Shown: one piece after another, positions 1 to 64,000 of the stretch
Numbering within the stretch: position 1 is the first letter of the stretch
Layout: each line of letters starts with the position of its first letter
Virus genome (UHGV): UHGV-0178594
DNA from: a virus
Strand: one strand, 5' to 3'
DNA: 64,000 nt
Translations under genes and position numbers: made by a program
The notes under the pieces: model-generated
Seen by the model: the letters and a program-made list of their open reading frames with translations, nothing else
Database searches by the model: none
Told to the model about the DNA's origin: nothing

Positions 1-600
1 GATATTGGCGCTGCCATCAAATGACACTCCGCCGATTGTGCGTGCCGTCTGAAGTTTCGTTGCGGTTGCAGCATTACCTGTTGTGTTCTGGTTACCGGCA
101 ATGTTCACACCCGGCAGGTTGATATTGGCGCTGCCATCAAATGACACTCCGCCGATTGTGCGTGCCGTCTGAAGTTTCGTTGCGGTTGCAGCATTGCCGG
201 TAGTGCTCTGATTACCTGTTTTATTCACGCCTGGCAGGTCGATATTGGCGCTGCCATCAAATGACACTCCGCCGATTGTGCGTGCCGTCTGAAGTTTCGT
301 TGCGGTTGCAGCATTACCTGTTGTGTTCTGGTTACCGGCAATGTTCACACCCGGCAGGTTGATATTGGCGCTGCCATCAAATGACACTCCGCCGATTGTG
401 CGTGCCGTCTGAAGTTTCGTTGCGGTTGCAGCATTGCCGGTAGTGCTCTGATTACCTGTTTTATTCACGCCTGGCAGGTCGATATTGGCGCTGCCATCAA
501 ATGACACCCCGCCGATTGTGCGTGCCGTCTTGAGCTTTGTCGCAGTATCTGCGTTTCCCGTCAAATTACCTGTAATGCCACCACTAACTGTTACCCCATT
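1..600. repeat. Tandem coding repeats inside tail-fibre gene: 1-240 identical to 241-480, each made of two diverged 120-bp units; diverged copies continue to ~960
   Basis: Direct comparison of sequence lines 1-240 and 241-480 shows identity; unit starts GATATTGGCGCTGCCATCAAATGACAC. Confidence 0.9.
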
Positions 601-2262
601 ACCGATCGACACCAACCCAGTTCTTAAATTTATAGCAAAAGGTCTTAATGGGCCGATGTCACCATTTTCTCCCTCACCTTCATTTGTCGGGATAAGATGC
701 AGAGATTCCTCGGATCTCCTGAAGATAAGGCCAAAGTCCTGGTTAAATATTCGAAGGGCATTTATTGTGCCAATTTTTAGCTGCCCCCCCATTGTGTCGC
801 CAGAACGCTGAACTGCGTTACCAGCTTGAGAAGCAATATCCGTTAAGCCAAGATCTTCAGGGGTCAGAGTAATATCTGCCGACCCATCAAATGCCACACC
901 GTTAATCTTTCTGGCTGTTTTTAATTTCGTCGCAGTATCGGCGTTCCCGGTCAGCGTACCAGTGATCCCCGCGCTGAAAGTCTGGCGTGCACTCCAGGTA
1001 TTAGCTGTGCTCAACAGGGGGAGCTTTTCTCCGCTGGTTCCGAGTTCTCTTAAACCAAGGTATTGGATAACAGCCAGTGTGCTTGTTTTAGCAAGAATAT
1101 CGCGACCGACTGACGTTAAATCAGTCTGGGCTACAGTGTCTGTTCCGGTAAAGTACGGTAATTTATTTGCCCCCGTCGCCAGGCCAGCGAGCGCGGTTAA
1201 GGTTGCGTCGAGAGGCTGCTTACCTGCCAGGGCATTTGTCATTGTAGTCGCAAAGTTCGGGTCATTGCCCAGCGCCGCAGCAAGCTCATTAAGAGTATCA
1301 AGAGCTTCTGGTGATGAGCCGACCAATGCAGAAATAGCGGCACGAACATAAGCGGTTGTTGCAATCTGAGTGTTGTTCGTACCTTGTGACGCCGTAGGAG
1401 CTGTTGGAACCCCCGTAAATGCCGGGCTTAATAACGGCGCTTTAAGAGCTAAAGCATCATTAATCGTCTGGCTAAACTGGGGATCATTGTTTATTGCATC
1501 TGCAATTTTTTTCAGCGTATCCAACGCTGAAGGAGAACCATCAATAAGGGCGGTTATAGCGGCCTGAACAAAGGCAGCGTTTGCGATTTGTGTACTGTTT
1601 GTACCTTGTTCCGGAGTTGGAGATGTAGGGATACCTATAAATTCCGGGCTATCAACCGGAGCTTTAAGTTTATTTAACGTGCTGATAGCAAGGGGGGTTG
1701 CAGCTTTATATTCTTCGTCACTATCCAAAGCACTGGAGAACTCAACACCTACAGCACGATTAGCGCGATATTTAGTGCTAATCATATCTGCGGTAACGGC
1801 TTGAGCATTGTCAGGCACGATCACTCGGCATAGCTCAATCTGGTTAGATGCTATGCCCTCATCAACGAGAGCTATAATTCTCGCAGCACTAATATCCGAT
1901 GAACTATCTACCTGGCTGGTTTTCACTCCATGTTCGTAATTAGCTTCAAGAACGATGATTGTCGTTACACCTGCTTCTACAGGAACAACAACATCACTGA
2001 CTTGCTGCACGGATATCTGACATTTACCCACGTCAACTGAAGCCGCCCCTCTTCCCTCTGTTTTCTCGGATGTAATCCGCACAAACAGGCCATCCCCTGG
2101 CACCGGTTCAAACCCACAGTACACACCGGGCAGAACGATATTTTTCATCTTCCTGTTTAGAGCTTCGGTGCTATACAGCTCAAAGTATTGCATGTCTGCA
2201 ATTAGTGGAGCGGAAATGTCCGAAGATAAGGTGACAATGTTCTTTACTTTATCTGCGCACAT
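1..2262 (-). CDS. Tail fibre protein, partial (C-terminal end runs off the window); ~40-aa phage tail-fibre repeats
   Basis: Minus-strand ATG at 2262-2260; no complete minus ORF is listed here although the reverse translation reads through repeats of the type ..TGNADTATKLKTARTIGGVSFDGSANI..; plus-strand ORFs at 485-1567 are antisense artefacts. Confidence 0.6.
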   Translation of the reverse strand, partial: MCADKVKNIVTLSSDISAPLIADMQYFELYSTEALNRKMKNIVLPGVYCGFEPVPGDGLFVRITSEKTEGRGAASVDVGKCQISVQQVSDVVVPVEAGVTTIIVLEANYEHGVKTSQVDSSSDISAARIIALVDEGIASNQIELCRVIVPDNAQAVTADMISTKYRANRAVGVEFSSALDSDEEYKAATPLAISTLNKLKAPVDSPEFIGIPTSPTPEQGTNSTQIANAAFVQAAITALIDGSPSALDTLKKIADAINNDPQFSQTINDALALKAPLLSPAFTGVPTAPTASQGTNNTQIATTAYVRAAISALVGSSPEALDTLNELAAALGNDPNFATTMTNALAGKQPLDATLTALAGLATGANKLPYFTGTDTVAQTDLTSVGRDILAKTSTLAVIQYLGLRELGTSGEKLPLLSTANTWSARQTFSAGITGTLTGNADTATKLKTARKINGVAFDGSADITLTPEDLGLTDIASQAGNAVQRSGDTMGGQLKIGTINALRIFNQDFGLIFRRSEESLHLIPTNEGEGENGDIGPLRPFAINLRTGLVSIGNGVTVSGGITGNLTGNADTATKLKTARTIGGVSFDGSANIDLPGVNKTGNQSTTGNAATATKLQTARTIGGVSFDGSANINLPGVNIAGNQNTTGNAATATKLQTARTIGGVSFDGSANIDLPGVNKTGNQSTTGNAATATKLQTARTIGGVSFDGSANINLPGVNIAGNQNTTGNAATATKLQTARTIGGVSFDGSANI

Positions 2263-2264
2263 AA

Positions 2265-2711
2265 TTATCCCTCGACCTGTTCAATGGTCATGAGCAAGCT
2301 GTATCGCTTACCTTTGAATAAGGTGTCCTGTTGAGTACAAACAACCCCAAAAGCCTGATCCTCTGCATCTACGAGAACCAGCGTATTGAAATCGTAAGGT
2401 GTATCGTCCGGCATCGTTTCTTGTGGAAAAGCGGCATTAATCGTAATGACACCATCGAGGCTGGAAAGAATGAGATTGGATTCAGCAAAATGCTGTGCAT
2501 CACTTAACTTGAAGTCGAGCGGAATATCAGAAATAGTCCAGCCACCAGCACTATTTACCGTCACAAGATCGGACTTGCACCAATAAGCCTTTGTCATAAC
2601 AAAACGCTCACCTCTGCCGATTGCAGACTCTGCACGGCGAGAGTAGTAGTAAGAAAGGAGTTGCGCCTTGTAAATACTGGAATCGCTTTGGGATTTTAAA
2701 GTTTCAGCCAT
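2265..2711 (-). CDS. Tail-associated protein immediately upstream of tail-fibre gene
   Basis: 148-aa ORF in the baseplate/tail-fibre operon; no recognised motif. Confidence 0.3.
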   Translation of the reverse strand: MAETLKSQSDSSIYKAQLLSYYYSRRAESAIGRGERFVMTKAYWCKSDLVTVNSAGGWTISDIPLDFKLSDAQHFAESNLILSSLDGVITINAAFPQETMPDDTPYDFNTLVLVDAEDQAFGVVCTQQDTLFKGKRYSLLMTIEQVEG

Positions 2712-2827
2712 ACGAACATAGCCCCTTTAACAAGCAATAAATCGAAGGGCAGTATGTTCAGTTTGTGATTTCCAGTGGTTTTTTGTTTTGAGAAATGGCC
2801 CCACCCAGGTTGGCGGGGCCTGGTTTG

Positions 2828-3670
2828 CTAAGGTGCAAAATTATAATCCAGCGCCCAGGCGTCGAGCGGGAGTTCATCGAGATGAAGCACTCTTTCCGTC
2901 GTCCGGTCTGGCCTTCCTGCGAACTGGATGCCGCCTATTTGAATGATCGTATCGCTAATAGATAGCTCATCGACCATCTCTTGCGTCGTGTACACCCCCT
3001 CAATAAAGGACACTTCCGCAGATAAGCAATTCAGGATCTCCGCCATTTCCGGCAATGTTGCGCTTAACTGGAAAGAAACACCATCAAACACGATATGCAA
3101 TGGCAATAGCGGCGCTATAACCGTATCAAAATCAGCAAGTAGCTTCTGTACAGCAACGTCTCGGTCATCGCTATCATAAGCTCGATACAGCTTATTTTGG
3201 TTGACGACAACCAGCCCTCTGGATGTCAGGAAAAACTCACCATATTGTGCCTGAGCGGTCGGTATTTCATTTGCGGTCGCGAAGAATGAACCATAGGGAT
3301 GTTTTTCTGTATCGACAGGCGCATACAAAGGTTCCCATGAGACGGGGATTGTGCCAAATTCACGCCAGAACGTTTGCTCTATCGGCCTTACTGTTCCTTT
3401 GAAGTGCACCTCATCCAGTCGTTGAGCTAATAGCATTGGCCTGCGTGTTTTGTCCGTTTCTGTGATAACAAAGAAACGACCATATTCAGCAATGCGAGTG
3501 TCCATATCCTCCCTTGCCATTGTGAAAAACGATTTACGGTTGCTTATTCGCGTGAGAATAGGTTCAACCGATTCATTCCACACGTCCTGAATCGTATCAA
3601 CAAAGGCGGCCCACAATTTAGAATCCTGTTTAAATTGCGTCAGACGCTCTTTTAGCCAGTTATTCTGCAT
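2828..3670 (-). CDS. Baseplate/tail protein (gpI-like position)
   Basis: 280-aa ORF; gene order W-like, J-like, this ORF, tail fibre resembles P2-type baseplate wedge modules. Confidence 0.3.
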   Translation of the reverse strand: MQNNWLKERLTQFKQDSKLWAAFVDTIQDVWNESVEPILTRISNRKSFFTMAREDMDTRIAEYGRFFVITETDKTRRPMLLAQRLDEVHFKGTVRPIEQTFWREFGTIPVSWEPLYAPVDTEKHPYGSFFATANEIPTAQAQYGEFFLTSRGLVVVNQNKLYRAYDSDDRDVAVQKLLADFDTVIAPLLPLHIVFDGVSFQLSATLPEMAEILNCLSAEVSFIEGVYTTQEMVDELSISDTIIQIGGIQFAGRPDRTTERVLHLDELPLDAWALDYNFAP

Positions 3671-3679
3671 TGTGACCTC

Positions 3680-5110
3680 TTACGGATAGGTTATGCTGAA
3701 CGTTGATGATTCCACGTCCAGATAAACAAAATCATTAAAGTACACAGCTTCTTTCATGTTCTGCGTAGCCACGTCATAAGACAGGAACATATCCAGCGAT
3801 TCGATTACTCGCCAGATATCTTTTACTTTGACCTGTGCATAACATTGCTGTGAATCGTCATCACTCTGCAATAGCTGGCTAAATGACATGGAGTCTTTAC
3901 CGAAGTTCTCCTCCAGTGCCGCTTTAATTGCAGTTAGCGCGTCATCCACCAGCACACTCTTTTTTACGATACCGGTAAATTTGATGTTGAACGGCTGTTC
4001 ATTGGTGGCGACGTATTCGAACTTCTTATTCAGCTCATTAGGGATACTCTCAAGGGCTGATAATATCTCTGTTTTCAGAGCTTCCTGTGTTACGCCGGGC
4101 TTGTGCCCACAAAAGAAAATTTTGTTGATATTACGCACATCAAAGCCCGTGATTTTCTCCTGTAGCGCCTCCCCCCACACGTTAAGCCATGACGTGCCAC
4201 TGACCACGTTCTGAATGAACTGTCGGTAATCACCGCCCCAAACAACCTGCTCATCGTAGGCCACATAATACTGCGCCCTGTTTCGGGTTTCCTCGGTAGT
4301 TTCCATGCCACCACCGCCAGAAATGATCGAATCGGTTTTTACTTCCAGTGATTCGACATACCCGGAGATGTTCCCTGCTGGTTCAAGTTTCTGGCCTTCA
4401 GCCAGCGTGTAATCACCGAGGCTTGCCATAATATCAATGCGTACCTGACTCCCTGCCGCTGGCATCATCCCCATTGATCCATCACCGAAGCGCACGCCGA
4501 TCTGTTCTGTCGGCTTATAAACCAACACATAATGTTTACTGTTATCCCTGGACATGCGGAACAGGGGGTTATGTGTCCATTTTTCCTCGACACCATTAGT
4601 TATCACGACAACTTCCAGGCTGGCGACTTCTGCTGTTAACTCACGGGAAAGTAACAGCGTCAAGAATGGTGTTTCTTGCACCACGTCGAACGTTACGCTG
4701 ACTGCTTCATGCTGTTTTACTTCTATGCCGGGTACTGTTTCACCAGCAGGGATAACAACACTACTGCTGGTTGCAATTGGTGTCTGGTCACTTGTCAGTA
4801 ATTCAGCCCCTCCGGGTAGCGTAATATCCCTGTCGGTTTTGTTGGTGATGGAAACAGTGCCGTATGACGCATCGACCAAACGACCGACATAGCCACGGTC
4901 TTCCGCTGCCGCGAGAATACTTGCTCTACGCGTCGCGGTGGAAATGAATCCTTCTGTAAGTGCACGGCTTGCAAATGTACGCGCAATATAAACAATCTGC
5001 GCGCCCAAAACGGACTGCATTTGAATAAACTGGCTGTTTACAAATCGCGCCCACCAGGGGTTTTCGTTCAGCTTGGCATTAAACTTGTCCAGTAATTCGG
5101 TAATACTCAC
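3680..5110 (-). CDS. Baseplate protein (gpJ-like position)
   Basis: 476-aa ORF between a W-sized ORF and the tail-fibre block; call is by position and size only. Confidence 0.35.
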   Translation of the reverse strand: MSITELLDKFNAKLNENPWWARFVNSQFIQMQSVLGAQIVYIARTFASRALTEGFISTATRRASILAAAEDRGYVGRLVDASYGTVSITNKTDRDITLPGGAELLTSDQTPIATSSSVVIPAGETVPGIEVKQHEAVSVTFDVVQETPFLTLLLSRELTAEVASLEVVVITNGVEEKWTHNPLFRMSRDNSKHYVLVYKPTEQIGVRFGDGSMGMMPAAGSQVRIDIMASLGDYTLAEGQKLEPAGNISGYVESLEVKTDSIISGGGGMETTEETRNRAQYYVAYDEQVVWGGDYRQFIQNVVSGTSWLNVWGEALQEKITGFDVRNINKIFFCGHKPGVTQEALKTEILSALESIPNELNKKFEYVATNEQPFNIKFTGIVKKSVLVDDALTAIKAALEENFGKDSMSFSQLLQSDDDSQQCYAQVKVKDIWRVIESLDMFLSYDVATQNMKEAVYFNDFVYLDVESSTFSITYP

Positions 5111-5481
5111 GCTGTATCTCCGCTATCTTTCTGCATAACAACATTCACGGTGCCTCCTTTTGCCTGGAAGCTAATTAGTAACTGGTCTTCAGAGACAGTC
5201 GCGCAGCGGATCGCCTGGAGTCCAAGCCCTGGTAAGTCCTGCTGTAGCTTCGTCATCATTCGCGCTTCAATCGCCACTTCAACAATGTGTGACGTATCAG
5301 AACCGAAGGGTTCGTGTTTGAACTCCTCCATCGGATTCCCCCATGACGGCAATCCGTAAACGCTGCCATTTGGTGTCCGTAGCCATTCATCGAGTCGGGC
5401 TATCCAGGCGTTTGTGTCGCCTTCAGCGATCACCACCCCGCTCTCGTTTGTCTGAAGGCGGGCATCAATCTCATAAAGCAT
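5107..5481 (-). CDS. Baseplate wedge protein (gpW-like size/position)
   Basis: 124-aa ORF, 4-bp overlap with the downstream gene. Confidence 0.3.
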   Translation of the reverse strand: MLYEIDARLQTNESGVVIAEGDTNAWIARLDEWLRTPNGSVYGLPSWGNPMEEFKHEPFGSDTSHIVEVAIEARMMTKLQQDLPGLGLQAIRCATVSEDQLLISFQAKGGTVNVVMQKDSGDTA

Positions 5482-5486
5482 CAGTC

Positions 5487-8400
5487 TTAATCCTCCAGTA
5501 ATTTGTCAAGAGATGGGTCATTGATAGTCGTGCTGGCACGCTGACGAGGTTGTGGTTGTGATGTGTTCACAACTTTGTCCTGATCGCCTTTGCGGTTGTC
5601 TTTGCTTACGCCAAGAATCTCTTTGAGAACGGAATAAACGTTCTCCAGTGCTTTCAACATAGCCGGATCGTTATTTGCGGTATCTGTTGTTAGCATCTGC
5701 CTTATTCCGCTTCGTGCGAGGTCCGTGACGGTTGGTAGCTGAGGAGGCATTGCAAGGAACGGTTCTTTAGCAGCCACGCCCGAAGCAAACAGGCTTTGAT
5801 TGATTGCGCCAGTCGTGTCCCTGATCGTATCCGCCGTTTTCTGTATGCCACCATTCAGCCAACCGCCAACACTCCTTGTTAACGGACTAATAGCGCGAGC
5901 AACATCGGTATTCTGTCCAGAGGACTGCAATACAAAGTCATTTAACATTCCGGTGCTATCAATACCGCCCACAAGTCGCGAGAGGTTATCTCCAACGGCG
6001 GGGAGGACGGCGGAGCCTACCTGGTTAAGCCCTGACACAGTTGAATCAAATAGCGAGCCAAAGAAGCCCCTGTCCTCACCTTCAACCACCTTGTAGCCGT
6101 TGTCGTAAATCTGCACACCCGCCGGTGTCGATGTGGCACGCTTCTCGCTGATGGTTGCCGGACTCTCCGGAAGCAGGTCAATGGTTTCTGTATCGCGGTT
6201 AACGTTGCGCTTTTGCTGTATAGCCGTAGTGATATCGGCGATCGGTTCCGCCTTCTGGAAACTAAAGTTTTTGCCCGTTGCTCTGGATATTTTTTCAACA
6301 AGAAACTTATCCAATTGCTTGGCTTTTGCTGCTAACGAGGACATCTCTTCCGGAGAACTGGCAGGGCCGAGATTTAGCCCCATATTGGGATCTCCCCCAA
6401 CTATCCCGGCGATGACGCCCCCAACACCGTCTGCACTCATTAACCGCTCCGTCAATCCGGCTGCGGCGGAAGAATTGCCACTAGCTTTCGCGTGGCTGAT
6501 CGCTTGGGCATTTTCCTGTTGAGCTGCCTTCGGTTTTTTAGCTGCCTGTGCGTGTTGAACCACGTCAGTAGGGCTAGGCATTACAGCCTGGGCTACGCTT
6601 GACGCAGGAATAGCAGAAGATGAGCCGTTGGCGTATTTGACTTTGCTACCGACACTATATTGGGAGTTGCGAGCGATTAGAGGACCGCCCTTTTCCTTCT
6701 GGATTTTATTAATGTGTTCCAGCGTTTCATCATTGAATTGCCCTTCCCAACGCCCAGTTTTAGCGTTGAATGAACCAAGAGCTGTTTTGATGAAATTGTT
6801 GTTAACCGCCGGGTTACCCCCCTCCTTCGTCGCAATAGCGCGAACAAGGTGCGTCATAACTTCAGGGTTGCTAACGTCTATTTTATCGTTGGGGGATACC
6901 CCTAGATATTTGCTGACGTTTTCAATGTACTGATTGGTGTTGTTCTCTGTTGGTGGTGCCCATTTTGAAATGATGCTGGATACTGTTTGCAGCTTCTGAT
7001 ACCCAGCGGCAGCACTTGTACCGTTGTAATAACTCGATACCTGGTTTGCCAATGCCCGAATCCCTTCTTCGGGCGTATTAAACCGCGCAAAACGCTGTTC
7101 GCCTTTCGCGTTCGGCGCTTCCAGTACCGCCCCCTCCTGATTTGCAAAAACCAGGTTCCCCAGGTTGTTATTCCGGTAATTCCTGTTCTTGGCGTTGCTT
7201 CCGCCTATATTCAGATCAGTCGTTATTGTATTTTTTTCAGGCGCTTTAAATTCGTCTGGCGATTTGTAGCCGTGTTCACCCACGCCATCCTCACCTCTGC
7301 GCCCGCCCTGTAGCTGTCGGGACAGATCATTAATTGCGGCTACCGTTTGCTTGGTGCCATCTTCAACGGCTTTCTTAACCTGCGCAGTGCCTTCGCTGCT
7401 TGATGAGAACGATTCTTTTAGGCTGCTGAATGCGTTCTTCGACGCGTCGATAGAACTATTTATGCCGCGAGCAATATTGCTGGTATCAAGACTCTGAAGT
7501 TTTTGTCCGACACCTTCAAAGCCTAGCGCGGACATCCCCTCGCCAATGAGGTTAGCCGCTCCCGTCACCAGACCGCCCATATCCAGGACGTTAGCAGCGG
7601 CGTAGGCGCTCTTTTGCTGTGTTGTAACGTCCTGCCCTTCCTTCAGGTTATAAGTCGCCCTCTGCGCTTCTGTGTCGCTGTAGCCGTCTACGGCATCATA
7701 ACCAACCATAGCCACCTGGCCGATGACTGGAATCGCCCTGAATCCGGCCCTTGCGGCAACACCTCCGGCAGCTTTGAGAGCCACTTTTCCAGCTTCTTTT
7801 TTCGCGATGTTTTCACCAGTGGCAACGGCAACCTTACCCGCCTCTTTCCTGGTAAGGCTTTCCCCAGCGGAAGTTGCCGCTTTACCAGCGTCTTTCCCTG
7901 CCGCTCCACCAGCCGCCGTTTTGGCTACGCTTTCTTCAGTGACCTTACCTGCTCTGGTTTTAACTGAAGATTTATCACCCGATGATTTTGGTGAGGTACT
8001 ACCCTCGTTCCCACCAGCATTTTTTGTCCGATTTTTTTCCTCGCCCGCACTGTTGTTTTTGCCTGGCTGATTTTTTTTCCCCTCTTTGCCTTCCTGACTC
8101 CTGCCCGTCTCAGTAGGTTTGCTGGTGTTTTTTCCCTTCTTGCCCTTGTTTTCTTTACTGTCTCCAGTGCGGCCCGTGTTGCCACCACGTGCACTGCTAC
8201 GACCGCGTGTAGGGGATATTTTGGTACGTAATCTGCCACCGCCGAGGAGGTCGCTCAGTTTTAGCCCACTCTCCTGGGACTTTCGTAGCTTCCGGATCTC
8301 TTCGGATACAGTTTCCAGCTCATCAATTATCTGGCTGTCGTTGCGTTGAAGAACTTTCGTTTGTTCTTCGATCGCACGCACAGATTTTTCTTTAACGGCT

Positions 8401-9350
8401 TCAGTAAATGCCTTTGCTGAACCGGGCGCGTTATCTGGAGTCTTCCTTTCATTGTCAGGTGCCGGGTAAGTAATGGCGGGGGCTTTTGCGACCACCGGTG
8501 CGCCAGCCGCCTTGTCGTTGCCATTATCTATCCATTCTTTCAATGATTTAGCCTTACCAGTAATCTCGCGGCTGATATCAAATACGCCCCGTGCTGCCAT
8601 CCATAGTGGACCACCAGCCCCTACCCCGGCAGCATCGGTTACAGCTCCATCGTCGGCTTTCCCTGAACCATCAACCCCCATAATGGAACCGAGTTTTCGC
8701 AGGAACCCAACCTGTAGTTTTGCCTGTGCGCGTAGCTCATTCTGGCGTGCGAGATCCTCGTTTTTTTTCTGAGAGGCAAATCGTCCGTTGCTATCCCGTA
8801 ACGGTGCACCAGAGGTGCTCTGGCTTTCTCTAACTGGTTGTTCTTGCCTTGCAGGCTGAATGTCAGGAGTGAGCAACTGAATGCGCTCAGGCGATGACTT
8901 CGTGGCTTTGCCTTCAGCCAGCGGTGCTGTTTTTGATTCCGAATGAGCGGTGCGGTGATCTGCTGCTGCTTTTTGCGGATTATCTATCTCGCTAGTGTTG
9001 TTTATACGTAATCTCTGTTTCCTGGTAGGGAGCCGGTCTTTATACGGCCCCTGTGTGAAACTGTTGCGTTGCGCCCCTGCTTTCCCTGTTCGGGCCAGGC
9101 GACGACTTACGCGTCCTTGTGGTGCGTCGCTGGTATCAGGATTGCGTCCGTAAGACTCAAGTGCTTTTTTTATTTCTGAAAGCGCAGCTAGCTCTTTCGC
9201 GTTTGCCGTTTGTATTGCGTCGATTATCGCTATTCGGTCTTTTTTATCGTTCAAAATAACCTCACTTACATCGGCGGTGATCACCCTGTTTTTTTGGCGT
9301 GGGCTTTGTATTTCTCTTCCAGTGCTTTTTCCATATGGAGTGCCCGCCAC
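5487..9350 (-). CDS. Large tail protein, tape-measure / Sit-like (injection protein) candidate
   Basis: 1287-aa ORF with long K/G/A/E-rich low-complexity centre and a C-terminal globular part (..NYRNNNLGNLVF..WAPPTENNTNQY..); sits just upstream of the baseplate genes. Confidence 0.45.
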   Translation of the reverse strand: MAGTPYGKSTGREIQSPRQKNRVITADVSEVILNDKKDRIAIIDAIQTANAKELAALSEIKKALESYGRNPDTSDAPQGRVSRRLARTGKAGAQRNSFTQGPYKDRLPTRKQRLRINNTSEIDNPQKAAADHRTAHSESKTAPLAEGKATKSSPERIQLLTPDIQPARQEQPVRESQSTSGAPLRDSNGRFASQKKNEDLARQNELRAQAKLQVGFLRKLGSIMGVDGSGKADDGAVTDAAGVGAGGPLWMAARGVFDISREITGKAKSLKEWIDNGNDKAAGAPVVAKAPAITYPAPDNERKTPDNAPGSAKAFTEAVKEKSVRAIEEQTKVLQRNDSQIIDELETVSEEIRKLRKSQESGLKLSDLLGGGRLRTKISPTRGRSSARGGNTGRTGDSKENKGKKGKNTSKPTETGRSQEGKEGKKNQPGKNNSAGEEKNRTKNAGGNEGSTSPKSSGDKSSVKTRAGKVTEESVAKTAAGGAAGKDAGKAATSAGESLTRKEAGKVAVATGENIAKKEAGKVALKAAGGVAARAGFRAIPVIGQVAMVGYDAVDGYSDTEAQRATYNLKEGQDVTTQQKSAYAAANVLDMGGLVTGAANLIGEGMSALGFEGVGQKLQSLDTSNIARGINSSIDASKNAFSSLKESFSSSSEGTAQVKKAVEDGTKQTVAAINDLSRQLQGGRRGEDGVGEHGYKSPDEFKAPEKNTITTDLNIGGSNAKNRNYRNNNLGNLVFANQEGAVLEAPNAKGEQRFARFNTPEEGIRALANQVSSYYNGTSAAAGYQKLQTVSSIISKWAPPTENNTNQYIENVSKYLGVSPNDKIDVSNPEVMTHLVRAIATKEGGNPAVNNNFIKTALGSFNAKTGRWEGQFNDETLEHINKIQKEKGGPLIARNSQYSVGSKVKYANGSSSAIPASSVAQAVMPSPTDVVQHAQAAKKPKAAQQENAQAISHAKASGNSSAAAGLTERLMSADGVGGVIAGIVGGDPNMGLNLGPASSPEEMSSLAAKAKQLDKFLVEKISRATGKNFSFQKAEPIADITTAIQQKRNVNRDTETIDLLPESPATISEKRATSTPAGVQIYDNGYKVVEGEDRGFFGSLFDSTVSGLNQVGSAVLPAVGDNLSRLVGGIDSTGMLNDFVLQSSGQNTDVARAISPLTRSVGGWLNGGIQKTADTIRDTTGAINQSLFASGVAAKEPFLAMPPQLPTVTDLARSGIRQMLTTDTANNDPAMLKALENVYSVLKEILGVSKDNRKGDQDKVVNTSQPQPRQRASTTINDPSLDKLLED

Positions 9351-9401
9351 TGCGGTAATTGTTCAACGTCACTAACTGGCTGGTAGCCGTATAACGTCAG
9401 G

Positions 9402-10226
9402 TTATTGATAATGGTTAGCCATCCATTCAGATCTAATTGATGGGATAAACTCTCTATTGAGAAATGGGGCGTACAGCGTGGTAGTCACGTCTGCACCCTC
9501 CTTAGCGTTTTTGCAGCGTTGTGGCGGTAGGATCAGGCGGCTTGTGCCTCGTTCAATAGCCATTTTTAAGCCGTGGCGAAGGTCTTTCTGCATGAGCTGA
9601 ATGCGAGCTACCAGAGGGGTAAACTCGGTTTCCAGAGCCATGTTTTCAATGATATCGAATCGTCTGTTTGCAGCTTGTGTGAAGTCTTCTGGATCGTCGT
9701 TCAGAGATGTACACAAGGCCAACTCAGCTATGCGGAGACGAGCAACCTCAGCACTGTACTCTGGAGTTTTCATATCAGGCAAAGTGGCGCGCATACGCTC
9801 AAGCAATTCAGCTCCTTTCCCTGTTAGTGGTTTAAGCGTCCACTCGGTTGGTACTCCGTTTATAGGGACCATAGTTTTAATAAACGGCGGGACAGTCAGG
9901 ATTTCTACCGTTTCGGCAAGGTCTGAAAGGTTAATATCTGCGTGATGAACGTTTCCACAGTGACCACACTCGTATGAGTAAGTCATGACGGCATCAGGCC
10001 TGGAATTAACAAAGATCCACCAAAGCGCGGTTCTGCGATCCTGAACTGTCCAGTTTGAGCTGTCGTTAATTTCGCCGTCTTGCATAGCATTGAGGTATTC
10101 TGTTGTGGTTGCCTCGTCTTCTGCCGGATTGATGTCTGAATATTTCAGGGCATCTTTCACAGTAGGTGCATGAAACTGAATTTCTATTTCAGGCTGTGAA
10201 GGCAATGGGAATTTGGGAATGTTCAA
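9402..10226 (-). CDS. Hypothetical protein with CxxC..H motif (YECGHCGNVHH)
   Basis: 274-aa ORF; no family recognised. Confidence 0.3.
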   Translation of the reverse strand: MNIPKFPLPSQPEIEIQFHAPTVKDALKYSDINPAEDEATTTEYLNAMQDGEINDSSNWTVQDRRTALWWIFVNSRPDAVMTYSYECGHCGNVHHADINLSDLAETVEILTVPPFIKTMVPINGVPTEWTLKPLTGKGAELLERMRATLPDMKTPEYSAEVARLRIAELALCTSLNDDPEDFTQAANRRFDIIENMALETEFTPLVARIQLMQKDLRHGLKMAIERGTSRLILPPQRCKNAKEGADVTTTLYAPFLNREFIPSIRSEWMANHYQ

Positions 10227-10330
10227 GGATTCCTCCGAAAGCTAGGTTCAGTTAGTTTTTCAGAGGATAGGGAGTGTGTGATTTGTGGGAGTATTGAATA
10301 AGGATCTTTGTCGATCGAACAGCAACTATT

Positions 10331-10590
10331 GAGGGTGATTTTTACACCTTAAGTGACGCAATTCACATATCCACAGAGTATTTTTATAAACCTTTTTCTC
10401 TTTTTAATCCTTTTTAGATCCTTTTTAGGCATCGCGGAGGCCAGGGGTGGCGGGGCTTGTAGAGGACCAAGGTGTAAGATTTGCCCTCAATTAAGCTATT
10501 GAGGTGTAAGATTTGCCCTCAGCAGGTGTAAGATTTGCCCTCAAAAGGTGTAGTAATTGCCCTCAAAGTGATGTAAAAATTGCCCTCACC
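10331..10590. promoter_or_regulatory. Plasmid origin region: DnaA-box-like ATATCCACA (10367-10375), AT-rich tract, five ~22-bp-spaced iterons GGTGTAAGATTTGCCCTCA (10471, 10503, 10525, 10547, 10568)
   Basis: Repeats read directly; the last iteron overlaps the repA start region. Confidence 0.6.
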
Positions 10591-11368
10591 ATTTGAAGGA
10601 TCACACAGGGTTATGAACAGAGCGGAATTAACGGCAAAAGCCGTCAGTCTGATTGAATCAGCGACACCAATTAGCCGTAGCTTGGCGCAGGCCAATGAGA
10701 TCACAGAGGCGGCTTATCACCTGACACGCGACCAAAAGCGACTGTTGTTTATTGTGGTGGGAAGACTTCGCTATGCTTCTAAGGATGGCGTTCTTGGTTC
10801 AGGTGCCTGTGAGTTGACGGTCAACGAATATGCAGAGATGTATAATTTGCCCTCTGCTGAAGCCAGCAAGGATATTCGTAAAGCTATCTCCGGACTTAGT
10901 GAGAAGAAAGTCACGATATATAACCCTGATGAATCAACCGAATCAGAAGACAGTTATGAGTCTTATCCCTGGATGATTAAGGAGGCTTACTCACCACGCC
11001 GGGGGACTTACATTATTCATCTGAATCCATATCTCATGCCGTTTTTTACTCTGCTTGATAAGAGGTTCACGAGGCTGAATTTTACTGAAGTGTCTCGCCT
11101 GACAAACCCTTATTCTATGCGGCTTTATGAGTCCTTATGCCAGTATAGAAAGGATGATGGGAGCGGCTTCGCTATACTTGGCGTTGAATGGATGCGGGAG
11201 CGTTATGGTCTTCCCAAAAGCTATCAACGGTACGCCGAATTTAAGAGAAGCTTTCTGGCAAAAGCTGTAGCTGAAATCGAAAAAAACACAAAAATGAAAA
11301 TAGTTTTCTCAGAGGTTACAGAAGGTGGCAGAGTTACAAAAATAAAATTCACCTATCAGCAGTCTTAA
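10580..11368 (+). CDS. repA: Iteron-binding plasmid replication initiator
   Basis: 262-aa ORF flanked upstream and downstream by iterons of the same family; true start may be the internal ATG at 10613. Confidence 0.65.
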   Translation: MPSPFEGSHRVMNRAELTAKAVSLIESATPISRSLAQANEITEAAYHLTRDQKRLLFIVVGRLRYASKDGVLGSGACELTVNEYAEMYNLPSAEASKDIRKAISGLSEKKVTIYNPDESTESEDSYESYPWMIKEAYSPRRGTYIIHLNPYLMPFFTLLDKRFTRLNFTEVSRLTNPYSMRLYESLCQYRKDDGSGFAILGVEWMRERYGLPKSYQRYAEFKRSFLAKAVAEIEKNTKMKIVFSEVTEGGRVTKIKFTYQQS

Positions 11369-11660
11369 GGGCAATTTCTACACCTCTCTGTAGGTGTAGG
11401 ATTTGCCCTTAAAGATGGGAGATTGAGGGCAATTCTTACATCATTAGTTAGTTGGTTGGATCTTTAACGGCTAACATTATTTGTAATTTATTGATTAATA
11501 AGGAATGTGTAAAAATCACCCTCAGATGGCATCGTATGCTATAGCTATTTTTATCGCACTACTGTTGAATGTTTTATGGTTGTAACGCGTTGATTTTGTT
11601 GTGATGTGTAAAAAATGCCATCATTGACGTAAACAGCAGGTGTAGATATTGCCCTCAAGT
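11368..11660. repeat. Downstream iteron cluster (copy-control/incompatibility-like), both orientations
   Basis: AGGGCAATTTCTACACCT (11368), AGGTGTAGGATTTGCCCTT (11392), GAGGGCAATTCTTACATCA (11425), AGGTGTAGATATTGCCCTCA (11639). Confidence 0.5.
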
Positions 11661-11699
11661 TTGCCCCTTCCCCACCTTCTCGCACTTTAATACTGCATT

Positions 11700-12437
11700 T
11701 CAAAACTTGATCACGTTGCTGGCGGCGCTTTTAAGTGCGCTTGTTGCTAAACCAGCAGCTCCATTGACTAATGCGGACAGGCCGGAACCGGCAGATGTGT
11801 ATCGCTGGAACGTGATCGGATAGGACAAGAATTCGGACACCTGATCACGTGAGCGGCTGATCTCTCCTATCTGAGTCGGAAATACACGCATTTCCTCTTC
11901 CAGCTCTTTCCCGCCTTCCTGTGTAACGCGGTATAGCCTGATATTCATGAGATAATCTGGCGGCAGGTTTAGCGTACCATCGCTATTGGTTACACGAGCG
12001 CGGCGCTCTTTGAACCAATTCATTATTTTGCCGTCTTCTGTGTCTCTGACCGTCATTGTTACCGGCCCGGCGGTTACGTGCGTTGGCTTATTGAACTCGA
12101 CGCTACCAATGATTTTGCTTTCTGTTTCAATATTCCCGCTACTGTAAGTGATGTCCTTAACGAACATATCAAAGCCGCTTAATCCGTCTACGTCTACCGT
12201 CCACTGCCAGCCCTGGGCATAGCGGATACGCATAGCCGTAGCAACTACGTTCTTTCCGTAAGCGATGTCATTGCCGTAGCTCCCACTAACGCCACTGCCA
12301 GACACCGCTCTATCCAGAATGTCGCTGATAAGGTTGCTGGTGAACGATTTCGCGCTAAACGATACCGCACTGGATAGCGTTTGCGTTGCAGCACTAAAAA
12401 TACTCACGTAGCCCTCCGTGTTAAAAAATGGTGGCAC
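11700..12437 (-). CDS. Virion morphogenesis protein (unassigned)
   Basis: 245-aa ORF in a tightly packed minus-strand structural operon. Confidence 0.3.
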   Translation of the reverse strand: MPPFFNTEGYVSIFSAATQTLSSAVSFSAKSFTSNLISDILDRAVSGSGVSGSYGNDIAYGKNVVATAMRIRYAQGWQWTVDVDGLSGFDMFVKDITYSSGNIETESKIIGSVEFNKPTHVTAGPVTMTVRDTEDGKIMNWFKERRARVTNSDGTLNLPPDYLMNIRLYRVTQEGGKELEEEMRVFPTQIGEISRSRDQVSEFLSYPITFQRYTSAGSGLSALVNGAAGLATSALKSAASNVIKF

Positions 12438-12972
12438 CAGGGATAATGGCCCGGTTGGCTGCCATTTTTTCTTCTATCTCCTGAACACGCGCGTAGAGCG
12501 TCGCCTCATCAGGAAGATCGGAGTAATCAAACTTGCCATCAATTGACGCCCTTCGCTGGCGGGCAACGTTGCGGACATTGATTAGTGCTTCAAGATATTC
12601 CTCAAGCATTCCGATAATCGCAGGTGGAACTTGCCACTCATCCAGGTTGCGATCGCGGAGATTTACAAGGTATTGCATCTTGAAAGGCCAGCGTTCAGAA
12701 CCGGTAAGCTCAAGTTCGACAAAACCGGCAATCTCGTCGGCGTAAACCAGAAGTCCGTTGTGGTCAGTGACGTGGACCAGAGACAGATAATCATCCGGAA
12801 CAGGGATCGCCGTACCGTCTGCTTTCTCCAGCTTTAATGCCTTCACTACTCCCGCTCTGTCCTGGTAAGTAGTCAATGCTTTGATCAGGAATGCTTTCAG
12901 TGTCTCCTCTTCCCGTACAAGAAGAGGATTGAATCGCGCTTTAACGCTTTCTAATAGTTCAGAAGGTGTCAT
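12421..12972 (-). CDS. Virion morphogenesis protein (unassigned)
   Basis: 183-aa ORF overlapping its downstream neighbour. Confidence 0.3.
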   Translation of the reverse strand: MTPSELLESVKARFNPLLVREEETLKAFLIKALTTYQDRAGVVKALKLEKADGTAIPVPDDYLSLVHVTDHNGLLVYADEIAGFVELELTGSERWPFKMQYLVNLRDRNLDEWQVPPAIIGMLEEYLEALINVRNVARQRRASIDGKFDYSDLPDEATLYARVQEIEEKMAANRAIIPGATIF

Positions 12973-13023
12973 AAATACTCCGGACGGAGGGGGATAATCC
13001 CGCTCTTTTGAGCGGGATCGGTA

Positions 13024-13515
13024 TTACTCAACCCAGTTGTACACAATACGCAGGGTCGGTCTGACAACCGCCGTTACATCTTCTGATGAGAAATCAACGG
13101 CATCGGAATACACTTTGCAGTGTGAGTAAGTACGTGACAGACCTTTGCTGTCACCGCTGTTAGATTCAGCGGCAGCCTGGAAAGAGATATCCAGATATTT
13201 CTTCTGATAAACCATCTCTTTGACGGCAGCGAGTACAACACCTTCAATCGTCTCCGCACAGGTAACCTGAAATTCACCTGAGTTACGCAGCGGGCCGTGT
13301 TGGTTGAACTTCATACCGCCTGGAGCGTAATCTTCTACGTCTTCACGCGTCATTTCCGGTAACTGCGCGGTGCGGATCAGCACTGACAGATTTTCGTATC
13401 CCTTAATGGTCATCCAATATTCAGTGCCAATTAATTTTTCGCCTGCTGCCAGGTTCTTGTTGAATCTGGCTTTCAGGAAGGCGAGATCGGCTTTTGTGTT
13501 TGAAAAACCGGCCAT
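13024..13515 (-). CDS. Tail tube protein candidate
   Basis: 163-aa ORF downstream of the sheath-like gene; size only. Confidence 0.3.
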   Translation of the reverse strand: MAGFSNTKADLAFLKARFNKNLAAGEKLIGTEYWMTIKGYENLSVLIRTAQLPEMTREDVEDYAPGGMKFNQHGPLRNSGEFQVTCAETIEGVVLAAVKEMVYQKKYLDISFQAAAESNSGDSKGLSRTYSHCKVYSDAVDFSSEDVTAVVRPTLRIVYNWVE

Positions 13516-13523
13516 AATTACTC

Positions 13524-14141
13524 CTAAACAAAAACAGATGAGATATTGCTGCGGTTAATAGATGTGTTACCACTGCATTGCAGAGTGACCGTGTTGTGGG
13601 TGAAATAGCCTTCCGATGTGCGCGGGGCGTCAAGCTGATAGCTGACGCTTTTGATCACAACGTTCGTTAACATCACGTTCCTGCCGATATTTATAGTTAC
13701 GGCTTCCGGGATTCGACCAAAAAGAGCAACGTCGTTTAGTTCTGGCGATGCCATTTTCAGCAACGTCGTTATGGCGTCGTTTACCTCAGTTTTTGCGTTG
13801 GACATCGCTAAAAAATCCAGCACCAGGGTAAACTCCGGCGGCTGCTGCCCTTCCCACACAAGGGTGGAGTTGAGGCGGCTTTTGGTTGTGCGCCCGCTTA
13901 TCACCTGTGCCACGCCAGTAAGAGCTGACGTCGCCTCGCTGATAGCGCCTAACACACTGCCCATTGCCTTATCTTCGAACGGCGACTGCCACAGAGACGT
14001 TAATTCGGCAGAGGAACCTTCGCCGATATATCCGATGACCATATCCTCGCTTGATATGATGTATGCTTTCATTAGCGGACTGATTCCGTCCGCAACGTTA
14101 GCGCCGCAAATCACTGCTATTTCTCCCAAACAGGCCACCAT
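13524..14141 (-). CDS. Virion morphogenesis protein (unassigned)
   Basis: 205-aa ORF. Confidence 0.3.
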   Translation of the reverse strand: MVACLGEIAVICGANVADGISPLMKAYIISSEDMVIGYIGEGSSAELTSLWQSPFEDKAMGSVLGAISEATSALTGVAQVISGRTTKSRLNSTLVWEGQQPPEFTLVLDFLAMSNAKTEVNDAITTLLKMASPELNDVALFGRIPEAVTINIGRNVMLTNVVIKSVSYQLDAPRTSEGYFTHNTVTLQCSGNTSINRSNISSVFV

Positions 14142-14159
14142 TACAGGTGGCTTACATCA

Positions 14160-14906
14160 TTACAGACCGCGTTTTTTGCGAATGCGGATAGACTTGCGGC
14201 GGCGAGTGTTAGCTATCGACGTATGCGCCTTAAGGCGAGCTTTTTTCAGCGCCTGCTTTTGTAAGGACGTCATGCGACGCGGGCGCGGGCGTTTGCGGAT
14301 GATAGTAACCTTGCCATCACGAACGACTTTTTTGCTGACAGCTTCGAGCATTGCGGCATTGCCACCAGCAACGGTGTAAATCGCAATGGCTTCTTCCATC
14401 ATTTCGCTATCGCTTTCTGACAGTGCGTCAAATACGCGTTCTGCTGCCGCGTCATCTTCGTCATCGATCATCTCGGTGACGTCGTCCTGATCAGCGCCCA
14501 GGGCCACAGCCGCGTTAGCCAACGCCGCGAGTGCGTCGTTATATGCGTCAACCTGTTCGTCGGTCAGTTCTGTGTCGTCGTCAATGTCGGCCAGGCCAGC
14601 CATTGTGATTGCCAGCGCATCAAATGAATCCGCTTCAGGGTCGCCATCTTCTACCCAGCTCGCCAGCATTGAAGCTGCCAGACTGCGGATGTCACTTTGT
14701 GCACGGGATTCCACCGCTTCCATCATTGCGGCTTCGATATCCGCGCCATCGGTTCCATTCTTGGCACTTTCCAGGATGGCGTTATCGCCACTTTCAAAAC
14801 AACCAGAATCTTTGGCGCTTTCCAGTATGGCTGTATCTGCGTTATCGGCTGTTTTGCCTGCAAATAGCGCGCGCATGAATGGATCAACAACAGAATAGTT
14901 TTTCAT
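14160..14906 (-). CDS. Acidic protein with strongly basic C-terminal tail (scaffold or internal protein candidate)
   Basis: 248 aa; D/E-rich body, C-terminus ..RKRPRPRRMTSLQKQALKKARLKAHTSIANTRRRKSIRIRKKRGL. Confidence 0.3.
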   Translation of the reverse strand: MKNYSVVDPFMRALFAGKTADNADTAILESAKDSGCFESGDNAILESAKNGTDGADIEAAMMEAVESRAQSDIRSLAASMLASWVEDGDPEADSFDALAITMAGLADIDDDTELTDEQVDAYNDALAALANAAVALGADQDDVTEMIDDEDDAAAERVFDALSESDSEMMEEAIAIYTVAGGNAAMLEAVSKKVVRDGKVTIIRKRPRPRRMTSLQKQALKKARLKAHTSIANTRRRKSIRIRKKRGL

Positions 14907-14949
14907 TAGGAAACCTCATTCATCCCCGCGTTTCAGCGGGGAAGATAAA

Positions 14950-16605
14950 TCAACGCATCAGGATTGGTTTGCCGAGGATTCGACGGGCAGTGCCTGTTGG
15001 GCACACGGACCATTCCACTTCCCACAAGTCGATGTCTTTTTGAGTTACCTTGACCACATAAGGGTCAGAACCTTGAGATTCATCGCGTGGTGTAACCAGC
15101 GCACCAGCCGCATAAAAACGGTCCAGAAGATCTGTCAGTGCGTTAGTCAGACTTTCCTGCGTAACGCCATCAGGTTCATGCTTGATTGCCTGAGCAACTT
15201 CATAGAAATTGCGGGCAATTGCATTCATCAGTGATGAAACGTGCTGGAATCGCAGATAGTTATTTTTGCTGTATGTCGTCAGGGAGTCGTCGATGTAGAC
15301 AGAACCATCCGCTGCAACGCTTACAGGGTTAATACGAGCGGTCACATACGCTTCACGATCGATTGTGCCAATTCCGGAGAGTCTGGTGATGTTCTGGCGA
15401 TCAATGATTGCGCGAGACAGACCAGCCGGGGCGTAATGCCAGCCGCCTACATCAGACACAAGCGCAACGCCTTTCGCTTTTGCCACGAACGCATCACAAC
15501 TGATTCCGTAAACCACATTCATACCGCTGAAAGTGTCACGGCATGAGTACGGGAAGTGATAACGTGCAGCCTGGTGGGATTTGCCGAAACCATGTGATTT
15601 AGCTTCCGCGATAGCGTTATCACCAGTCTGAGCACATTTCAGGTCGTAGAACATATCCACGCGAACGTCTTCTGCCAGCGAATTAATTTTTGCCAGCACG
15701 GATGCGTCGTAGCAGCCCATAGAAAGCAGTGCGGTATAATTAACTTCTGACGCTTCGAGAACCTCTAACGCTTTCAGATAATCATCAGCGTCAATTGAGG
15801 ACAGATCGCCATCTGTACCGCCTTCAAACGCTACATCTTCGAAAGTCAGCAAGTGAGCGGAGTCTTCGGCACCATCAGCCAGTACAGCTCCAAGCCTGGA
15901 GGACTGACTTTCTAACAGCGCAGGAATCCATGCTGGCTGGCCCATATCGTTCGTTGCATCCGGATCGAAAGAAACCTGGTAGCTTTCCAGAGTTTCTACA
16001 GAACCATCGGTCTGTGTCTCTTTCAGTTCCAGAGTGAACAGGTCATTTTCTTCATCCTCACGGATCAGTGATAACGTGCGGTTGGTCGAAGCATCACCGT
16101 CCTTAATGTAGAAAATAGCCAGTTCACTGCCGGAAATTTCAGGTGTTTCGCTTGCAGCGAAAGTTACCGGAGAAGTGGCTCCGGAAATGGCGCGAATGGT
16201 CAGTGTATCGCCGATATTTACCGTTGCTTCGGTCGGAGCAATTTGCAGAGTTTTTGCAGACTTGGTGCTTTTAGACCTGGCCTGAACAGAAACGGCAATG
16301 CCCGGTACTTTCATGTCTTTTGCGCATACGCGAACTACATAACCGGTGCCGCCTTTTACTGCGCGTTCAACGTGGCGATATGGTTCAAATGCGGCCCCGG
16401 TGCGCGGGTGAAGAGGTGAACCTAACACGCTCTGATAGTTGGCTGCTGTAACCTGCAAAACCTTACCTGGCGCCCCTCTGCGGGAAATGACCAGCCCGGC
16501 AAAGACGGAAGCACCGCCAGATGTATTAGTCAGAGTAGCATCGGCATTAACGTCCGCTACCGCAACGCCCGCAGCCTGACCAACAGAAAAACCAATTTTA
16601 TTCAT
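14950..16605 (-). CDS. Contractile tail sheath protein candidate
   Basis: 551 aa; N-terminal segment ..SVFAGLVISRRGAPGKV..YVVRV and C-terminal ..GGWHYAPAGLS.. resemble conserved sheath regions (remembered pattern, not aligned). Confidence 0.45.
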   Translation of the reverse strand: MNKIGFSVGQAAGVAVADVNADATLTNTSGGASVFAGLVISRRGAPGKVLQVTAANYQSVLGSPLHPRTGAAFEPYRHVERAVKGGTGYVVRVCAKDMKVPGIAVSVQARSKSTKSAKTLQIAPTEATVNIGDTLTIRAISGATSPVTFAASETPEISGSELAIFYIKDGDASTNRTLSLIREDEENDLFTLELKETQTDGSVETLESYQVSFDPDATNDMGQPAWIPALLESQSSRLGAVLADGAEDSAHLLTFEDVAFEGGTDGDLSSIDADDYLKALEVLEASEVNYTALLSMGCYDASVLAKINSLAEDVRVDMFYDLKCAQTGDNAIAEAKSHGFGKSHQAARYHFPYSCRDTFSGMNVVYGISCDAFVAKAKGVALVSDVGGWHYAPAGLSRAIIDRQNITRLSGIGTIDREAYVTARINPVSVAADGSVYIDDSLTTYSKNNYLRFQHVSSLMNAIARNFYEVAQAIKHEPDGVTQESLTNALTDLLDRFYAAGALVTPRDESQGSDPYVVKVTQKDIDLWEVEWSVCPTGTARRILGKPILMR

Positions 16606-16670
16606 GCTGCTCTTTTCCTCTTTATCGAGCGGATGAGAGAAGCCTCCCCATTTGCATGGGGAGGCTTTTA

Positions 16671-16961
16671 TCAGGCTTCGCCGACCGTGAAGCTGTCACC
16701 TACCGTCACTTCTTTGGTTGACGGATCAACGCTGACAGAGTTGACACTTACTGCGGCTTCATTAACCGTTACAGTGCATGTTGCGGTTTTATTTCCATCT
16801 GTAGTTTTGATGGTTAGTACCGCAGTACCAGCAGATACTGCGGTGCATGTGGTTCCATCAACACTCACAATTTCCGGATGATCGGATTCGACAGTGAAAG
16901 TTTTATCTGTCGCATTTGATGGGGTAATAGTTACTTGGATATCAGCCATTTTTTCCTCCAT
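16671..16961 (-). CDS. Bacterial Ig-like (Big_2-type) domain protein
   Basis: 96 aa, T/V/S-rich beta-strand pattern ..TFTVESDHPEIVSVDGTTCTAVSAGTAVLTIKTTDGNKTATCTVTV.. Confidence 0.5.
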   Translation of the reverse strand: MEEKMADIQVTITPSNATDKTFTVESDHPEIVSVDGTTCTAVSAGTAVLTIKTTDGNKTATCTVTVNEAAVSVNSVSVDPSTKEVTVGDSFTVGEA

Positions 16962-17090
16962 ATAGCCCCTTATTCAGGGGCTGGTCTTACTTCTTTTTGG
17001 GTGTTTTTCGTGTCTTTGAAGTGCTCGCGGCGATAGTTTCACCTTCGTTTACTTCAATTGCCGTTGGTGAAACTGACACGTTCGCCACTG

Positions 17091-18788
17091 CTACTTTTTT
17101 TCGTTGATTTGCCCGCTCAACATGTCAATCGCACCTTCTTTCGAACGTGTCAGGCGAAGGCGAGTGAAATAGTTCTCACCGTTGCGCGGATGCACATCGT
17201 TGATTGCTGTACCCCAAAGAGTGGTGCGGTTTACCAGGGCTGGATTTGTTTCGTGGACATACGGAATAGCAGGCACGGCATCACCAGCGACCAGGCCAGC
17301 TTTACCAATGCCTTCGCCACGACCATAGAAGTAGATGTCGTCCAGGCCAAAGTCGTAGCCATGTTCCTGGAATTGTTTGCAGATAGGCTTCGGCACTTCG
17401 TAGATACGAATGGAACCAAACAGGGTGCCGATGTATTGAATGTACGGCGACTGTACATAGCCCGGTGCCAACTGGAAGTGCTGCGGCGGTAAGGAACGCA
17501 GGAAGTTAGCAGCATCGCCACCAGCAAAGCCACCACGGATACCGGTAGTCAGGGTGCGGTCAGCCATGTCCTGTGACAGCGCGTTCACTACATGGCGAAT
17601 TAAACCAACCCACGATTCGTAGTTCTGCGCTTCTGGCAGTGCCACATCAAATTCACGACCGTAAACTGTGTGGAATACCAGAGTGCGCAGGCGCATCATA
17701 TCGATTTCGTGGGAAATCCAGTTGCGCATTGCGGAGAATTGCAATGCTGCCAGTTCGAGTCCGTGTTCACGGCTCAGGTCAGATGCTGTCATAACCGTAT
17801 GTTCGGATGCGATCACGTACTGCGACGGGCGCAGGGCGTAATTGCGCATGGACTGGTTAATGACTGGTATCAGGCTCGGATTGCGTTCAATGTTGATTTC
17901 AACCTGAACAGCGATTTCTGTGCCTTCTGCTGGTGCTTCATTAAAGGTGATATCGATAACGCCGGTATCGTATCGAACCTTTGCCGTCACAGAGAAAGAG
18001 TTGCCGTTGACGTCTTTGTCGTTGAAATACAGGTTGCCGTCACCATCATCTACTTTGGACGGTTTGCGGTTAATCAGCAGTTTGTTGTAGCCCTGGCGCA
18101 GCGGGCAGGCCTGGCCTTCGAAGTTCTGGATATCAAACTGGAAGGTGGTTTTGCTGCCATCGCCTTTTTCGGTCAGGATGTACAGGCGTTTCATCTGCGA
18201 ATACACGCCAGCAGACTGCATGTTCAGTTCATCGCCCTGCTCGAATGTACCGAATTTTGTACCAGCAACGTTGGTCAGCTCGTAAATATTGGTTTCATCA
18301 CGATCACAAGGGATAAACGTACATGCGTCGCTGGTGGCTGCGCCGAGAGAAGCAGGCAGGATCAGTGCGGCATATTGTGCAACCTTCATTACACCATCGG
18401 AGGTGCGCATGTCCTTGGCTACTGATTCAAACATGGCTTTGCCAGCGCCTTCATGCGTCTCTTTAGCGGACTCCATCATCAGGCGCTCAAGTGCTACATG
18501 GGCGTTGGCTAATACATCGCTTGCCGGATAATGCCCATGCTGGCGTTTGTATTCATGAATAGACATGGCCCAGCTACCAATGATCTGGCGAGCTGCTTCT
18601 GGTCCAACGCCTTCAAACATTGGCTCTTTCTGGATAGCTTTTTCCAGGTTAGCCATCATCACTTCGTTGTCGGTAATCATGTTACCGGCAGCATCAGTGG
18701 TTGGATCGACGGTCATAGCCATGACGCTTGCCGCCCGATTCATAATCTCGCGCTCGCGCTTACGAGCTGGCTCAATGTTCTTGTTCAC
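17091..18788 (-). CDS. Major virion structural protein (major head protein candidate)
   Basis: 565 aa with helical N-terminal ~150 aa followed by a large globular domain; position upstream of the Ig-like and sheath-like genes. Confidence 0.3.
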   Translation of the reverse strand: MNKNIEPARKREREIMNRAASVMAMTVDPTTDAAGNMITDNEVMMANLEKAIQKEPMFEGVGPEAARQIIGSWAMSIHEYKRQHGHYPASDVLANAHVALERLMMESAKETHEGAGKAMFESVAKDMRTSDGVMKVAQYAALILPASLGAATSDACTFIPCDRDETNIYELTNVAGTKFGTFEQGDELNMQSAGVYSQMKRLYILTEKGDGSKTTFQFDIQNFEGQACPLRQGYNKLLINRKPSKVDDGDGNLYFNDKDVNGNSFSVTAKVRYDTGVIDITFNEAPAEGTEIAVQVEINIERNPSLIPVINQSMRNYALRPSQYVIASEHTVMTASDLSREHGLELAALQFSAMRNWISHEIDMMRLRTLVFHTVYGREFDVALPEAQNYESWVGLIRHVVNALSQDMADRTLTTGIRGGFAGGDAANFLRSLPPQHFQLAPGYVQSPYIQYIGTLFGSIRIYEVPKPICKQFQEHGYDFGLDDIYFYGRGEGIGKAGLVAGDAVPAIPYVHETNPALVNRTTLWGTAINDVHPRNGENYFTRLRLTRSKEGAIDMLSGQINEKK

Positions 18789-18869
18789 GGTTAAACCCTA
18801 AATTCGGGCGCGGCGTGAAGATTCTTTTGACGAGGTGACAATACTCACTTTGTTATTTAGTCAATAGCA

Positions 18870-18945
18870 TTAGAAAAATAATTTTCTTTAACAAAATCGT
18901 CATGGTGTGTTTTAATCTTAATTTTCTAACACATAACATTAGAAC
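18870..18945. promoter_or_regulatory. Two operator-like palindromes (TTAGAAAAATAATTTTCTTTA at 18870; TTCTAACACATAACATTAGAAC at 18924) upstream of the 18948 gene
   Basis: Members of the recurring GTGTTAGAAAAT-type motif family. Confidence 0.4.
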
Positions 18946-18947
18946 AA

Positions 18948-19340
18948 ATGGCGTACAAGATCTTCGTTTCATACAAAAATGGTGCTAAAAGCCATTCTCT
19001 GAACACAAGCAGCAGATGCCTTGTAGAAGCTCAACTGTCATCAATTCTTACCGAAAGAGATATTCTTTCCCTGGCTGAACGAGTCGTGATTCTGCATTCA
19101 GGAAAGGCTATTCTTGATGTTCCCGCGCTTACCCCGCCTTCTGACGTTTTGGCATCTGTTAAGTGGCCTCAAATGGGCACACCTGTAAGAGTGGAAGATC
19201 CTGTAACCACCACTCTTTATATGCCGAAGTCAGTAAGGGATTGGCTTGCTGCGGTTGGTAATGGGAAGGTCAGCGCGGGGCTTCGGAAGTTAGTGGAAAT
19301 GGCTGATATTCCGGAGCTGAAAAATGCATGGAGACAGTGA
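18948..19340 (+). CDS. Hypothetical protein (early, operator-controlled)
   Basis: 130-aa ORF with ATG at 18948 directly after the operator-like sites. Confidence 0.35.
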   Translation: MAYKIFVSYKNGAKSHSLNTSSRCLVEAQLSSILTERDILSLAERVVILHSGKAILDVPALTPPSDVLASVKWPQMGTPVRVEDPVTTTLYMPKSVRDWLAAVGNGKVSAGLRKLVEMADIPELKNAWRQ

Positions 19341-19810
19341 GTAGAGGAAACATGAGTCACGCGAACCCATCGAAAACACAATATCGTTTAATGCTGGCTA
19401 TCGCGTCAGCTATACCAACCAGCCTGAATCCACCCGCTGGCTATCCCGCTATTGTTGATGATTGTTTTCAGTATTACGGTGAAGACATCCTGAGTCAGTC
19501 TAAGGCACTCAAACAGTTATGCAAGGCAGGCATTCTTCACTGCATAGGCGATCCAGATGATTTTGTAGTCATGCTGGCAGATCGTGACTCTTTTCTGCTG
19601 TCCTGGAAAGCTGGGGCGCGCGAAGCGCGTTTGGGTAATGGTATTGGCTACATCGACTATAGCGATTGTCCGCTGGCATTTGCTGGTGGATATATGCATT
19701 GGCATGAGCGAAATAGAGGCCGTCAGCGCCAGTATCGCTTGAGTGACTTTAACGTCTGTCACGGTTTCGAAGAAGCTGACAGCCAGGACATCTGGCTTCA
19801 GGAGCCTTGA
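19328..19810 (+). CDS. Hypothetical protein
   Basis: 160-aa ORF overlapping the upstream gene end. Confidence 0.35.
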   Translation: METVSRGNMSHANPSKTQYRLMLAIASAIPTSLNPPAGYPAIVDDCFQYYGEDILSQSKALKQLCKAGILHCIGDPDDFVVMLADRDSFLLSWKAGAREARLGNGIGYIDYSDCPLAFAGGYMHWHERNRGRQRQYRLSDFNVCHGFEEADSQDIWLQEP

Positions 19811-20130
19811 TCCCCCTTCCCTTCCCAAATCTCCCTGTTTCTTTGGTTATTCAGTGCGTTTCTTTGGTTGCATTCATCGATAGTGCTGAATAACTGTTCA
19901 GTGTATGCCGGATACTTGTTTAACAGCACAGGCGTGTCCTCTGGCACTATGCAAGGGGTATAATCAATCAGATTTGCCTGCGGTTTGCTGGTGGCTTCTA
20001 CGGTAATTTTCACTGGCACGCTGATTGATTTCTTTTGCCCGTTCCCGCTGCATCCTGATAACGTCATCAGGCACACGCACATCATTAACCCCAGCATTGC
20101 GTAAAGCAGTTTCAAGACGAGTAATTTCAT
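19798..20130 (-). CDS. Outer-membrane lipoprotein, o-spanin candidate (overlapped architecture)
   Basis: Signal sequence ending in lipobox LSGC; reading frame overlaps the 3' half of the i-spanin candidate in another frame. Confidence 0.35.
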   Translation of the reverse strand: MKLLVLKLLYAMLGLMMCVCLMTLSGCSGNGQKKSISVPVKITVEATSKPQANLIDYTPCIVPEDTPVLLNKYPAYTEQLFSTIDECNQRNALNNQRNREIWEGKGDQGS

Positions 20131-20422
20131 TCTGGCTTTCCTCCCGTTGTTTGATCAGGCTGGTATTCAGTTCTGCTGTTTTGCGCTGGTACTCCTTCTC
20201 CAGTGTTTTAATTCTTTCGTTTTCAGCCATCATGGCAGATCGCGATTTTTCACTTAACTGCAATGCGGTAGAAAGCGTGTTGTTCTCGCTTTCAAGTTGT
20301 GATTTTGAGTCTTCCAGGGAACGGATATACCTGATGTGATCGATAACTGCCGCCGTAGTACGGTAAATTCCATAAATGGCTAAAAGCGCAACTACTATCA
20401 AAATTATCTTTTTCAAAACCAT
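19964..20422 (-). CDS. i-spanin (Rz-like) candidate: N-terminal TM anchor plus periplasmic coiled coil
   Basis: From internal ATG at 20422: MVLKKIILIVVALLAIYGIY then heptad-rich helix; ORF track gives a longer 19964..20527 version. Confidence 0.4.
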   Translation of the reverse strand: MVLKKIILIVVALLAIYGIYRTTAAVIDHIRYIRSLEDSKSQLESENNTLSTALQLSEKSRSAMMAENERIKTLEKEYQRKTAELNTSLIKQREESQNEITRLETALRNAGVNDVRVPDDVIRMQRERAKEINQRASENYRRSHQQTAGKSD

Positions 20423-20492
20423 CCTCTTCAGATTTTTTGTTGGTGTGATATGTGTACCAATTTGTAACCATTTATGGGCTAAAATGGTGTGG

Positions 20493-21287
20493 TTATGGTT
20501 CCTTTTTAGTGTTGCTTTGGAGCGCATCGATCACACCTTGTGGCATGATCAAACTGATTGCCGGACTCATTACTTCATCGCCCAGTAGAGAACCGGTTAA
20601 CGTAATAGCTACAGCATTCTCCAGTCCCTGTTTGGCTTTTCCGGTAGAGTCCTTAACTTGCTGTACAAGTGTTGAGAGACTACTGCTCGTGTTGTTTATT
20701 GCATTTATTTGTTCTGTTGCTGCTTCCACTGCGTCTTTTAGTGCTTTGATCTCTTCTTCTGTTAGTGCTGGTTGCTGTGTTGTTCCGGTGGAACTTCCGT
20801 TGCCTGAAGCCTCCCCGCTTGACGCCTGAACTTTTGCATTTATAGCGGTCATGGCTGAAGTGATTGGCACCAGTTCAAATGCTGCCAACGCGTCAATAAG
20901 CGATTGCGGATGCAGGGTATCTCCCATAACTGTTACGAGAGCAAATTCTGGCGCAGGAGATAACTCATTACCTTTGACGTAACATTCCCAGCCAATTTTC
21001 ATCTGAAGTAATTCAGTTGGCGAAGTATACGGAGACAGCGAGTCGGCTAAATTGGTTGCTTCTGCACTGACAGTTTTCAGTTGTTCTGAAAAGACAGAAA
21101 GCTGATTGACCCATGAAACCACCGACGCCGGGTATGCTTTATCCTTCAGGATAAGAGCCTGGATATTCTCTTCCAGAGAACTGGCATTGGATGACGCTGT
21201 TTTACTTAGCGTGATAGATGCAGGCGTAGTTGTGCCTGATGCATTTAGAATTTTGAATGCATTAACTTCAGCGATTGAATCAAGCAT
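20493..21287 (-). CDS. Hypothetical protein
   Basis: 264-aa ORF, S/T/A-rich. Confidence 0.3.
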   Translation of the reverse strand: MLDSIAEVNAFKILNASGTTTPASITLSKTASSNASSLEENIQALILKDKAYPASVVSWVNQLSVFSEQLKTVSAEATNLADSLSPYTSPTELLQMKIGWECYVKGNELSPAPEFALVTVMGDTLHPQSLIDALAAFELVPITSAMTAINAKVQASSGEASGNGSSTGTTQQPALTEEEIKALKDAVEAATEQINAINNTSSSLSTLVQQVKDSTGKAKQGLENAVAITLTGSLLGDEVMSPAISLIMPQGVIDALQSNTKKEP

Positions 21288-21571
21288 TATGACACCTGAA
21301 AAATTGCCTCACCATTGGCGATGACTGAGCCACAAGAAAGGGGATCTCCCACACAAACAACTCCTTTCCCGCCTATTGCAAACCATGAGCGCGTCGATAC
21401 GGCTGATCCGGGGTGCGCGCTATTTCCGTCTGTATGGCTGGGGAACGCTCCCCCATCTACAACTACTGGCTTTCCATTTACGGTAAACCAGGAAACTGTT
21501 TCTGCTACAGGTCGCGGAGGGAATCCTCCATGACCAGAACAAACTGTGTCACTGGTCGCTATTGCACTCAT
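21287..21571 (-). CDS. PAAR-like small Cys/His/Gly-rich protein (spike-tip candidate)
   Basis: 94 aa with repeated G-x-V / CxG / H motifs (..VCSGHGG..SHTDGNSAHPGS..VCVGDPLSCGSV..). Confidence 0.35.
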   Translation of the reverse strand: MSAIATSDTVCSGHGGFPPRPVAETVSWFTVNGKPVVVDGGAFPSHTDGNSAHPGSAVSTRSWFAIGGKGVVCVGDPLSCGSVIANGEAIFQVS

Positions 21572-21574
21572 CTA

Positions 21575-21815
21575 ACACCTCCTTTTTCTTAAATCTTCTC
21601 CACTTTGTGATTTTCACTCTTCAGATTTCTTACTTCTCATATTTGTCTCTGATTTGTCTCAAAAGGGTATCATGGGTACATCATGTATCATCTAAGTCTC
21701 TTCTTTGTCTCTCTTACGTCTCTAGTTTGATGCTTTTTACGCTATCTAACTTCTGGTCTTATTTTGTTTTCTCATATAAAATTCAATTCTTTCTCAAATG
21801 TGTCTCAGAAGTGGA
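21575..21815. promoter_or_regulatory. parC-like centromere/promoter: about six TGTCTC-type short repeats upstream of parM
   Basis: TTTGTCTCTGA, TTTGTCTCAAA, TAAGTCTCTTC, TTTGTCTCTCT, TACGTCTCTAG, TGTGTCTCAGA read directly. Confidence 0.45.
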
Positions 21816-21820
21816 GCAAT

Positions 21821-22780
21821 ATGATGCGCATTTTTATCGACGATGGTTCTACCAATATCAAAATGCTGTGGGAACAGGACGGGGAAACTCGAACCCATAT
21901 CTGTCCGAACAGTTTTAAACGTGGATGGTCCGCCACATTTGGCGCAGGAAAGCCGTTTAACTACATCATTGATGACGAAAAATATTCATATGACTTGATC
22001 TCGCCGGATGTGCTGCCGACGAATAACGTTGAATGGCAATACAGCCCGCTTAATGTGCTTGCTGTTCATCATGCCCTGCTTACAAGTGGCATTGAGCCTC
22101 AAGAAGTGGAAATAGTTGTCACGTTGCCACTGGCAGAGTTTTATGACGACGACGCACAATACAACATGAAAAATATTGAGCGGAAAAAGGCCAGCCTGAT
22201 GCGACCAGTCACCCTTAACAAAGGTCAGGTTTTTACTATCAAAAAAGTGACTGTGCGCCCGGAGTCAATACCCGCAGGGATCGGTCTGTGCGACAGCCTT
22301 GTGCCAGCGCATTCTGTGCTTATTGTTGATCTTGGTGGGACTACTCTGGATGTGTCGATGGTCGCCGGGCAAATGACCGCCGTTTCTCGCGTATTTGGCG
22401 ATTCTAATCTCGGCGTTTCGCTGGTAACTAAAGAGGTCAGACAGGCACTTGCAAAAGCGAATACCGAAACCTCTAATTATAATGTCGATCAATTAATCAT
22501 TAATCGTGATGATGAGGATTATTTGACCGACAATATTAACGATCCGTCTGCTATTGATGATGTTAAGAAAGCCATTTCGTCAAGCATAGAACGACTCCGT
22601 ACACGCGTACTGGATGTGATCAGTGATTTCAAAGGATACACGCATGTTATGGTCATTGGTGGCGGCGCGCCGCTTGTTGCTGATGCTATCCGTGAGCAGG
22701 TAAACATTCGTGACGATAGGTTTTTCGTTGCTGATGATCCACAACTTGCTCTTGTCTATGGTCTAAAATCTATCGGTTGA
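21821..22780 (+). CDS. parM: Actin-like plasmid segregation ATPase
   Basis: MMRIFIDDGSTNIKMLW.. with ..LAVHHALLTSG.., ..IVDLGGTTLD.., ..GYTHVMVIGGGA.. closely matching remembered R1 ParM/StbA; start taken at ATG 21821 after GGAG. Confidence 0.85.
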   Translation: MMRIFIDDGSTNIKMLWEQDGETRTHICPNSFKRGWSATFGAGKPFNYIIDDEKYSYDLISPDVLPTNNVEWQYSPLNVLAVHHALLTSGIEPQEVEIVVTLPLAEFYDDDAQYNMKNIERKKASLMRPVTLNKGQVFTIKKVTVRPESIPAGIGLCDSLVPAHSVLIVDLGGTTLDVSMVAGQMTAVSRVFGDSNLGVSLVTKEVRQALAKANTETSNYNVDQLIINRDDEDYLTDNINDPSAIDDVKKAISSSIERLRTRVLDVISDFKGYTHVMVIGGGAPLVADAIREQVNIRDDRFFVADDPQLALVYGLKSIG

Positions 22781-22790
22781 TGAGGTTGCC

Positions 22791-23156
22791 ATGTCTCAGG
22801 AACGTCGAAAAGTATTGTTTTATCTTCGTCCTGGTCTTAACGCCAGTGAGCAATATGCTGATGCAAAACTTGAGGGCCATCCATTAAGAGATCGCAATGA
22901 TATGGCGCGCACAGCGATGCTTGCAGGTATCGCTCTTGGCGAGGTTGATAGCAGATTACCTCCCATGTTGGCATCGCTTTTATCCGGTGATAATAGCCCT
23001 GAAGTGATCAGAAAAATGCTGGTTTCATTTCTTGAAATTTCGCCTGAAGTTCGGGAAAACCCTGAAGGAAACCCCTCAGCCTCAGCGGATGTTAAAAAAC
23101 CTGGCGTTTCGAAAAGCCGCTCTGCACAGAATTTGGCAAACTCACTCCCTGATTAA
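22791..23156 (+). CDS. parR: Centromere-binding adaptor
   Basis: 121-aa ORF directly after parM; N-terminal ..RKVLFYLRPGLN.. pattern like ParR. Confidence 0.6.
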   Translation: MSQERRKVLFYLRPGLNASEQYADAKLEGHPLRDRNDMARTAMLAGIALGEVDSRLPPMLASLLSGDNSPEVIRKMLVSFLEISPEVRENPEGNPSASADVKKPGVSKSRSAQNLANSLPD

Positions 23157-23171
23157 CAAATCTACATCTTC

Positions 23172-23197
23172 AAAGGCTGCAATTTGCAGCCTTTTTT
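23172..23197 (+). terminator. Rho-independent terminator after parR
   Basis: AAGGCTGCAATTTGCAGCCTT hairpin followed by TTTTTT. Confidence 0.55.
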
Positions 23198-23225
23198 ATA
23201 CTGTTATGGTTCTAATTTGGTGTTC

Positions 23226-23290
23226 TTTTAGTACCAAAACGGTGTTGTTATGGTGCTGTTTTGTGTCTGGTTCCACTTTGAGGCTGGTTT
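23226..23290. repeat. Centromere-like GGTGTT/TAGTACCA repeats upstream of the Walker ParA gene
   Basis: TTTTAGTACCAAAACGGTGTTGTTA; a near-identical copy lies downstream at 24420. Confidence 0.35.
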
Positions 23291-23441
23291 CGTGTTAAAC
23301 AGGATGCAACAGAGGGTAAATTTAGAGTGTTTAGTGTTATACTTTTGCAAAGCATAGTGACTCCACTATAGAGCCAAAACCGCATCAATAAGGCTTCTGT
23401 TTGGAACCAGTTTGATACCAAAATAACACCGAGGAACGGAT

Positions 23442-24083
23442 ATGATTATATTGGTAGTCAGCCAAAAAGGTGGCTGTGGAAAATCAACCACAAGCGTAAA
23501 CATCTGTGCGGAGCTTGCCCGCGAAAATAAGGATGTAGTGTTACTAGATGCAGACAAGCAAGGAACAGCTGCCCGCTGGGCAGCTGACCGTAACACGGCA
23601 GAGGTTTCTCCTGTAATTCATTGTGTCCAGAAGTTTGGTAATATTCGAGAAACACTTCTCGATCTGGATAAGCGTTATGAATTTGTAGTTGTTGATACAG
23701 CCGGGCGCGATAGCAAAGAGATGCGTACAGGCATAACCGCTGCAGATATTGTGTTGGTCCCATTTAGACCATCTCAACCAGATTTAGACACGCTGGCACA
23801 CTTTGTTGAAGTGTTTGAAGAGGCTTTGGACCTGATGCCTAATCCTAGCATTAAGGCGTTCGCAGTCTTAACAATGGCCCCATCCAATCCGGTTGTGAAT
23901 GAAACCAATGAGGCCAAAGAGTACCTGGCTGAATATCCGCAACTGAAGTTGCTGAAAACCATCATTCGTGATCGTAAGGTTTACCGCGATTGCATGGCTG
24001 AAGGGAAGGGCGTTGTTGAGATGGACAACGGGAAAGCTAAAGGTGAAATCCAGATGTTGGTTAAGGAGTTATTAAGTGATTAA
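23442..24083 (+). CDS. Small Walker-type (ParA/ParF/MinD-family) partition ATPase
   Basis: N-terminal deviant Walker A VSQKGGCGKSTTS, ..VVLLDADKQG.., ..VVVDTAG.. Confidence 0.8.
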   Translation: MIILVVSQKGGCGKSTTSVNICAELARENKDVVLLDADKQGTAARWAADRNTAEVSPVIHCVQKFGNIRETLLDLDKRYEFVVVDTAGRDSKEMRTGITAADIVLVPFRPSQPDLDTLAHFVEVFEEALDLMPNPSIKAFAVLTMAPSNPVVNETNEAKEYLAEYPQLKLLKTIIRDRKVYRDCMAEGKGVVEMDNGKAKGEIQMLVKELLSD

Positions 24084-24363
24084 GCCTCGTAAATCGGTAA
24101 AAGCCCCCGAAGTAAAAGACCCCGATCTTGAACGCCGAATTGAGGATTTTGCCAGTAAGGCTGATTTGGTGCCGGGTGAGCAACCAGAAGACAACAAAGT
24201 GCTCGATAAGGACGCCCCACGTGATTTTAAATCCATTCGTGTTGGCTTCAATGAATACGAGTACCAGGTACTTGATGCGTTAAGCAAAAAGCATAATCGC
24301 AGCAAATTGAATATGATCCGCCATGCTATCCTCATGCTTGCAGAGTCTGAGGATACAAAATGA
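24076..24363 (+). CDS. ParG-like small RHH partner protein
   Basis: 95-aa ORF overlapping the ParA stop; C-terminal ..SKLNMIRHAILMLAES.. ribbon-helix-helix-like. Confidence 0.45.
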   Translation: MIKPRKSVKAPEVKDPDLERRIEDFASKADLVPGEQPEDNKVLDKDAPRDFKSIRVGFNEYEYQVLDALSKKHNRSKLNMIRHAILMLAESEDTK

Positions 24364-24372
24364 CGCCGGAAT

Positions 24373-24444
24373 AACACCGTTTTGGTTCCATGTGGTGTTT
24401 TGATACTACCTTGATGCCTTTTTAGTACCAGAATGGTGTTATTA
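24373..24444. repeat. Centromere-like repeats downstream of the ParA/RHH pair
   Basis: AACACCGTTTTGGTTCC (inverted) and TTTTAGTACCAGAATGGTGTTATTA (direct) relative to the upstream set. Confidence 0.35.
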
Positions 24445-24497
24445 GTGTACCGTAATGGCGTTTATTTGATGTTATAAAGCCCCATATGGGGCTTTTC

Positions 24498-26912
24498 TTA
24501 ATTGAGCGTGGCTATAATGTCGTTAGCTATCATTCGGGTTGATGCTTTACAGGATACAGAGCGACGGGATGGCATAGGATACACCTTGAAGCCATTGCCA
24601 ACGTAAAGTTCGCGAATGTTAGGCGCACCACTGTTTGTTATCACAATTTTCGCTCCGCGTCTGTGGGCATCCACCAGCAGTGACACCAGCCGTTGTTGAT
24701 CTTCAAACCTAAAGCTATGCCCTGAGTAATTTGTAAATCCGGTAGTGTCGGGCAATGGTTCATAGGGGGGATCGCAGAAAATCACATCATCATTCCCTGC
24801 AGCCTCAATTACACCAGCAAAATCGCCGGACACAAATTCCGAATACTTTGAAATATCGTCAGCCAGGAACGCCTCCATTTCCGCGAGAGGGAAGTGGGGG
24901 GATTTCTGCTTTCCATATCCGACGTTGAACTCTCCTTTACGGTTATAGCGAGTGACGCCATTAAAACAATGACGATTGAGATACAGGAACGCCGCTGCAT
25001 GGTGAAGGGAATCATAAGCACCATTGTTGAATGCATTGCGAACATTCAAAAATGCATCAGCAGAGTTGTAATCCTGAAAAAAACGATATGCCAGTGTGAT
25101 AAGAGAATGCCCTTCACGCTGCAATGTCTGATAGAAGTTAATCAGGTCACCGTTAATATCATTAAGCAGGTTGTGGCGAAAACCTGCATTCGTAAATACG
25201 GAACCGCCACCAACGAATGGTTCTATTAACCGCTTGCCGTGTGGCAGATGCTCAAGCACTGTAGGCAACCCTGAGAATTTACCGCCTACCCATTTGAATA
25301 TTGGGCGCTCATATTCATCCGGAGTCCGGAGTTTTCTTGTGTAGGTAATGGTATTTATTGTTTTTTGCTGTTTATCCGCCACGGTCGCAAGAATGCGACA
25401 CCCAATCCATTGCATAACAGGAACTGCCATGCTGTTGCCGATCGCTTTGTAACGCGGTCCGTCAGCAGCGAGCATCGCGGCCTCTTCTTCGCTTAAATCT
25501 GGATAGTGATTGCGAAGATATGCCAGTTCATCTGAATTAACTTTTTTACGCTTTTCCGTCGGGATCAACGTATGCCCATCAGGAAAACCTTGCAGCCTTT
25601 CACATTCGACAGGGGTAAGACGGCGGACAGCTACTTCTGCGTTTCTTACTTCATAGCAAACAGCTGTTGGATTTTTAGCCATTAGAGATGGTGAAGTATT
25701 CTTAGTTGCAGCATGTTGTGTACCGCTCATACGCTCAGGAAAAGCCAATGTAACAAGATGCTCATGGCTTTCTTGCTCACGTGCCCGCAATGTACCATGC
25801 CCTTCTGACCAAAAACCTGCTCCTGTGCTGCTAAAAACGGCAAGGTCAGTGGCATCTTTAAAATCTCTTGCCTTTACTGTCGATGCGGTTTCATCGTCAA
25901 TATATTCCCCAAATGCTGCCATCCTGAAAGCGTTTACGGCTTTCGTCGATTTCATACCGGGTGGCATGTCAGCGTGTAGGCATGGATTTAGGCTTTCGCC
26001 ACTGATTGCAGCGCCATTTGCAATAATGGCGGAAGCGATTTCCTTCTTTTTTCGGCTCGGCGCAATATTCCGGCGCACGCCTTCGAACTCAAAAAGTACC
26101 GTTGCGGGATCGAGGTCTGTTCGAGCACTTGCGACAACAAACACGCGTCGGCGTCGTTGCGCCACTCCGAAGTATTGGGCATCAAGGATTCTCCAGGCCA
26201 CTTTTCGCTGCGGTCCATAAATACAACCACACTGCGGCCACTTTGGAGCATGGCAACCGGTTTTGACATCCCACCGCCAGAACGAGTTACTTTTTCCTGA
26301 TTCAGGTCGATCACCTGGTTCGAATGGCGCATCTTCTCCAGCCAATCCGGCAAGGAAACATCCGAAGGCGTTATCTGCCGATGACAGGACTCCTGGGACA
26401 TTTTCCCAGACGATAACTGTCGGTTTGAGGAAGGACTCAGACCGTTTGTCGTCAATTGCATTTGCAAGCTCCACATACTTCAAAGTTAGCGCGCCGCGTT
26501 CATCATCAAGCCCACCACGTAAGCCCGCGATACTGAATGCCTGACAAGGGGTTCCTCCGACGAGGACATCCGGGGCTTCAATTTTTCCAGCCCGGACCTT
26601 CTTAGCAAGTTTTGTCATGTCGCCAAGGTTGGTAACATGAGGCCAGTGGTGCGCAAGAACGGCAGACGGAAAAGGCTCAATTTCAGCAAACCAAGCCGGA
26701 CGCATACCCAACGGTTCCCAGGCAATGCTTGCGGCTTCAATTCCACTGCAAACCGAACCATATCGAAGATTAATGCTTTGCTTCACCGCCAATGGCCTCC
26801 ACCAGCGAGCTAAACATCGCGGATAATTCGCTTGTGAACAGAATGAAGTCAGCATCAAATCGCTGGGCAACATCTTCACGGTCGATGTCATCGTTCTGGT
26901 CATAGAGATCAT
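24498..26912 (-). CDS. dmt: Bifunctional DNA methyltransferase: N-terminal C5-cytosine MTase fused to C-terminal Dam-like N6-adenine MTase
   Basis: C5 motifs ..YGSVCSGIEAA.., ..GGTPCQAFSIAG.., ..VIVWENVPG..; Dam motifs ..FKWVGGKF.., ..FLYLNRHCFNG.., ..FCDPPY..; 5' end uncertain (143-bp overlap with rdgC as listed). Confidence 0.8.
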   Translation of the reverse strand: MISMTRTMTSTVKMLPSDLMLTSFCSQANYPRCLARWWRPLAVKQSINLRYGSVCSGIEAASIAWEPLGMRPAWFAEIEPFPSAVLAHHWPHVTNLGDMTKLAKKVRAGKIEAPDVLVGGTPCQAFSIAGLRGGLDDERGALTLKYVELANAIDDKRSESFLKPTVIVWENVPGVLSSADNAFGCFLAGLAGEDAPFEPGDRPESGKSNSFWRWDVKTGCHAPKWPQCGCIYGPQRKVAWRILDAQYFGVAQRRRRVFVVASARTDLDPATVLFEFEGVRRNIAPSRKKKEIASAIIANGAAISGESLNPCLHADMPPGMKSTKAVNAFRMAAFGEYIDDETASTVKARDFKDATDLAVFSSTGAGFWSEGHGTLRAREQESHEHLVTLAFPERMSGTQHAATKNTSPSLMAKNPTAVCYEVRNAEVAVRRLTPVECERLQGFPDGHTLIPTEKRKKVNSDELAYLRNHYPDLSEEEAAMLAADGPRYKAIGNSMAVPVMQWIGCRILATVADKQQKTINTITYTRKLRTPDEYERPIFKWVGGKFSGLPTVLEHLPHGKRLIEPFVGGGSVFTNAGFRHNLLNDINGDLINFYQTLQREGHSLITLAYRFFQDYNSADAFLNVRNAFNNGAYDSLHHAAAFLYLNRHCFNGVTRYNRKGEFNVGYGKQKSPHFPLAEMEAFLADDISKYSEFVSGDFAGVIEAAGNDDVIFCDPPYEPLPDTTGFTNYSGHSFRFEDQQRLVSLLVDAHRRGAKIVITNSGAPNIRELYVGNGFKVYPMPSRRSVSCKASTRMIANDIIATLN

Positions 26913-27675
26913 CGCAAAACGTCAGTGCTTTGATGCTCATGTCATCGTTTAACCTGAAGGTCGCGCGGTCCTGCCAGTTGATTGCAACTGTTGTTGCAAC
27001 TTTTCCGGCTTCAATATGAGTCATTATTTCCTCTGACTGTAGGTCTACTTTCTTGCAACGAACTGCGCCGCCGTCATCGAACAGAGATTTCAATATGGCT
27101 TCTTCGCCTGCTTTAAAGCCTTGAGGAAATGTTGACTTGAACCATTCGGTCATAGTCATTTCGAGCGGTTCTATCGGCGTGAATGGAATCACTGGCAGGC
27201 TGCCAAGTGATTTACGTAAGAGCGCCAGCATTTCTTCAGCTTTTCTGGCGCTGGAAGCTTCTACGAAGACCAGATAGTTGTCGCGATCAATAAGGATTCG
27301 CGACAATGATTTGCGAGTGAATGCGCGAGGCAACAAAGAGTGGAGAACTTCATCCTTCAGGGTGTTTTTTTCCGACTTCTTCAGCTTACGAGATTGCTCA
27401 TTTTCGAGCTTTTCCACTTTTTTCTGCACTTCCTCCTTAATGACATGAGAGGGCAGGAGCTTAATTTCTCGCTGTTGCTGGAGAAGTAGAAAACCGTGGT
27501 ATTCATGGATCAGGTTGTCAGCCAGAACCGGCACCCATCCGACTTTTGCCATTTCTTGTGATGCGCATGGAGTGAATGTGAATTGGCTTAAGGCATCACT
27601 AACGGTGGTTGAGTCCAGTTTAATTTCGCGGGCAAGGCGATAGACGTATATGTTTTTAAAGGCGACTAATCTCAT
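26770..27675 (-). CDS. rdgC: Recombination-associated protein RdgC homologue
   Basis: Near-collinear similarity to remembered E. coli RdgC (..FKNIYVYRL.., ..LLPRAFTR.., ..LRKSLGSLPV.., ..DREDVAQRFDADFIL..); start set at internal ATG 27675. Confidence 0.85.
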   Translation of the reverse strand: MRLVAFKNIYVYRLAREIKLDSTTVSDALSQFTFTPCASQEMAKVGWVPVLADNLIHEYHGFLLLQQQREIKLLPSHVIKEEVQKKVEKLENEQSRKLKKSEKNTLKDEVLHSLLPRAFTRKSLSRILIDRDNYLVFVEASSARKAEEMLALLRKSLGSLPVIPFTPIEPLEMTMTEWFKSTFPQGFKAGEEAILKSLFDDGGAVRCKKVDLQSEEIMTHIEAGKVATTVAINWQDRATFRLNDDMSIKALTFCDDLYDQNDDIDREDVAQRFDADFILFTSELSAMFSSLVEAIGGEAKH

Positions 27676-27688
27676 GTTTCGCAAAACT

Positions 27689-27720
27689 GTGTTAGAAAAT
27701 AAAACTCAATTATCTAACAC
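27689..27720. promoter_or_regulatory. Operator-like palindrome GTGTTAGAAAAT..TATCTAACAC immediately upstream of rdgC-dmt
   Basis: Member of the recurring motif family; 14 bp from the rdgC start. Confidence 0.45.
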
Positions 27721-27734
27721 AGTTATGTATTTTG

Positions 27735-28412
27735 CTATCCCTTCACAAAGGAGAAATTGCTCGCTGTTGCTTTTAGCGCGCCACCAGCTTTCAGGGCTAT
27801 ATCACCATCAGCGGCGACGGTTACATTGCTGCCTTTTACATTAACGTCTCCATCTGAGGATACATTGGTTTTGCTGCTTGATTTGACGTTAACTTCACCT
27901 CCAGCATTAAGCACTATATTCGCTGGGCCAATTATGTAAATCTGGCCGGATTCGTTCATCCCTATCCTTGATCCTGCGGCGGTGTTTGCTATTTCATAGC
28001 CACCGCCAGCCGTTCTGACCTCAAGGATATTGTTTCGGTGAATAACAAAATCTTCAGTCGCCGAAAACTGGGGGCGGGCAGGGGCACCATCAACTTCTTC
28101 TGGCGACCATCCACTTCCTTGTCCGGAGGCTTCCGGAGGCACATTTGGTACGCCTCCTGGGGCATCCTGCGCCGCACCAACGATTAAAGGTCGGCGCGTG
28201 TCTATCCTGCCTTTAGCATCCAGATAAGGAAATTCGACCCAGACTAAATCGCCGCTGACTGTAGGTGTAAAGGCGTTACCGATAGGCATTTGATACTCTG
28301 CCCATGGGAGGTCTTCATCCGGTACACCGTTCCAGTCAGGCAGTATGCGGACCTGCGCTCGCATAAGTCCGGCAGGGTGTTTGGTCCCTACGATTTGCGC
28401 TCTGCGTTTCAC
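27735..28412 (-). CDS. Baseplate spike/hub protein (gpV / gp5-like) candidate
   Basis: 225 aa; N-terminal OB-fold-like ..PTVSGDLVWVEFPYLD.. then G/N/V-rich beta-helix-like C-terminus. Confidence 0.4.
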   Translation of the reverse strand: MKRRAQIVGTKHPAGLMRAQVRILPDWNGVPDEDLPWAEYQMPIGNAFTPTVSGDLVWVEFPYLDAKGRIDTRRPLIVGAAQDAPGGVPNVPPEASGQGSGWSPEEVDGAPARPQFSATEDFVIHRNNILEVRTAGGGYEIANTAAGSRIGMNESGQIYIIGPANIVLNAGGEVNVKSSSKTNVSSDGDVNVKGSNVTVAADGDIALKAGGALKATASNFSFVKG

Positions 28413-29389
28413 TGGTTGGGTACTCCTAATATCATTCGTGTTGTATAGCCGATCCGGTCCTCAAAATGGGCTACGTTTTTCACCAACAGCTTACGAGGCA
28501 ACGATTCGTCCAGCTTATTTTCCTGGTCGTAACGATACACGAGGATCTCAATAACCATTCCCGGCGTGATGTCGGGATTACCCGCGACCTCAATATCCAT
28601 TTTGGGTACGAGCGACAATTGCATATTGCGCAGAGTTTCCATATCCGGATCGGATATATAGCGTATTGGAAGTGAGCTATCGCCATATTCGACATAGCCT
28701 TCAGTCATTGAATAGCCGGTAAATCGATACTGAGTATTTGCCGTAACGGCATACTCTTGCTGTATAAGCCTCATTTTTGAAATCGTGTATTCCGCCCTGG
28801 GGTTGTTCCCTTCATAGGTGAATGATGGTTTGGCTTTCATAAGGTCAGCTAATGTATAAAAGTTAAACTGACCACGGCAGGCCCAGCATAAAGCGCCTTT
28901 ATCGCGGGCCATTTCAGATAGCATTTTGGAGGGTTTTTCCCCGGCGGAAAGATGGTACGTACAGCTTCGTTTCAATGCGCTGGAGGCGATTTTCAGTGTA
29001 CCGGTATACGTCTTGAAAATGGTATCAGGCGTTTTATTTGTATGCAGGTTAGCCCGTATGGCGGGGATCTTAAATATCCGAACGTCTTCACTGACTGCAA
29101 TGACCGTGATGACATCACCAGCCAGCACCGCAGATGTTACGAAAAAAGTTGTTTTAAACGTGCCTGAATTGCCTTGTGGATCTCCCATCTCTGCAACCAG
29201 TGCTGCGCCGTATTTTGTTTTCCAGTCATCAATTATGGTGCCGGTAATGTCGTGAATTTCCAGTTTCAGCAATGGTGCACGCAGGTTTGCCTTTTCCACA
29301 TATACGGAAGTGAATATCCACTCCCTGGGTACTTTGTTTCCGTTGATGGTAACGGACTGTAGAAAGTATTGCTGTAGCTCCTGGGACAT
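28409..29389 (-). CDS. Baseplate/tail protein (unassigned)
   Basis: 326-aa ORF in the same operon. Confidence 0.3.
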   Translation of the reverse strand: MSQELQQYFLQSVTINGNKVPREWIFTSVYVEKANLRAPLLKLEIHDITGTIIDDWKTKYGAALVAEMGDPQGNSGTFKTTFFVTSAVLAGDVITVIAVSEDVRIFKIPAIRANLHTNKTPDTIFKTYTGTLKIASSALKRSCTYHLSAGEKPSKMLSEMARDKGALCWACRGQFNFYTLADLMKAKPSFTYEGNNPRAEYTISKMRLIQQEYAVTANTQYRFTGYSMTEGYVEYGDSSLPIRYISDPDMETLRNMQLSLVPKMDIEVAGNPDITPGMVIEILVYRYDQENKLDESLPRKLLVKNVAHFEDRIGYTTRMILGVPNQ

Positions 29390-29392
29390 GGC

Positions 29393-30160
29393 TTACCCCA
29401 TTCTCAGAGAGGTTTCAGTAATAATTCGTTTCGCGTCCAGCTCCCAGGCGGTGATCACGTCTGCTATAACACTAATTGCCGTTTGTGCAGCATAAATACG
29501 CTCTTCCCCAATTGGGGCTGAAACATCAGTAAAACTGATGTCTTTAGCATCCTGAATCGCGCAAATTAGCGGGACGGGTACTCGTACCAGCGGGGTTGTT
29601 GCTTCAAACTGCGTTCCTGCCATCAAGCGAAGACGTGCTCCTAGCGAGTTACACATCAGACTCATGGTCGCCTTATCCGTCGCCATTAATGTAACGTCAT
29701 ACGTCAGATTTGCCTGGGTGTATTCCAGGGCTACTAAAGGCATACCGCTGCCAGGTTCGCAGAAGTGATCACATCTTTTGCGGTCTATCTGCTGGTCATT
29801 GTTGATATAGCTGATATCCATTGAGCGCGAGATATTAATCAGAGGGAGTGCATCGCGATTAATGTTCGGATTCTCTGGCTTTCTCCCTTGCCCGGCATTA
29901 GCACGGCGAACCGCTTTAAGGAACTCGACCGCGTTATCAAAACGGGCAACATAAACACGCTCCGCTGGTGGGCGACTCAGGAATGATGCAAAGCGCCTTT
30001 CTTCTTTTGCTGGTTCCACCAGCGTTACGTCAGAAAAAATGTCACTGATTAGCGTAGCAAAAGCGTTATCCACTCTTTCCAGACCAGTTGTCTGGAATTT
30101 TCCAGTACGCGTTGTCTGCCACTCGCCAATGCGGGACAGGAGAGTTTTGTTGGGTGTCAT
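29393..30160 (-). CDS. Baseplate/tail protein (unassigned)
   Basis: 255-aa ORF. Confidence 0.3.
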   Translation of the reverse strand: MTPNKTLLSRIGEWQTTRTGKFQTTGLERVDNAFATLISDIFSDVTLVEPAKEERRFASFLSRPPAERVYVARFDNAVEFLKAVRRANAGQGRKPENPNINRDALPLINISRSMDISYINNDQQIDRKRCDHFCEPGSGMPLVALEYTQANLTYDVTLMATDKATMSLMCNSLGARLRLMAGTQFEATTPLVRVPVPLICAIQDAKDISFTDVSAPIGEERIYAAQTAISVIADVITAWELDAKRIITETSLRMG

Positions 30161-30960
30161 TCGATCACTCCGTTTTGAGTGGTATCAAAGTTCCTGGCCG
30201 GGATGCAGTAATAAAGGGAGCCGACGTGTTGTGTTCCGTAGCTGAAGATTCGATGCACGTACCACCAGCGGCGGGCGAGGCCATTCGCCATTTCTTCGTT
30301 CCATTCCAGGATTGAACCAACAGGTACGTTGTTTGCAGCAATACGCAGGATTAGCACTTCATCAGCAAGACCATCCTGTTCTCCATCGGCATCAATGGCA
30401 TGAAACGAATCCCTTCCGTCCGGGTTATCCAGGACGTATACGATTTCCGGTTCCAGATAGGTAAGCTCACGCTGGTTGTTGTCCAGTTGCGTGAAAGACT
30501 CTTCACCTGTTTCATCGTTTACGACGCCATAGGTGCCATCAGCCGGGCGGTATAAAAGCGCCTCGAACGCGTCAGGGCTTGATTCAATAATGAGCATCCA
30601 ATCGGCGCGGATCTGGTCGTTGAACGCTTTATGTCCGTTATATCGGGTTTTAAGCTGCTGGTTTGGTTCTCTGTTAGCGAGCGATGCCGGTAGGGGAGCG
30701 ATGTCAGGTTCAATCACTTCCGTAACAGAGTCACCAGCATTATCAGGCCAATTATCATGGCTATTAGATTGGGTGGCGGCGTGCTCTTCCAGAATACTGA
30801 ATGGCCCTGCACTGACATTCCCATTTTCCGTTGTGCTTCCTTCATTCGCTTCAACCGTCGTTGTCTCTTCTCTCTGCGTGCTGTCATGTTCTGTTCCCTT
30901 TCTCATCAGGCTTGCATCATCAGCAAGCCATTCATCAAAACGGCCCATAAGCGTCCTCAA
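30157..30960 (-). CDS. Tail/baseplate-operon protein (unassigned)
   Basis: 267-aa ORF, first gene of this minus-strand block. Confidence 0.3.
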   Translation of the reverse strand: MRTLMGRFDEWLADDASLMRKGTEHDSTQREETTTVEANEGSTTENGNVSAGPFSILEEHAATQSNSHDNWPDNAGDSVTEVIEPDIAPLPASLANREPNQQLKTRYNGHKAFNDQIRADWMLIIESSPDAFEALLYRPADGTYGVVNDETGEESFTQLDNNQRELTYLEPEIVYVLDNPDGRDSFHAIDADGEQDGLADEVLILRIAANNVPVGSILEWNEEMANGLARRWWYVHRIFSYGTQHVGSLYYCIPARNFDTTQNGVIE

Positions 30961-31111
30961 AGGTCGATTTATCAGGTATCGAAAGGAAGATTTTCGGGAG
31001 ATTGTGATTTTGGATGGAGGAGGGGAATTGTTATAATATGCACTTGCGCACGGTGCAACGGTGCGCTATCATTATGACATTCATTAATAATCATGGAGGA
31101 TAAAATGATCG

Positions 31112-31414
31112 ATGAACAAAAAGATTAACATAAAGAATTTCAGGGATGAGTGGCTTGATGATTTTTTTGAATTTTCAATACCACACAAAAAGATACCTTC
31201 TGATATTCAGATTACATTGTTGCGGAAGCTGGATATTATCAATGCTGCAACTACTTGGAAGGACTTGAGATCACCACCAGGTAATCGGTATGAGGAATTG
31301 TCAGGGAAGCTAAACGGCTATTCATCAATAAGGGTGAATAAGCAATACAGGTTAATTTTTAAGTGGGTTAACGGAAAGGCCGAGGACTTGTATCTCGACC
31401 CTCACAAATACTAA
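31112..31414 (+). CDS. higB: HigB-family (RelE/ParE superfamily) toxin, 'plasmid maintenance system killer'
   Basis: ..NFRDEWLDDFF..KKIP..LLRKL..LRSPPGNRYEELSGKLNGYSSIRVNKQYRLIF.. matches the remembered HigB pattern; TTGTTATAAT -10-like element upstream. Confidence 0.7.
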   Translation: MNKKINIKNFRDEWLDDFFEFSIPHKKIPSDIQITLLRKLDIINAATTWKDLRSPPGNRYEELSGKLNGYSSIRVNKQYRLIFKWVNGKAEDLYLDPHKY

Positions 31415-31485
31415 AACAAATACCCGGCGGATGGGCCGGGTACTGACCAGAGTCCACTTAATACGCACGCTAGTAAGGGCAAAAA

Positions 31486-31824
31486 ATGAAACAGGCAACC
31501 AGAAAACCGACGACTGTAGGTGATATCCTGCTGTACGAATACCTGGAGCCGTTAGAGCTTAAGATCAACGAGTTAGCAGAAATACTTCATGTTCATCGTA
31601 ACACCGTAAGTGCTCTTGTTAATAACAATCGTAAGCTAACGATGGATATGGCATATCGCCTGGCAAAAGCATTCGATACTTCTGTAGATTTTTGGATTAA
31701 TCTTCAGACCGCAGTAGACCTGTGGGAAGTCGAAAATGATATGCGCGTTCAGGAAGAGTTAAGTCGTATCAATACTGCTGAAAAATTTATTTCTCAGCGG
31801 AACCTGAATAAAAAAGCAGCCTGA
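31486..31824 (+). CDS. higA: HigA-family HTH antitoxin
   Basis: ..TVGDILLYEYLEPLELKINELAEILHVHRNTVSALVNNNRKLTMDMAYRLAKAFDTSVDFWINLQ.. typical HigA HTH. Confidence 0.7.
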   Translation: MKQATRKPTTVGDILLYEYLEPLELKINELAEILHVHRNTVSALVNNNRKLTMDMAYRLAKAFDTSVDFWINLQTAVDLWEVENDMRVQEELSRINTAEKFISQRNLNKKAA

Positions 31825-31843
31825 TATAGTTAAACACATACAA

Positions 31844-31868
31844 AAAGCCCACTTAACAAGTGGGCTTT
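31844..31868 (+). terminator. Hairpin AAAGCCCACTTAACAAGTGGGCTTT after higA (weak U-tract)
   Basis: Perfect 9-bp stem read directly; followed by CCTTTGG. Confidence 0.3.
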
Positions 31869-31880
31869 CCTTTGGAATTA

Positions 31881-32240
31881 ATGAACATTAAACCTATCCG
31901 TACAGAACAAGATTATGAGGCCGCACTGCGTGAAGTCGAACCGATGTTCGATAACGAACCGGAAATGAATACTCCGGAAGGTGATTTCTTTGAGGTTATG
32001 AGTCTTCTCATTGAGGAGTACGAGAAGAAACATTACCCAATTCAGCCACCATCACCTATTGAGGCCATTAAGTTCCGCATGGAACAGCAAGGGCTGACCG
32101 TGAAGGATCTGGAACCGGCTATTGGTAAATCAAATCGTGTTTACGAGGTGCTAAATGGGACACGAAATTTGACGTTACCTATGATTCGTCGTTTACATTC
32201 CCAGTTTGGCATTCCTCTTGAAAGCCTGGTTGGTGTTTGA
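31881..32240 (+). CDS. Orphan YgjM/HigA-type antitoxin-like protein with C-terminal HTH
   Basis: ..IGKSNRVYEVLNGTRNLTLPMIRRLHSQFGIPLESL.. resembles the C-terminal HTH of E. coli HigA (YgjM); no cognate small toxin ORF directly upstream; start set at ATG 31881. Confidence 0.5.
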   Translation: MNIKPIRTEQDYEAALREVEPMFDNEPEMNTPEGDFFEVMSLLIEEYEKKHYPIQPPSPIEAIKFRMEQQGLTVKDLEPAIGKSNRVYEVLNGTRNLTLPMIRRLHSQFGIPLESLVGV

Positions 32241-32289
32241 GTTTGGCGGTCTGGAAGACCGCCTTCACCAAAAATAAAGATAAGAAGGT

Positions 32290-33039
32290 TTGAATTTTTA
32301 TATGAGCAAAGATTCATCATTAGAAAATAAAGATGAAAATGTCACAGTCAGGAACACAATAGAAGAAGCCATAAGAGACAAGTTATTTAATAAGTTGTTT
32401 GCATATGTTGTGGTTTCTTTTTTAGTCGTTAACTGGCAGGATATTATTATATTATTTAAATCAAAGTACGATATATATACAACATTGTCTATAGTATGGG
32501 TTGGTGAGAAATATCACTTTCCTTATGTTGGCCCCATCATTGTATCTCCGTTTGTGGCTCATTTTGTTATGCCATTTATATATGGAACCACTGCGTCAGT
32601 GGTAATGCCTTATATAACAATGTATATATCAAAAGCAACAGGCAGGAACTATGCAAGAATTAGATACATTGACTATGAGTTTGATTTAGAAGAGAGGGCA
32701 AGAATAAAAGAGTTGCAGATCAACTTGAAGCAAAAAGAGAGCAAGCTTTTAAGTCTAGAAAAGCAAACAGAAGATCAATATAAATTATTGTCTGCAATTG
32801 AAGAGAAGAAGAGAGAGACTGAGAGTGCCAGAGTGGCTCTGTATCACGGCATAAAAGTAATTGTCGATGTATATAAAGCAAAAAAGAAAAGAATTTCCAC
32901 CCAAGAAGATTTTGCCGATTTATTAAAAGCAATTGAAGAAAGCGATTTTTATAAAGACACTGGATTGTGGGGTATTAATAAACTAATAGATGACGTAGAG
33001 AAAATATATGAGTCTCAATCGACAACAAAGGACAAGTAA
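32290..33039 (+). CDS. AT-rich membrane protein with N-terminal TM helices and C-terminal coiled coil
   Basis: 249 aa; hydrophobic stretches (FAYVVVSFLVVNW, IVSPFVAHFVMPFIYGTTASVVMPYI) then K/E-rich heptads; local GC visibly lower than its flanks. Confidence 0.4.
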   Translation: MNFYMSKDSSLENKDENVTVRNTIEEAIRDKLFNKLFAYVVVSFLVVNWQDIIILFKSKYDIYTTLSIVWVGEKYHFPYVGPIIVSPFVAHFVMPFIYGTTASVVMPYITMYISKATGRNYARIRYIDYEFDLEERARIKELQINLKQKESKLLSLEKQTEDQYKLLSAIEEKKRETESARVALYHGIKVIVDVYKAKKKRISTQEDFADLLKAIEESDFYKDTGLWGINKLIDDVEKIYESQSTTKDK

Positions 33040-33072
33040 TATAAAAGGCGGGATAACCGCCTTTGTTGTAAA

Positions 33073-34269
33073 TTAAGAACCTTTCTTCACATACTCCATA
33101 AACATTTTTTCAGCTTGCTCAGGTGACGTTCCTGTCATGACCAGCGCATCAATGAACGCTTGCTTCTTCAGTGCGAATTGATCGGCAAGGCGTTGCTGAA
33201 GCTCCTTGTTTTTCTGTTTCTCACGTTGCAAGGCTGCTTCTTTTGCTGCTGCCCGTTTTTTCTGTGCATCGGACAACTTTCTGGCCCTGGTCAGCTGGTC
33301 ACGTAGCTTGTCAATCTTGCCGTTGTCCTTTGCCAGTTTTGTGCTTAAAGCGGCCTGGCGTTTCTGATAGAGCTTCCATTCACGTTTAGCTGCCTCAACA
33401 TTCGTTTTGCTGCTACGGTTTCGATTGAACGCCTTCTCGTCTTCTTTTGTGAAGTGTTTTGTCGTGCGGCGGCGATCGTCACCAAAGGCAACTTGCGTTG
33501 CAGCTTTTTGCAGGGCGCGAGCAATACTCATCTGCCAACTGGCAGACTGTAGTCGTGTCATTGAGTGGATCACATGTTTACAGGCGACGCCTTGCAGCTT
33601 AGGGTTGCGAACTTTTGGATAGGCGTATTCTTTTGGCGGGGCCAGGGCAAAGTTACCTGCAGTGGCGATGTAGCGATACCAGTATTGATGGCGACCGCAG
33701 TCACAATCGAAAGACACTCGCCCGGCACACAGTGATTTTGTGACTTTCAGGGCTGATTTATCGTCTTCTGCGATGTCATCGACCATCTGATCCCATTCTT
33801 CAAAACGTACCCGGACAATGTGGTGCTGGTGAACGGATATATCGGACGCTTCCACGCGGATATTAATCACATTGTGACGAAGAGATACGGGCGTAGCTCT
33901 TTTGATACCAGAACCGTCGTCTACGGCGTTATTTGCTCGCTTAATATCGATAGCCTGGCTGGACGCTACCAGTTGTGCGTATGTAATGCCAGCCGTCTTG
34001 CTGTCGTATTTTTCGCGAGCTTTGCTTCGCAGCTTTTCGAAGCCTTTCAGATCGTCACGCGTAAAGAACGTGCCGCCTTTCTTTTTCCCCAGCTTAAGAA
34101 TGTCTTCGGCTGATTTATTCCTAAGCCTGCCCGGCGTGAGTGTCCTGTTCGCCTGGCGGCGTTTGCGGTTTTGCTCTTTCCTGATGAGTTCAAATACGCG
34201 TGTGAAATCCTTAGAGGACAGGCCGTCAGTGATATATCGCCCGTCCTGATTTTTCAGGAAGTCAGGCAT
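33073..34269 (-). CDS. SWIM zinc-finger protein with basic coiled-coil C-terminus
   Basis: CxC..CxH signature ..FDCDCGRHQYW..GVACKHVIH..; K/R/Q-rich C-terminal third. Confidence 0.45.
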   Translation of the reverse strand: MPDFLKNQDGRYITDGLSSKDFTRVFELIRKEQNRKRRQANRTLTPGRLRNKSAEDILKLGKKKGGTFFTRDDLKGFEKLRSKAREKYDSKTAGITYAQLVASSQAIDIKRANNAVDDGSGIKRATPVSLRHNVINIRVEASDISVHQHHIVRVRFEEWDQMVDDIAEDDKSALKVTKSLCAGRVSFDCDCGRHQYWYRYIATAGNFALAPPKEYAYPKVRNPKLQGVACKHVIHSMTRLQSASWQMSIARALQKAATQVAFGDDRRRTTKHFTKEDEKAFNRNRSSKTNVEAAKREWKLYQKRQAALSTKLAKDNGKIDKLRDQLTRARKLSDAQKKRAAAKEAALQREKQKNKELQQRLADQFALKKQAFIDALVMTGTSPEQAEKMFMEYVKKGS

Positions 34270-34591
34270 TTTCTATCTCCGGTGCCGAGCCAGCGTAATC
34301 GCGAATCTTGTTTCTTAGCCATGCTGCGTCAGGAAGAGTTAACGTTGTCCCTACCGGCATTTCTTCCATTTCTGACTCATGGCCCACCAGCACGCGAAAT
34401 ACCCAGCGCAAATCAGCGTTGCCATAGGCGCGATAGGCCGCCAGGTCTGAGCGATAAACCTCATCAATTTTTATCGTGTACTGGAAATTATCGGAGTGAT
34501 ACTCCGATACCCGCTTGATCATCTCCTGATGGAATAGTGCGCGCAGCACATCGTCTTCAATGCATCGATCGTCGAGCCTGCTGTAACTCAT
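34262..34591 (-). CDS. Hypothetical protein
   Basis: 109-aa ORF overlapping the SWIM gene start. Confidence 0.3.
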   Translation of the reverse strand: MSYSRLDDRCIEDDVLRALFHQEMIKRVSEYHSDNFQYTIKIDEVYRSDLAAYRAYGNADLRWVFRVLVGHESEMEEMPVGTTLTLPDAAWLRNKIRDYAGSAPEIENA

Positions 34592-34787
34592 AACAGTTCC
34601 TCACAGTCATAACCTGGGGGGAACTGTATGCAGGGTGTGAAATGCGAGAAACAGACAGGCCACCAGTTCAGGGGGATGTGGTTCATAAATCCCCTCACTG
34701 GTGACAAGTGACTTTCATTAATCTTTATGCGGGGGCCAGCTTCATTGTTTGCTGGCTGTAGATTAAAAATTAAATAGTGTGAATGAC

Positions 34788-34922
34788 ATGGACGTTATTC
34801 TCGAATTGTTAAAGCTAATTGTTCTGTTTATGAACGCCTCGTTGACCACGCAAATACTGGCGTTAGTATTTTTGTTACTCTTCTACCTGGTATTAAGGGA
34901 GTTAACAAAGCTACTGAGTTGA
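34788..34922 (+). CDS. Small hydrophobic peptide (44 aa) MDVILELLKLIVLFMNASLTTQILALVFLLLFYLVLRELTKLLS
   Basis: ATG at 34788 to TGA 34920-34922, hand-translated; below the ORF-track size cutoff; weak RBS. Confidence 0.2.
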   Translation: MDVILELLKLIVLFMNASLTTQILALVFLLLFYLVLRELTKLLS

Positions 34923-35576
34923 TTAAAGTATCACCGTATCTTCATCAATTACTTGCCCGGCCAGCGATTTTGGTTGGGTATTTCCTGCTTTAGCTTTTTG
35001 ATCGCTGATAATGGACAGGAACGAGGCCATTATCCCTGCTTTGTTTTCTTTCTCTACCGCTCCTGTCATTTGTTTCAGGTAATCCGCGCTGGCAACATTA
35101 TGGTATACCGTTGCATAGCAGCACAGAATCATCAGGATGTGCTCTGGTCGGATATCTTGCCAGTTAACTCGATAAACCTCTTCACCGTTGCCGTTGTATT
35201 CGGTATCGACGATAGAGTCGGGGATCTCAAATGCCCCTTTGTTCTTGTCAGGCAGGGATAGCAGCCTTTGTAGTTTCAGCTCCCGGTATCTCTCCATGCC
35301 GACAATGATCGCTGCTCTGCCGTCGGCGTGCCGTGTTTTTAATGTTACCTGGCTGGCACCTGTACCGGCTGAAATGGTTGGCGTGATTTCGTCAACCAGC
35401 ACCTTAAATTCACTTTTACGCAGCTCGGCAATTGCTGGTGGAATTTTTCGTTTTTGTTCAATAGCAGATGCAGGGAGCGGCTTTACTTTGTCAATTACAA
35501 GCGCGCCGTCTTTCAGGACTGCCGTAGCCATCAGCGGCTTGTTAGTAGAAAGACTGAATATTGCGATCTTTTGCAT
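34923..35576 (-). CDS. Hypothetical protein
   Basis: 217-aa ORF. Confidence 0.35.
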   Translation of the reverse strand: MQKIAIFSLSTNKPLMATAVLKDGALVIDKVKPLPASAIEQKRKIPPAIAELRKSEFKVLVDEITPTISAGTGASQVTLKTRHADGRAAIIVGMERYRELKLQRLLSLPDKNKGAFEIPDSIVDTEYNGNGEEVYRVNWQDIRPEHILMILCCYATVYHNVASADYLKQMTGAVEKENKAGIMASFLSIISDQKAKAGNTQPKSLAGQVIDEDTVIL

Positions 35577-35847
35577 GGCTTTTACTCCACGATAGCAGGC
35601 ACAAAAAAAGGCCGCACATGGCGGCCTGCTTTGGCGTTATGACTCCCTACCGCGCATCGGCTGAAAGTTAGTCGTCAAAAGAACCTTCAACGGGAGCCGT
35701 TTGCGCAATGGATTTTGTCCAGATTGTGATTTCCAGAATAGTGTCAACAATTTTTTTGAATTTTTTATTCGCGCTGAATTTGGCCTAGGTCATTTTGGCG
35801 TAGATGTTTGCTTTTGTAACATAAAACTTCAGTTTTTTTACATGAAG

Positions 35848-36465
35848 GATGGTTTTGTGAAGTTAAGGGTTTTGGGAGCAGTGCTCGCGGTTATATTGGG
35901 GGGAGTTTCTCTTAATGCTGCCTATGCAGGCGCATTACCTGCAAAGTATGAGGCTGGGCTGAAGGTGTTGCGAAACGCCAAAACAAACTATACGCCTGAT
36001 GAAGTTTCAAACTATTGCCAAAAAGAAAATATCCCACTGAAACCTGTAGAGCCATTCTTTAAAAGCAACATTGAGTTCTGTGTATTTGCGTATGCAGCAG
36101 ATGAAACAGGAAAGGCCATACAAAAGACAGGGTATTCCACCAAAGACACAATGTCGGTGTTAAGTAACGGCGTGTTGCAGTTTGAGCTTTATCGTCAGCA
36201 AGGAATGGGAGATCTATTGCAGCCTTTGTATGGTCTAGCATTGGTGCCGGAAGGTCAGCAGTTTCTGATCAAAAAAGGCCTCATGAGGCAGGAAGATGTA
36301 GCTGGTTTCGATGCCATCGTTGCCTATGAAAAACAACTCAAGGAACAGCGCAATAAAAAACCATCTGCCTCATGCGTGCAAAGCAAAACAGCAGAATACA
36401 GCGCAGTGGCTGGGCCTTTAGCCCCACAAATGGCAGAGCAATGGTGTAAACAATACGGGCAATAA
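35848..36465 (+). CDS. Secreted/periplasmic protein with signal peptide
   Basis: From ATG 35848: MKDGFVKLRVLGAVLAVILGGVSLNAAYAG; the ORF track gives a longer 35701 start. Confidence 0.4.
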   Translation, partial: DGFVKLRVLGAVLAVILGGVSLNAAYAGALPAKYEAGLKVLRNAKTNYTPDEVSNYCQKENIPLKPVEPFFKSNIEFCVFAYAADETGKAIQKTGYSTKDTMSVLSNGVLQFELYRQQGMGDLLQPLYGLALVPEGQQFLIKKGLMRQEDVAGFDAIVAYEKQLKEQRNKKPSASCVQSKTAEYSAVAGPLAPQMAEQWCKQYGQ

Positions 36466-36485
36466 GTTACGCAGCGGAGGCAGAA

Positions 36486-36878
36486 TTGAAAAGATTAGCT
36501 ATTGCTTTATTGGCAGCTTTCCCTTTGATCGCTCACGCCGGGAATTTACAAGTGAAGTGCGGTAGGTTTGATATAAAAATCTATCCGAACGCCATATTTC
36601 TGAATGGGAATAAGGTCGATAACGCGCACCGGAAAACTGAATCTGACGTAATGAGCTATGTGTTCCAGGAGTATGCCGAGATGGGGGGAACTTACACGTT
36701 GTACTCGCTGGATGTTCCTTCTCGCGGTGATATGACGTTATCTCATCAATGGCAGAACGCCGATGGCGAAGCTCTGCGCGAGGTTAAAACAGAAAAATGT
36801 GGCACTTTCCATTCTTTTAAAGGGAAAGCGCCCAATGTTAAATCTACGCTTGAAAAACAGCGTGCTGGTGAGCTTTAA
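36486..36878 (+). CDS. Secreted/periplasmic protein with signal peptide
   Basis: MKRLAIALLAAFPLIAHAGN.. classic Sec signal with AHA cleavage site. Confidence 0.45.
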   Translation: MKRLAIALLAAFPLIAHAGNLQVKCGRFDIKIYPNAIFLNGNKVDNAHRKTESDVMSYVFQEYAEMGGTYTLYSLDVPSRGDMTLSHQWQNADGEALREVKTEKCGTFHSFKGKAPNVKSTLEKQRAGEL

Positions 36879-37213
36879 GCCCCTTTAATCACGGAGATTT
36901 CGTTTCCCGCACGATAGCGGCGGGGAACGGAACTCTCCATCAGGTCACGAATTACTCCCGCTTCACGCAGTTCCTCTGTCTCCCAGTATCTGTTTGTCAC
37001 CAGGTCAAGGCTGGCAATGACTTTATGCCGGTCATTCGGCATTGCTTCTTTTTCAGCCATTATCATCAGTGAGAACTCTTCATCCAGTAGAATTTGATAC
37101 CAGACTTTTGACAGTTCCAACTCTCTAATGAGGGTGAAGCGCCGCTCAATTGTGGCGGAAGAATAAGTGAAATCAATTTTTTTCGTGACATACATTTTGC
37201 TGTGTCCGGTCAC
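36875..37213 (-). CDS. Hypothetical protein
   Basis: 112-aa ORF. Confidence 0.3.
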   Translation of the reverse strand: MTGHSKMYVTKKIDFTYSSATIERRFTLIRELELSKVWYQILLDEEFSLMIMAEKEAMPNDRHKVIASLDLVTNRYWETEELREAGVIRDLMESSVPRRYRAGNEISVIKGA

Positions 37214-37251
37214 TTAGTAGTTAAAGCCCCGGCATGACCGGGGCAAATCTA

Positions 37252-38178
37252 TTAACTAACAATCCAGTCGGTCGCTGCTACATCTTCTGGCTGTAAATCA
37301 ATCGCACAGATCTTGCCGTCGCGAAAGGTGCGCCAGTTTTTCCGTGAGCCTCTTTCGGGCCATACCCAGACACTTTCAGGCCAGGATGCTCGACGGCATA
37401 CGGTTGCATACCCTGTTTTAATCTTCTCTCTGGCGGTATGCAACGACAGGTTTGCCTTTGGACTTTCAGGCACAGGATGGTGAATGGCCTGAAATAGCCC
37501 CATCCTGGGATGATACCAGCGTTTGTTGCGTGGTTCAGCCTCCGACATAACCTGCTTAAAGGCTTTCCGGAAGGGGGCCAGGGCCACAATGGAGCGTCTC
37601 GCAAGCAAACCATCGGGAGTTAAAAACTCATGCGTATCTGTGGGGATCCGGTAAGCGTTGACCAGGTTGCGGCATTTGGCTTCAGTCAGGCCGCATTTCG
37701 CCGCTAACTGGCGATAGCCAATGTAGCCTTCCGGAATATTGCCTTTCTTTATTTGCTCGACGGTTTCAGCGACTTTGGTCACTTGTGCCGATACTTCGGC
37801 TACCTGGGCATTAACGGCGTTGATCCGGCGTTCATGCTCAAGATGCATTTGCGCCATTTCGGCCAGAATTTCGGCTTTTGATTTTAACGGTCCTCTGGCA
37901 TTCTCCAGTTCGCGCCAGCGGTCCACCAGCCGGGCGGTGAATTCGGGAGAGAGCTGCGCGACGACGATAATGCTATCGCGCTTGCCTTGTTCGCCTTCGA
38001 AGACGTAATAGCTCGCCGGGCGGCCTGCAGTGGGCTTTTCCTCAATTTGAGGAAAAGTTATTACGCCCCGTTCCGCCAGGTGTTCAATGGTGCGTTTAAC
38101 GTTGTCAGGACGCTTACCCACCAGCTCCGCGATCTCAATACTGGTCATTGTCGCTTTTTGAGAGATGGACAGATTCAT
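37252..38178 (-). CDS. Rha-family regulatory protein / antirepressor candidate
   Basis: N-terminal ..MTSIEIAELVGKRPDNVKRTIEHL.. resembles the Rha/antirepressor N-terminal domain; coiled-coil middle. Confidence 0.5.
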   Translation of the reverse strand: MNLSISQKATMTSIEIAELVGKRPDNVKRTIEHLAERGVITFPQIEEKPTAGRPASYYVFEGEQGKRDSIIVVAQLSPEFTARLVDRWRELENARGPLKSKAEILAEMAQMHLEHERRINAVNAQVAEVSAQVTKVAETVEQIKKGNIPEGYIGYRQLAAKCGLTEAKCRNLVNAYRIPTDTHEFLTPDGLLARRSIVALAPFRKAFKQVMSEAEPRNKRWYHPRMGLFQAIHHPVPESPKANLSLHTAREKIKTGYATVCRRASWPESVWVWPERGSRKNWRTFRDGKICAIDLQPEDVAATDWIVS

Positions 38179-38393
38179 CAGTGCACCTCCACGCAGTTCA
38201 TTGGCAGATTCCAGTAATTGAGGATCTCCATCGCATCAAGAGTGAAGCGAGCAGCAAAAATGCAGGGTTCTTCGGGAAGGTATGAGCGCGCTTCTGCTTC
38301 GGTTGCAGCCATGACGCAGATATACAGGTGTTTTTGGCAGGAATAGAAACGCCAGATAAATTCAGAATGAGTTGGGGTAGGGATAGTAGCCAT
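38178..38393 (-). CDS. Small protein upstream of and overlapping the antirepressor gene (icd-like position)
   Basis: 71-aa ORF with strong RBS AAGGAGG; 1-bp overlap with the antirepressor start. Confidence 0.3.
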   Translation of the reverse strand: MATIPTPTHSEFIWRFYSCQKHLYICVMAATEAEARSYLPEEPCIFAARFTLDAMEILNYWNLPMNCVEVH

Positions 38394-38399
38394 ATTGGC

Positions 38400-38640
38400 A
38401 GCCTCCTTTGACTAAGTTAAGGAGCTACCGCGTGAGGTTCCAATCTCAATGGCGGTAGCACTGACTGGGTTGGAACTACCGGCGTCAAAGGGAACCGGCC
38501 TGCCTTTCGGCAGCCCAGCCAGCACTACCATTGATCTCTGAGCTAAACGCTAAGTATGGCTGTGCGATGGCATGACACAAAAAAAGACGCGTTCGGCGTC
38601 TGTGTCGCCTTTGACATTATCCGGGGTTCCAATCCCGGCA
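38400..38640 (-). ncRNA. Structured leader / candidate c4-like antisense regulatory RNA region
   Basis: Hairpins GCTACCGC..GCGGTAGC and CTGCCtttcGGCAG; GGTTCCAATC occurs twice (38427, 38619) with its complement TTGGAAC at 38466. Confidence 0.25.
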
Positions 38641-38706
38641 CCCGTTTTTCTAAGGTGCCGTAGAAATATACCCCACGATAATGCCAGGGCGCAACTGTGT
38701 GTTTTC

Positions 38707-38874
38707 TTATGCTTTTCTTTTCTTCTTTTGGGCTTGCTTGCAGGCGTAGGCCATTGCTTTAGCTTTCACTTCATCCAGCTTTCCGGTGATCACTTCTTTT
38801 CCGAGAGTGACAAACCAGTCATAGCAACCGCCAGTGATGTTCTGGATTTGAAAGTTGAGGTAGCGAACGGTCAT
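38707..38874 (-). CDS. Small basic protein (55 aa) MTVRYLNFQIQNITGGCYDWFVTLGKEVITGKLDEVKAKAMAYACKQAQKKKRKA
   Basis: Hand-translated; below the ORF-track cutoff. Confidence 0.25.
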   Translation of the reverse strand: MTVRYLNFQIQNITGGCYDWFVTLGKEVITGKLDEVKAKAMAYACKQAQKKKRKA

Positions 38875-39195
38875 TTTGACACCCCCAGCGCGAGTAAAGA
38901 ATGCAGATTATCGCGTGAGTGGCGGACAACGAGTGATGGGAAAAGACAGTAGCTGTTCATAGTGTAGTGACTCCTTGCTTTCGGAGCCGCCATCGACTGT
39001 TCCACGGTCTGGTGGCGGCGCAATAAAGGTTGGAACACCGTGAGTCAACGGGGGCTTTTCAGCCACCTATATTGCACCGCCATTGGTATGGCGGCGGCAA
39101 TCATACGAAAAACCAAACGGTTTGTCTCAAAAAGTTGACCGGTGTACCAATCGGTTGTGAATGTACAACGGCGAATCTCACAATTCAACTTAAAA

Positions 39196-39218
39196 TGTTA
39201 GAAAATTAATTTATCAAT
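39196..39218. promoter_or_regulatory. Operator-like element TGTTAGAAAATTAATTTATCAAT overlapping the ref stop codon
   Basis: Nearly identical to the element overlapping the dre stop codon at 58095. Confidence 0.4.
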
Positions 39219-39823
39219 TCAGTCACCATCTGATACAACGTCATTTCATCAGCATTGTGCCGCCTGAAATCTGCTTTGCCGCCTATTTTTCCATCAGCAT
39301 GAACAGGAACCAACCAGGGGTATTGCTCGCGGATCTCTGCTGGCGCTGCGTGTTGATGGTGCCATTTACACAAAGGGAGGACGTATTTATGCGCGTTCTC
39401 TGCTGTTCTCCCGAAGATGTGGTGCAGGGATACCACAGGGCTATGCTGTCCGTGCATATGGCAGGCAATGCAGGGGAGAGCACCGATGGCAGTTTGTATC
39501 CGGCGCTCATCTGCTGTGAGTGTTCTGCCTTTCAGGCCGCGTGACGCGCGAGTTTTTTTGACAGGAGCAGAAGCGGCCTTCTCTTTTCTTCGCTGTTCAT
39601 ATTGCTTCGCTTTTTCAATTTTCTTTTGCCGATATTCAGGCGATGCGGCTTTTTCTCGCGCACGCTGCTGCTGGCGTTGAGCTTGCTGAAGACGCTTTGC
39701 CCTTTGTTCCTCCCGCCATTTCGGATCAGCCAGTTTTTGCAGGGCTTTTTGTGTCTGTTTCTCCCAATAGCTTTGCTTCATAGAAATACCCGGTTTGTCT
39801 ACATCGCCGCTATGGTTGATCAA
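39206..39823 (-). CDS. ref: Ref-like HNH endonuclease (recombination enhancement function)
   Basis: K/R/Q-rich disordered N-terminal ~80 aa followed by HNH-type core ..CIACHMHG..HHIFGR..CKWHH..; matches the described architecture of P1 Ref. Confidence 0.6.
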   Translation of the reverse strand: MINHSGDVDKPGISMKQSYWEKQTQKALQKLADPKWREEQRAKRLQQAQRQQQRAREKAASPEYRQKKIEKAKQYEQRRKEKAASAPVKKTRASRGLKGRTLTADERRIQTAIGALPCIACHMHGQHSPVVSLHHIFGRTAENAHKYVLPLCKWHHQHAAPAEIREQYPWLVPVHADGKIGGKADFRRHNADEMTLYQMVTELIN

Positions 39824-39825
39824 AT

Positions 39826-39857
39826 GTGTTAGAAAATCAAAATTGATTTTCTAACAC
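39826..39857. promoter_or_regulatory. Near-perfect 32-bp palindrome GTGTTAGAAAATCAAAATTGATTTTCTAACAC directly upstream of ref
   Basis: 15-bp arms are exact reverse complements; 3 bp from the ref start. Confidence 0.55.
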
Positions 39858-39898
39858 AAAATGAAGATACTTTTTTTCAGACGCTATATCAGGAGGTC

Positions 39899-40054
39899 AT
39901 GATGCTTGTCGCAATAAGTGCAATCCACCAGCAATCCGGTACAGAAATTGGGTTGCTATATGCCCTGTTTTTCACTGTCCTGGCGTTGTTTGAGCTGGGC
40001 ATTGAACTCTTTGCTCTCATCAACTTTTGCGTAACGTTCCTGGGGAAACTTTGA
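39899..40054 (+). CDS. Small hydrophobic peptide (51 aa), translationally coupled to the next gene
   Basis: AGGAGG RBS at 39891, ATGATG start, TGATG stop/start overlap at 40052-40056; hand-translated MMLVAISAIHQQSGTEIGLLYALFFTVLALFELGIELFALINFCVTFLGKL. Confidence 0.3.
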   Translation: MMLVAISAIHQQSGTEIGLLYALFFTVLALFELGIELFALINFCVTFLGKL

Positions 40055-40665
40055 TGTCAAAACGCATTATGAAAATTTACATCGCGGGTCCGATGACTGG
40101 TTATCCCGACTACAACCGCACAGCGTTTTTTTCGAAAGCAAAAGAGCTGATGGAGGTAGGGCATATTGTTCTGAATCCGGCGCTGTTACCTGCTGGCCTC
40201 TGCGAGAGCGAATACATGGATATTTGCCTTGCAATGGTGCGTTCGGCTAATGCGGTCTATTTGCTCAAGGGGTGGGAGGAATCAGTTGGCGCTCGTGCAG
40301 AGCACGAGCTGGCTCAAAAGCTGGGGCTGAATGTAATTTATGAGTCACCAACCAACATTGAATGCCAGGTTGCTCCGCATATTTACCGGGAACTGGTCAA
40401 TGCACTGCGTGATATCGCTGCTGTATATCACGGCACAGAACAGCTTCGTGAGCGTTTAGCCCATACCATTTCCTATTACCTGTCTGCATCTCATGAGCAC
40501 AAGCTCCGTCAGAAGGTAATGATCAAATTTATCATGAGGTTATCGAAATCCCTGGCAAACGCCGATCCAAAGAATCCATTACCGAAAGTGGCAATGAATT
40601 ACCTGAAGTCCTGCAACATTGTTTCTGAAGATGGCGTTCTTTTGGTTAGAAGGAGTTCTGCGTGA
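40054..40665 (+). CDS. DUF4406-like (nucleoside 2-deoxyribosyltransferase-like fold) protein
   Basis: N-terminal ..KIYIAGPMTGYPDYNRTAFF..GHIVLNPA.. motif; C-terminal half unassigned. Confidence 0.45.
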   Translation: MSKRIMKIYIAGPMTGYPDYNRTAFFSKAKELMEVGHIVLNPALLPAGLCESEYMDICLAMVRSANAVYLLKGWEESVGARAEHELAQKLGLNVIYESPTNIECQVAPHIYRELVNALRDIAAVYHGTEQLRERLAHTISYYLSASHEHKLRQKVMIKFIMRLSKSLANADPKNPLPKVAMNYLKSCNIVSEDGVLLVRRSSA

Positions 40666-41012
40666 GCTGGCGGGGATGGGGAAGGGCAGAAATCATGATA
40701 CTCCGCCAGTGCGCCGGGACTATGACAGTCGAGGGTATTGGGAGACTGATCGGGCGTACCGGTGGTGCTGTCAGGACTAAAGCGCGGCAATTGCGGATCA
40801 GCATGATTCTGAAAGGTGACTTTCACCAGTCAGCCAAATACCGGCAGAGCGATATAGAGCTGGCGCGGCAGCTTCATCAGTGTGGCGTTCCCCGCCGTGA
40901 GATCGCAGAAAAACTCGAAATGCCCCTGGGCATGATTAATCAGTACGTTTATTTCGAAAGGAGAGTGCATGAAGTCAGAAGGTTTAACGCCCGCACAACT
41001 GGCAGAGCGTAA
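40662..41012 (+). CDS. Hypothetical protein with HTH-like segments
   Basis: 116-aa ORF. Confidence 0.3.
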   Translation: MSWRGWGRAEIMILRQCAGTMTVEGIGRLIGRTGGAVRTKARQLRISMILKGDFHQSAKYRQSDIELARQLHQCGVPRREIAEKLEMPLGMINQYVYFERRVHEVRRFNARTTGRA

Positions 41013-41478
41013 CGCTGAGTATGTAACGGAAATTTCCCGACTTGAGAAAGAGCGCGCGGCGCTGGCGGCAGAGAATGCGACACTGAAGGCGATATGTGAG
41101 GACCGCCGCACGTTCATCATGAATGGCGTGCTGCTTGGTTTTATCCAGATGCCAACAGCGGAAATAGATCCAGCTCTTGAAACAATTCGTGTCGCCCTAT
41201 CACCACAAAATCCTACCCCTGCGACCGACGCTTTCTTGGATGAAATGAAGACTGAAGCACGCAAGGAAGGGGCTTACTTTGTGGCGAACAGAATGTTGGC
41301 TGCCTGGAAAGCTGGTTTTATTGATGATACTGCGAAGAACGCCGCGGATATTGCCCGGATGATTCTTACCTCTACTGATTTTATGGCTAATGCGCCGGAA
41401 GGAGATTTTGACCGCTCATTCTCTGATGGCGTTCTCGAAGATATCGCTGAACAGCTTCGTAAAGGAGTCATCCAGTGA
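40969..41478 (+). CDS. Modular coiled-coil protein, family member 1 (Ea22-like?)
   Basis: Coiled coil ..LEKERAALAAENATLKA..; C-terminus ..[10 protein letters not shown] shared with paralogs. Confidence 0.4.
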   Translation: MKSEGLTPAQLAERNAEYVTEISRLEKERAALAAENATLKAICEDRRTFIMNGVLLGFIQMPTAEIDPALETIRVALSPQNPTPATDAFLDEMKTEARKEGAYFVANRMLAAWKAGFIDDTAKNAADIARMILTSTDFMANAPEGDFDRSFSDGVLEDIAEQLRKGVIQ

Positions 41479-42197
41479 GCGAAATTAATTACCAGGCACT
41501 GCGTGAGGCGGCGGAACGTGCAATTCCAGCAATGGAACGCCTGTTAATGTTGCCAGCTGATGATGATTTGTTAAGTGAACAGGAACTTAAAGATTACGGT
41601 GTGGATATTGATGCGCTCAACGCCTTCAAATTTCTGGCCGGACCAGAAACCGTGCTGGCACTACTGGATGAACGGGAAAGAAACCAGCAATACATCAAAT
41701 CTCGCGACCAGGAGAACGAGGATATTGCGCTAACGGTAGGGAAGCTGTTAATCGAAAACGGTCAGCTTGTTGCCGATACGCTACGCCACTTAGCTGATAA
41801 CGAAATCGACTCTGATTATTTTGCTATCACCTCAACTAATGAGAACGGTACTGAAATTGATCATGAGATGTCTATTACCGATTACGCACTGCAAGCTGCC
41901 GGAACTGTAGACGAATTGGTTGCGGCGCTGGAAGCCGCAAAATCAAAACTCAACGAGCAGCGTGAATATTACGAGGGAGTAATCGCGGATGGAAGTAAGC
42001 GCATAGCAGAGTTAGAAAGTGGTTCTCAGGCACAAAAGTTAGTTGAAGCAATCATTGTTGCGATAGAAAACGAACAGGAACGTCTTTTTGATGAAGATTA
42101 CCTAATGGATTCGAAAGAATGCATTGACGTAATTCGTGAAGAAGTAAAGCGATGGAATGATTCCCGCGCCGCTGGCATTCGCATCAAAGGAGAGTGA
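41475..42197 (+). CDS. Modular coiled-coil protein, family member 2
   Basis: GTG start inside the GTGA junction; N-terminus [13 protein letters not shown] shared with 47610. Confidence 0.4.
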
Positions 42198-42198
42198 G

Positions 42199-42522
42199 AT
42201 GACCACATCGCATTCTGCAATCACCCAGGAAAAAGTATTTCGCTTGCTCGAACGTCTGGAGGCGCTCGCCACGGAGGAGGATATATCCCCGGAGATGCTG
42301 GTCGAGTGCAGCCGTGTGATATTGCGTCGCAAGAACGACATCGCGCGGCTGACATCTGGCGCACAATCCGTATCAGCCAGTCCAACGCTTTATTGCAGCT
42401 TCTGCAACAAATCCCAGCACACCGTTAAAAAGTTAATTGCCGGGGACAACGTTTTCATCTGCAACGAGTGCGTGAAAGATTGCAACAACATTATCCAGGA
42501 AGAGCAAAGGGAATCAGCATGA
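42199..42522 (+). CDS. Small protein with C-terminal ClpX-type C4 zinc-binding domain
   Basis: ..[39 protein letters not shown].. closely matches the remembered N-terminal zinc-binding domain of E. coli ClpX; no AAA+ module follows. Confidence 0.55.
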
Positions 42523-43229
42523 AATTTTCCAAATTCTCGGAGTTGGTGAATCGTATTTTGTCCAACAACCACAGCCATCGTCGCGATATGGATGTAACGA
42601 TCGTTGTTCATTCGCCTGGTCGCATCGGTTCAACACCATCAGTTGAGGTTCAGTCAATTCAGGTGGGTTTTGATTGGGATGCCGGGAAAGTGCTGATTTT
42701 CCCAGCACAGCCACTGACCACGCTAACACCAGAACAGATTACTGATATTACGGATAGTGTGCGCAAAGGTCAGTCTTGGCACGCATATCAGGAATACAAG
42801 AAGCATAAAGAGCAGTTGGAAAAATTGTCGATTGAACTGGATGCTGCAAGACGGCGCATTACAGAACTGGAGAGCGAACGCGCGGTGCTGGCGGCGGAGA
42901 ATGCGGAGCTGAAGTCTGTGCACCCTCAACCATTCGGAGCTGAGATGATGAAGGCTCTTGATGCGTATGAGAAGCATCAGGATGAAGTGCCAGAGACTGG
43001 AATGCTCAATGCATTTTTCATCTTGCGCGACAGTATCCGTGTTGACACCCCAGCCACCGATGCTTTCCTGGCTGAAGTACGTGCGCAGGGCGTGGATATG
43101 GCTCGTAACGCGATGATTGATTTTGTCGATGGTGAAGTTGGGCCAAACAAGAACGTTCCGGGGCTGATTAGAGGCGCAGAGATATGCGTAAGTATTGCTG
43201 AACAGCTTCGCAAAGGAGGCAGCCAGTGA
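42519..43229 (+). CDS. Modular coiled-coil protein, family member 3
   Basis: ..[18 protein letters not shown]..; C-terminus ..[10 protein letters not shown]; ATGA overlap with the previous gene. Confidence 0.4.
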
Positions 43230-43501
43230 ATATCGACACGACAATAACGATCGATACGCTCCTAAATACCGGTCTGGCACTTCTCGGTTGGCTTTACATC
43301 ATGTCCCGTACATGGCGATGGCTGGGTTCCATTTTCCTAAAACAGTGGAAAAAACGGCGCAAACAGGAACTACGTCAGAAGGCATTAGAAGCGTTCTATG
43401 ACGCATTTGAGCTTAGCCGCATTGAACCAGGTACAACAGCCAGGATAGCGACAAAAGGCGACCTGATGATAGTGATGTTCAGACAGGAGAAAACAAAATG
43501 A
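43226..43501 (+). CDS. Small membrane protein
   Basis: 91 aa with one TM segment (LALLGWLYIM); GTGA junction start. Confidence 0.3.
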   Translation: MNIDTTITIDTLLNTGLALLGWLYIMSRTWRWLGSIFLKQWKKRRKQELRQKALEAFYDAFELSRIEPGTTARIATKGDLMIVMFRQEKTK

Positions 43502-43722
43502 CAGAACAGACGATGACAAATCGCGAACTTGTTGATGCCGCGATTGAACTTGCTGGCGATTTTTATTCCATGTTGGGTTACGAGCATCGACCTGGTTTTA
43601 AGTATTGGGAGTCACCGCATCCGCAAGAACAACAGGTGTTTGAAATGGCCTGCCGTGCTTTTGAGGTTATTCGCGGTTCTGATGTGATGGAGGCCGTTGC
43701 CGACTTGGAGGATGAAGAGTGA
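43498..43722 (+). CDS. Hypothetical protein
   Basis: 74-aa ORF, 4-bp overlaps on both sides. Confidence 0.3.
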   Translation: MTEQTMTNRELVDAAIELAGDFYSMLGYEHRPGFKYWESPHPQEQQVFEMACRAFEVIRGSDVMEAVADLEDEE

Positions 43723-44030
43723 GCATCATTAAAGAAATGCCGGTAGAACGTGATGAATATGGCTGCTGGACACATCCGGAGTATGAAAAGTTTTGCGCAG
43801 GTCGTGAATATATATCCACTGAGGAATTTGACGCCTGGATGAAGGAAAATAATCTTCAGTGGACTATTCGCAGTATGGATGAAGATCATTTTAATCTGGA
43901 CGCAGATGGTCCCGATATTGCCGCCTGGGAACCAGAGCGACCAGAGGGCGAAGGATGGTTTGTTGGCTCTATTCATGACACTGAAGATGGCCCGGTTTGT
44001 ATCTGGCTGCGGGAGAAGGTTGCCGCATGA
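43719..44030 (+). CDS. Hypothetical protein
   Basis: 103-aa ORF. Confidence 0.3.
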
Positions 44031-44713
44031 CCCAGGCGCTGCATGAAGTGAATTTATATAGCCGTATTGATGGTTCAGGCTACAGAAACATATGGGTTGT
44101 TGGTGATCTGCATGGTTGCTACACCAGATTGATGTCTGAACTTCATCGTGTGGACTTTGACCCGACACAGGATTTACTGATATCGGTTGGCGACCTTATC
44201 GATCGCGGCACCGAAAATGTTGAATGCCTGGAGCTATTGCAGATGCCCTGGTTTCGGTCGGTTATGGGAAACCACGAGCGATTAATGATCGATGCGTTAA
44301 GCCCCGCAGGCAACGTGAATAACTGGCTAATGAATGGCGGCCAATGGTTCTTCATGCTGGACGCTGATCGGGAAATATTAGCCAGGGCGCTGGTGGAGCT
44401 GGTAAAGCGTCTGCCCTATATCATTGAGTTGAACACCGGGCATGAAACTATCGTTATAGCCCATGCCGACTATCCTGATAACGAATACCAGTTTGGTAAA
44501 CCTGTTAGCGATCTCAATGTTACCTGGCGGCGTGAGCGATTTTATGACGCGGTTGATGGTGTTGGTGGAATGATCACTGGTGCAGATAGCTTTATTTTCG
44601 GGCATACGCCAGTAAACAGCCCGAAATCTTTCTGGAACCAGCACTACATAGACACTGGCGCGGTTTTTTGCGGAAATCTGACGCTAAAGCAGGTGAAGGG
44701 AGGCCAGCCGTAA
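44027..44713 (+). CDS. Ser/Thr protein phosphatase (calcineurin-like metallophosphatase, lambda PPase-like)
   Basis: Motifs ..VVGDLHGC.., ..GDLIDRG.., ..GNHE..; start at ATG 44027 inside the listed 43997 ORF. Confidence 0.75.
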
Positions 44714-44744
44714 TCCTGAACACATCGTTTATGCACTCAAAACC

Positions 44745-44775
44745 GTGTTAGAATATTGATTTTAATTTTCTAACA
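44745..44775. promoter_or_regulatory. Operator-like palindrome GTGTTAGAATATTGATTTTAATTTTCTAACA upstream of the 44818 gene
   Basis: Member of the recurring motif family. Confidence 0.45.
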
Positions 44776-44817
44776 TATTATTTTACCGCTCGGAACAAAA
44801 CAGAGTCGGTATACATT

Positions 44818-45813
44818 ATGAGTGCAATAATCACACCTCATTTCGTAAACGGAGCTGGTGTGGCTGTCTTTCCGGTAGACAAGCCCACCAGCAACTACAT
44901 TGGCGCAGGTCGCCGTTTCATTATCTCTCCACTTCCGCGCGAACAGGCTGAAAACACGCCAGATGGCGTAGTGGATCTGAACTATTCGCTGGTTGCCAAC
45001 CAGTCTCTGAAAGCATTTTTTCAAAGCGAGCGCGTATTTAACGCATTAGGCGGTGAAGATTCGCTTGTTCATTGGGTAAGTTCCAATATCCACGATTGCC
45101 AGGCGCACGATAAGCGCGATTGCAGCCACCAGCTAACCACTCATTTCTATAACGGCTCTGCCGTTCGCCTGTGCTGGAAGCATGATGCGGAATACATGAT
45201 GAAGGGGTACGGCAAGCTGGATGACCAGTTATCCCTAAATCGTGCCAACTGGGTTATGAACTGGGCTGCGAGCGAGTTAAAACTACCGCCAGAACGCGAT
45301 CTGAGCATGGTTGAACTCACTTTTTGGGCCATTCGCCGGAATCTGAAAGACGAGCTGCCAGATGAAGCCGGTCGCATTGCATTTTGTCAGCCAAAACAGG
45401 AAATCCCTACCGGCACACTGAAAGAATCGGATATCACCTGGGAGCACAGCACCCGTGAGCTGGTGGACATAACCGCAGAGCAGATCGTCAACCTGTCTGT
45501 AGATGAGGATTCCGGCCTGCTGTATATGCGCCGACCAAAAGCGGTTCTCGGTAAAAGCCCGGCTTATCTCCGGTTTGTGATTTCTCGTCCGTGCATCGGA
45601 TGCGGAGGCAAAGTTAATCACCCGTTCATGTACCGCGCCCGCTCGTTAAACGAACACGATCGCTGGGCCGTTCCTCTTTGCGATGAATGCGCCAGAAGCG
45701 CAGAAAACGATGTCCGGGCATGGGAAAAAGCACATGGCATACGCCTTTACGTAGCCGCCAACCAGCTTTTCGACTTCGCCATCGAGCGCGGAGTGATCAC
45801 GTTCAATAACTGA
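44818..45813 (+). CDS. Hypothetical protein with C-terminal Cys cluster
   Basis: 331 aa; ..RPCIGCGGKVNH..VPLCDEC.. Confidence 0.35.
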   Translation: MSAIITPHFVNGAGVAVFPVDKPTSNYIGAGRRFIISPLPREQAENTPDGVVDLNYSLVANQSLKAFFQSERVFNALGGEDSLVHWVSSNIHDCQAHDKRDCSHQLTTHFYNGSAVRLCWKHDAEYMMKGYGKLDDQLSLNRANWVMNWAASELKLPPERDLSMVELTFWAIRRNLKDELPDEAGRIAFCQPKQEIPTGTLKESDITWEHSTRELVDITAEQIVNLSVDEDSGLLYMRRPKAVLGKSPAYLRFVISRPCIGCGGKVNHPFMYRARSLNEHDRWAVPLCDECARSAENDVRAWEKAHGIRLYVAANQLFDFAIERGVITFNN

Positions 45814-45817
45814 TGGA

Positions 45818-46396
45818 GTGGATCAAAAAATGAAAGAACGCGGGATGATTTTTAACGATGAGATGGTCCGGGCAATTCTTGGCGGGAATAAAACACAGAC
45901 TCGCAGGATTGTTGAAGAAAAATTCTATGGACGAGCAGTTGCCGCAGAGTTGCTTGCCAAGCATTGTCCATATGGTCAACCGGGCGATCGTATTTGGGTT
46001 CGCGAAACCTACCGGGTACATGGCAAAGCGACGGACGTCGCAACGCTGGTTTATCGCGCAAGCGTGCGTAACTCCTGGACAGAACAAACGCACCGGGTTC
46101 CGGTCGATGTTTGTAATAAACCAGTATCAGAAAAGTGGACGCCATCAATTCACATGCCGCGCTGGGCATCGCGCATTCTTCTGGAAATTACCGACGTGCG
46201 TGTGGAACGGCTGCATGACATGAGCGAGGCAGATGCTAAAGCAGAAGGCGCAACTCCGGCGACGTACAAGATTACGCCACCTGAAGCTGTTTATCGCGTT
46301 GGTTTTGGTGATATCTGGCGCAGTATTTACGGGCAGGATAACTGGCTATCTAACCCGTGGGTATGGGTAATCGAGTTTAAGCGCATTCAGGAATAA
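45818..46396 (+). CDS. ASCH-like prophage protein
   Basis: N-terminal ..MIFNDEMVRAILGGNKTQTRR.. signature common in enterobacterial prophage proteins. Confidence 0.4.
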   Translation: MDQKMKERGMIFNDEMVRAILGGNKTQTRRIVEEKFYGRAVAAELLAKHCPYGQPGDRIWVRETYRVHGKATDVATLVYRASVRNSWTEQTHRVPVDVCNKPVSEKWTPSIHMPRWASRILLEITDVRVERLHDMSEADAKAEGATPATYKITPPEAVYRVGFGDIWRSIYGQDNWLSNPWVWVIEFKRIQE

Positions 46397-46479
46397 ACCG
46401 TGAGTATGCATCAAATCGTCAGTTTTTCAGGTGGACGAGCATCGGCCTGTCTCGTTCATCTGTTCGAAGAGGTAGTGGA

Positions 46480-46683
46480 ATGACAATCGTAAAAACCCAT
46501 ACCGGTACCGTGATCACCAAAGATGGCCCGCAGGTAAAAAAACTGCACCAAACAGAGCGGATGTGGGTCGTTGGCAAAAACGAGTTTTACCACAAAGAAA
46601 CTGGACGCCGCCATTTTGCAGAAAATACGCGCCGCCGACTGCTGTTAGACACCATCAAGCCTATCGAGGTGAAGCATGTTTAA
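46480..46683 (+). CDS. Hypothetical small protein
   Basis: 67-aa ORF. Confidence 0.3.
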   Translation: MTIVKTHTGTVITKDGPQVKKLHQTERMWVVGKNEFYHKETGRRHFAENTRRRLLLDTIKPIEVKHV

Positions 46684-46915
46684 ACAGAACGAAAAAGCTA
46701 TCGCTCAAATTGCTGATTATATCCCGCGTGCGTGCCGAGGTATGCAGTTGCAGGAAGCCAAAGCGCGCCTGGAGAAAAAAATTGCGCTCTATATTGATGA
46801 CGGCTGTGATGCCGCCGTTCTTAACGCGGCGTTCGCACCAGCTCTTAACCGTCATACTCGGGAGTCTTTTTTTTCGTGCATCGCAGCGCAACTCCGCAAA
46901 GGAGGCAACCAGTGA
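46676..46915 (+). CDS. Small protein sharing the family C-terminus ..AAQLRKGGNQ
   Basis: 79 aa; ends in the GTGA junction. Confidence 0.35.
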   Translation: MFKQNEKAIAQIADYIPRACRGMQLQEAKARLEKKIALYIDDGCDAAVLNAAFAPALNRHTRESFFSCIAAQLRKGGNQ

Positions 46916-47178
46916 GTGAGTCAAAATGCCAAATTAATGGCAACAAGATAGAACCGTGCGCGGCGTTGACGCAATCCCTGGAACATGACGCTGAATACAC
47001 GACGCGAAAAGGTCTGCTGAAATACAAAATCTATAACCATGCATTAATTCATTCACAAGACCTGATCATGCTGCGGTCAGGCGAGTTTTCTAAATCGCCG
47101 ATTCGAATTTCATTTTGCCCGTTCTGTGGTGAAAGTCTGAAAACGTGGGAAGCGGAGGCAACCAGTGATCAAAATTAA
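46912..47178 (+). CDS. Small protein with CPFCG zinc-ribbon-like motif
   Basis: GTG start in the GTGA junction. Confidence 0.3.
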   Translation: MSESKCQINGNKIEPCAALTQSLEHDAEYTTRKGLLKYKIYNHALIHSQDLIMLRSGEFSKSPIRISFCPFCGESLKTWEAEATSDQN

Positions 47179-47623
47179 CTATCAAGAACTGCGCGAGGCG
47201 GCGGAACAGGCAACGCAAGATGAATGGGTAGCATATATTTTGCCGGGTCATAACGGCATTTATCCTGCGCGCACGTCTGAGGGTAGGCATTGCGGATACT
47301 TTATTGACTGGCCTGGTATTGATGGGCTGAGAAACGCTGGTGCCAATGCCCGTTATATCGCGGCTATCCCACCAAAAGTTGCTCTGGCGCTACTGGGCGA
47401 AATTAAGCGCCTGGAAGACGCAAATATTGATGCCATGTGCCGAATTGCAGAACTGGAGAGCAATCGCGCGACGCTGGCGGCGGAGCAGCGTATTCAGATT
47501 GCAATAAATGAACTGGTTGCTCTGGCCCCGCGCCTGGATAAACGAGCGATGGATGCACTCTCTGTGACTGTGGTGCACCTGTATAAACTGATTAATAAGG
47601 AGGCAACCAGTGAGCGAAATTAA
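47165..47623 (+). CDS. Modular coiled-coil protein, family member 4
   Basis: N-terminus IKINYQELREAAEQ; ..ELESNRATLAAEQ.. Confidence 0.4.
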   Translation: MIKINYQELREAAEQATQDEWVAYILPGHNGIYPARTSEGRHCGYFIDWPGIDGLRNAGANARYIAAIPPKVALALLGEIKRLEDANIDAMCRIAELESNRATLAAEQRIQIAINELVALAPRLDKRAMDALSVTVVHLYKLINKEATSERN

Positions 47624-48308
47624 TTACCAGGCACTGCGTGAGGCGGCAGTGAAAGCAACGTGGGGAGACTGGGACTCATATAAACCACACCGTGGCGCAC
47701 GTGGTTATGAGGTCCGACTAAGTAGTCAGGCCATTGCGCAACACGTTCTGAAAAACAACGCTGAATTTATTGCTGCCTTTAATCCCAAGGTTGCTTTGGC
47801 ACTACTGGATGAGATCAACGCATTAGAGGAAACGCGTATCAACGATGTTTGCCGTATTGTGGAACTAACAAAACAACTGGAGTCGGCAAAATCAAAACTC
47901 AACGAGCAGCGCGAGCATTACGAGGGAGTAATCGCGGATGGAGGTAAGCGCATAGCAGAACTGGAAAAACAATGCGCTGAATCGGAGCGAAAAGCATTAA
48001 GCAACTTTGAAGAGTGTGCTGCGATGGCTGAACGTATCGAAGAGTTGGAGCAGGCCAACACAAGACAGGACGCCAATATAAACCACCAGCAGGAGGGCGT
48101 GACTCAATCAGTCACCCGATACATATATCACTACAACGCAGTGAATGGTTCTGACTCTATGTCTGGAATTGCGCGGTTAACTTTCATGATCAAATCACAA
48201 TCTGACCTTGACGCACTTAAAAGCGCACTTAGCAAGGTTGGTGGTTTCCGTGCAAAAGCAATTACATCTCTTTCATATCTTGGGTGTGAGGAAGATAGCA
48301 AACGATGA
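47610..48308 (+). CDS. Modular coiled-coil protein, family member 5
   Basis: N-terminus [12 protein letters not shown]; ..[27 protein letters not shown].. nearly identical to a segment in 41475-42197. Confidence 0.4.
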   Translation: MSEINYQALREAAVKATWGDWDSYKPHRGARGYEVRLSSQAIAQHVLKNNAEFIAAFNPKVALALLDEINALEETRINDVCRIVELTKQLESAKSKLNEQREHYEGVIADGGKRIAELEKQCAESERKALSNFEECAAMAERIEELEQANTRQDANINHQQEGVTQSVTRYIYHYNAVNGSDSMSGIARLTFMIKSQSDLDALKSALSKVGGFRAKAITSLSYLGCEEDSKR

Positions 48309-48838
48309 AAGAAGGATTTAAAGATAATTCAGGTGCAGCGCAAAACACTGGAGAAATCATTGAGGCATTTAATGGGGAGGAAATGCCCACTTTATTCAGA
48401 AAAGAATATCCGCGAAAGAGTAGAGCACTAGAATTGCTGTTTATCATTCTGTTTTTCGTGTTGCTGATACCAATAGCCTCAATATTAGTGACTGTTCTAA
48501 TGGGGAAAGTATTTGAACCGTTAGTTGAACTGTATATCGATATAGTGTGGACCCCATTCAGGAAGCTACACAATAAAATTAACCCACATAAGGAAACAGA
48601 TATGGCAACTTTGAAAAAAGAAGATCGTTTTACCAAAAAACAAATCGCCGAGGCAAAAATCCTCGATAACAACGGAACCTACTTCATCAACGGTTCCATT
48701 CTTCCTGTTTATATCAATGAAGATGGAGACACTTACCTTATTGAAGAGTACGAAAAAGGCGAGCCGAGCGAACACCTCATTAAAGATTTGTTCGCGGATG
48801 GCGTTATTGTTGCTGTTAATCCGATTGGCTACAACTAA
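48305..48838 (+). CDS. AT-rich membrane protein
   Basis: 177 aa; TM stretch ALELLFIILFFVLLIPIASILVTVLMG. Confidence 0.3.
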   Translation: MKEGFKDNSGAAQNTGEIIEAFNGEEMPTLFRKEYPRKSRALELLFIILFFVLLIPIASILVTVLMGKVFEPLVELYIDIVWTPFRKLHNKINPHKETDMATLKKEDRFTKKQIAEAKILDNNGTYFINGSILPVYINEDGDTYLIEEYEKGEPSEHLIKDLFADGVIVAVNPIGYN

Positions 48839-48848
48839 AGCATAAATT

Positions 48849-49361
48849 ATGACCAGTATTACCAGAGAACAGGCCAAGAAAATTATTGAAGCTGCCGATG
48901 AGGTTATTAGTGCGCTTGCCGGAACTAACGAGGATGTTCACCCTGGTAGCGATAACATGCTACGTCTGTGGGATGACCTGAATGACCGTTACGCGCCGCC
49001 GGAAGTTGTGCGTGAGCTGGCGCGTATCGTGCTGGCATCGCTGGAAGCGGAGCCTGTAGCGTGGCGATATCGCTACGTGAAAAAAGGCGTTACGGACTCT
49101 CAGGGGGAGCCGTGGGTTGGTGACTGGAAATATGTACCGACAAAAGAGGATTGCAACGACAGGCCGAGCTATGAGATTCAGGCCTTATTCACTGCCCCGC
49201 CAGTCCCGGTGACATCAGAAGGACTGGTTAAAGCCGTGCGTTTCTATGAACAAGTTAAGCGTGAAAATCCGCCAGTCGAAACCGGAGCATGGAAAGACGC
49301 GATTGACTGGGTGCTCAAAGAGGCCTGCCAGGTTGTAAACACTGGCATCAAAGGAGACTGA
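48849..49361 (+). CDS. Hypothetical protein (shares ASLEAEPVA / APPVPVT segments with 49569)
   Basis: 170-aa ORF. Confidence 0.35.
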   Translation: MTSITREQAKKIIEAADEVISALAGTNEDVHPGSDNMLRLWDDLNDRYAPPEVVRELARIVLASLEAEPVAWRYRYVKKGVTDSQGEPWVGDWKYVPTKEDCNDRPSYEIQALFTAPPVPVTSEGLVKAVRFYEQVKRENPPVETGAWKDAIDWVLKEACQVVNTGIKGD

Positions 49362-49362
49362 T

Positions 49363-49572
49363 ATGGCTATTGCCGCAAGTTACACCATGCATCTCTATTG
49401 TGATTGCCTCCAGTGTACAGATGGCAAATATAAGTCGCCAGACTTCGGTGAGTATATCGGTACGTCATGGGCTGGCTGTGCAAAAGAGGCGCGCAAAGAT
49501 GGCTGGCGAATAAGCAAAGACAAAACGCGTGCTTTTGCGCCCGGGCATAAAGTTTTGAGGATTAACAAATGA
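49363..49572 (+). CDS. Small Cys-rich protein
   Basis: 69 aa; ..YCDCLQCTDGKYKSPDFG.. Confidence 0.3.
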   Translation: MAIAASYTMHLYCDCLQCTDGKYKSPDFGEYIGTSWAGCAKEARKDGWRISKDKTRAFAPGHKVLRINK

Positions 49573-50633
49573 CCACTTTAACCGACAAAGAACTGATTAA
49601 AGAAATCAAAGAGCGAATCGGCAGCCTGGACGTGCGAGACAATATTGAGCGCCGTGCTTATGAAATTGCTCTGGCATCGCTGGAGGCAGAGCCAGTGGCA
49701 AAAATTATAGCTCACTACCCATTAGGAATTGACGTAGGCAAACAAAAGTTCGTACAGGCCATTGGAGAGCTTCCTGACTTTGGAGGATATCTATTCGCCG
49801 CTCCACCTGTGCCGGTAACACAGGCTAATGTCGCGCAAGCAATTGAAAATCTTAAGCAGAAGTTAGTGGAATGCAATCGCTATAACTACTGCGCAGATGC
49901 AGTTAAAGATGTTGAGGATGCCAGCCGCGTCTTGGCACTCCAAAATCAAAATATGTCAGCACCGATAACGCAGGAGGCCATTGAAAACGCAATTGAATAT
50001 ATCCGCAGTATTGCTTTTCACATCGATGAAGACGATTACCACGGCAAGCATATTGCGTATTTCATGCGACAAGCACTGGTCTGGCTGGAAGGGCATTCAT
50101 GCAGCGACGACAGACAGGATAAAGCCGAGAATCAACCAGTACGCGGTAACCAGGCTGCCGAATCCAATCGCGGTAATGAGTGGACCGGCAATCCTGATAT
50201 TGATAACGCCATCATCATGCTTGACCGCATAGATACGGCGGAAAGTTACGATGATGACCGTATTGAGGCTGTTAAGGCTGTTTTGCGTAGACTGGCAGGC
50301 AACTCTCCGGTAATTCCGGATGGTTTATCCACGGTATGCGCTGAGGCTTATCAGGTTGTAGGAGTTATGGCAGATGCGCTTGGTGTATTCGGTGATGCAG
50401 CAGTACAGAAAGTTCTGGATAACCTGTCACAGCAAAAACTTGTTCACAGAGATGTGCTGCCGTTCTCGCTTCCGGTAACTCCGGATGGTTGGGTTATGGT
50501 TCCTAAACAGGTAACGCCGGAAATCAGCAACGCGATAAACGTTGTGGGTCAACGCTGTACATGCGGAAATTGCTCTCAGCGGTTGTGGGATTTATTACTC
50601 GACGCCACACAGCAAGGAGTTAACCGTGGCTAA
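49569..50633 (+). CDS. Hypothetical protein
   Basis: 354-aa ORF. Confidence 0.35.
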   Translation: MTTLTDKELIKEIKERIGSLDVRDNIERRAYEIALASLEAEPVAKIIAHYPLGIDVGKQKFVQAIGELPDFGGYLFAAPPVPVTQANVAQAIENLKQKLVECNRYNYCADAVKDVEDASRVLALQNQNMSAPITQEAIENAIEYIRSIAFHIDEDDYHGKHIAYFMRQALVWLEGHSCSDDRQDKAENQPVRGNQAAESNRGNEWTGNPDIDNAIIMLDRIDTAESYDDDRIEAVKAVLRRLAGNSPVIPDGLSTVCAEAYQVVGVMADALGVFGDAAVQKVLDNLSQQKLVHRDVLPFSLPVTPDGWVMVPKQVTPEISNAINVVGQRCTCGNCSQRLWDLLLDATQQGVNRG

Positions 50634-50809
50634 CCTGCAACTTATCCTCAAAGGTGAAAAGATTTGAGGATTCGCATCATTAATAACACCGACAAGCATC
50701 CGGATGATTATTTGGATTGCTCGTTAGCAGAGCGCGTGGAATTGATATAAGAGAATCTCCGCGCATCGGCAACACACAGCTAAATATGTTCGCAATAAAG
50801 GGTAAATCA

Positions 50810-51211
50810 ATGGCTAAATTTCGGAGAACTATTATTTTTCTGGCAATGTTATCTGCCTGCCATTTATCACATGCATCGGTTATTGTTGCAACCGCCGCAA
50901 CAACGGCAGCAATTAGCGCCTCAGCCGCAAGCGAGCAGGAGCAACGCACTGCAATCAATGCATCCGCAAATACTACCACTGTAGCAGTCACGCAAGATAA
51001 GCCAAATATAGGCTTTGTTACTTGCGGAAAACGGTATGGAGAGACGGTCGGTTCTCTTGGTTGCGCAGTGTGGCATGACGAACGAGCAGAAATTCCGTGG
51101 AAATCATGGCCTGGTTACATTCTTGGCGAAAAGATACCCACCAGCTATGAAGTAAATGCTATTTCGTTCGACCAATATAACAGAGTCGCAACGGTCTACT
51201 TTTCTTATTAA
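50810..51211 (+). CDS. Lipoprotein candidate
   Basis: From ATG 50810: MAKFRRTIIFLAMLSAC.. (lipobox-like LSAC). Confidence 0.35.
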   Translation: MAKFRRTIIFLAMLSACHLSHASVIVATAATTAAISASAASEQEQRTAINASANTTTVAVTQDKPNIGFVTCGKRYGETVGSLGCAVWHDERAEIPWKSWPGYILGEKIPTSYEVNAISFDQYNRVATVYFSY

Positions 51212-51217
51212 CACGGA

Positions 51218-51517
51218 GTGATTATGTGGCGCGGTAATAATCATGGCAGAAGCCATATGATACTTACCGAATATAAGCTAGACCACAAAACCAATAAATC
51301 ACGCTCAGTATATTTGCTCCGGCACAATAGCCGCGTAAGGAATACCGTGCTGGAGCAATATCTGACCGTTGAAATGGATAATTTCGGGAATTTCAAGCCA
51401 ACAATATCGCTTGATGATTTCCCTCGTGGTTTAAGCGAAAGAGAAGCAATGCTGAAATTAGCAGAATGGCTACAAAGATTGAGCATTGTTATTGAAGATA
51501 ACTGGAGTCAACCATAA
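51218..51517 (+). CDS. Hypothetical protein
   Basis: 99-aa ORF. Confidence 0.3.
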   Translation: MIMWRGNNHGRSHMILTEYKLDHKTNKSRSVYLLRHNSRVRNTVLEQYLTVEMDNFGNFKPTISLDDFPRGLSEREAMLKLAEWLQRLSIVIEDNWSQP

Positions 51518-51693
51518 TGAAAAACAGAAAGAAATTTTGGATTACTTTTTTGTTTGTATGCCTTTGCGGTTCATTTGTTTTGTTGGCTGGTGGTGTTGAA
51601 TGGGGAACGATGGGATGTGGAGTTGGGAGTGGCTTTACGCTTCTTGCAGCCTGGGTTATCGCTGGCGTTCAGTCTGGAGGAGGGTATTACTAA
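51517..51693 (+). CDS. Small membrane protein (58 aa)
   Basis: TAATG overlap with the previous gene; MKNRKKFWITFLFVCLCGSFVLLAGG.. hand-translated. Confidence 0.25.
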   Translation: MKNRKKFWITFLFVCLCGSFVLLAGGVEWGTMGCGVGSGFTLLAAWVIAGVQSGGGYY

Positions 51694-51713
51694 GTAATTT
51701 TATTACCCCCTTC

Positions 51714-51765
51714 ATAACGGATATCACTCTCGTGATAACGGATATTCCAATTTTGATAACGGATA
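51714..51765. promoter_or_regulatory. Three direct repeats ATAACGGATA spaced 21 bp upstream of the 51773 gene
   Basis: Copies at 51714, 51735, 51756. Confidence 0.45.
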
Positions 51766-51772
51766 AAGCCAA

Positions 51773-51982
51773 ATGAGGCATTTTTTAAGGCTGGCATTTG
51801 TTCTGGCGCTATTTGCTCCTCCGGCTGCGATGGCTGGAGAACAGCAGCACTGTGTAACTGAATCAGAGAATCTTGTAATAGTCACTCAATGCGATGACGG
51901 AACGGTGACCGTGGTTAATGTACGAGATAACCGTGTAGCCGTGTGTCGTAAAGGCGAATCATGCAAGGAGATAAAGCTATGA
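51773..51982 (+). CDS. Small secreted Cys-containing protein
   Basis: Signal-peptide-like MRHFLRLAFVLALFAPPAAMA. Confidence 0.3.
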   Translation: MRHFLRLAFVLALFAPPAAMAGEQQHCVTESENLVIVTQCDDGTVTVVNVRDNRVAVCRKGESCKEIKL

Positions 51983-52743
51983 CCAAAATCACTAAAGAGC
52001 GTATATCAGAGATTATTTCCCGTATCGAAATGTATGGTCACGGTGCTGGATATACGGCAGATGAAGTATTGGCGCTTGCCAAAATAGCGTTAGCGCCTTG
52101 CAAGGATGGTAACGGAATGACACTGATTGACTTTTTAGTGAAGGAATTATCTAAGGGAGCTGGATGGCCTGATGGAAAAGATTTTTGCTATCTACCCATT
52201 CCGCTGGCAGGTTGTAGTTGGGCTACGGTTCGTTTTGATACGCGCCATAAAAATTACCAATCATCAAAGAATTATTCCTTTGATGGCATTATTTGCGATA
52301 TCAGTGACCTTGATCGCAGTGCGTTTACATCGGTTGTCACTCGTGAACAATATGAAGCAGCTCGCATAGCGTCTCAGAAAGTCGAGTTCAATGGTGATGA
52401 ACTTGAAAGTAAGGCTTACAAGTTAGATTTTGAGCAATGGCTGGAACAGCAACGCGGGAAAATCGATGTGGACTGCGGTTGTGTGTCTGCGGAAACATTC
52501 ATGCACTGGTTGCGGGTAGCTTATGAGGCTGGCAACCATCCGGATTTTCCGGATAGTTCCCAACAATCGCCCAAGAAAAGCGTAAAAACCTCTCTGGAAA
52601 GAGGCTATCTTGAGGCCGCATTAAAGATTAAGCCGGGCCATACGCTAGGCGTCATTGATGCCATGTTGGTTCATGAAATGGCTAAGGCTTTATTGCCACT
52701 GGTAGCAGATCAACATGAGGCGAGTCATGCCAACGAAAGCTGA
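51961..52743 (+). CDS. Hypothetical protein
   Basis: 260-aa ORF. Confidence 0.3.
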   Translation: MQGDKAMTKITKERISEIISRIEMYGHGAGYTADEVLALAKIALAPCKDGNGMTLIDFLVKELSKGAGWPDGKDFCYLPIPLAGCSWATVRFDTRHKNYQSSKNYSFDGIICDISDLDRSAFTSVVTREQYEAARIASQKVEFNGDELESKAYKLDFEQWLEQQRGKIDVDCGCVSAETFMHWLRVAYEAGNHPDFPDSSQQSPKKSVKTSLERGYLEAALKIKPGHTLGVIDAMLVHEMAKALLPLVADQHEASHANES

Positions 52744-53011
52744 ACTACAGACGCGTGTAGAGGAACTTGAAAAAGAGAACACTGGCCTCAAAAAAATGCT
52801 GGCACGGGCAGAAAGGGAGTTATCTGGCAAACTTCTGCCAGAAGAACTGCCACCAGCAGATATACCAAAGCGAGTGTCTCGGTGGATGAAGTCTTTTTGT
52901 TTGCCGTGGGAGGCGTTTTGGTGCTACGACCATCGCAGATGGTGTGATGAACTTGATAGCAGTTTTCCCTACTTTGCGGAAGGTAACACCTGCCCTCAAT
53001 GCAGGGGATAG
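52715..53011 (+). CDS. Hypothetical protein with coiled coil and Cys-rich C-terminus
   Basis: 98-aa ORF. Confidence 0.3.
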   Translation: MRRVMPTKAELQTRVEELEKENTGLKKMLARAERELSGKLLPEELPPADIPKRVSRWMKSFCLPWEAFWCYDHRRWCDELDSSFPYFAEGNTCPQCRG

Positions 53012-53346
53012 CATTTAACGAAATCGATCACCCTATCCTGAACTTCGGAAAGAAGGTATTTTTCACGAGCCAGGACGTCAGGATATTGACGTTCTGGCCT
53101 TACCAGATGCCGGAGCTTCCCATTAAGCAGAATGGCCTCAGAAAACACTTTTACGCTGTGCTTTATCCCCTCTGTTTCACTTTTCAGCGTCAAAATAAAG
53201 CGCAATTGCTTGTTAGCCTGATTCAGATTCAATACCCGAATTTGCAGTTCGTCTATGCTATTTCGCAATGGGATTGATGCCACCACACTGGTGCAGTCTC
53301 TGATTGTCTGAATTGAACGGCTAACATTGAGAACGTTATTGTGCAT
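52996..53346 (-). CDS. Paralog of the lxr-position protein, encoded on the opposite strand
   Basis: 116 aa; shares ..RS.QTIR..T.VV.S.P.. pattern and length with 53654-54004. Confidence 0.3.
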   Translation of the reverse strand: MHNNVLNVSRSIQTIRDCTSVVASIPLRNSIDELQIRVLNLNQANKQLRFILTLKSETEGIKHSVKVFSEAILLNGKLRHLVRPERQYPDVLAREKYLLSEVQDRVIDFVKCYPLH

Positions 53347-53378
53347 GTGCCTGATCCACTAACTCCGGGAGGTTTCTT

Positions 53379-53651
53379 GTGTCAGATCGAAATATAGCAG
53401 CTAAAAGCAAGGAAGAGCGAGACAAGGTGAACGTAGACCTTGCCGCCAGCGGCGTTGCTTACAAAGAACGGCTGAATATACCTGTGATTGCAGAGCAGGT
53501 GGCCCGTGAGCAACCGGAAAACCTGCGCGCCTATTTCATGGAACGGCTACGGCACTACCGGCTGTTAAGCCTCCAGTTGCCAAAAGGGAGCGATCCGGTG
53601 TATCAGAACGAGGATGCGAAAAAAAATAACGGCAAGATGGGGGAGACTTAA
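53379..53651 (+). CDS. hot: DNA polymerase III theta-subunit homologue
   Basis: ..[43 protein letters not shown].. closely matches remembered E. coli HolE. Confidence 0.8.
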
Positions 53652-53653
53652 AC

Positions 53654-54004
53654 ATGCTTAACTATCACGACAACACGCGTTCTATGCAGACAATCCGCAC
53701 CAATACAGCGGTGGTCGATAGCTTTCCTGTACATACTCAAGGCCGTGAAGATACCGTGGAAGTGCGACGCATGTTGTGTCGCCGGTCACCGGGCCACCAG
53801 CACTTCATCGTAACGTTTAAAAGCGATGTAGAGCGCGCCGAGAAAATCTCTAACTCCACATCTCTGGTTAAGCCGTTAGCGGAGGTTATTGTGCGCAACA
53901 ATAAGGCGCGCTTTGTCCTTGAGGAGCATCATTCTGATTTTAATGAAAAAATCGAGTCAAGCATTTTGCAATATATGAATGGCACGTTCACGCCACCAAT
54001 GTGA
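53654..54004 (+). CDS. Hypothetical protein at the position of P1 lxr (between hot and humD)
   Basis: 116-aa ORF; assignment by position only. Confidence 0.35.
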   Translation: MLNYHDNTRSMQTIRTNTAVVDSFPVHTQGREDTVEVRRMLCRRSPGHQHFIVTFKSDVERAEKISNSTSLVKPLAEVIVRNNKARFVLEEHHSDFNEKIESSILQYMNGTFTPPM

Positions 54005-54067
54005 TTAGCCCCCAGCGTGGCGCGCGTACAAACCCCGCTTTCACAAACTATGCCTTTTCAATGTATA

Positions 54068-54083
54068 CTGTATGAATAAACAG
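54068..54083. promoter_or_regulatory. LexA box CTGTATGAATAAACAG upstream of humD
   Basis: Exact CTGT-N8-ACAG SOS-box architecture 21 bp upstream of the humD ATG. Confidence 0.6.
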
Positions 54084-54103
54084 TATTATTGAGGTAAAAC
54101 GCT

Positions 54104-54493
54104 ATGGGCTTCCCTTCTCCTGCGGCGGATTATGCAGAGAGCCGTATTTCTCTTGATCAGCAACTAATCAGACATCCTTCTGCGACCTACTTCATGCGGG
54201 CGGCAGACAGCCATCACCGTGAGGGAATATTGCAAGGTGCTTTGCTGGTGGTTGATTCCTCACTTACTCCGGTTGATGGTTCACTGCTTATATGCGCTAT
54301 GGAGGGTGAATATCGCATAAAGAGATACAGGAAGTATCCGCGCCAGCACCTGGAGGATTTAAGCACCGGGAAGAAAGAGGCGTTACCAGTGGATGACGAT
54401 GGATACACGGGCAGTAATGCTGTTTTTGGTGTGATCACTCATGTCATCAATGATGCCCGAAGTGGGGAATTTGATGATTGTCCGGTTATTTAA
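54104..54493 (+). CDS. humD: UmuD'-like protein
   Basis: MGFPSPAADY..LIRHPSATYF.. and ..VFGVITHV.. collinear with the C-terminal part of UmuD, lacking the cleavable N-terminus. Confidence 0.85.
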   Translation: MGFPSPAADYAESRISLDQQLIRHPSATYFMRAADSHHREGILQGALLVVDSSLTPVDGSLLICAMEGEYRIKRYRKYPRQHLEDLSTGKKEALPVDDDGYTGSNAVFGVITHVINDARSGEFDDCPVI

Positions 54494-54565
54494 GCTGCAA
54501 AGTGCTGGTGCTTTATGCCTGTGAAGTTTATAATTGTGTACACATAACGAGTACACGAGGTGTTT

Positions 54566-54787
54566 ATGCAATCCATTAACTTCCGTACCGCGCGCGGCAA
54601 CCTTTCTGAAGTGCTCAACAATGTTGAAGCCGGGGAAGAGGTTGAAATCACCCGCAGAGGCCGTGAGCCAGCAGTAATTGTCAGCAAGGCTACTTTCGAA
54701 GCCTACAAAAAAGCGGCGCTGGATGCTGAATTTGCATCCCTGTTTGACACCCTGGACTCCACCAACAAGGAACTGGTTAACCGATAA
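54566..54787 (+). CDS. phd: Phd antitoxin
   Basis: [39 protein letters not shown].. matches remembered P1 Phd; TAATG overlap with doc. Confidence 0.9.
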
Positions 54788-55167
54788 TGAGGCATATATC
54801 ACCGGAAGAACTTATTGCGCTTCATGATGCGAATATAAACCGCTACGGCGGCCTGCCGGGAATGTCAGATCCGGGTAGGGCAGAGGCCATTATCGGGAGA
54901 GTTCAGGCAAGAGTTGCCTACGAAGAGATCACCGACCTTTTCGAAGTCTCCGCAACCTACCTGGTGGCTACAGCGAGAGGGCATATATTCAATGATGCCA
55001 ATAAGCGTACCGCGCTAAACAGTGCGCTGCTATTTCTACGCCGTAACGGTATACAGGTATATGATTCTCCCGTGCTGGTGGAACTTGCGGTGGGGGCTGC
55101 AACTGGTGAAATCCCCGTATCTTCAGTAGCGGAAAAACTACGTGAACTATATGGTTCCAATATTTGA
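54787..55167 (+). CDS. doc: Doc toxin (Fic-fold kinase)
   Basis: [38 protein letters not shown].. matches remembered P1 Doc. Confidence 0.9.
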
Positions 55168-55247
55168 AAAGAAGCCCGCTCAACCAAGCGGGCTTCCTAC
55201 TATCACTCAATGATTTTTTCTGCTGTCAGCCAGCTAATTTCTTGCTT

Positions 55248-56045
55248 TTAGGCGTCAGCATCAGCATCCTCTGCTTCCACATCTGCCGCGACTTCATCGG
55301 ACTGTTCTTCTTTGGCCTGTTCTGCAATCGCCGCACGGCATTTCGCCCTGGCTGTAGCGATGGCCTCAACTTTCACGTCATTAGGAATACTTGAGGTGAC
55401 ATACATATCCAGTTCTTCAGCACGGAATACTGTTTTGTCCAGGAATTCATCAAGCATCCAGGTTAAGGAAAAGTCGCAGGAAATCAGCTCTACTTCGCCT
55501 TCCGCGCCGTTTGGGAAATGGATAAACATCTGCTTGCCCAAGCCAAGCACGCGACAAGCAGCCATCATTACTGCAAGTTCCAGGTCTTTGTTTTCACCTG
55601 CTACTGGTTGATCCACACCAGTAATAGTGCCGTTCAAATGGATATTATATGGCTGATATTTAGAGATGCGTTCTACACGCCATGTGCCGGTTAAGGTTCC
55701 CTGGCGGAAGATTATTGGCGTGACCGAAAGCGACAGCTCTCGAATGAGTTGTTGTGCTATGGCTGGGTCATACAGGGGATCTAACGCGATGCATCCATAA
55801 GACTGCGCCAGTTCAAACAATTCTTCCTGTGTGCACTGAATGTCTCTTGCCGTAATAAAACGTCTGACTCCCGTTTTTCCGTCACGCCAGATAGCAATGC
55901 CATTCTCACTATCTAACTCTTCGTCTAAACCCAGGTATGTAAGGATGGTTCGCTCAATGGTGGCAAAGGGCAGGGACATATCATCGTTTACATCCACCAG
56001 CAGGCCGTTACGCAGGCGATATTGAATGTTTTTGGTATTTTCCAC
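55248..56045 (-). CDS. Hypothetical protein with poly-acidic C-terminal tail
   Basis: 265 aa ending ..EEQSDEVAADVEAEDADADA. Confidence 0.3.
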   Translation of the reverse strand: MENTKNIQYRLRNGLLVDVNDDMSLPFATIERTILTYLGLDEELDSENGIAIWRDGKTGVRRFITARDIQCTQEELFELAQSYGCIALDPLYDPAIAQQLIRELSLSVTPIIFRQGTLTGTWRVERISKYQPYNIHLNGTITGVDQPVAGENKDLELAVMMAACRVLGLGKQMFIHFPNGAEGEVELISCDFSLTWMLDEFLDKTVFRAEELDMYVTSSIPNDVKVEAIATARAKCRAAIAEQAKEEQSDEVAADVEAEDADADA

Positions 56046-56051
56046 GTTAAA

Positions 56052-56702
56052 TCACTCCACAACAAACCAGTCACAGGCCAGTAAATCATCCACAGACGGC
56101 AACCAAACGCTGTCCATATTTTGTGCATCTTTCAATACAAAATGGTCACCATAAGGAACGTGAATGCCGTGTAAATTGACGCTTCCAGCGAGAACTAACC
56201 AGCAGAATTGCTTTTCGCCTTTCCACTCGCGTCGGGCAACTTTCTTGCCTTCCTTCAACCACATTAGCGCATCAGAGAAGTCGGCTGCTTCAAGGTCGAT
56301 TTCTTCTTGCTGGGTGGTGATGCCACCAGCAGAAATAGTTACGCTCCCAGTAAGATTAATCATTACGCCGTTGTCATCCGTAATGATGACCGTGGTTCCA
56401 TTTTTGGAGGCGTCGTTAACCAGGCCATAGCATTCCTCAAATGGTTTCTCCGGGGCATAGAACAGATAACCGTTTTCATAAACGATCAGATACCCGCCAG
56501 TTTTTGGTCGGTGTTTTTGTAAAAACATTGCGTCAACACAAACTGTTGCCCCTTTTGGTTCAACGAGTTCGATGCAGCCCCAAAGTGGGGCATCAGTTAC
56601 TCCGAAAATAACAACATTTTTGATTTTCGATGCACTAACGTTTTTGTGAGCTTTGTATTTGGGAAGGAACTTAAAAAGCTCTTTCGTTGGCATGTTATTC
56701 AT
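56052..56702 (-). CDS. Protein with C-terminal DUF2829-like domain
   Basis: ..FSDALMWLKEGKKVARREWKG..WLP..DLLACDWFV.. resembles the DUF2829 phage domain (from memory). Confidence 0.4.
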   Translation of the reverse strand: MNNMPTKELFKFLPKYKAHKNVSASKIKNVVIFGVTDAPLWGCIELVEPKGATVCVDAMFLQKHRPKTGGYLIVYENGYLFYAPEKPFEECYGLVNDASKNGTTVIITDDNGVMINLTGSVTISAGGITTQQEEIDLEAADFSDALMWLKEGKKVARREWKGEKQFCWLVLAGSVNLHGIHVPYGDHFVLKDAQNMDSVWLPSVDDLLACDWFVVE

Positions 56703-56716
56703 AGCCTTTCCTCTAC

Positions 56717-57211
56717 TTAAAACTTTGCGTACTGAAGCGGTGTACGCTTGATTTCAATGCGGTCTTCCGATGTGCTACCAAAGCCACCAGCACCTCGCTC
56801 TGTTTCATCGAGTTCATCAACTTCTACCAGCGATACCGGTTCAACACGCTCAAAAATGCCTTGCATGACCGCCATTCCTGGCTTGAGGCAAACGCCTTCA
56901 CCACCGGGATCTGTAATCAGTTTTGCTTTGATTTCACCGCGATAATCGGAGTCGATAATTCCTACGCAGTTAGCCAGGCGCGTATGCTTTTTGCAGCCCA
57001 ATCCGGAACGAGGATAAAGTTTCAGACACCAGCCAGGAGGGATCGCCATAGCGAGGCCGGTATGCACCCACCAGCTTGAGGAAATAGCGCCGTTGCTATT
57101 GATACCTGGCGTTATTTCAACAGCAATAAAATCCATCGCCGCCGATCCGGCGGTGGCGTAAACGGGGAGTCTTGCCGCCGGATGAAGGCGTTTCACTTTC
57201 ACGTTAATCAT
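56717..57211 (-). CDS. dut: dUTP pyrophosphatase
   Basis: dUTPase motifs ..ATAGSAAMDF.., ..PRSGLG.., ..GIIDSDYRGE.., ..GGFGSTS.. Confidence 0.85.
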   Translation of the reverse strand: MINVKVKRLHPAARLPVYATAGSAAMDFIAVEITPGINSNGAISSSWWVHTGLAMAIPPGWCLKLYPRSGLGCKKHTRLANCVGIIDSDYRGEIKAKLITDPGGEGVCLKPGMAVMQGIFERVEPVSLVEVDELDETERGAGGFGSTSEDRIEIKRTPLQYAKF

Positions 57212-57696
57212 TGCTTTTTAGCTCTCCGGGTAAATGTATAAATCCGGCGTTTGATATGCGGAGCGGTCGGAACGGAGACGCAGGTATTCTCGATAACACC
57301 TTGTTCCTCCAGCGATCGCACAGCACGCAAGAACTGTGATGCATCACCACCGCCAGACAGCCAGAATTTGCGGGCATAGACGCTGCCATTACGGATAATT
57401 TCTGCGATCACCCGCGCTTGCGTCTGGCTTTCTCGATAGCCAAAGAGTTCTCTTGCCTCTCCTTGTGGGATAGCCAACTGATAGCCTTTCCCGCTACGGT
57501 GACGGACAAAACCGTGAGCAATGAGGTTCTTCAGCTCATTTCGGGTGCGGATACACCCGTACTCAGGGAACTGTGTGTTGATATCACCAGGCTTATGCCA
57601 TTCATCAGGACTATCAGCCAGGAGGGACAGAAGTTTCCCTGACAGCTCAGGATTAGTGGTTGGATAGCAGTTCAGGGATGGGTAGTAAGTTTTCAT
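57208..57696 (-). CDS. Hypothetical protein
   Basis: 162-aa ORF with 4-bp overlaps on both sides. Confidence 0.3.
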   Translation of the reverse strand: MKTYYPSLNCYPTTNPELSGKLLSLLADSPDEWHKPGDINTQFPEYGCIRTRNELKNLIAHGFVRHRSGKGYQLAIPQGEARELFGYRESQTQARVIAEIIRNGSVYARKFWLSGGGDASQFLRAVRSLEEQGVIENTCVSVPTAPHIKRRIYTFTRRAKKQ

Positions 57697-58037
57697 TTGC
57701 GCCCCCTTGCCGGATAGCGCCCGGCATTTGCATCAGGAGCAATGAAGCCGCTGGTGGGGCGAGTGAAAACATGGTTAATTTTCTCGGTCATAGCGCGATA
57801 ATTTTCCTGATAGTGGGCCAGGAGTTTTTCAGCAGCAATGACGGTTACTTTCCGGACGTAGCGTTCAGCTTCCTCCAGATTTCGCCAGTTTTTTTCGAGG
57901 GTAAACACGGGAACGGCATCAAGTCCGGTCATAACACCGAACACCACGACCGCCTGGTCGCGCTTAACGCCCGCAGTGAAGGTTATGGTGTAACCGTCAA
58001 CAGTGAAGCGTTTTGATTCCGTAATACGATTGTGCAA
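57693..58037 (-). CDS. Hypothetical protein downstream of the recombinase gene (cra-like position)
   Basis: 114-aa ORF. Confidence 0.3.
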   Translation of the reverse strand: MHNRITESKRFTVDGYTITFTAGVKRDQAVVVFGVMTGLDAVPVFTLEKNWRNLEEAERYVRKVTVIAAEKLLAHYQENYRAMTEKINHVFTRPTSGFIAPDANAGRYPARGRK

Positions 58038-58094
58038 AGTACCCTCCGCAATAGGCGAGGGTACTTTACATTAAAATGCACTGTCTAAAAAGAT

Positions 58095-58117
58095 TGTTAG
58101 AAAATTAATTTATGAAT
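58095..58117. promoter_or_regulatory. Operator-like element TGTTAGAAAATTAATTTATGAAT overlapping the dre stop codon
   Basis: 19 of 23 positions identical, in one run, to the element at 39196. Confidence 0.4.
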
Positions 58118-59138
58118 CCATCAGGCGACTATTTGCACCAACGGATGCCCCGCTACGGCGCAAATATCGCATAAGTGTTTCGGGCTTTTTCCATGTGCCT
58201 TCCTGCATGATCTCGACCATTGACACCTGTTTCTCAGCCATATCAATTGCCGCACCAACACGCGCACTATGGCCTGTCCACGTCCGGTATCTTCCTTTGT
58301 TCGGCGTGGCATCTCGTTTGTTCAGCAACCCCCAGGCATCGCTGAATATTTTCTCCATTGCAGGTGCAGTAAGGGGAGTTGTCGTGATTCTGGCCTTATT
58401 ACTGCGGTGTATTGGCGGGAATAGCACCGCGTCCGGATGTTGACGAAGTCCGGACACCTCCAGCCAGTCGTTCAGTACGGCGGTAGTGCAACGAGAAAGC
58501 ACCTTATCAAGTCCGGCGGCGGTCGTGATGGTCTTCGTGTGCGAAATATGCAGCGTTACAGTGTCACCTGTTTGGTCCAGATCTCCGACGCGGATGCGCG
58601 AGATTTCTGACATACGCATCAGGGTATTGTATGCCACGAAGAGAAACGCCCGATTGCGCAGGTCCACCAGCCGCTCGGAACGGGACAGCAATACGTCGAG
58701 CAATTTCAGATCATCCCACCGCAACGGTATAGCCTGGCCTGTTCGCTCGCCTTTTTCCGTTGCCGCTTCGCGCCGGATGCGCCGCATGGCCAGAGACACA
58801 CTTTTATCGTCCGACAGCGGCGGGAGGCCACATTGCGAAAGCAGCATGTTAAGCATGGCATAGTGCTTATCAATGGTGGTCGAAGCCAGATCGGCCTCAT
58901 GCAACTGGAGAAGATACTCGCGGGCCATTTCCGACGTAATCGGGAACCAGGGGCGCTGGCGCGAGTTACACCACCGCGCCCAGGAATGAAACACCAGACG
59001 GAGATCACGAAGTGTATTTGGGGCATAAGCTCCCTGGTCGTTCATGAACTGCATAAAGTTTTTTGCAGCTTCCTGGTATTCGGTGCCAATATCGCGCAGA
59101 AAACCACCAGAACCGCCGGAGATAACTAGTTCACCCAT
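58110..59138 (-). CDS. dre: Cre-family tyrosine recombinase (Dre-type)
   Basis: Collinear with remembered Cre (..WFP..DVR.YLL.LQ..GLA..TI..H...LNML.., ..RNLAF..AYNTL.R..EI.RIRV.D.., ..WSGHSARVGAA.DMA..GVS..EIMQ.G.W..); adjacent exact rox site. Confidence 0.85.
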   Translation of the reverse strand: MGELVISGGSGGFLRDIGTEYQEAAKNFMQFMNDQGAYAPNTLRDLRLVFHSWARWCNSRQRPWFPITSEMAREYLLQLHEADLASTTIDKHYAMLNMLLSQCGLPPLSDDKSVSLAMRRIRREAATEKGERTGQAIPLRWDDLKLLDVLLSRSERLVDLRNRAFLFVAYNTLMRMSEISRIRVGDLDQTGDTVTLHISHTKTITTAAGLDKVLSRCTTAVLNDWLEVSGLRQHPDAVLFPPIHRSNKARITTTPLTAPAMEKIFSDAWGLLNKRDATPNKGRYRTWTGHSARVGAAIDMAEKQVSMVEIMQEGTWKKPETLMRYLRRSGASVGANSRLMDS

Positions 59139-59290
59139 GAAACTATTAAACCTCTATATACAGATAACGCTACGTGAAAAATAGAAAACTGACAGGGTAG
59201 TTATAAGTTAATTTTCAAAATTCAAGCCTTTGATTCGAGGCATGATTTTTCATCCTTGTCAATACTGCCAGTTTACTGGAGATTATAGCC

Positions 59291-59322
59291 TAACTTTAAA
59301 TAATGCCAATTATTTAAAGTTA
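59291..59322. other. rox: rox recombination site TAACTTTAAATAATGCCAATTATTTAAAGTTA (14-bp inverted arms, 4-bp spacer)
   Basis: Perfect inverted arms read directly; sequence matches the rox site as I remember it from the Dre/rox system. Confidence 0.85.
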
Positions 59323-59403
59323 GAAATCGGAACTTTTTTCCCAAAAAAACACCGACCAGATCACTTCGCAAATCCGTCAGCCATGCGGTAGCCGCTCCTG
59401 GTT

Positions 59404-59506
59404 ACATTTTCTAATAGGAACAATCAAAAAAAAGCGGTTTTATCCTTTACTCACCTTGTTATTCAGCATAAATTTGTCACAGGACTTTTATGTTAGAAAA
59501 CTAAAT
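59404..59506. promoter_or_regulatory. Two operator-like sites (ACATTTTCTAATAGG at 59404; ATGTTAGAAAACTAAAT at 59490) upstream of the c1-position gene
   Basis: Half-site variants of the recurring motif. Confidence 0.4.
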
Positions 59507-59518
59507 CGAGTAGGAATA

Positions 59519-60556
59519 ATGAGTAAGAAGTCGATCGAGAATGAGTACAAACGGTTCCTGCAAACCGCTGAACGGTGGAAAGAGCTGGTGGTCGCAAACT
59601 CTGTTTTCCATGATACCAGTTATGTTGGCGAGGAATTTCGCCATGTTGCATTAACACATGATCCGGCTGTATTAGAAGAAGCTGAAAAATGCATAGCCGA
59701 ATGGAAAGCCTTTGTTGATCTGTGTCGCAAGGATGATGACAAAGCCTCAAACATTGTTGAGTCGGTTTATTTACCGATCCCATTCATTGTTGAGGATACT
59801 AATCAGAGTACGCACATCGTTATGCAAAGCGCAACCACAACGAGAACATTTACGCGCGAAGACCTGCTGAAAAAATACGATAAAACTATAAAGAAAAGCA
59901 TGAAAAACAGGATATTTTCACAGGTTGTCGGTGCGCTTGAAGAAGAACGCAGATTCTTCGCCGCTGAACGTGAGGGCGAGGTATACCGCGCAAGAAAAGA
60001 AGGTTATACCGATGTGGTGATTACCACCAATATTGAGGGCAACAATGGACTTTCACGCTTCAGAGTGGGTACGCACGGTGCGCTGATCTTTGCAAAAAAA
60101 GCAAACACAGAGATTCCCGTTGTTAACAACGTTGGTGAGCGCCGCACCCTTACCATTTACACTGGCATTAAACCGCTTCCGTGCGGACTTCTCGGCGAAT
60201 TTGACCTTTATCGGGTTCGTGATCTGGAAAAGCAGCAGCCAAGCTACGTCGTGAAGTCATATATCCTGAGAAACATTGATATCCGCAATCAGAGTTTAAA
60301 AAACAAATCAGATAAAATGCTGGCCGAAGCCGATCCAGCCATACACCAGATCGTAAGCCGGAAAATTCAAGAGGCTAAAGATGCAATGGCAAGGCTGGAT
60401 AAAATGGACCTGGAACTACTGGAAGTTATGATTGCCTCCGGCGATGACCTGACAGGCATCCGCCTTACTGAAGCCAGGAAAAAATACGGTAAAAGCGTTG
60501 AAGAACGCTATGGGTACACATTCACACAAACGATGTACGCGGCAAAACTCTGGTAA
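59519..60556 (+). CDS. Immunity repressor candidate by position (c1 locus between rox and pacB); family not recognised
   Basis: 345 aa from ATG 59519 (track lists a TTG-initiated 59456 start); convergent with pacB as c1 is in P1; longer than P1 C1, so identity unproven. Confidence 0.35.
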   Translation: MSKKSIENEYKRFLQTAERWKELVVANSVFHDTSYVGEEFRHVALTHDPAVLEEAEKCIAEWKAFVDLCRKDDDKASNIVESVYLPIPFIVEDTNQSTHIVMQSATTTRTFTREDLLKKYDKTIKKSMKNRIFSQVVGALEEERRFFAAEREGEVYRARKEGYTDVVITTNIEGNNGLSRFRVGTHGALIFAKKANTEIPVVNNVGERRTLTIYTGIKPLPCGLLGEFDLYRVRDLEKQQPSYVVKSYILRNIDIRNQSLKNKSDKMLAEADPAIHQIVSRKIQEAKDAMARLDKMDLELLEVMIASGDDLTGIRLTEARKKYGKSVEERYGYTFTQTMYAAKLW

Positions 60557-60593
60557 TCGCAAGCCACCCACAAGCCCCGAATCGCCGGGGCTT

Positions 60594-62102
60594 TTAAATG
60601 TCAATATCAGGAATATCCACTTCTGCCAACACCTGATCGCGGAATGTTGCGAGTTCTGCGCCAATGTCTTCATTAGCAGGCACGTAATCCACCAGCATAG
60701 TGAAGCAGTAGGTATCCCATCTGTCCGGTGACTTGATGTTTAACTTCTGCCGCATGTGCTCCTTGCGCATCATCGCTACCTTCCCTTCTTCGTTAAGCAT
60801 ATACGGGATTTTTGATGCCTGATCTGCGGTTTTGGGGTCACTATCGATACGCATACGCCCGGATTTAATGGCATCCCCTGCCATAATATTGGCGTAAGCA
60901 CGCTGATTGACAAAGCGTTCTCTGTCTCTTAGCGCAAACATAGGCTTACCCCAACGGATGCGAACGGGATTAGCACCACGGCGGACAAGCTGCGCACACG
61001 TATCTGAACCAAAGCCATCAGCATCCACAGCAATGGTGATGTTCGGGTATTTATCAGGAGTGCATTCGTTATAGATAAAGTCGGCAAAAGCCAACGGGTC
61101 CATAGTGCCTGGCATCTCCAGTATCTTAAAGTTCACAACGCGTCGTTTCTCACGATAACCGGATACTTTGCATATATTGAGCACCGATTTATCGCGACCA
61201 TTACCGACGTCAGCGGTCGCTACCCAGCCCCAATCTTTCTCCAGCAACACTTTACGCCGTGCGGCGCGGTCGCACTCATCACGACCAAGCAAATACCCGT
61301 TAATTGCACGCGGGAACTGGCCCAGCACCTTAACCATGTACTCCAGCGAATCCCTGCCGCCGTACTCCAGCAATTTCTCACGAATAAAGCTCGGTTCAAC
61401 GAATGGTGATTCTTCAGAGTTAAGGACTATTGCCGTCCAGACACCTTCCGGATTGCCTTCTGCCTTTGCCCTTGAATGGTGAGATTCATAAAAGTAACCG
61501 CTTGGACGCGTAGGCTGGGAAAGCATGAGCATACGGTTATCTTTCTGCGTTAACGCCCCCGTCATGACGTTAATCGCCTTATCGGATATGCCCGATGCTT
61601 CATCAAGAATTAGCAGTAAATGCTCCGCGTGCTCCCCCGCCAGTGCCTCTTCGTTACCGAGTCGATAACCTTTACAGAGCACTTCCCATATCCCTTTACG
61701 GGAACGCTCATAAAACATGGTGTCAGACAGGACAAAATAGGTCTGTAACCAGCCGTGGCGCTTAACAGCATTCGCCCAAAACTGTTTCACGTATTTGAAT
61801 ACGCCTGTTTTTACCTGGCCTATTTTGTTCGCAACAATAATGACGCGGGCGTCGGGGAACAGGATCATAAAAATTAGTAGCAACATCGCGGTAAGGGACG
61901 ACTTACCCGTTCCGTGTCCGGACGTAACGGTCGTCCTGCTTCCCGTCTCCTGCACTGACTGAATGATCTGCTGCTGCTGGTGGGAGGGGAACATCCCAAA
62001 AATATCGACAACCGCCTGGGTAAAGTTGTATCGATACCTGATAACCATATCGCGCCAACGTGGATCACTGGTGACGCACTTAATCTTACGACCACCAGCC
62101 AT
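60594..62102 (-). CDS. Terminase large subunit (PacB-like)
   Basis: P-loop ..TSGHGTGKSS.. near the N-terminus, 502 aa, immediately downstream of the small-subunit gene. Confidence 0.6.
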   Translation of the reverse strand: MAGGRKIKCVTSDPRWRDMVIRYRYNFTQAVVDIFGMFPSHQQQQIIQSVQETGSRTTVTSGHGTGKSSLTAMLLLIFMILFPDARVIIVANKIGQVKTGVFKYVKQFWANAVKRHGWLQTYFVLSDTMFYERSRKGIWEVLCKGYRLGNEEALAGEHAEHLLLILDEASGISDKAINVMTGALTQKDNRMLMLSQPTRPSGYFYESHHSRAKAEGNPEGVWTAIVLNSEESPFVEPSFIREKLLEYGGRDSLEYMVKVLGQFPRAINGYLLGRDECDRAARRKVLLEKDWGWVATADVGNGRDKSVLNICKVSGYREKRRVVNFKILEMPGTMDPLAFADFIYNECTPDKYPNITIAVDADGFGSDTCAQLVRRGANPVRIRWGKPMFALRDRERFVNQRAYANIMAGDAIKSGRMRIDSDPKTADQASKIPYMLNEEGKVAMMRKEHMRQKLNIKSPDRWDTYCFTMLVDYVPANEDIGAELATFRDQVLAEVDIPDIDI

Positions 62103-63466
62103 TAGTCATCCTCCGGCTGGTCTATCGCAATCTCGTCATCTACAGCATCAAAACCGGTATCCCCCGCGTCATAATCACCGTAGATATCAGCCGTGGCGTA
62201 AGGGTCTATATTCAGGTCTTCATCATTGGCCTCAAATTCACCGGCTTTACGTTCTCCGTTCCGGTCGTAATCCCCCATCCCAAGCCTATCAACGATTTTC
62301 GCTACTTCAGCCCGGCGTTGTGCAAGCCATTGTGGGAGTCCAGCTTGTTGCTCGGCAAACTGCTTCGCCTCTTTATCCAGTTGCTCATCATCAACATCGT
62401 TAACGTCAGAAACCGGAGGCTCCAGAAGTGAGATCGCTTTTGCCGCTCGTGCCGCCAGGATAGCCGGGACACTGACGCCCTGCCGCTCGATATATTCAGC
62501 AACACCTATATCATCCAGCTCCTCGCGCTCACGCATACGTATAGCGGCGGCGATAACCCTGGCGGCGCGTGCGTCAGCGCCAATGCGATACTCAATCTCC
62601 TTGCCACGCTGCTCGGCTTGTAGGCGGGCAATCGCCAGTTTTTCTCTGGCCTCAGCCTCCCTGAATGCCTGCTGACGCGCGCCCTGCGCAAGTTTTTCAT
62701 CCCCCTGGCGTAGCTTCTGCTCGTTCTGATAGATGGCTGCCAGCCTGGTGATAAAGTCATTCATGTAGTAGGCCGCATCGCTGATCAGTCCGAGAAGACG
62801 CTGCCCTGGGTGCATCCCCTCTGGCTGTGTATCACCGAGGGCGTCAATCTCTTCCTGTAGTCGCTCCGCTTCCTGGTCAACGATAGCCTGATACTGAATT
62901 GCTCGTTCCTGCGCCATCTGAATCGCAAGTCGTAAATGTTCAGTCGCGCCGTTCTTCATCATCTCACGGGCGACGTTGGTGGCAGGCAAAGTGGTGCTTT
63001 GAGCTGATGAATCAGGGATCATTTGCAATGATCCCTTGTTTCGTTGGGCTTTATCGCTGCTTTTAGGGATCATTTCTCCCATTTCATCACAAAATGATCC
63101 CTTCACATCCTTGTGTATCTTGTTGTTATTACTTGGCTTTTCTTTGTGATCCGCATTTTGTTTTTGCGGCATGGCGCGGAACCGTCCACCAGCCAAAGAT
63201 TTGTCAGTTTTTGTAAATTCTGTGCTTTTATTAGCCTTTTTTTGCTCTTTTTTTGAGCCGGTGGCGCTGCTTTTTGCGCGCTGTTTTGTACTTTTCCCGG
63301 TAGCCTTAGCTTTCGCCTTAACCTCATTTTTTTTCATATTGAGATGCTTTCTGGCGGTGTTAAAGCTGAGGTCATGCTGCTCGCAATATTCTTTTATGGT
63401 GATCCCGGTTTCTTCTCTTAACTCCAGGAACTTAGCTCGATGCGCTTCCCAGTTAATTAACGTCAT
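62102..63466 (-). CDS. Terminase small subunit / pac-recognition protein (PacA-like)
   Basis: N-terminal HTH-like ..ITIKEYCEQHDLSFNTARKHL.., basic linker, GATC-rich pac-like cluster inside the 5' part of the gene. Confidence 0.5.
   Translation of the reverse strand: MTLINWEAHRAKFLELREETGITIKEYCEQHDLSFNTARKHLNMKKNEVKAKAKATGKSTKQRAKSSATGSKKEQKKANKSTEFTKTDKSLAGGRFRAMPQKQNADHKEKPSNNNKIHKDVKGSFCDEMGEMIPKSSDKAQRNKGSLQMIPDSSAQSTTLPATNVAREMMKNGATEHLRLAIQMAQERAIQYQAIVDQEAERLQEEIDALGDTQPEGMHPGQRLLGLISDAAYYMNDFITRLAAIYQNEQKLRQGDEKLAQGARQQAFREAEAREKLAIARLQAEQRGKEIEYRIGADARAARVIAAAIRMREREELDDIGVAEYIERQGVSVPAILAARAAKAISLLEPPVSDVNDVDDEQLDKEAKQFAEQQAGLPQWLAQRRAEVAKIVDRLGMGDYDRNGERKAGEFEANDEDLNIDPYATADIYGDYDAGDTGFDAVDDEIAIDQPEDD
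63014..63102. other. pac-like cluster: four GGGATCATT / AATGATCCC elements with GATC sites at 63017, 63030, 63068, 63096
   Basis: Read directly; resembles the Dam-sensitive hexamer organisation of the P1 pac site. Confidence 0.4.
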
Positions 63467-63855
63467 AGGGAAGCCTCACGTTTTTTCACAGCGGCGTTCC
63501 ATAGCTGGTTAGTCATCGCCACCAACTGACGCTGCTCCTTTCGTAATTGAGCTTCTATCTTTCGGTTGGTGTTTTTCACCAACAGCCGACCGAATTCAGG
63601 AGTGCGCCCGCGCACCTTGAACTGGTATCCATTCAGGCCATGTAACCAATATTTCCGGGGGTATACGCGGTCGTCTATTTCGCAAATGGCACGACTGGAA
63701 CGAACAAAAAAACGTATGATGTTATTTACGTTTACGCGCGACACATGAAGGTGAGGATATTGTGCTTTTGCACGGCTGGTGATTTCGGTGACCGTCAGAT
63801 AGCAGTTAGCCCTGATCATGATATCCGCTATTTCGGCGCTACTGATTTGCTCCAT
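63463..63855 (-). CDS. Hypothetical protein upstream of pacA (position of P1 lpa)
   Basis: 130-aa ORF; positional inference only. Confidence 0.25.
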   Translation of the reverse strand: MEQISSAEIADIMIRANCYLTVTEITSRAKAQYPHLHVSRVNVNNIIRFFVRSSRAICEIDDRVYPRKYWLHGLNGYQFKVRGRTPEFGRLLVKNTNRKIEAQLRKEQRQLVAMTNQLWNAAVKKREASL

Positions 63856-63934
63856 TTATCCCCCGGATAGAAAAAGACCGAGGGGATGATAATCAGCTTG
63901 TTAATACTGAGAAGACTGTCAAAAACACGATCTA

Positions 63935-63963
63935 TTAGAAAATTAATATCAATTTGCTAACAC
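63935..63963. promoter_or_regulatory. Operator-like site TTAGAAAATTAATATCAATTTGCTAACAC upstream of the pac operon
   Basis: Member of the recurring motif family. Confidence 0.4.
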
Positions 63964-64000
63964 TACCAGCGGGATAAACGAACAACATGCTTAACTTTTG

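Follow-up and report, generated by a model that had tools for sequence, protein, structure and literature searches.

E. coli and Salmonella from clinical and livestock sources frequently contain D6-like phage-plasmids, whose lysis-lysogeny control is unlike that of P1. Two described systems resemble the ORF1 locus considered here. In the immI operon of P1 (c4-icd-ant), a structured C4-type RNA is followed by a short ORF with a strong Shine-Dalgarno sequence (SD) and by a translationally coupled downstream effector. In Gifsy-1 (isrK-orf45-anrP), the stop codon of a short ORF overlaps the start of the effector gene (AUGA); translation of the short ORF is required downstream, and its nucleotide sequence is conserved while its amino-acid sequence is not (PMC4825925).

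The window analyzed here, 64,000 nucleotides of virus genome UHGV-0178594, belongs to a D6-like phage-plasmid of the P1 family, with 99% identity to E. coli plasmids of ~90 kb and 89% to phage D6. Three of its ORFs fall below the 60-aa cut-off of the annotation track. These (ORF1, ORF2 and ORF3) and their surroundings are as follows.

37252..38393, minus strand: cargo of module 1, an icd-like gene (38393-38178) and an ATGA-coupled Rha-family antirepressor gene (38178-37252)
38448..38535, minus strand: C4-1, a canonical C4 antisense RNA (RF01695, 77.1 bits)
38580..38658, minus strand: isrK / a1b1-type element between ORF1 and C4-1, with an intrinsic terminator (38601-38585) and T run
38707..38874, minus strand: ORF1, a soluble basic protein of 55 aa (PHROG 7786; D6 orf85; WP_021551801.1)
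38871..38960, minus strand: ORF0, a 29-codon leader with SD AAGGAG (38976-38971), its TGA overlapping the ATG of ORF1 (ATGA)
39008..39087, minus strand: C4-2, a second C4-type antisense-RNA-like element, unannotated in the records examined
39826..39857, no strand assigned: palindromic operator GTGTTAGAAAATCAAAATTGATTTTCTAACAC, between the ref gene (minus) and ORF2 (plus)
39902..40054, plus strand: ORF2, a hydrophobic peptide of 50 aa, or 51 aa from 39899 (PHROG 8890; D6 orf88; WP_157209371.1)
40054..40665, plus strand: DUF4406 gene, nucleoside 2-deoxyribosyltransferase-like (PF14359, E 3.9e-35), its ATG at 40054 lying in the ORF2 stop (TGATG)
51224..51517, plus strand: 97-aa gene (PHROG 1258), its TAA overlapping the ORF3 ATG (TAATG)
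51517..51693, plus strand: ORF3, a membrane peptide of 58 aa (WP_157913813.1)
51701..51765, plus strand: three 21-bp-phased repeats, each with ATAACGGATA, lying 3' of ORF3 and ahead of the following gene (ATG 51773)

The original prediction had described the three ORFs as unannotated. This holds for the 60-aa track only: PGAP calls all three on the 99%-identical plasmid NZ_CP173593.1, the D6 GenBank record (MF356679) contains ORF1 and ORF2, as does the D6-like pYU39_89, and both belong to PHROGs. All are thus already catalogued, each as a 'hypothetical protein', and a literature search found no expression evidence for the ORF1, ORF2 or ORF3 proteins. What is new is the setting of the 55-aa ORF1, which lies behind an additional C4-type antisense RNA, itself unannotated, and a leader left by the decay of icd. 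Taking the evidence together, we think it highly probable that these are three genuine genes of a D6-like phage-plasmid, ORF1 being the cargo of a C4-leader unit, ORF2 a membrane peptide at the head of an operon and ORF3 an accessory membrane peptide.

In D6, the counterparts of ORF0, ORF1 and ORF2 occupy the same positions. Over the 47 aa compared, orf85 is identical to ORF1; orf86 is the ORF0 frame with a longer 5' end, begun at the upstream ATG at 38993; orf88 is 71% identical to ORF2 and begins at the second ATG; ORF3 is absent. In the D6 and PGAP records examined the C4-like element 5' of orf86 is unmarked, and orf86 is nowhere read as an icd remnant.

ORF1, a 55-aa basic protein, was found exactly where it had been predicted. 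It begins 5 nt after the sequence GGGGGTG, is intact in 19 of 22 alleles, and has a pN/pS of 0.20 in its own frame, against 1.5-1.7 in other frames. The match to PHROG 7786 spans the whole protein (E 9e-42, positions 1-55 of 55); in Pfam and NCBIfam all matches fall short of the curated cut-offs (best Pfam E 0.007). Family members are 48-58 aa long, share the motif NxTGG[CH]Y[DE]W and extend to other genera, and AlphaFold predicts four beta strands followed by a C-terminal helix (pLDDT 85.6). Although doubted by the original prediction, ORF1 has, on the strength of its pN/pS, its family in other genera and its predicted fold, the strongest support of the three. Fold searches returned non-specific matches only, which suggest no function, and ORF1 shows no similarity to the antirepressor family (Ant, KilA, Rha).

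The ORF1 unit (C4-2, ORF0, ORF1) lies just upstream of a module (isrK, C4-1, icd, ant) whose C4-1-icd-Rha/ant part is a full match to P1 immI, and in which the C4-1 loop and its target clearly pair and covary between alleles. The unit itself shares the RNA architecture of P1, and relatives carry an Icd-like ORF. It differs from P1 in that the window's icd has decayed to 29 codons, partly in another frame; in that its cargo is a 55-aa protein unlike Ant, KilA or Rha; and in that C4-2 falls under the Rfam threshold. In the window C4-2 scores 42.3 bits against RF01695 (gathering threshold, 45 bits). The element is present in all related loci, where relatives score 38-40 bits; a search of the Enterobacter copy (L055) with RF01695 gave no match, and the positional homolog in locus L082 exceeds the threshold at 48.1 bits. 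C4-2 has the C4 architecture of two hairpins within a long outer stem, and its unpaired GUUCCA is invariant. Compensatory double changes affect 8 of its 25 base pairs, and 16 of 25 in an alignment (A6) across four lineages that includes the canonical C4-1. The original prediction overlooked this regulatory setting of ORF1, both the second C4-like RNA and the icd-remnant leader.

ORF0 carries the signature seen in Gifsy-1. ORF1 is translationally coupled to it via the ATGA overlap. Every E. coli-type allele retains this overlap, even one in which indels that preserve the frame make the leader 31 codons long, and an isrK-family element lies directly 3' of ORF1. The pN/pS of ORF0 is 1.4, and there is therefore no amino-acid constraint on the leader. 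At the same position, loci L008, L055 and L078 contain an intact 61-aa Icd-like ORF (NF033153, 47 bits; cut-off 25); the window's ORF0, scanned as a 40-aa form containing the 29-aa one, gave no match to NF033153. Judged by position and 5' sequence, ORF0 is the apparent remnant of an icd-like gene still intact in these relatives. Lying between a C4-like RNA and ORF1, such a remnant thus puts ORF1 at the place that ant holds in P1 c4-icd-ant. Gifsy-1 differs in that its RNA activates translation and its effector is an antirepressor of ~200 aa, whereas the window offers a C4-like RNA and a 55-aa candidate effector.

From the analogy with these two systems we infer the regulatory logic and effector role of the ORF1 module. 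ORF1 is the cargo at the end of a compact unit in which the C4-like RNA comes first and ORF0, a short translated leader descended by decay from an icd paralogue, comes second. Ribosomes translating the leader would hand initiation to ORF1 through the ATGA overlap, as in P1 c4-icd-ant and Gifsy-1 isrK-orf45-anrP. The C4-type RNA would be expected to hold ORF1 off in the lysogen, and ORF1 would act as an early or anti-immunity effector. A more specific proposal, that ORF1 is a new, minimal immunity-switch effector of 55 aa controlled by a C4-type antisense RNA of its own, for instance a small antirepressor or a protein directed against immunity, is speculative and on balance unlikely. If true, D6-like phage-plasmids would have two or three hetero-specific C4 switches, including a tandem pair, and ORF1 would replace Ant in those lineages whose only unit at the locus is C4-icd-ORF1.

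The most serious alternative, which we regard as a minority possibility but one to be taken seriously, is that ORF1 is not regulated by C4-2 at all. ORF1 would then be a passenger within the immunity operon's long leader, and C4-2 either a decaying duplicate or an RNA whose target lies elsewhere. The C4 RNAs of P1 act in trans, and a candidate target exists in the separate c4-icd_2-kilA module reported in the D6-like pYU39_89, ~50 kb away. Complementarity beside ORF0 and ORF1 is weak: the C4-2 loop matches the leader over a short stretch, 6 nt at the SD or, two G-U pairs included, 9 bp close to the upstream ATG, and the cognate duplex, while the best of its set, has a modest advantage over shuffles. 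In L082, where the order is C4 (48.1 bits), ORF1 homolog, isrK and C4 (79.5 bits), no complementarity links the first C4 to the SD of the ORF1 homolog. Remote relatives of ORF1 (P0035) also occur in phage early regions without any C4. Against this stands the arrangement itself. The order from C4-like element through icd or leader to ORF1 is kept in three diverged lineages; the unit persists without icd-ant in L008, L011, L030, L055 and L078, and where the downstream module is missing similarity breaks right at the ORF1 stop. The ORF0 leader, with UGGAACA at 39004-38998 and GAGUCA at the SD, contains the window's only UGGAAC...GAGUCA pair in the correct order. Preservation of C4-2 structure by compensatory changes, moreover, argues against a decaying duplicate.

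Returning to the reading of three genuine genes, ORF2 and ORF3 differ from ORF1 in being hydrophobic (GRAVY 1.45 and 0.83, respectively). ORF2 is the first cistron of an operon 3' of the operator and is translationally coupled to the DUF4406 enzyme gene. The frame, the AGGAGG and the TGATG junction given for it by the original prediction are all present; its 51-aa length probably is not. The start is probably at 39902, giving 50 aa, because AGGAGG (39891-39896) lies 2 nt from the first ATG and 5 nt from the second, because the most diverged allele is without the first ATG, and because both D6 and PHROG 8890 use the 50-aa form (E 7e-31, with residues 2-51 covering profile positions 1-50 of 50). 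ORF2 is open in all 15 alleles examined, at 61-72% nucleotide identity, with SD and TGATG conserved; the core ELGIELFA is invariant and two conserved glutamates are predicted to be intramembrane. The operator upstream is conserved, with a symmetric change in L008; further copies occur at 27691 and 44747, and half-sites elsewhere. Overlapping the operator is a weak promoter, picked out by eye and sub-threshold for the promoter scanner (TTGATT, 17 nt, GATACT; 39843-39871). The dispersed palindrome may place the ORF2 operon under control of a C1-type repressor.

ORF3 lies at the predicted coordinates, coupled by TAATG to the upstream gene, and its ribosome-binding site (GGAG, 51504-51507) is 9 nt before the ATG. 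An N-terminal KNRKK is followed by a first helix, a conserved turn, GGV(E/K)WGT..CG, and a second helix. Eight of ten alleles are intact and two are frameshifted in homopolymer runs. The 97-aa gene is common to RCS47 and SJ46, where similarity stops at the ORF3 ATG; Shigella and IncFIB plasmids carry ORF3-like genes of ~60% identity that likewise overlap the 97-aa gene. D6 and most relatives lack ORF3 (43 plasmids carry it, against 120 for ORF1), so it is dispensable. The repeats downstream are conserved, ATAACGGATA occurring in 3 exact copies where 0.12 are expected. A lipoprotein or secreted peptide was considered and rejected: LFVC and VCLC misfit the lipobox [LVI][ASTVI][GAS]C, and a second hydrophobic helix follows instead.

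Small phage membrane proteins include gp66 of VSiP and PHROG 22580, and both resemble ORF3. VSiP gp66 has the same F.....AGGV.WGT.GCG core and is likewise laid out as two helices (hhalign 97.5%), but VSiP is a virulent Salmonella siphovirus without the 97-aa partner gene; Shigella and E. coli variants of ORF3 give weak matches to phrog_22580 (E between about 6e-4 and 9e-4), while the window's own ORF3 matches no PHROG. ORF3 is a lineage-restricted accessory peptide, predicted to form a helical hairpin in the inner membrane, and sits among envelope-targeted small proteins. Its role is most likely at the cell envelope, for example in exclusion or the modulation of membrane proteins, which is a guess.

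Each of ORF2 and ORF3 overlaps a neighboring gene by 1 nt, and the same element contains, in ORF0, a leader indifferent to its sequence. It is conceivable, then, that both are translational relay cistrons in which coupling matters and the peptide, as seems the case for ORF0, is functionless. We consider this improbable, given the amino-acid constraint in ORF2 and ORF3 (pN/pS 0.24 and 0.31, compared with 1.4 in ORF0) and the invariant ELGIELFA and GV.WGT..CG motifs; ORF3, in addition, follows its partner gene instead of preceding it, and an unrelated virulent phage has the ORF3 motif as well. Similarly doubtful is the notion that one or both damage membranes, in the manner of a type I toxin or a holin/antiholin. 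Small size and strong hydrophobicity would suit such a role, and the VSiP homolog of ORF3 is a few genes past the lysin gene. Yet ORF2 and ORF3 reside within long operons of early and accessory genes, coupled to non-lysis genes (DUF4406 and PHROG 1258), and lysis genes adjoin neither. An Rfam scan revealed no antisense sRNA over either, and PADLOC, Pfam and NCBIfam searches gave no toxin match. The C-termini are GKL (ORF2) and GGGYY (ORF3), ORF3 being without the charged C-terminal tail typical of holins.

Coding status was assessed in all six frames for ORF1 and ORF3 and in the three same-strand frames for ORF2. Variable sites at codon positions 1, 2 and 3 number 12, 7 and 30 (ORF1), 22, 15 and 36 (ORF2) and 12, 5 and 19 (ORF3). 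For each ORF only its own frame was both open in all alleles and under purifying selection; ORF1 and ORF3 each have one other low-ratio frame, which is broken by stop codons. That at least one frame is a chance ORF, or the shadow of an RNA structure, regulatory site or antisense gene, with no protein made, is very improbable: the frames are short, ORF1 is flanked by structured RNAs and covered by an open 126-codon antisense frame (partly D6 orf84), and the 3' end of ORF2 contains the next gene's SD, but third-position-biased variation with low pN/pS is confined to the proposed frames, the antisense frame is neutral (pN/pS 1.13), and homologs in other genera retain 50-64% amino-acid identity and the motifs. 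By the standard of sequence conservation, ORF1, ORF2 and ORF3 are genuine conserved protein-coding genes. The original prediction had held at least ORF2 and ORF3 to be real, and had named frame conservation in related elements as a check; since the frames are open in relatives and selection is purifying in-frame only, it was right, and the check was favorable for all three.

These results do not overturn current understanding. They do show that a 60-aa annotation cut-off hides real, selected genes in phage-plasmids, and that the existing annotation of the ORF1 locus probably contains errors: PGAP's 39-aa 'ash family protein' CDS over C4-1 is probably spurious, and D6 orf84 is probably an antisense shadow frame. 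ORF2 and ORF3 may have early or accessory functions at the envelope. The tandem C4 arrangement, with its tiny conserved cargo protein, offers a testable handle on lysis-lysogeny control.

Three small open reading frames had been predicted in this region, and their positions are exact:

38707-38874, minus strand: ORF1, 55 aa
39899-40054, plus strand: ORF2, hydrophobic peptide, 51 aa as predicted
51517-51693, plus strand: ORF3, membrane peptide, 58 aa

For ORF2, both ascribed signals are read directly in the DNA: AGGAGG occupies 39891-39896, and TGATG joins the frame to the DUF4406 gene. The TAATG junction of ORF3 with its upstream gene is read likewise. GGAG lies 9 nt 5' of the ORF3 ATG, and GGGGGTG lies 5 nt 5' of the ORF1 ATG. 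Codon-level variation was followed in related loci drawn from IMG/VR, metagenomes, PLSDB and phage records.

Variation among distinct alleles (variable sites at codon positions 1/2/3; other frames are those of the same strand).
ORF1: 22 alleles, 19 intact; sites 12/7/30; pN/pS 0.20 in frame, 1.5-1.7 in other frames
ORF2: 15 alleles, 15 intact; sites 22/15/36; pN/pS 0.24 in frame, 0.63 and 2.35 in other frames
ORF3: 10 alleles, 8 intact; sites 12/5/19; pN/pS 0.31 in frame, 0.65 and 0.98 in other frames

Frame and context are also kept in more distant relatives. The prediction was to fail if relatives did not conserve the frames; they do, and we have very little doubt that all three are genuine genes, which the original prediction had held for at least ORF2 and ORF3 and which extends to ORF1. 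The plus strand carries a 126-codon open frame (38572-38952) antisense to ORF1, isrK and C4, partially annotated as orf84 in phage D6 (1550-1849 of the D6 locus). Over ORF1 it is open in 19 of 19 alleles with a neutral pN/pS of 1.13; it is a shadow frame rather than a gene.

The segment 38000-52500 shares ~99% identity with ~90-kb E. coli plasmids and 89% with Escherichia phage D6, a P1-like plasmid prophage; neighbouring genes (Ref nuclease, an Icd-like protein, a Rha-family antirepressor, Phd and DNA polymerase III theta) are consistent with a D6-like identity. The description of the frames as unannotated does not hold, PGAP having entered all three on NZ_CP173593.1 as hypothetical proteins (ORF1, WP_021551801.1; ORF2, WP_157209371.1; ORF3, WP_157913813.1). 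In the D6 GenBank record ORF1 is orf85 and ORF2 is orf88 (153 nt), orf86 being an ORF that overlaps the start of orf85, and homologs of both appear in the re-annotation of the D6-like pYU39_89 (PMC6799933, S1 table). ORF1 matches PHROG 7786 (E 9e-42) and ORF2 PHROG 8890 (E 7e-31); ORF3 had no PHROG match. Pfam and NCBIfam held no fitting model for any of the three, none received a functional name from the Pfam, NCBIfam or PHROG scans, and a literature search by protein accession found no paper mentioning them. Our confidence in any specific biochemical role for one of these proteins is low. Homologs of ORF1 from Enterobacter and a soil metagenome show 62-64% identity. Run deeply with HMMER, the ORF1 profile returned only 13 proteins, none of them named, which form a small family of 48-58 aa with the core NxTGG[CH]Y[DE]W; a scan of genome contigs for ORF1 gave no match.

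An Rfam scan yielded four RNA elements on the minus strand, which together with a short leader ORF surround ORF1:

39087-39008, minus strand: C4#2, second C4-like element 5' of ORF1 (42.3 bits, just below the 45-bit cut-off)
38960-38871, minus strand: ORF0, 29-codon ORF between C4#2 and ORF1 (AAGGAG SD; its TGA overlaps the ORF1 ATG as ATGA)
38671-38618, minus strand: c4-a1b1, weak match overlapping the isrK element (22.4 bits)
38658-38580, minus strand: isrK/a1b1 element with terminator (61 bits)
38535-38448, minus strand: C4#1, canonical C4 antisense RNA (77 bits)

C4#2 was found in every related locus. An alignment of four lineages contains compensatory double changes in 16 of its 25 base pairs and leaves GUUCCA unpaired and invariant; on this showing C4#2 is a real structured RNA. 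At the position of ORF0, three related loci (L008, Enterobacter p60214CZ_1 or L055, and metagenome contig L078) have an intact 61-aa ORF with the same start context, which scores 47 bits against the Icd-like model NF033153 (cut-off 25). ORF0 is accordingly a decayed icd gene. Its peptide sequence has drifted in E. coli-type alleles (pN/pS 1.4), where the 3' part lies in another frame than the ancestral icd; the ATGA overlap with ORF1 is always kept, even in a 31-codon variant whose indels of -3 and +9 nt preserve the frame. These features are the signature of Gifsy-1 orf45-anrP, where experiments found an AUGA overlap, conserved nucleotides but not amino acids, and an effector that needs translation of the leader (PMC4825925).

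The ORF1 unit (a C4-like element, an icd or leader, and ORF1) occurs without the following isrK-C4#1-icd-ant in five related loci (L008, L011, L030, L055 and L078). Similarity to the window stops at the ORF1 stop in L008, L030 and L031, the last showing neither isrK nor a second C4, and a strong terminator closes the unit in the Enterobacter locus. The distant contig L082 has the order ref, a1b1-like, C4 (48.1 bits, above threshold), ORF1 homolog, isrK, C4 (79.5 bits), RepL. From these gene orders, the unit is a self-contained module, and ORF1 therefore occupies the position of ant in the P1 c4-icd-ant operon. We consider this architecture around ORF1 probable.

Control of ORF1 by C4#2 is a more tentative proposition, which we rate somewhat below an even chance. 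C4#2, which might occlude the RBS of the leader or of ORF1, is complementary to the leader at UGGAACA (39004-38998), at the SD (GAGUCA) and, over 9 bp of which two are G-U, around the upstream ATG. In cross-comparisons no pairing beat the cognate one, but its significance is modest; L082 has no comparable pairing at its ORF1 homolog. Full-length duplex folding of C4 with leaders was uninformative because the C4's own stems melt. Action of C4#2 on other start regions, suggested by complements of its loop, 8-9 nt long, at 46398, 46916 and 51505 (the ORF3 SD), was rejected as likely chance. Two of these are perfect complements: GUGAGUCAA (46916-46924, plus strand), within codons 2-4 of a gene that starts with GTG and has AGGAGG at 46900-05, and GAGUCAAC (51505-51512, plus strand), which covers the ORF3 SD. 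Both are probably coincidence, since 8-mer complements of the loop number 6 against about 14 expected, and GAGUCAAC falls in conserved codons of the 97-aa gene directly 5' of ORF3; the DNA of that gene is similar as far as its end to RCS47 and SJ46, phages that have no ORF3. Separately, ~46398-46480 (plus strand) holds a ~25-codon in-frame remnant (MHQIVSFSGGRASACLVHLFEEVVE, then a stop) of a PAPS-reductase-family gene, intact at 290 aa in NZ_CP173593.1 (9587-10459 of locus L001); the remnant reflects an internal deletion in the window.

C4#1 shows cleaner covariation: its loop and bulge change between alleles together with their targets at the icd SD. Where the loop goes from UUUGAC to UUUUGC, the icd SD goes from GUCAAA to GCAAAA; where the bulge goes from UUCCAA to UCUCAA, its target goes from UUGGAA to UUGAGA. 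At least three specificity types with matched target changes exist (38400-38540, minus strand, versus L001, L014, the D6 locus L053 and other loci), resembling, among D6-like plasmids, P1/P7 hetero-immunity. A PGAP-called 39-aa 'ash family protein' (38412-38531, minus strand; WP_001396852.1 in L001) lies almost exactly over C4#1 (38448-38535); it has no NCBIfam match at E<=1, and an RNA gene has probably been miscalled here as a protein. One relative (L011/L041, ~1740-1750, homologous to 38625-38445) has apparently lost everything from mid-isrK through all of C4#1, with the junction at repeated GAUUGGAAC b-sites and unrelated genes beyond.

For ORF2, the predicted frame and its AGGAGG and TGATG stand, and the start probably moves. 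In the most diverged allele the first ATG is missing, the spacing from AGGAGG is 2 nt to the first ATG but 5 nt to the second, and D6, pYU39_89 and the PHROG profile all use a 50-aa form; the start is therefore most likely 39902 (50 aa) rather than 39899. Alleles with nucleotide identities as low as 61-72% are free of indels and retain the SD and the TGATG junction; an apparent relative on pSa1423-160k (48% identity) was discarded as the common allele full of homopolymer errors. The peptide (GRAVY 1.45) has a single long hydrophobic span at residues ~16-47, within which ELGIELFA carries two invariant glutamates four residues apart, and its stop overlaps the start of the DUF4406 (nucleoside 2-deoxyribosyltransferase-like) gene. 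The constraint on its amino acids argues for a functional membrane peptide, not a mere leader.

Between ORF2 and the divergent ref lies a 32-bp palindrome, GTGTTAGAAAATCAAAATTGATTTTCTAACAC (39826-39857), with ORF2 as the first cistron on its right; the palindrome is kept in diverged alleles, with a symmetric change in L008. A weak promoter (TTGATT, 17 nt, GATACT), read by eye and below the scanner threshold, overlaps its right arm. The operator-like motif GTGTTAGAAAAT...ATTTTCTAACAC, at 39828 in this palindrome, recurs in palindromes at 27691 and 44747 and as half-sites at 18930, 39197, 58096 and ~63935. P1 has scattered operators for its C1 master repressor, which this dispersed layout resembles, and the motif is likely the binding site of the element's master repressor.

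ORF3 is accessory: D6 lacks it, and in PLSDB it is carried by 43 plasmids, where ORF1 is found in 120 and ORF2 in 111. After a KNRKK N-terminus come two helices, the first hydrophobic and the second glycine-rich, joined by an invariant turn (GV.WGT..CG); AlphaFold gives a low-confidence helical hairpin (pLDDT 62.6). Shigella and IncFIB plasmids carry similar genes of 52-54 aa, which here too overlap the 97-aa gene at its stop, and a homolog, gp66, occurs in the virulent Salmonella phage VSiP (hhalign probability 97.5%). The 97-aa gene (PHROG 1258) is common to RCS47, SJ46, phiKO2 and Mulock; DNA similarity to RCS47 and SJ46 ends at the ORF3 ATG, and larger genes directly follow the 97-aa homolog in RCS47, phiKO2 and Mulock, the three examined with annotation. 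Neighbours of ORF3 are a 134-aa probable lipoprotein (50807-51211, plus strand; lipobox LSAC, PHROG 8805) and a 69-aa protein whose signal peptide ends in AMA|G (51773-51982, plus strand; PHROG 20764), which suggests an accessory cluster directed at the envelope. In two relatives, L050 (~1523) and L051 (~1512), ORF3 is broken at sites homologous to 51528-51552 by changes of one base in homopolymer runs (T6 to T7; one base lost from AAATTTT), for which sequencing error, decay or a slippage-prone tract could account. Between the ORF3 stop and the next ATG (51773), three direct repeats in 21-bp phase (51701-51765, plus strand) each contain an exact ATAACGGATA (51714, 51735, 51756), the only copies in the window against 0.12 expected; conserved in relatives and deleted in L051, they are probably an array of protein-binding sites.

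Already catalogued as hypothetical proteins, the three ORFs are themselves of low novelty. The ORF1 unit belongs to the known c4-icd-ant and isrK-orf45-anrP kind; modestly new are the unannotated second C4-type RNA and the icd-remnant leader, with ORF1 as their apparent cargo.

Follow-up and report, generated by a model that had tools for sequence, protein, structure and literature searches.

Two unrelated genes of one virus genome end in nearly the same sequence: why? The window, a 64,000-nucleotide stretch of UHGV virus genome UHGV-0178594, belongs to a D6-like phage-plasmid of the P1 family. On its minus strand lie ref (39206..39781; alternative TTG start at 39823), which encodes a RecA-dependent nuclease (Pfam RecA_dep_nuc, E = 5e-36), and dre (58110..59138), a Cre-family tyrosine recombinase gene by D6 annotations, with its rox site at 59292-59323. 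An initial annotation had noted that both stop codons are embedded in a near-identical 23-nt element, and had proposed that this element is an operator or terminator for the next transcription unit, or a recombination junction that mobilised the two genes.

The shared 3' ends of ref and dre

Searching both strands, we recovered the element exactly as described: TGTTAGAAAATTAATTTAT(C/G)AAT occurs only twice in the window, at 39196-39218 (TGTTAGAAAATTAATTTATCAAT) and 58095-58117 (TGTTAGAAAATTAATTTATGAAT), with a chance expectation of 0. Allowing up to 3 mismatches returned the same two matches and none further, and the 23-mer was matched in none of 100 dinucleotide-preserving shuffles. Because ref and dre lie on the minus strand, the 23-mer as written is the reverse complement of the gene ends. 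Both stop codons do fall inside it, at differing offsets and in differing frames: the ref TAA (39206-39208) occupies element positions 11-13 and the dre TAA (58110-58112) positions 16-18, and 10 nt of the 23-mer are coding at ref and 5 nt at dre.

The window holds a family of at least 12 half-sites, and these copies are its best-matching pair rather than a two-copy repeat. The part of each copy that belongs to this family is a 17-bp operator-type site, TGTTAGAAAATTAATTT, on the plus strand at 39196..39212, overlapping the ref stop, and at 58095..58111, overlapping the dre stop; the 23-mer continues to 39218 inside the ref coding sequence and to 58117 at dre. Past the 17-nt consensus the copies agree at 5/6 bases, an extra identity that is not significant (P ~0.04 per pair), and tail identity of at least 8/9 is found in 4 of the 66 site pairs. 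The last six bases are probably ordinary coding sequence (Leu-Ile-Asn; Asp-Ser) that is alike by chance. Neither copy has dyad symmetry. We considered and rejected the idea that each represents one half of a degenerate palindrome: only 5/11 and 2/11 positions match the partner half that this would require, and the copies are therefore single (monovalent) sites. Neither an IHF motif nor the late-promoter motif (Lpa box) fitted the element.

An intrinsic terminator serving ref and dre would suit a position at the 3' ends of both genes, but this reading of the element is hardly credible. It lacks a dyad and a G+C-rich stem, the RNA of its two copies is no more stably folded (-0.3 and -1.0 kcal/mol) than shuffles, the terminator scan did not list it, and the same motif also turns up ahead of genes and, in promoter regions, in the form of palindromes.

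A dispersed family of sites

The first 14-17 bases of the element, TGTTAGAAAATTAA(TTT), recur at 8 places in the window, which together hold 12 half-sites. With at most 2 mismatches TGTTAGAAAATTAA gave 12 matches against 0.58 expected, a number reached by no shuffle, and a position-weight scan gave 14 sites of at least 14 bits against 0.8 in shuffles. The places are four single sites (18931, 39196, 58095, 59491) and four 30-bp palindromes, and the motif precedes c1, lpa, ref and hrdC-dmt. The recognised unit would be asymmetric and about 17 bp long, TGTTAGAAAATTAATTT, and two such units overlapping in inverted orientation would make up each palindromic (bivalent) operator.

One single site, TGTTAGAAAACTAAATC (59491..59507, plus strand), lies 12 nt before the c1 ATG (59519) and is conserved in nearly all D6-like loci, with weaker half-sites at 59403-59416 and 59199-59221 (both minus strand); another, at 18915..18931 (minus strand), lies between the major capsid gene and ORF 18948. 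The double site TGTTAGAAAATCAAAATTGATTTTCTAACA (39827..39856), also found in an S. dysenteriae plasmid, occupies the divergent region between ref and a plus-strand operon that begins at 40027. The other double sites are upstream of lpa, the late-gene activator (63933..63962; Olpa holds the equivalent position in P1), between ppp and a pdcB-like gene (44746..44775), and in the 50-nt gap before hrdC-dmt (27690..27719; 64116/64145 in D6). In phage D6 itself the position-weight scan found 17 sites, of which 16 lie between genes or at their ends, with the motif additionally present before repL and a second c4-icd-ant operon. The GenBank records of D6 annotate no operators, and a full-text literature search for the motif string and for D6 operators, with coverage that stopped short of the main D6 genome description, returned nothing relevant.

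The element is present at both junctions in relatives. Across about 30 relatives per site the motif core is invariant and the last 6 bases vary at wobble positions: the ref-side core TTTTCTAACA shows no change in 20 distinct relatives, and the dre-side core is kept in 24, among which the wobble bases of the Ser and stop codons differ. Even the type of the overlapped stop codon varies (TAA, TAG, TGA), and the non-A/T core TGTTAG (CTAACA on the other strand) does not.

These alignments bear on the proposal that the element is a recombination junction, or module boundary, at which ref and dre were mobilised, which we regard as very improbable. Homology runs uninterrupted through the element in about 120 D6-like plasmids per junction (119 and 127 at a query coverage of at least 80%) and in about 30 viral contigs per site. 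The boundaries of P1/D6 mosaicism lie at about 41463 and 55124, more than 2 kb from the element, which has no similarity to rox. What speaks for a junction is that the neighbourhood of ref differs, being cre-c8-ref-mat in P1 and ref-immI in the D6-likes, and that among the matches listed four plasmids have dre homology starting at window position 58096 or 58100, at the element or within it; among the D6-like plasmids listed the element is otherwise unbroken. These few breaks at the dre copy look secondary. One is the end of an IS26 inserted inside the motif, and another, in a plasmid that has IS elements close by, falls on the 5' edge of the motif; further plasmids break 93-218 nt more downstream (query positions 383, 414, 504), a scatter that fits selection to keep dre intact.

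Transcription units beside the two sites

Each copy lies just upstream of the next minus-strand unit, isrK-c4-icd-ant after ref and orf117-orf116-dut after dre, and the anti-repressor and dUTPase that these encode are the kinds of gene that C1 represses. Members of a dispersed repressor-site motif, placed as the C1 operators of P1 are, bear out the operator part of the initial proposal; its terminator and junction parts found no support. We conclude that both copies are very probably single operators of the D6 immunity type, recognised by the C1-family repressor that the phage-plasmid itself encodes.

After ref, the unit (37252..38658, minus strand) comprises an isrK-like RNA (38580-38658) and a C4 antisense RNA (38448-38535), identified by Rfam matches of 77.1 and 61.3 bits, an icd-like gene (38178-38393, D6 annotation) and the anti-repressor gene ant (37252-38178, PHROG Ant match and D6 annotation). 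Its putative sigma-70 promoter (39160..39188, minus strand) begins 7 nt downstream of the ref-side site, with a -35 of TTGAAT (39188-39183), a 17-nt spacer and a -10 of TACATT (39165-39160). At 8/12 it scores under the threshold of the promoter scan, which flagged no promoter beside either copy; the call therefore rests on the conservation pattern, in which the hexamers are kept and the spacer varies across relatives. In a lysogen, C1 at 39196-39212 would repress this adjacent TTGAAT-N17-TACATT promoter and with it the immunity I operon.

The corresponding promoter of orf117-orf116-dut is a weaker candidate (58063..58091, minus strand; -35 TTTTTA at 58091-58086, 17-nt spacer, -10 TAAAGT at 58068-58063), missed by the scan and suggested by a conserved-variable-conserved pattern in the alignment. 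Other hexamer pairs picked by hand on this side were discarded as non-conserved; TTTAAT, for example, is TTTGCT in most relatives. Between the dre-side site and orf117 is a stable hairpin (58036..58067, minus strand; RNA fold z = -4.7), whose right arm takes in the ribosome-binding site GGAGGG and the TT of the TTG start codon; distant relatives keep a hairpin with a ribosome-binding site, in differing sequence. C1 at 58095-58111 would repress the weaker promoter, for orf117-orf116-dut-...-isaA, or block read-through from dre, or both. At each site the control region of the next unit would thus begin within the end of the preceding gene, and compactness of the genome would be the only reason why the sites overlap stop codons.

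Blocking of read-through could instead be the main role. C1 bound at the ends of ref and dre would then halt polymerase arriving from these genes rather than occlude a promoter, keeping the anti-repressor operon and early genes silent; this is compatible with the operator reading, yet as the principal function it is unlikely. In its favour, each copy sits right at the end of a gene, no intrinsic terminator separates it from the stop codon, and the dre-side promoter is weak. By analogy with Cre of P1, lysogens would need to express dre, which makes read-through a real risk there. Against it, the ref copy is followed by a promoter whose hexamers are conserved and whose spacer varies, and a double operator precedes ref itself, so that little read-through is expected from ref. 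The model for such roadblocks is mycobacteriophage L5 (cluster A), whose stoperators are reportedly bound by gp71. They are 13 bp long, all point the same way with respect to transcription and act on polymerase during elongation. As in L5, many asymmetric sites are dispersed through the genome in short intergenic gaps, often over start or stop codons, and the predicted operators here, like stoperators in a lysogen, would silence downstream transcription. Here, in contrast, the repressor is unrelated to gp71, some sites form palindromic pairs, the ref copy adjoins a conserved promoter, and orientation is mixed: TGTTAG reads along transcription at D6 single sites 9082, 10331 and 21276 and against it at 75980, 89948 and 22467, and these sites thus do not share the one orientation of L5. 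The same mixture relative to downstream transcription, across the genome, also counts against reading the sites as C1 operators.

Comparison with P1 and co-variation with C1

Operator reading and layout both have a precedent in P1. As annotated in GenBank AF234172, its operators include Omat (formerly Op2b), Oc4 (Op51), Olpa (Op94) and Obanab (Op72ab); Omat (2628-2645) overlaps the stop of ref, whose coding sequence ends at 2637, Obanab overlaps the dmt stop, and Olpa and OpmgRa begin 2 nt past the pdcB and pmgQ stops. Both systems have a 17-bp asymmetric site, used singly or as overlapping inverted pairs, in at least a dozen copies scattered over a phage-plasmid of about 90 kb that encodes a homologous repressor. 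Both place sites over or abutting the stop codon of the upstream gene, with Omat on the ref stop itself, and share the targets c1, lpa, ref, c4-icd-ant and repL (P1 Oc1, Olpa, Oref, Omat, Oc4, OrepL). The arrangement is real but ordinary, being already annotated in phage P1. D6-type C1 operators would be a further case of this known P1-type arrangement, explaining the shared 3' end of the unrelated genes ref and dre, and add no new mechanism because P1 already shows the identical layout.

The two operator types differ in sequence and detail. The A+T-rich half, AATwAATTT, is nearly identical in both, whereas the specificity half is TGTTAGAA in the D6 type and ATTGCTCT in P1. The P1/P7 consensus ATTGCTCTAATAAATTT has 0 matches in the window at up to 3 mismatches, with only its A+T-rich half similar, and the sites here therefore form a distinct specificity class and are not P1-immunity operators. 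Double sites span 30 bp in the D6 type and 28 bp in P1; the ref and dre copies here aim the specificity half at the downstream promoter; and the ref-side site is predicted to control the immI operon, whereas its P1 counterpart controls mat. Counting against our reading, Oc4 and Olpa of P1 overlap the -35 by 3 nt, whereas the ref-side site lies 7 nt upstream of it. The second c4-icd-ant region of D6, on the repL side, carries TGTTAGAAAATTAATTT at the position of P1 Oc4 (AATGCTCTAATAAATTT), with homologous sequence, both promoter and c4, coming after it; the two sites resemble each other in the AATwAATTT half and differ in the other. MAFFT offset the two operators and the halves were aligned partly by hand, so this register is a by-hand reading.

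The repressor gene c1 (59519..60556, plus strand; 'similar to P1 gene C1' by D6 annotation) adjoins dre. Its 345-aa product is 21% identical to P1 C1 over 241 aa (BLASTP, E = 1e-7). Because D6-type C1 has no Pfam match and its PHROG is one of unknown function, and because the motif is A+T-rich and its binding by C1 is deduced from sequence, we also weighed a different regulator, either a second immunity protein or an A+T-preferring host nucleoid protein. We find this improbable, given the invariant non-A/T core, the motif just before c1 and at positions of P1 C1 operators, and a motif that, in distant lineages, changes along with C1. One lineage, with a C1 of 40% identity, retains the TTAGAAAAT core before c1 and just after dre. 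In another, with a C1 of 35% identity, we spotted by eye, and tested afterwards, another palindrome, TTAGATT-N10-AATCTAA, which occurs exactly twice in 6 kb (0.03 expected), once between c1 and dre and once 6 nt past the dre stop.

The sequence TGTTAGAAAATTAATTT is a usable predicted operator consensus for D6-like phage-plasmids, and the C1 regulon, immunity type and lysogeny-controlled promoters should therefore be predictable from it. Such phage-plasmids are frequent among the plasmids collected from E. coli, Salmonella and Shigella, and no operators are annotated in the public records for them. Three operator types can be distinguished, ATTGCTCT + AATAAATTT in P1, TGTTAGAA + AATTAATTT in D6, and TTAGATT-N10-AATCTAA in the third lineage. 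It is a genuine, if tentative, possibility that C1 and the entire scattered set of operators were given a new specificity jointly, and at least three times, within the P1 supergroup, with the sites staying put, those on the ref and cre/dre stops included. If so, these phages would offer a tractable natural system for the co-evolution of a repressor and 15-20 scattered operators towards a new immunity type. The D6-type 17-mer has changed in one half only, which suggests that recognition is modular.

A shared element at the ends of ref and dre

The window belongs to a D6-like phage-plasmid of the P1 family. Across the ref-dre region it is 88.8% identical to phage D6, and its identity to E. coli plasmids reaches 98.7%. 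Both ref and dre are minus-strand genes. The open reading frame resembling ref (39206..39781, extending to 39823 if a TTG start is used; Pfam RecA_dep_nuc, E = 5e-36) ends ...TELIN-TAA, with its stop codon at 39206-39208; dre (58110..59138), encoding a Cre-family recombinase of 342 aa, ends ...LMDS-TAA, with its stop codon at 58110-58112. A perfect rox site is at 59292-59323, and the c1 repressor homolog (59519-60556, plus strand) is divergent from dre. The initial annotation had placed a near-identical 23-mer over the two stop codons, and its coordinates were exact: TGTTAGAAAATTAATTTATCAAT lies at 39196-39218 and TGTTAGAAAATTAATTTATGAAT at 58095-58117. At up to three mismatches these were the only matches in the 64 kb scanned, and 100 dinucleotide-preserving shuffles yielded none. 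From the stop positions, the two genes share neither the offset nor the frame in which they terminate in the 23-mer, only 10 nt of which are coding in ref and 5 nt in dre.

A relaxed-match scan of the window with the first 14 bases, TGTTAGAAAATTAA, revealed that the element is part of a dispersed family, with 12 occurrences at up to two mismatches against 0.58 expected and a shuffle maximum of no more than 3. Some are arranged as 30-bp palindromes, each containing two inverted motif copies: before hrdC-dmt (27690-27719), between ref and the divergent operon (39827-39856), between ppp and a pdcB-like gene (44746-44775), and before lpa (63933-63962). Others are single sites, usually continuing with TAATTT to give the 17-mer TGTTAGAAAATTAATTT: these are the ref copy (39196, plus strand), the dre copy (58095, plus strand), a site 12 nt 5' of the c1 ATG (59491, plus strand), and one between the major capsid gene and ORF 18948 (18931, minus strand). 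The last six bases of the ref and dre copies, ATCAAT and ATGAAT, agree at 5/6 positions (P ~0.04 per pair at this base composition), and tail identity of at least 8/9 occurs in 4 of 66 pairs of motif sites. Because this tail likeness is unremarkable and the first 17 nt are common to the family, the near-identity over 23 nt amounts to a 17-nt consensus with a short extension.

In alignments of the gene ends (34 sequences in 24 distinct rows for dre, 29 in 20 for ref), the core (A)TTTTCTAACA shows little or no variation at either end. Relatives have TCA, TCG, TCT or TCC as the Ser codon that precedes the dre stop, the last ref codons also vary, and the stops are TAA, TAG or TGA; any constraint on the tail of the 23-mer is therefore that of coding sequence only. 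A weight matrix (at least 14 bits) found 17 sites in the complete D6 genome, 16 of them intergenic or at gene ends. Among these are sites upstream of c1, lpa, repL, hrdC-dmt and pmgS, sites flanking ref on either side, a site past dre, and one past repL ahead of a second c4-icd-ant operon. The two D6 GenBank records carry no operator annotation.

Likeness to P1 operators and co-variation with C1

In P1, the GenBank annotation places C1 operators at like loci (Oc1a-e, Olpa, Oref, Omat, Oc4 and OrepL). Stop-codon-overlapping operators are already documented there: Omat (2628-2645) overlaps the ref stop (ref CDS end 2637) and controls the next gene, the same layout as the ref copy, and Obanab overlaps the dmt stop, while Olpa and OpmgRa start 2 nt past the pdcB and pmgQ stops. 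In the second immunity I region of D6, TGTTAGAAAATTAATTT stands in place of P1 Oc4, AATGCTCTAATAAATTT, followed by P51a/P51b promoter sequence recognizably homologous to that of P1 and then by c4. The two sites have almost the same right-hand half (AATTAATTT and AATAAATTT) and different left-hand halves, in a register set partly by hand because MAFFT offset the two sequences. This D6 operator is at 21260-21276 of the D6 genome (minus strand), 55 nt past the repL stop; the second c4-icd-anti-repressor operon downstream of repL, outside the coverage of the window, has its C4 and a1b1 targets matched by Rfam.

No P1-type operator was found in the window at up to three mismatches. Among the P1-operator features compared on the sequence, agreement with the P1 consensus was the only one that the window sites lacked, as expected for a different immunity type. 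The window C1 is a distant homolog of P1 C1 (21% identity over 241 aa, E = 1e-7), and this distance and the lack of P1-type operators would fit a repressor and an operator set that have both diverged. We infer that the ref and dre copies are predicted P1-type C1 operators in function and architecture, with a different specificity half. The operator function proposed in the initial annotation is thus supported by the dispersed motif family, by P1 operators at like loci, and by conservation.

More distant relatives extend this picture. One contig, with a C1 of 40% identity, keeps the core TTAGAAAAT ahead of c1, within the c1-dre spacer and directly after dre (9 matches against 1.65 expected). 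In IMGVR_UViG_3300025735_000294, with C1 35% and Dre 55% identical, a 6-kb stretch holds exactly two copies (0.03 expected) of a different perfect palindrome, TTAGATT-N10-AATCTAA. They are at 2195-2218 and 3535-3558 of that stretch, one copy being in the c1-dre spacer and the other 6 nt past the dre stop. The palindrome looks like a candidate for a third operator specificity, with the positions unchanged. Judged from sequence, motif position is retained while motif sequence changes with the repressor, an apparent co-variation with C1. The D6 operator set hints at a joint change of specificity by a repressor and its dispersed operators, and the predicted motif will be useful in annotating D6-like plasmids.

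Weaker motif copies are also present in the dre-rox-c1 spacer, ATTTTGAAAATTAACTTAT and TATTAGAAAATGTA (59199-59221 and 59403-59416, both minus strand), the former conserved in D6; with 59491, up to three window sites around c1 recall the P1 Oc1a-e cluster. The D6-type C1 itself matches PHROG phrog_1678 (E = 6e-159), labeled "unknown function," and no Pfam family, so the family is effectively unannotated in common libraries.

Terminator and recombination readings

The initial annotation had also offered a terminator or a recombination junction. As RNA, the two copies of the 23-mer fold at -0.3 and -1.0 kcal/mol, which is no more stable than shuffled sequence, and terminator scans flagged it at neither gene end; we rejected an intrinsic terminator. 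For the junction, BLAST of 1.2-kb fragments against 72,556 plasmids gave 119 (ref) and 127 (dre) records with at least 80% query coverage. Homology to D6-like plasmids was continuous across the 23-mer among the matches listed, as it was in viral contigs, and the P1/D6 mosaic boundaries lie elsewhere, at ~41463 and ~55124. In a few plasmids dre homology does start at window position 58096 or 58100. One is an IncY plasmid of Enterobacter hormaechei (NZ_CP126800), in which an IS26 end lies within the dre-side operator (~2990-3012 of the plasmid segment compared) with loss of its TGTTA part; its dre homolog is 80% identical, intact, and beside a catA2 resistance module. A second breaks at the 5' edge of the motif with IS elements nearby, and further plasmids break 93-218 nt farther downstream. 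Breakpoints spread in this way are more in keeping with selection to keep the recombinase gene intact than with a hot spot, and the comparison of relatives speaks against a junction at the 23-mer. L5-type stoperators were likewise rejected: these all share one orientation, unlike the D6 sites, whose orientations are mixed relative to transcription.

Promoters and hairpins downstream

On the minus strand, ref is followed by an isrK-like Hfq-binding sRNA (38580-38658; Rfam RF01394, 61.3 bits), C4 antisense RNA (38448-38535), icd and the anti-repressor gene, which together are a P1-type immunity I operon. Ahead of it, 7 nt beyond the ref-copy operator, is a conserved -35 hexamer, TTGAAT (39188-39183), and then a conserved -10, TACATT (39165-39160), separated by a 17-nt spacer that is highly variable among relatives; a 73%-identical Shigella dysenteriae plasmid has TTGATC-N17-TAAATT at the corresponding place. 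Conserved hexamers around a variable spacer are the signature of a real sigma-70 promoter, which we predict downstream of the ref copy. A small conserved hairpin on the same strand (39137-39152; GATTGG-TACA-CCGGTC, then a T run in most relatives) begins near the expected transcript start; it could serve as a terminator for ref or be the 5' terminus of the immunity I RNA. The isrK-like RNA occupies a long leader between this promoter and c4; the P1 leader as annotated has no such element.

Promoter repression is less certain at the dre copy, where the candidate promoter, TTTTTA-N17-TAAAGT (58091-58063), is weak. Given that weakness, the dre copy could reasonably act as a roadblock against dre read-through, instead of or in addition to repressing a promoter. 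The genes beyond are orf117, orf116, dUTPase, orf114 and isaA. Between the dre copy and orf117 is a stable minus-strand hairpin (58036-58067; AAAGTACCCTC...GAGGGTACTTT, z = -4.7). The ribosome-binding site of orf117, GGAGGG, and part of the orf117 TTG start codon are in its right arm. This hairpin may act as a terminator for dre, or it may block translation of orf117 from read-through RNA. Its D6 variant has a G-U pair that forms on minus-strand RNA only, and a hairpin of different sequence that includes the ribosome-binding site is kept in relatives down to 55% Dre identity.

Follow-up and report, generated by a model that had tools for sequence, protein, structure and literature searches.

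In Ea22 proteins, a short N-terminus is followed by a coiled coil and then by a C-terminal domain that varies; Stx phages carry mosaic ea22 genes, and a single genome has several variants (PMC10834534, PMC8614690). The last residues of every Ea22 protein are K/R-G-E, a motif described as being of 'significance unknown' (PMC7093339). In the lambda protein, the domain solved by NMR comprises 64 structured residues, and the AlphaFold extension of the helix past this domain was judged implausible (PMC10834534). The exchange of modules through short conserved flanking sequences is given as a known route in the passage of PMC2327257 that cites Clark et al. 2001, and Martinsohn et al. reported that about half of the lambdoid mosaic patches have no flanking 'shoulder' (PMC2327257). 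In lambdoid phages, the exo-xis ('ea') region contains the same kind of genes as the operon that we analyse here.

This operon lies in a 64,000-nucleotide stretch of viral DNA (UHGV-0178594), hereafter the window. Judged by its sequence, the window is a D6/P1-type phage-plasmid of E. coli: D6-like plasmids and phage D6 match it best, and NZ_LR890273 is 99% identical to it. The operon (about 40054-50633, + strand) groups accessory genes that are co-directional and tightly packed, with stop/start overlaps at 13 of its 20 gene junctions. The five ORFs named in the original prediction (A to E, Table 1) are all present on the + strand, and three of them, B, D and E, are bona fide Ead/Ea22 proteins. 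They score 119, 66.8 and 76.3 bits, respectively, against PF13935 (Ead_Ea22), for which the gathering cut-off is 27 bits; moreover, B and lambda Ea22 can be aligned from end to end (35% identity, blastp E=1e-26), which bears out the predicted resemblance to this family. E also matches phrog_250/29890, and blastp aligned B with E (83% over 35 aa) and D with E (44% over 97 aa). The two other genes, A and C, are paralogs in which an Ea22-type coiled coil is combined with a C-terminal domain of another kind; they are homologous to each other (blastp E=5e-7). A has no Pfam match and is matched by phrog_14548/614/368. C matches phrog_368 over positions 16-239 and has 3160 homologs, many of them with PF13935; AlphaFold modelled it with low confidence (pLDDT 58), except for a long helix predicted at residues 87-134. 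All five proteins match this same profile, phrog_368, each in a different part. Judging from their homology with Ea22 of lambda and of Stx phages, these proteins are probably oligomeric coiled-coil proteins whose variable C-terminal domains are offered to partners in the host, and they probably tilt the choice between lysis and lysogeny.

Table 1. Position of the genes, junctions and internal cassettes in the window
Feature	Position	Strand	Description
ORF A	40969-41478	+	169 aa; coiled coil (..RAALAAENATLK..), TPATDAFL linker, variable C-terminal block, 10-aa tail
ORF B	41475-42197	+	240 aa; canonical Ea22-like protein; N-terminus, 18-aa block, 27-aa block, tail AGIRIKGE, then stop
ORF C	42519-43229	+	236 aa; invariant N-domain (1-110), coiled coil, variable blocks X and Y around linker, 10-aa tail
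ORF D	47165-47623	+	152 aa; short Ea22-like protein; VIKINYQELREAAEQ, PKVALALLGE, ELESNRATLAAEQ
ORF E	47610-48308	+	232 aa; Ea22-like with own C-terminal domain
ClpX-type C4 zinc-finger gene	42199-42522	+	107 aa; PF06689, 64 bits; downstream partner of junction 2
DUF4752 gene	43226-43501	+	91 aa; phrog_667; unrelated downstream partner of junction 1
ORF F	46676-46915	+	79 aa; phrog_1344; tail ..AAQLRKGGNQ, then stop
ORF G	46912-47178	+	88 aa; phrog_4030; GTG start overlaps TGA of F
Junction 1, copy 1	41462-41478	+	AAGGAGTCATCCAGTGA; A to B
Junction 1, copy 2	43213-43229	+	AAGGAGGCAGCCAGTGA; C to DUF4752; breakpoint within 40 nt in 28/41 loci
Junction 1, copy 3	46899-46915	+	AAGGAGGCAACCAGTGA; F to G; breakpoint nearby in 22/41 loci
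Junction 1, copy 4	47152-47168	+	GCGGAGGCAACCAGTGA; G to D; upstream ORF in frame +1
Junction 1, copy 5	47597-47613	+	AAGGAGGCAACCAGTGA; D to E; upstream ORF in frame +1
Junction 2	42170-42200	+	GCTGGCATTCGCATCAAAGGAGAGTGAGAT(G); encodes ..AGIRIKGE, then stop; SD AAGGAG for next ATG
Junction 2-like second copy	49340-49365	+	..GGCATCAAAGGAGACTGATATG (..GIKGD, then stop); repeat family D8; breakpoint in 15/41 loci
Coiled-coil cassette in A	41016-41088	+	LEKERAALAAENATLK, repeat D2; breakpoints in 24/41 loci
Coiled-coil cassette copy in C	42842-42914	+	breakpoints in 22/41 loci
Coiled-coil cassette copy in D	47428-47488	+	breakpoints in 12/41 loci
25-aa cassette of B	41928-42018	+	repeat D4; also in lambda Ea22
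21-aa block of B	41643-41747	+	related (P)KVALALL(D/G)E blocks in D, E
(P)KVALALL(D/G)E blocks	47378-47401 (D), 47784-47813 (E)	+	related to B block 41643-41747
TPATDAFL linker in A	41215-41238	+	separates variable blocks X, Y; hotspot 41215-41221 (5 loci)
TPATDAFL linker copy in C	43047-43070	+	hotspot 43044-43067 (6 loci)

Coiled-coil segments give weak spurious matches to BAR, OmpH and JetC, and the similarities could be read as chance matches of low-complexity coiled coils and ordinary ribosome-binding sites. However, a 17-nt motif, AAGGAGGCAACCAGTGA, occurs five times, always on the + strand, against 0.18 copies expected, and 0 of 100 shuffles reached five; the blastp values go down to E=1e-26, the Pfam scores stand above the gathering threshold by a factor of 2.5-4, and the 25-aa cassette of B has a paralogous copy in E (47877-47967) with 89% nucleotide identity over 91 nt. 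These statistics refute the chance reading, to which we give practically no credit, and the shared blocks that had been predicted are real. They form four families of direct repeats, D1-D4, corresponding to N-terminal, coiled-coil, C-terminal and KSKLNEQRE blocks, and the genes are assembled from variable modules, between which lie short segments whose nucleotide sequence is conserved. Their arrangement differs from the one first proposed, in which each ORF carried both shared termini. No ORF is built in this way: AEQLRKG(G/V)xQ is found in A and C, and (S/I)(E/K)INYQ in B, D and E. The AEQLRKG(G/V)xQ tail also ends ORF F, which had not been listed. F was rejected as an Ea22 paralog because blastp with C covers residues 69-79 alone, and these shared last 11 aa correspond to the 17-nt motif, hereafter junction 1.

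Junction 1 combines a Shine-Dalgarno sequence with a GTG start and a stop codon, and bears the starts at 41475, 43226, 46912, 47165 and 47610. The original prediction counted four junctions in which the C-terminal codons supply an AGGAGG site and a GTG overlapping the TGA stop. The association holds at five junctions as far as the motif is concerned, but only three of them are true GTGA overlaps read as ..KG(G/V)xQ and stop (among them the GTG of the DUF4752 gene and the TGA of C), and the A-to-B overlap has AAGGAGT in place of AGGAGG. The ORFs upstream of 47165 and 47610, G and D, read the motif in frame +1 (..EAEATSDQN and ..KEATSERN) up to a TAA stop 10 nt past the GTG, giving a 14-nt overlap; the same gene as G was called by PGAP in the related locus L001 (9939-10205). 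The motif is therefore conserved as DNA and not as the peptide RKGGxQ. Among viral contigs, junction 1 has 8 protein families on its upstream side and 14 on its downstream side, in 26 combinations that include 17 complete 2x2 quartets. Of 5426 complete E. coli genomes, 457 contain the 76-nt junction-1 cassette, at 391 chromosomal and 136 plasmid places.

A second recurrent junction, GCTGGCATTCGCATCAAAGGAGAGTGA(G/T)ATG, escaped the first reading of the sequence. It encodes ..IKGE or ..IKGD and stop as ATCAAAGGAGA(G/C)TGA(G/T)ATG at 42170-42200 and 49340-49365, the latter copy lying between ORF 48849-49361 and ORF 49363-49572. At the former, the ATG of the zinc-finger gene, which bears the same annotation in L001 and L002, is located 1 nt past the TGA of B. 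Junction 2 and the 3' end of lambda ea22 share a 31-nt identical run, upstream of which the sequences are unrelated, and in lambda no start codon follows; we count this in favour of conservation as DNA. We counted 145 copies of junction 2 among viral contigs. Its partners are diverse, with 20 families downstream and, upstream, at least 12 C-terminal domains that are unrelated.

Could the conserved termini be functional motifs of the proteins, an N-terminal oligomerisation or interaction helix and the C-terminal ..RKGGxQ and ..KGE, the coincidence with Shine-Dalgarno and start signals being secondary? The N-terminal block is the start of the Pfam Ead_Ea22 model, a protein motif, and part of its conservation therefore concerns the protein; its two allelic forms, SEINYQ and SKIDYQ, are similar as proteins and differ at both synonymous and non-synonymous sites, and the K/R-G-E tail is common to all Ea22 proteins (PMC7093339). 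For the tails, the evidence points the other way. Indeed, the upstream ORFs translate junction 1 in another frame at 47152 and 47597, as happens with 45 of the 185 copies from other loci; the junction ends unrelated proteins (F; NKYLNAMWRKGGNQ and stop) and precedes 14 unrelated families, and the Shine-Dalgarno sequence, the spacer and the stop/start overlap explain every conserved base. The 64-residue NMR domain of lambda Ea22 and its implausible helix extension suggest that the tail lies outside the fold. We consider the protein-level explanation unlikely, although the tails could have a function in the protein, and the evidence supports reading the conserved 'C-terminal codons' as a DNA-level translation and junction signal.

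We then compared 41 related D6-like loci, using circular-shift controls. With statistics that rest on related, non-independent loci, 58% of 411 homology breakpoints fell inside intra-window repeats, which make up 12.7% of the region (p<=2e-4), as did 24 of 42 hotspots (controls: mean 5.7, maximum 16); position 41747, at the end of the B block, is a recurrent breakpoint in 6/6 plasmid/phage loci. Per junction, breakpoints occurred in a mean of 17.9 of 41 loci where the motif was present versus 5.4 at the other junctions of the same operon (p=0.002). Moreover, three exact recombinants were found. The A-to-B junction consists of the left half of the first junction and the right half of the second junction of L002, a 99.8%-identical relative, with the crossover inside CCAGTGAGCGA, so that one entire Ea22 gene is either there or missing. 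The sole Ea22 gene of L002 corresponds to D(1-78) followed by the rest of E, the crossover being at the (P)KVALALL(D/G)E block. Among C alleles, blocks X and Y are freely assorted, and one allele has the C-terminal block of A. The cassettes had been proposed as substrates for homologous shuffling; the comparative endpoint patterns and the exact recombinants support such exchange between related phages.

These patterns might also be produced if the cassettes were no more than leftovers of tandem duplications that a single ancestral gene pair underwent long ago, the junctions persisting because a Shine-Dalgarno sequence and a start are always needed, with illegitimate recombination anywhere followed by selection, as in the Hendrix model. 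A sequence conserved for translation would also come to lie at the edge of a homology block if a neighbouring gene were replaced illegitimately and then selected; breakpoints do occur at the motif-free gene boundaries 42504-42514, 45814-45817, 45904-45909 and 49572-49593, and the shoulder-less half of the lambdoid patches (PMC2327257) fits this model. It accounts poorly for the non-Shine-Dalgarno spacer CAACCA, kept across unrelated contexts and frames, for the 51 nt (47597-47647) that are 100% identical to L002 4129-4179 in a different slot, for the exact hybrid at A-to-B and the in-frame chimeras with crossovers inside internal linkers, and for the significant excess of breakpoints at motif-bearing junctions. 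We find it improbable. That the motif is, like integron attC sites, the target of dedicated machinery for moving gene cassettes (a site-specific recombinase or homing endonuclease, or else a regulator, whether sRNA or protein) appears still far less plausible. A 15-17-mer is sharply conserved at many unrelated gene boundaries and a Ref-family nuclease gene (39206-39823) adjoins the operon, but crossovers are spread (41442-41515, 46900-46933, 47154-47213) rather than at a single position, the motif lacks inverted repeats and any resemblance to attC in structure, and the folds of the junction RNAs are non-significant (z +0.3 to -1.3). The window holds no complementary copy of the motif for an antisense RNA, the region has no Rfam family, and no recombinase or defence model was matched among the neighbouring proteins scanned.

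Altogether, the reading we favour, and hold to be probable, is that of a modular Ea22 operon whose junctions are DNA-level start regions as well as recombination patches, the tails being largely by-products. According to this proposal, each junction would be the translation-initiation region of the next cistron: a strong Shine-Dalgarno sequence lies 6-7 nt ahead of the start codon, and the latter overlaps the stop of the preceding gene or directly adjoins it, an arrangement predicted to couple translation. Junction 1 comprises AAGGAGGCAACCAGTGA and then the codons of a 13-aa stretch, with stops in both non-fusion frames (TGA in GTGA; TAA in ATTAA 10 nt later). The junctions and the internal linkers (the ELExxRAxLAAENAxLK coiled coil, the (V)ALALLDE.. 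block, and 16-aa and 15-aa stretches) may serve as identity patches for homologous or short-homology recombination, at which cassettes could be added, deleted, swapped or fused in register. The host RecA, possibly aided by the neighbouring Ref nuclease of the plasmid, is a candidate for this reaction, as are Red/RecET enzymes from co-resident lambdoid prophages, and the exchange pool would comprise chromosomal prophages and phage-plasmids. The peptides ..RKGGxQ and ..IKGE would then largely reflect the DNA signals.

The window thus holds several mosaic members of the lambda Ea22 family, linked through short DNA junctions that are used repeatedly. Unlike lambda, this P1-type element has no exo-xis context around its Ea22-like genes. 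The Ea22 family and its mosaicism were already known, and linker-mediated exchange has been described as well; only the detail of the junctions is out of the ordinary. In particular, junction 2 offers an explanation for the published K/R-G-E motif, as its sequence suggests that these codons are the ribosome-binding site of the next gene.

In a database search, the 7.3-kb region at 40969-48308 matched P1/D6-type phage-plasmids of E. coli and Salmonella, most closely NZ_LR890273 (99.2% identity over 90% of the region) and NZ_CP104667 (99.3% over 83%); phage D6 aligned at 91% identity over 47%. The annotated relatives have a common backbone of ref, DUF4406, DNA-binding protein, ead/Ea22-like, ClpX zinc-finger, DUF4752, NinI-like phosphatase and DUF968/pdcB genes, and database entries for this D6/P1-like plasmid type already annotate these genes. 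Roughly 970 plasmid records matched as well. Parts of the region also align with about 450 phage records, most of which are Stx or other lambdoid phages. The operon is compact, with overlapping stop and start codons at 13 of its 20 junctions. Sigma-70-like matches are depleted in 39000-52000 (4 found versus 17.5 +/- 3.7 in shuffles), with no + strand site in the operon, consistent with transcription in one or two long units. Two related palindromes, GTGTTAGAAAATCA-AAAT-TGATTTTCTAACAC and GTGTTAGAATATTGATTTTAATTTTCTAACA, lie at 39826-39856 and 44745-44775, each in an intergenic gap just 5' of one operon half (before 40054, and before the DUF968 gene at 44860), and are candidate operator or activator sites of a dedicated regulator. 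The 64 kb hold just these two, against 0 expected; we therefore rejected them as P1 Lpa-type boxes, that is, as a general P1-type late-promoter element. The only Rfam hits lie just upstream of the region, a C4 antisense RNA (38448-38535, - strand; 77 bits) and isrK (38580-38658, - strand; 61 bits). The icd-like and Rha/Ant-like genes at 37252-38178 are their neighbours, and this stretch is the P1-type immI immunity region.

The ORFs that the original prediction had placed at 40969, 41475, 42519, 47165 and 47610 are all present on the + strand, and the blocks they were said to share are real, as four direct-repeat families and blastp matches down to E=1e-26 attest (see the table below). The prediction had also given each of the five ORFs both conserved termini, and this part has to be abandoned: no ORF carries both, the AEQLRKG tail being found in A and C (and in a further ORF, F) and the EINYQ head in B, D and E.

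ORFs of the mosaic operon, repeated blocks and protein matches; phrog_368 is a single PHROGs profile of 239 positions
Feature	Position	Strand	Description	phrog_368 positions	Identity or E-value
A	40969-41478	+	originally predicted ORF	110-239	
B	41475-42197	+	originally predicted ORF	1-104	
Z	42199-42522	+	ClpX zinc-finger gene		
C	42519-43229	+	originally predicted ORF	16-239	
n	43226-43501	+	DUF4752 gene		
F	46676-46915	+	extra partner		
G	46912-47178	+	extra partner		
D	47165-47623	+	originally predicted ORF	1-126	
E	47610-48308	+	originally predicted ORF	1-157	
N-terminal block			direct-repeat family, 84 nt		64-75%
ELESxRAxLAAE coiled-coil block			direct-repeat family, 58 nt		62-79%
C-terminal tail			direct-repeat family, 37 nt		62-89%
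KSKLNEQRE block			direct-repeat family, 91 nt		89%
A and C			blastp		E=5e-7
B and E			blastp, over 35 aa		83%
D and E			blastp, over 97 aa		44%
B and lambda Ea22			blastp		E=1e-26
C and F			blastp, match limited to last 11 residues		

The resemblance to Ea22 that had been proposed is borne out for B, D and E, which score 119, 66.8 and 76.3 bits against PF13935 (Ead_Ea22; gathering threshold 27). Sequence blocks of both B and E align with lambda Ea22, and B follows it block by block, with the GTG-SEIN(Y/S)QALREAAE head, blocks of 29 and 28 residues and the AGIRIKGE-stop end. A, C and F matched no Pfam family. Because relatives of C at 62-66% identity do carry PF13935, A and C would rather be related mosaics than clear PF13935 members; unlike Ea22 proper, they fall below the Pfam threshold and have another C-terminal domain (TPATDAFL... 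and a stretch of ten residues). Among the matches listed, the homologs of C (3160) come from Escherichia, Shigella or Salmonella throughout. Besides the single profile phrog_368, A to E each match many partial PHROGs families, and such piecewise matching reads as the signature of a domain-shuffled family. A PDB sequence search with E and C gave nothing meaningful (best E-values 0.26 and 0.087, respectively), and an AlphaFold model of C built on a 21-sequence alignment (pLDDT 58, pTM 0.25) was confident only at a long helix, 87-134. PADLOC returned only weak coiled-coil matches to JetC, and NCBIfam nothing beyond the ClpX zinc finger.

Ea22-family proteins, mosaic ea22 genes and several variants per genome have been published (PMC7093339, PMC8614690, PMC10834534). 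The nearest counterparts of the genes described here are lambda Ea22, the PF13935 family and the Stx-phage variants V1-V3. The Ea22 proteins of lambda and Stx phages form tetramers that favour lysogeny, and their C-terminal domains vary (PMC7093339, PMC10834534); ea22 is non-essential in lambda (PMC10695390). The three-part architecture of Ea22, a short N-terminal segment, a central coiled coil and a separate C-terminal domain (PMC10834534), may also hold here; the C-terminal domains of B, D and E are unrelated to the solved lambda Ea22 domain. The presence of several mosaic variants in one genome is as in EHEC prophages (PMC10834534). Unlike in lambda, the host element is a P1/D6-type plasmid prophage, and exo, xis and int are not nearby: the genes lie outside an exo-xis, lambdoid pL location, and their neighbours are ref, DUF4406, ClpX zinc-finger, NinI-like phosphatase and DUF968/pdcB genes.

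The gene boundaries themselves are built from recurrent sequences. With up to three mismatches allowed, the 17-nt motif AAGGAGGCAACCAGTGA (junction 1) has five + strand copies, at 41462, 43213, 46899, 47152 and 47597, versus 0.18 expected, and none of 100 shuffles contained five or more. In all five copies the next ORF starts at the GTG of the motif, with AAGGAG(G) 6-7 nt upstream. At the A-B, C-n and F-G boundaries the upstream ORF reads ..KG(G/V)xQ and ends at a TGA overlapping the GTG; at G-D and D-E the junction is read one frame over (..EATSDQN-stop and ..EATSERN-stop), and translation ends 10 nt further on at a TAA, which falls within the next gene's conserved ATT-AA(T/C) codons. GTGA overlaps thus occur at 41475, 43226 and 46912, and 14-nt overlaps at 47165 and 47610. 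Four GTGA junctions with a ribosome-binding site in the conserved tail had been predicted; three are true GTGA overlaps, and the motif marks five junctions, two of them in another frame. Since the same DNA is read in a second frame at G-D and D-E, junction 1 is, on the evidence of its sequence, conserved as DNA and not as peptide, and the cassette terminates upstream ORFs in both non-fusion frames. The overlap of the upstream stop with the GTG of an Ea22-like gene is also seen at lambda orf73/ea22, where junction 1 itself has diverged (GAGAGGTTCGAAGTGA). The window holds no complementary (antisense) copy of the motif, and seven junction segments, when folded, showed no significant RNA structure (z-scores from +0.3 to -1.3). 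Rfam has no family in 40000-52000, and no tandem repeats were found in the region. A small hairpin sequestering the Shine-Dalgarno (SD) sequence, CU(U/C)CG(C/U)AAAGGAG, is limited to AEQLRKG-type junctions and so was rejected as a general junction feature.

A 118-aa ORF in the alternative frame at 46563-46919 (+) overlaps F and ends ..KEATSE-stop; in many phages it is open, at 149-156 aa. It is open because the junction is open in frame +1, and it probably does not represent a gene, though it can mislead gene callers.

The second boundary type (junction 2) is found at the end of B, where ..AGIRIKGE-stop is encoded by GCTGGCATTCGCATCAAAGGAGAGTGAGATG, the ATG of which starts the ClpX zinc-finger gene Z (TGA-G-ATG at 42199), with AAGGAG(G) 6-7 nt before the start. 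A second junction-2-like copy is present at 49340-49365 (..GIKGD-stop, TGATATG). Over 31 nt (window 42170-42200) the sequence is identical to the 3' end of lambda ea22, and the C-terminal domains encoded 5' of this run are unrelated between the window and lambda, at chance-level identity. No start codon follows junction 2 in lambda (GATCGG). In lambda ea22 (L127, 1048-1100, - strand) the SD and TGA are kept and the ATG is replaced by ATC, and 190 nt of non-coding sequence separate this junction from ea8.5. Lambda junction 2 looks vestigial, suggesting that lambda has lost a downstream cistron.

Dydecka et al. reported that every Ea22 protein ends in K/R-G-E, the significance of which was unknown (PMC7093339). 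The simplest explanation would be that the codons for this tail, AAA-GGA-GAG, belong to a conserved junction cassette, in which they provide the SD for the cistron that follows; the later Ea22 papers examined make no mention of this. The tail would then be a weak family criterion, because its codons are the next gene's SD. Here, unlike Ea22 proteins generally, D (..SERN-stop) and E (..DSKR-stop) are without it, and B alone has it (..IRIKGE-stop). The answer proposed here to this open question of the Ea22 literature, an SD for the following cistron that is conserved at the DNA level, is concrete and testable.

Exact-pattern scans of IMG/VR returned at least 120 stretches for each junction, and the flanking proteins were clustered with their ends trimmed. 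Among the matches listed, the 185 usable occurrences of junction 1 join at least 8 upstream to at least 14 downstream families, in at least 26 combinations that include at least 17 complete 2x2 quartets. Upstream ORFs end, for example, in ..AAQLRKGGNQ-stop, NKYLNAMWRKGGNQ-stop or FSCIAAQIRKGGNQ-stop, and 45 of the 185 occurrences listed use frame +1 (for example ..ESPAKEATSEQD-stop). Downstream stands an Ea22-like gene in 128 of the 185 listed; the other partners include VSNRFYMMCLRE.., VTVCLIDKRRRG.., the VTGHAAILDMCCG.. and VSIVQRCRAE.. proteins, DUF4752 and G-like genes. Counted by eye, the Ea22 C-terminal domains that precede junction 2 include at least 12 unrelated ones; among the matches listed, at least 20 families lie downstream of it. 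Of 5426 complete E. coli genomes, 457 contain a 76-nt cassette of junction 1 plus the N-terminal segment, which occupies 391 chromosomal and 136 plasmid places. A gene of the phosphoadenosine-phosphosulfate reductase family is present in NZ_LR890273 (8638-9510 of that locus) and absent from the window at 46397-46479, where homology resumes over a 7-nt overlap (46463-46469); in other phages, members of this gene family follow junction 1 (VSIVQRCRAE..).

We compared window 39000-51800 with 41 D6-like loci, namely six annotated plasmid or phage relatives (L001-L006) and 35 IMG/VR loci anchored on the DUF968 gene. These loci are mutually related, so that the 411 homology endpoints are non-independent; 58% of them fall no more than 20 nt from intra-window repeats, whose share of the region is 12.7%. 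Hotspots overlapped repeats in 24 of 42 cases, versus a mean of 5.7 and a maximum of 16 in circular-shift controls (p<=2e-4), and two more are located at the TPATDAFL linker, which the repeat finder did not detect. Junctions with motif 1 or 2 had breakpoints in a mean of 17.9 of the 41 loci, versus 5.4 at the other gene junctions of the operon (Mann-Whitney p=0.002). Sequence conserved for translation would also sit at the edges of homology without recombining there.

Exact hybrids were also found. Up to 41482, L002 and the window share 99.8% identity, and the A-B junction of the window consists of the left half of the first L002 junction (GGAGTCATCCAGTGAGCGA) and the right half of the second (CCAGTGAGCGAAATTAATTACC..), with the crossover inside 11 shared bases; therefore a whole Ea22-like gene is present in L002 and absent in the window, a difference that either gain or loss could produce. 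In place of D and E, L002 has a single Ea22 gene; it starts with residues 1-78 of D and continues in frame as the rest of E, the crossover lying in the PKVALALL block. The alleles of C have an invariant N-domain and coiled coil, followed by freely assorting combinations of four types of one block (X) with at least five types of another (Y), separated by a conserved 15-residue linker and ending in LRKGGNQ-stop; one allele (P0003) carries the C-terminal block of A. The hotspots and these hybrids, from a comparison across related phage-plasmids, support the earlier proposal that the cassettes are substrates for shuffling.

A second mosaic family lies further downstream. ORFs 48849-49361 and 49569-50633 have a common N-terminal cassette (..LASLEAEPVA.., repeats at 49032-49060 and 49671-49699) and match phrog_660, phrog_60 and phrog_5117 piecewise; the first ends in the junction-2-like ..GIKGD-stop. 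Breakpoint hotspots are at 49054, 49350-49365 and 49572-49593. The second ORF contains a 20-nt direct repeat, TCCGGTAA(T/C)TCCGGATGGTT, at 50306-50325 and 50471-50490, coding for PVIPDG/PVTPDG, and its first copy (50325) is a homology breakpoint in 15 of the 41 related loci.

The recurrent junctions contain a strong, properly spaced SD along with a start codon and stops, and would couple the translation of neighbouring cistrons. Together with the internal linkers, they could serve as homology patches through which cassettes are shuffled between slots, by RecA (possibly enhanced by Ref) or by Red/RecET, and cassettes may also be exchanged between phage-plasmids and lambdoid prophages. P1 Ref stimulates recombination at short repeats. 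Next to the mosaic operon, and divergent from it, is a gene for a recombination-enhancement nuclease of the Ref family (39206-39823, - strand). This homolog could promote such short-homology exchanges. A broader reading, which we consider rather improbable, is that junctions 1 and 2 are portable adaptors, carrying ribosome-binding site and start (and, in junction 1, the stops in both non-fusion frames), common to lambdoid prophages and P1/D6-type phage-plasmids of enterobacteria, so that an inserted ORF is terminated and the next gene expressed; adaptors and linkers would be kept partly for combinatorial evolvability, and K/R-G-E and KGGxQ would be translation and recombination signals rather than functional peptides. 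The region provides a base-level worked example of the movement of accessory genes between chromosomal lambdoid prophages and phage-plasmids, the latter being elements that carry resistance genes too. For annotation of this region, the result makes the calling of GTG-stop overlaps, 14-nt overlaps and spurious alternative-frame ORFs more reliable.

ATGA and GTGA stop-start overlaps with an SD inside the upstream gene are typical of translationally coupled cistrons and common in phage operons. The present operon resembles these in its overlapping junctions (13 of 20), with AAGGAGG 6 nt before the GTG in upstream coding sequence. Unlike in generic coupled cistrons, one particular 17-mer is found five times in the operon and, with varied partners, in more than 120 viral contigs, a recurrence that exceeds what a generic coupling constraint requires. 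Susskind and Botstein are said to have discussed, in 1978, linker or boundary sequences in the modular evolution of lambdoid phages. Module exchange via short conserved flanking sequences (PMC2327257, citing Clark et al. 2001, HK620) and via diverged homology (PMC2327257) is an established idea for these phages, and Red promotes recombination between diverged sequences (PMC2327257). As with lambdoid linkers, short conserved boundary sequences are flanked on both sides by unrelated DNA in different genomes, homology breakpoints coincide with them, and the exchange pool is common to phages of one host group. Unlike those linkers, the junctions here are defined to the base, also act as the SD, start and stop for overlapping cistrons, are read in two frames and have copies inside coding sequences, yielding in-frame chimeric proteins.

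Integron gene cassettes offer a functional analogy only, that of unrelated ORFs in an expression array at a recurrent boundary sequence. Unlike in integrons, no integrase, attC-type imperfect inverted repeat or folded single-strand structure was found, and the ten proteins scanned (the ORFs of the region, Z and two ORFs further downstream) have no recombinase domain; moreover, exchange points are spread over a homology patch, and the boundary itself is coding sequence and ribosome-binding site. In the literature searched, Clark et al. 2001 aside, the delimitation of two promiscuous junction cassettes to the base, the reading of these cassettes in two frames and the junction-based explanation of the K/R-G-E tail appear not to have been described; their interest is modest. 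Because Ea22 mosaicism and linker exchange are published and the plasmid type is already annotated, the finding correctly describes a feature of known kind, located in a new host element, and is not a new kind of system.
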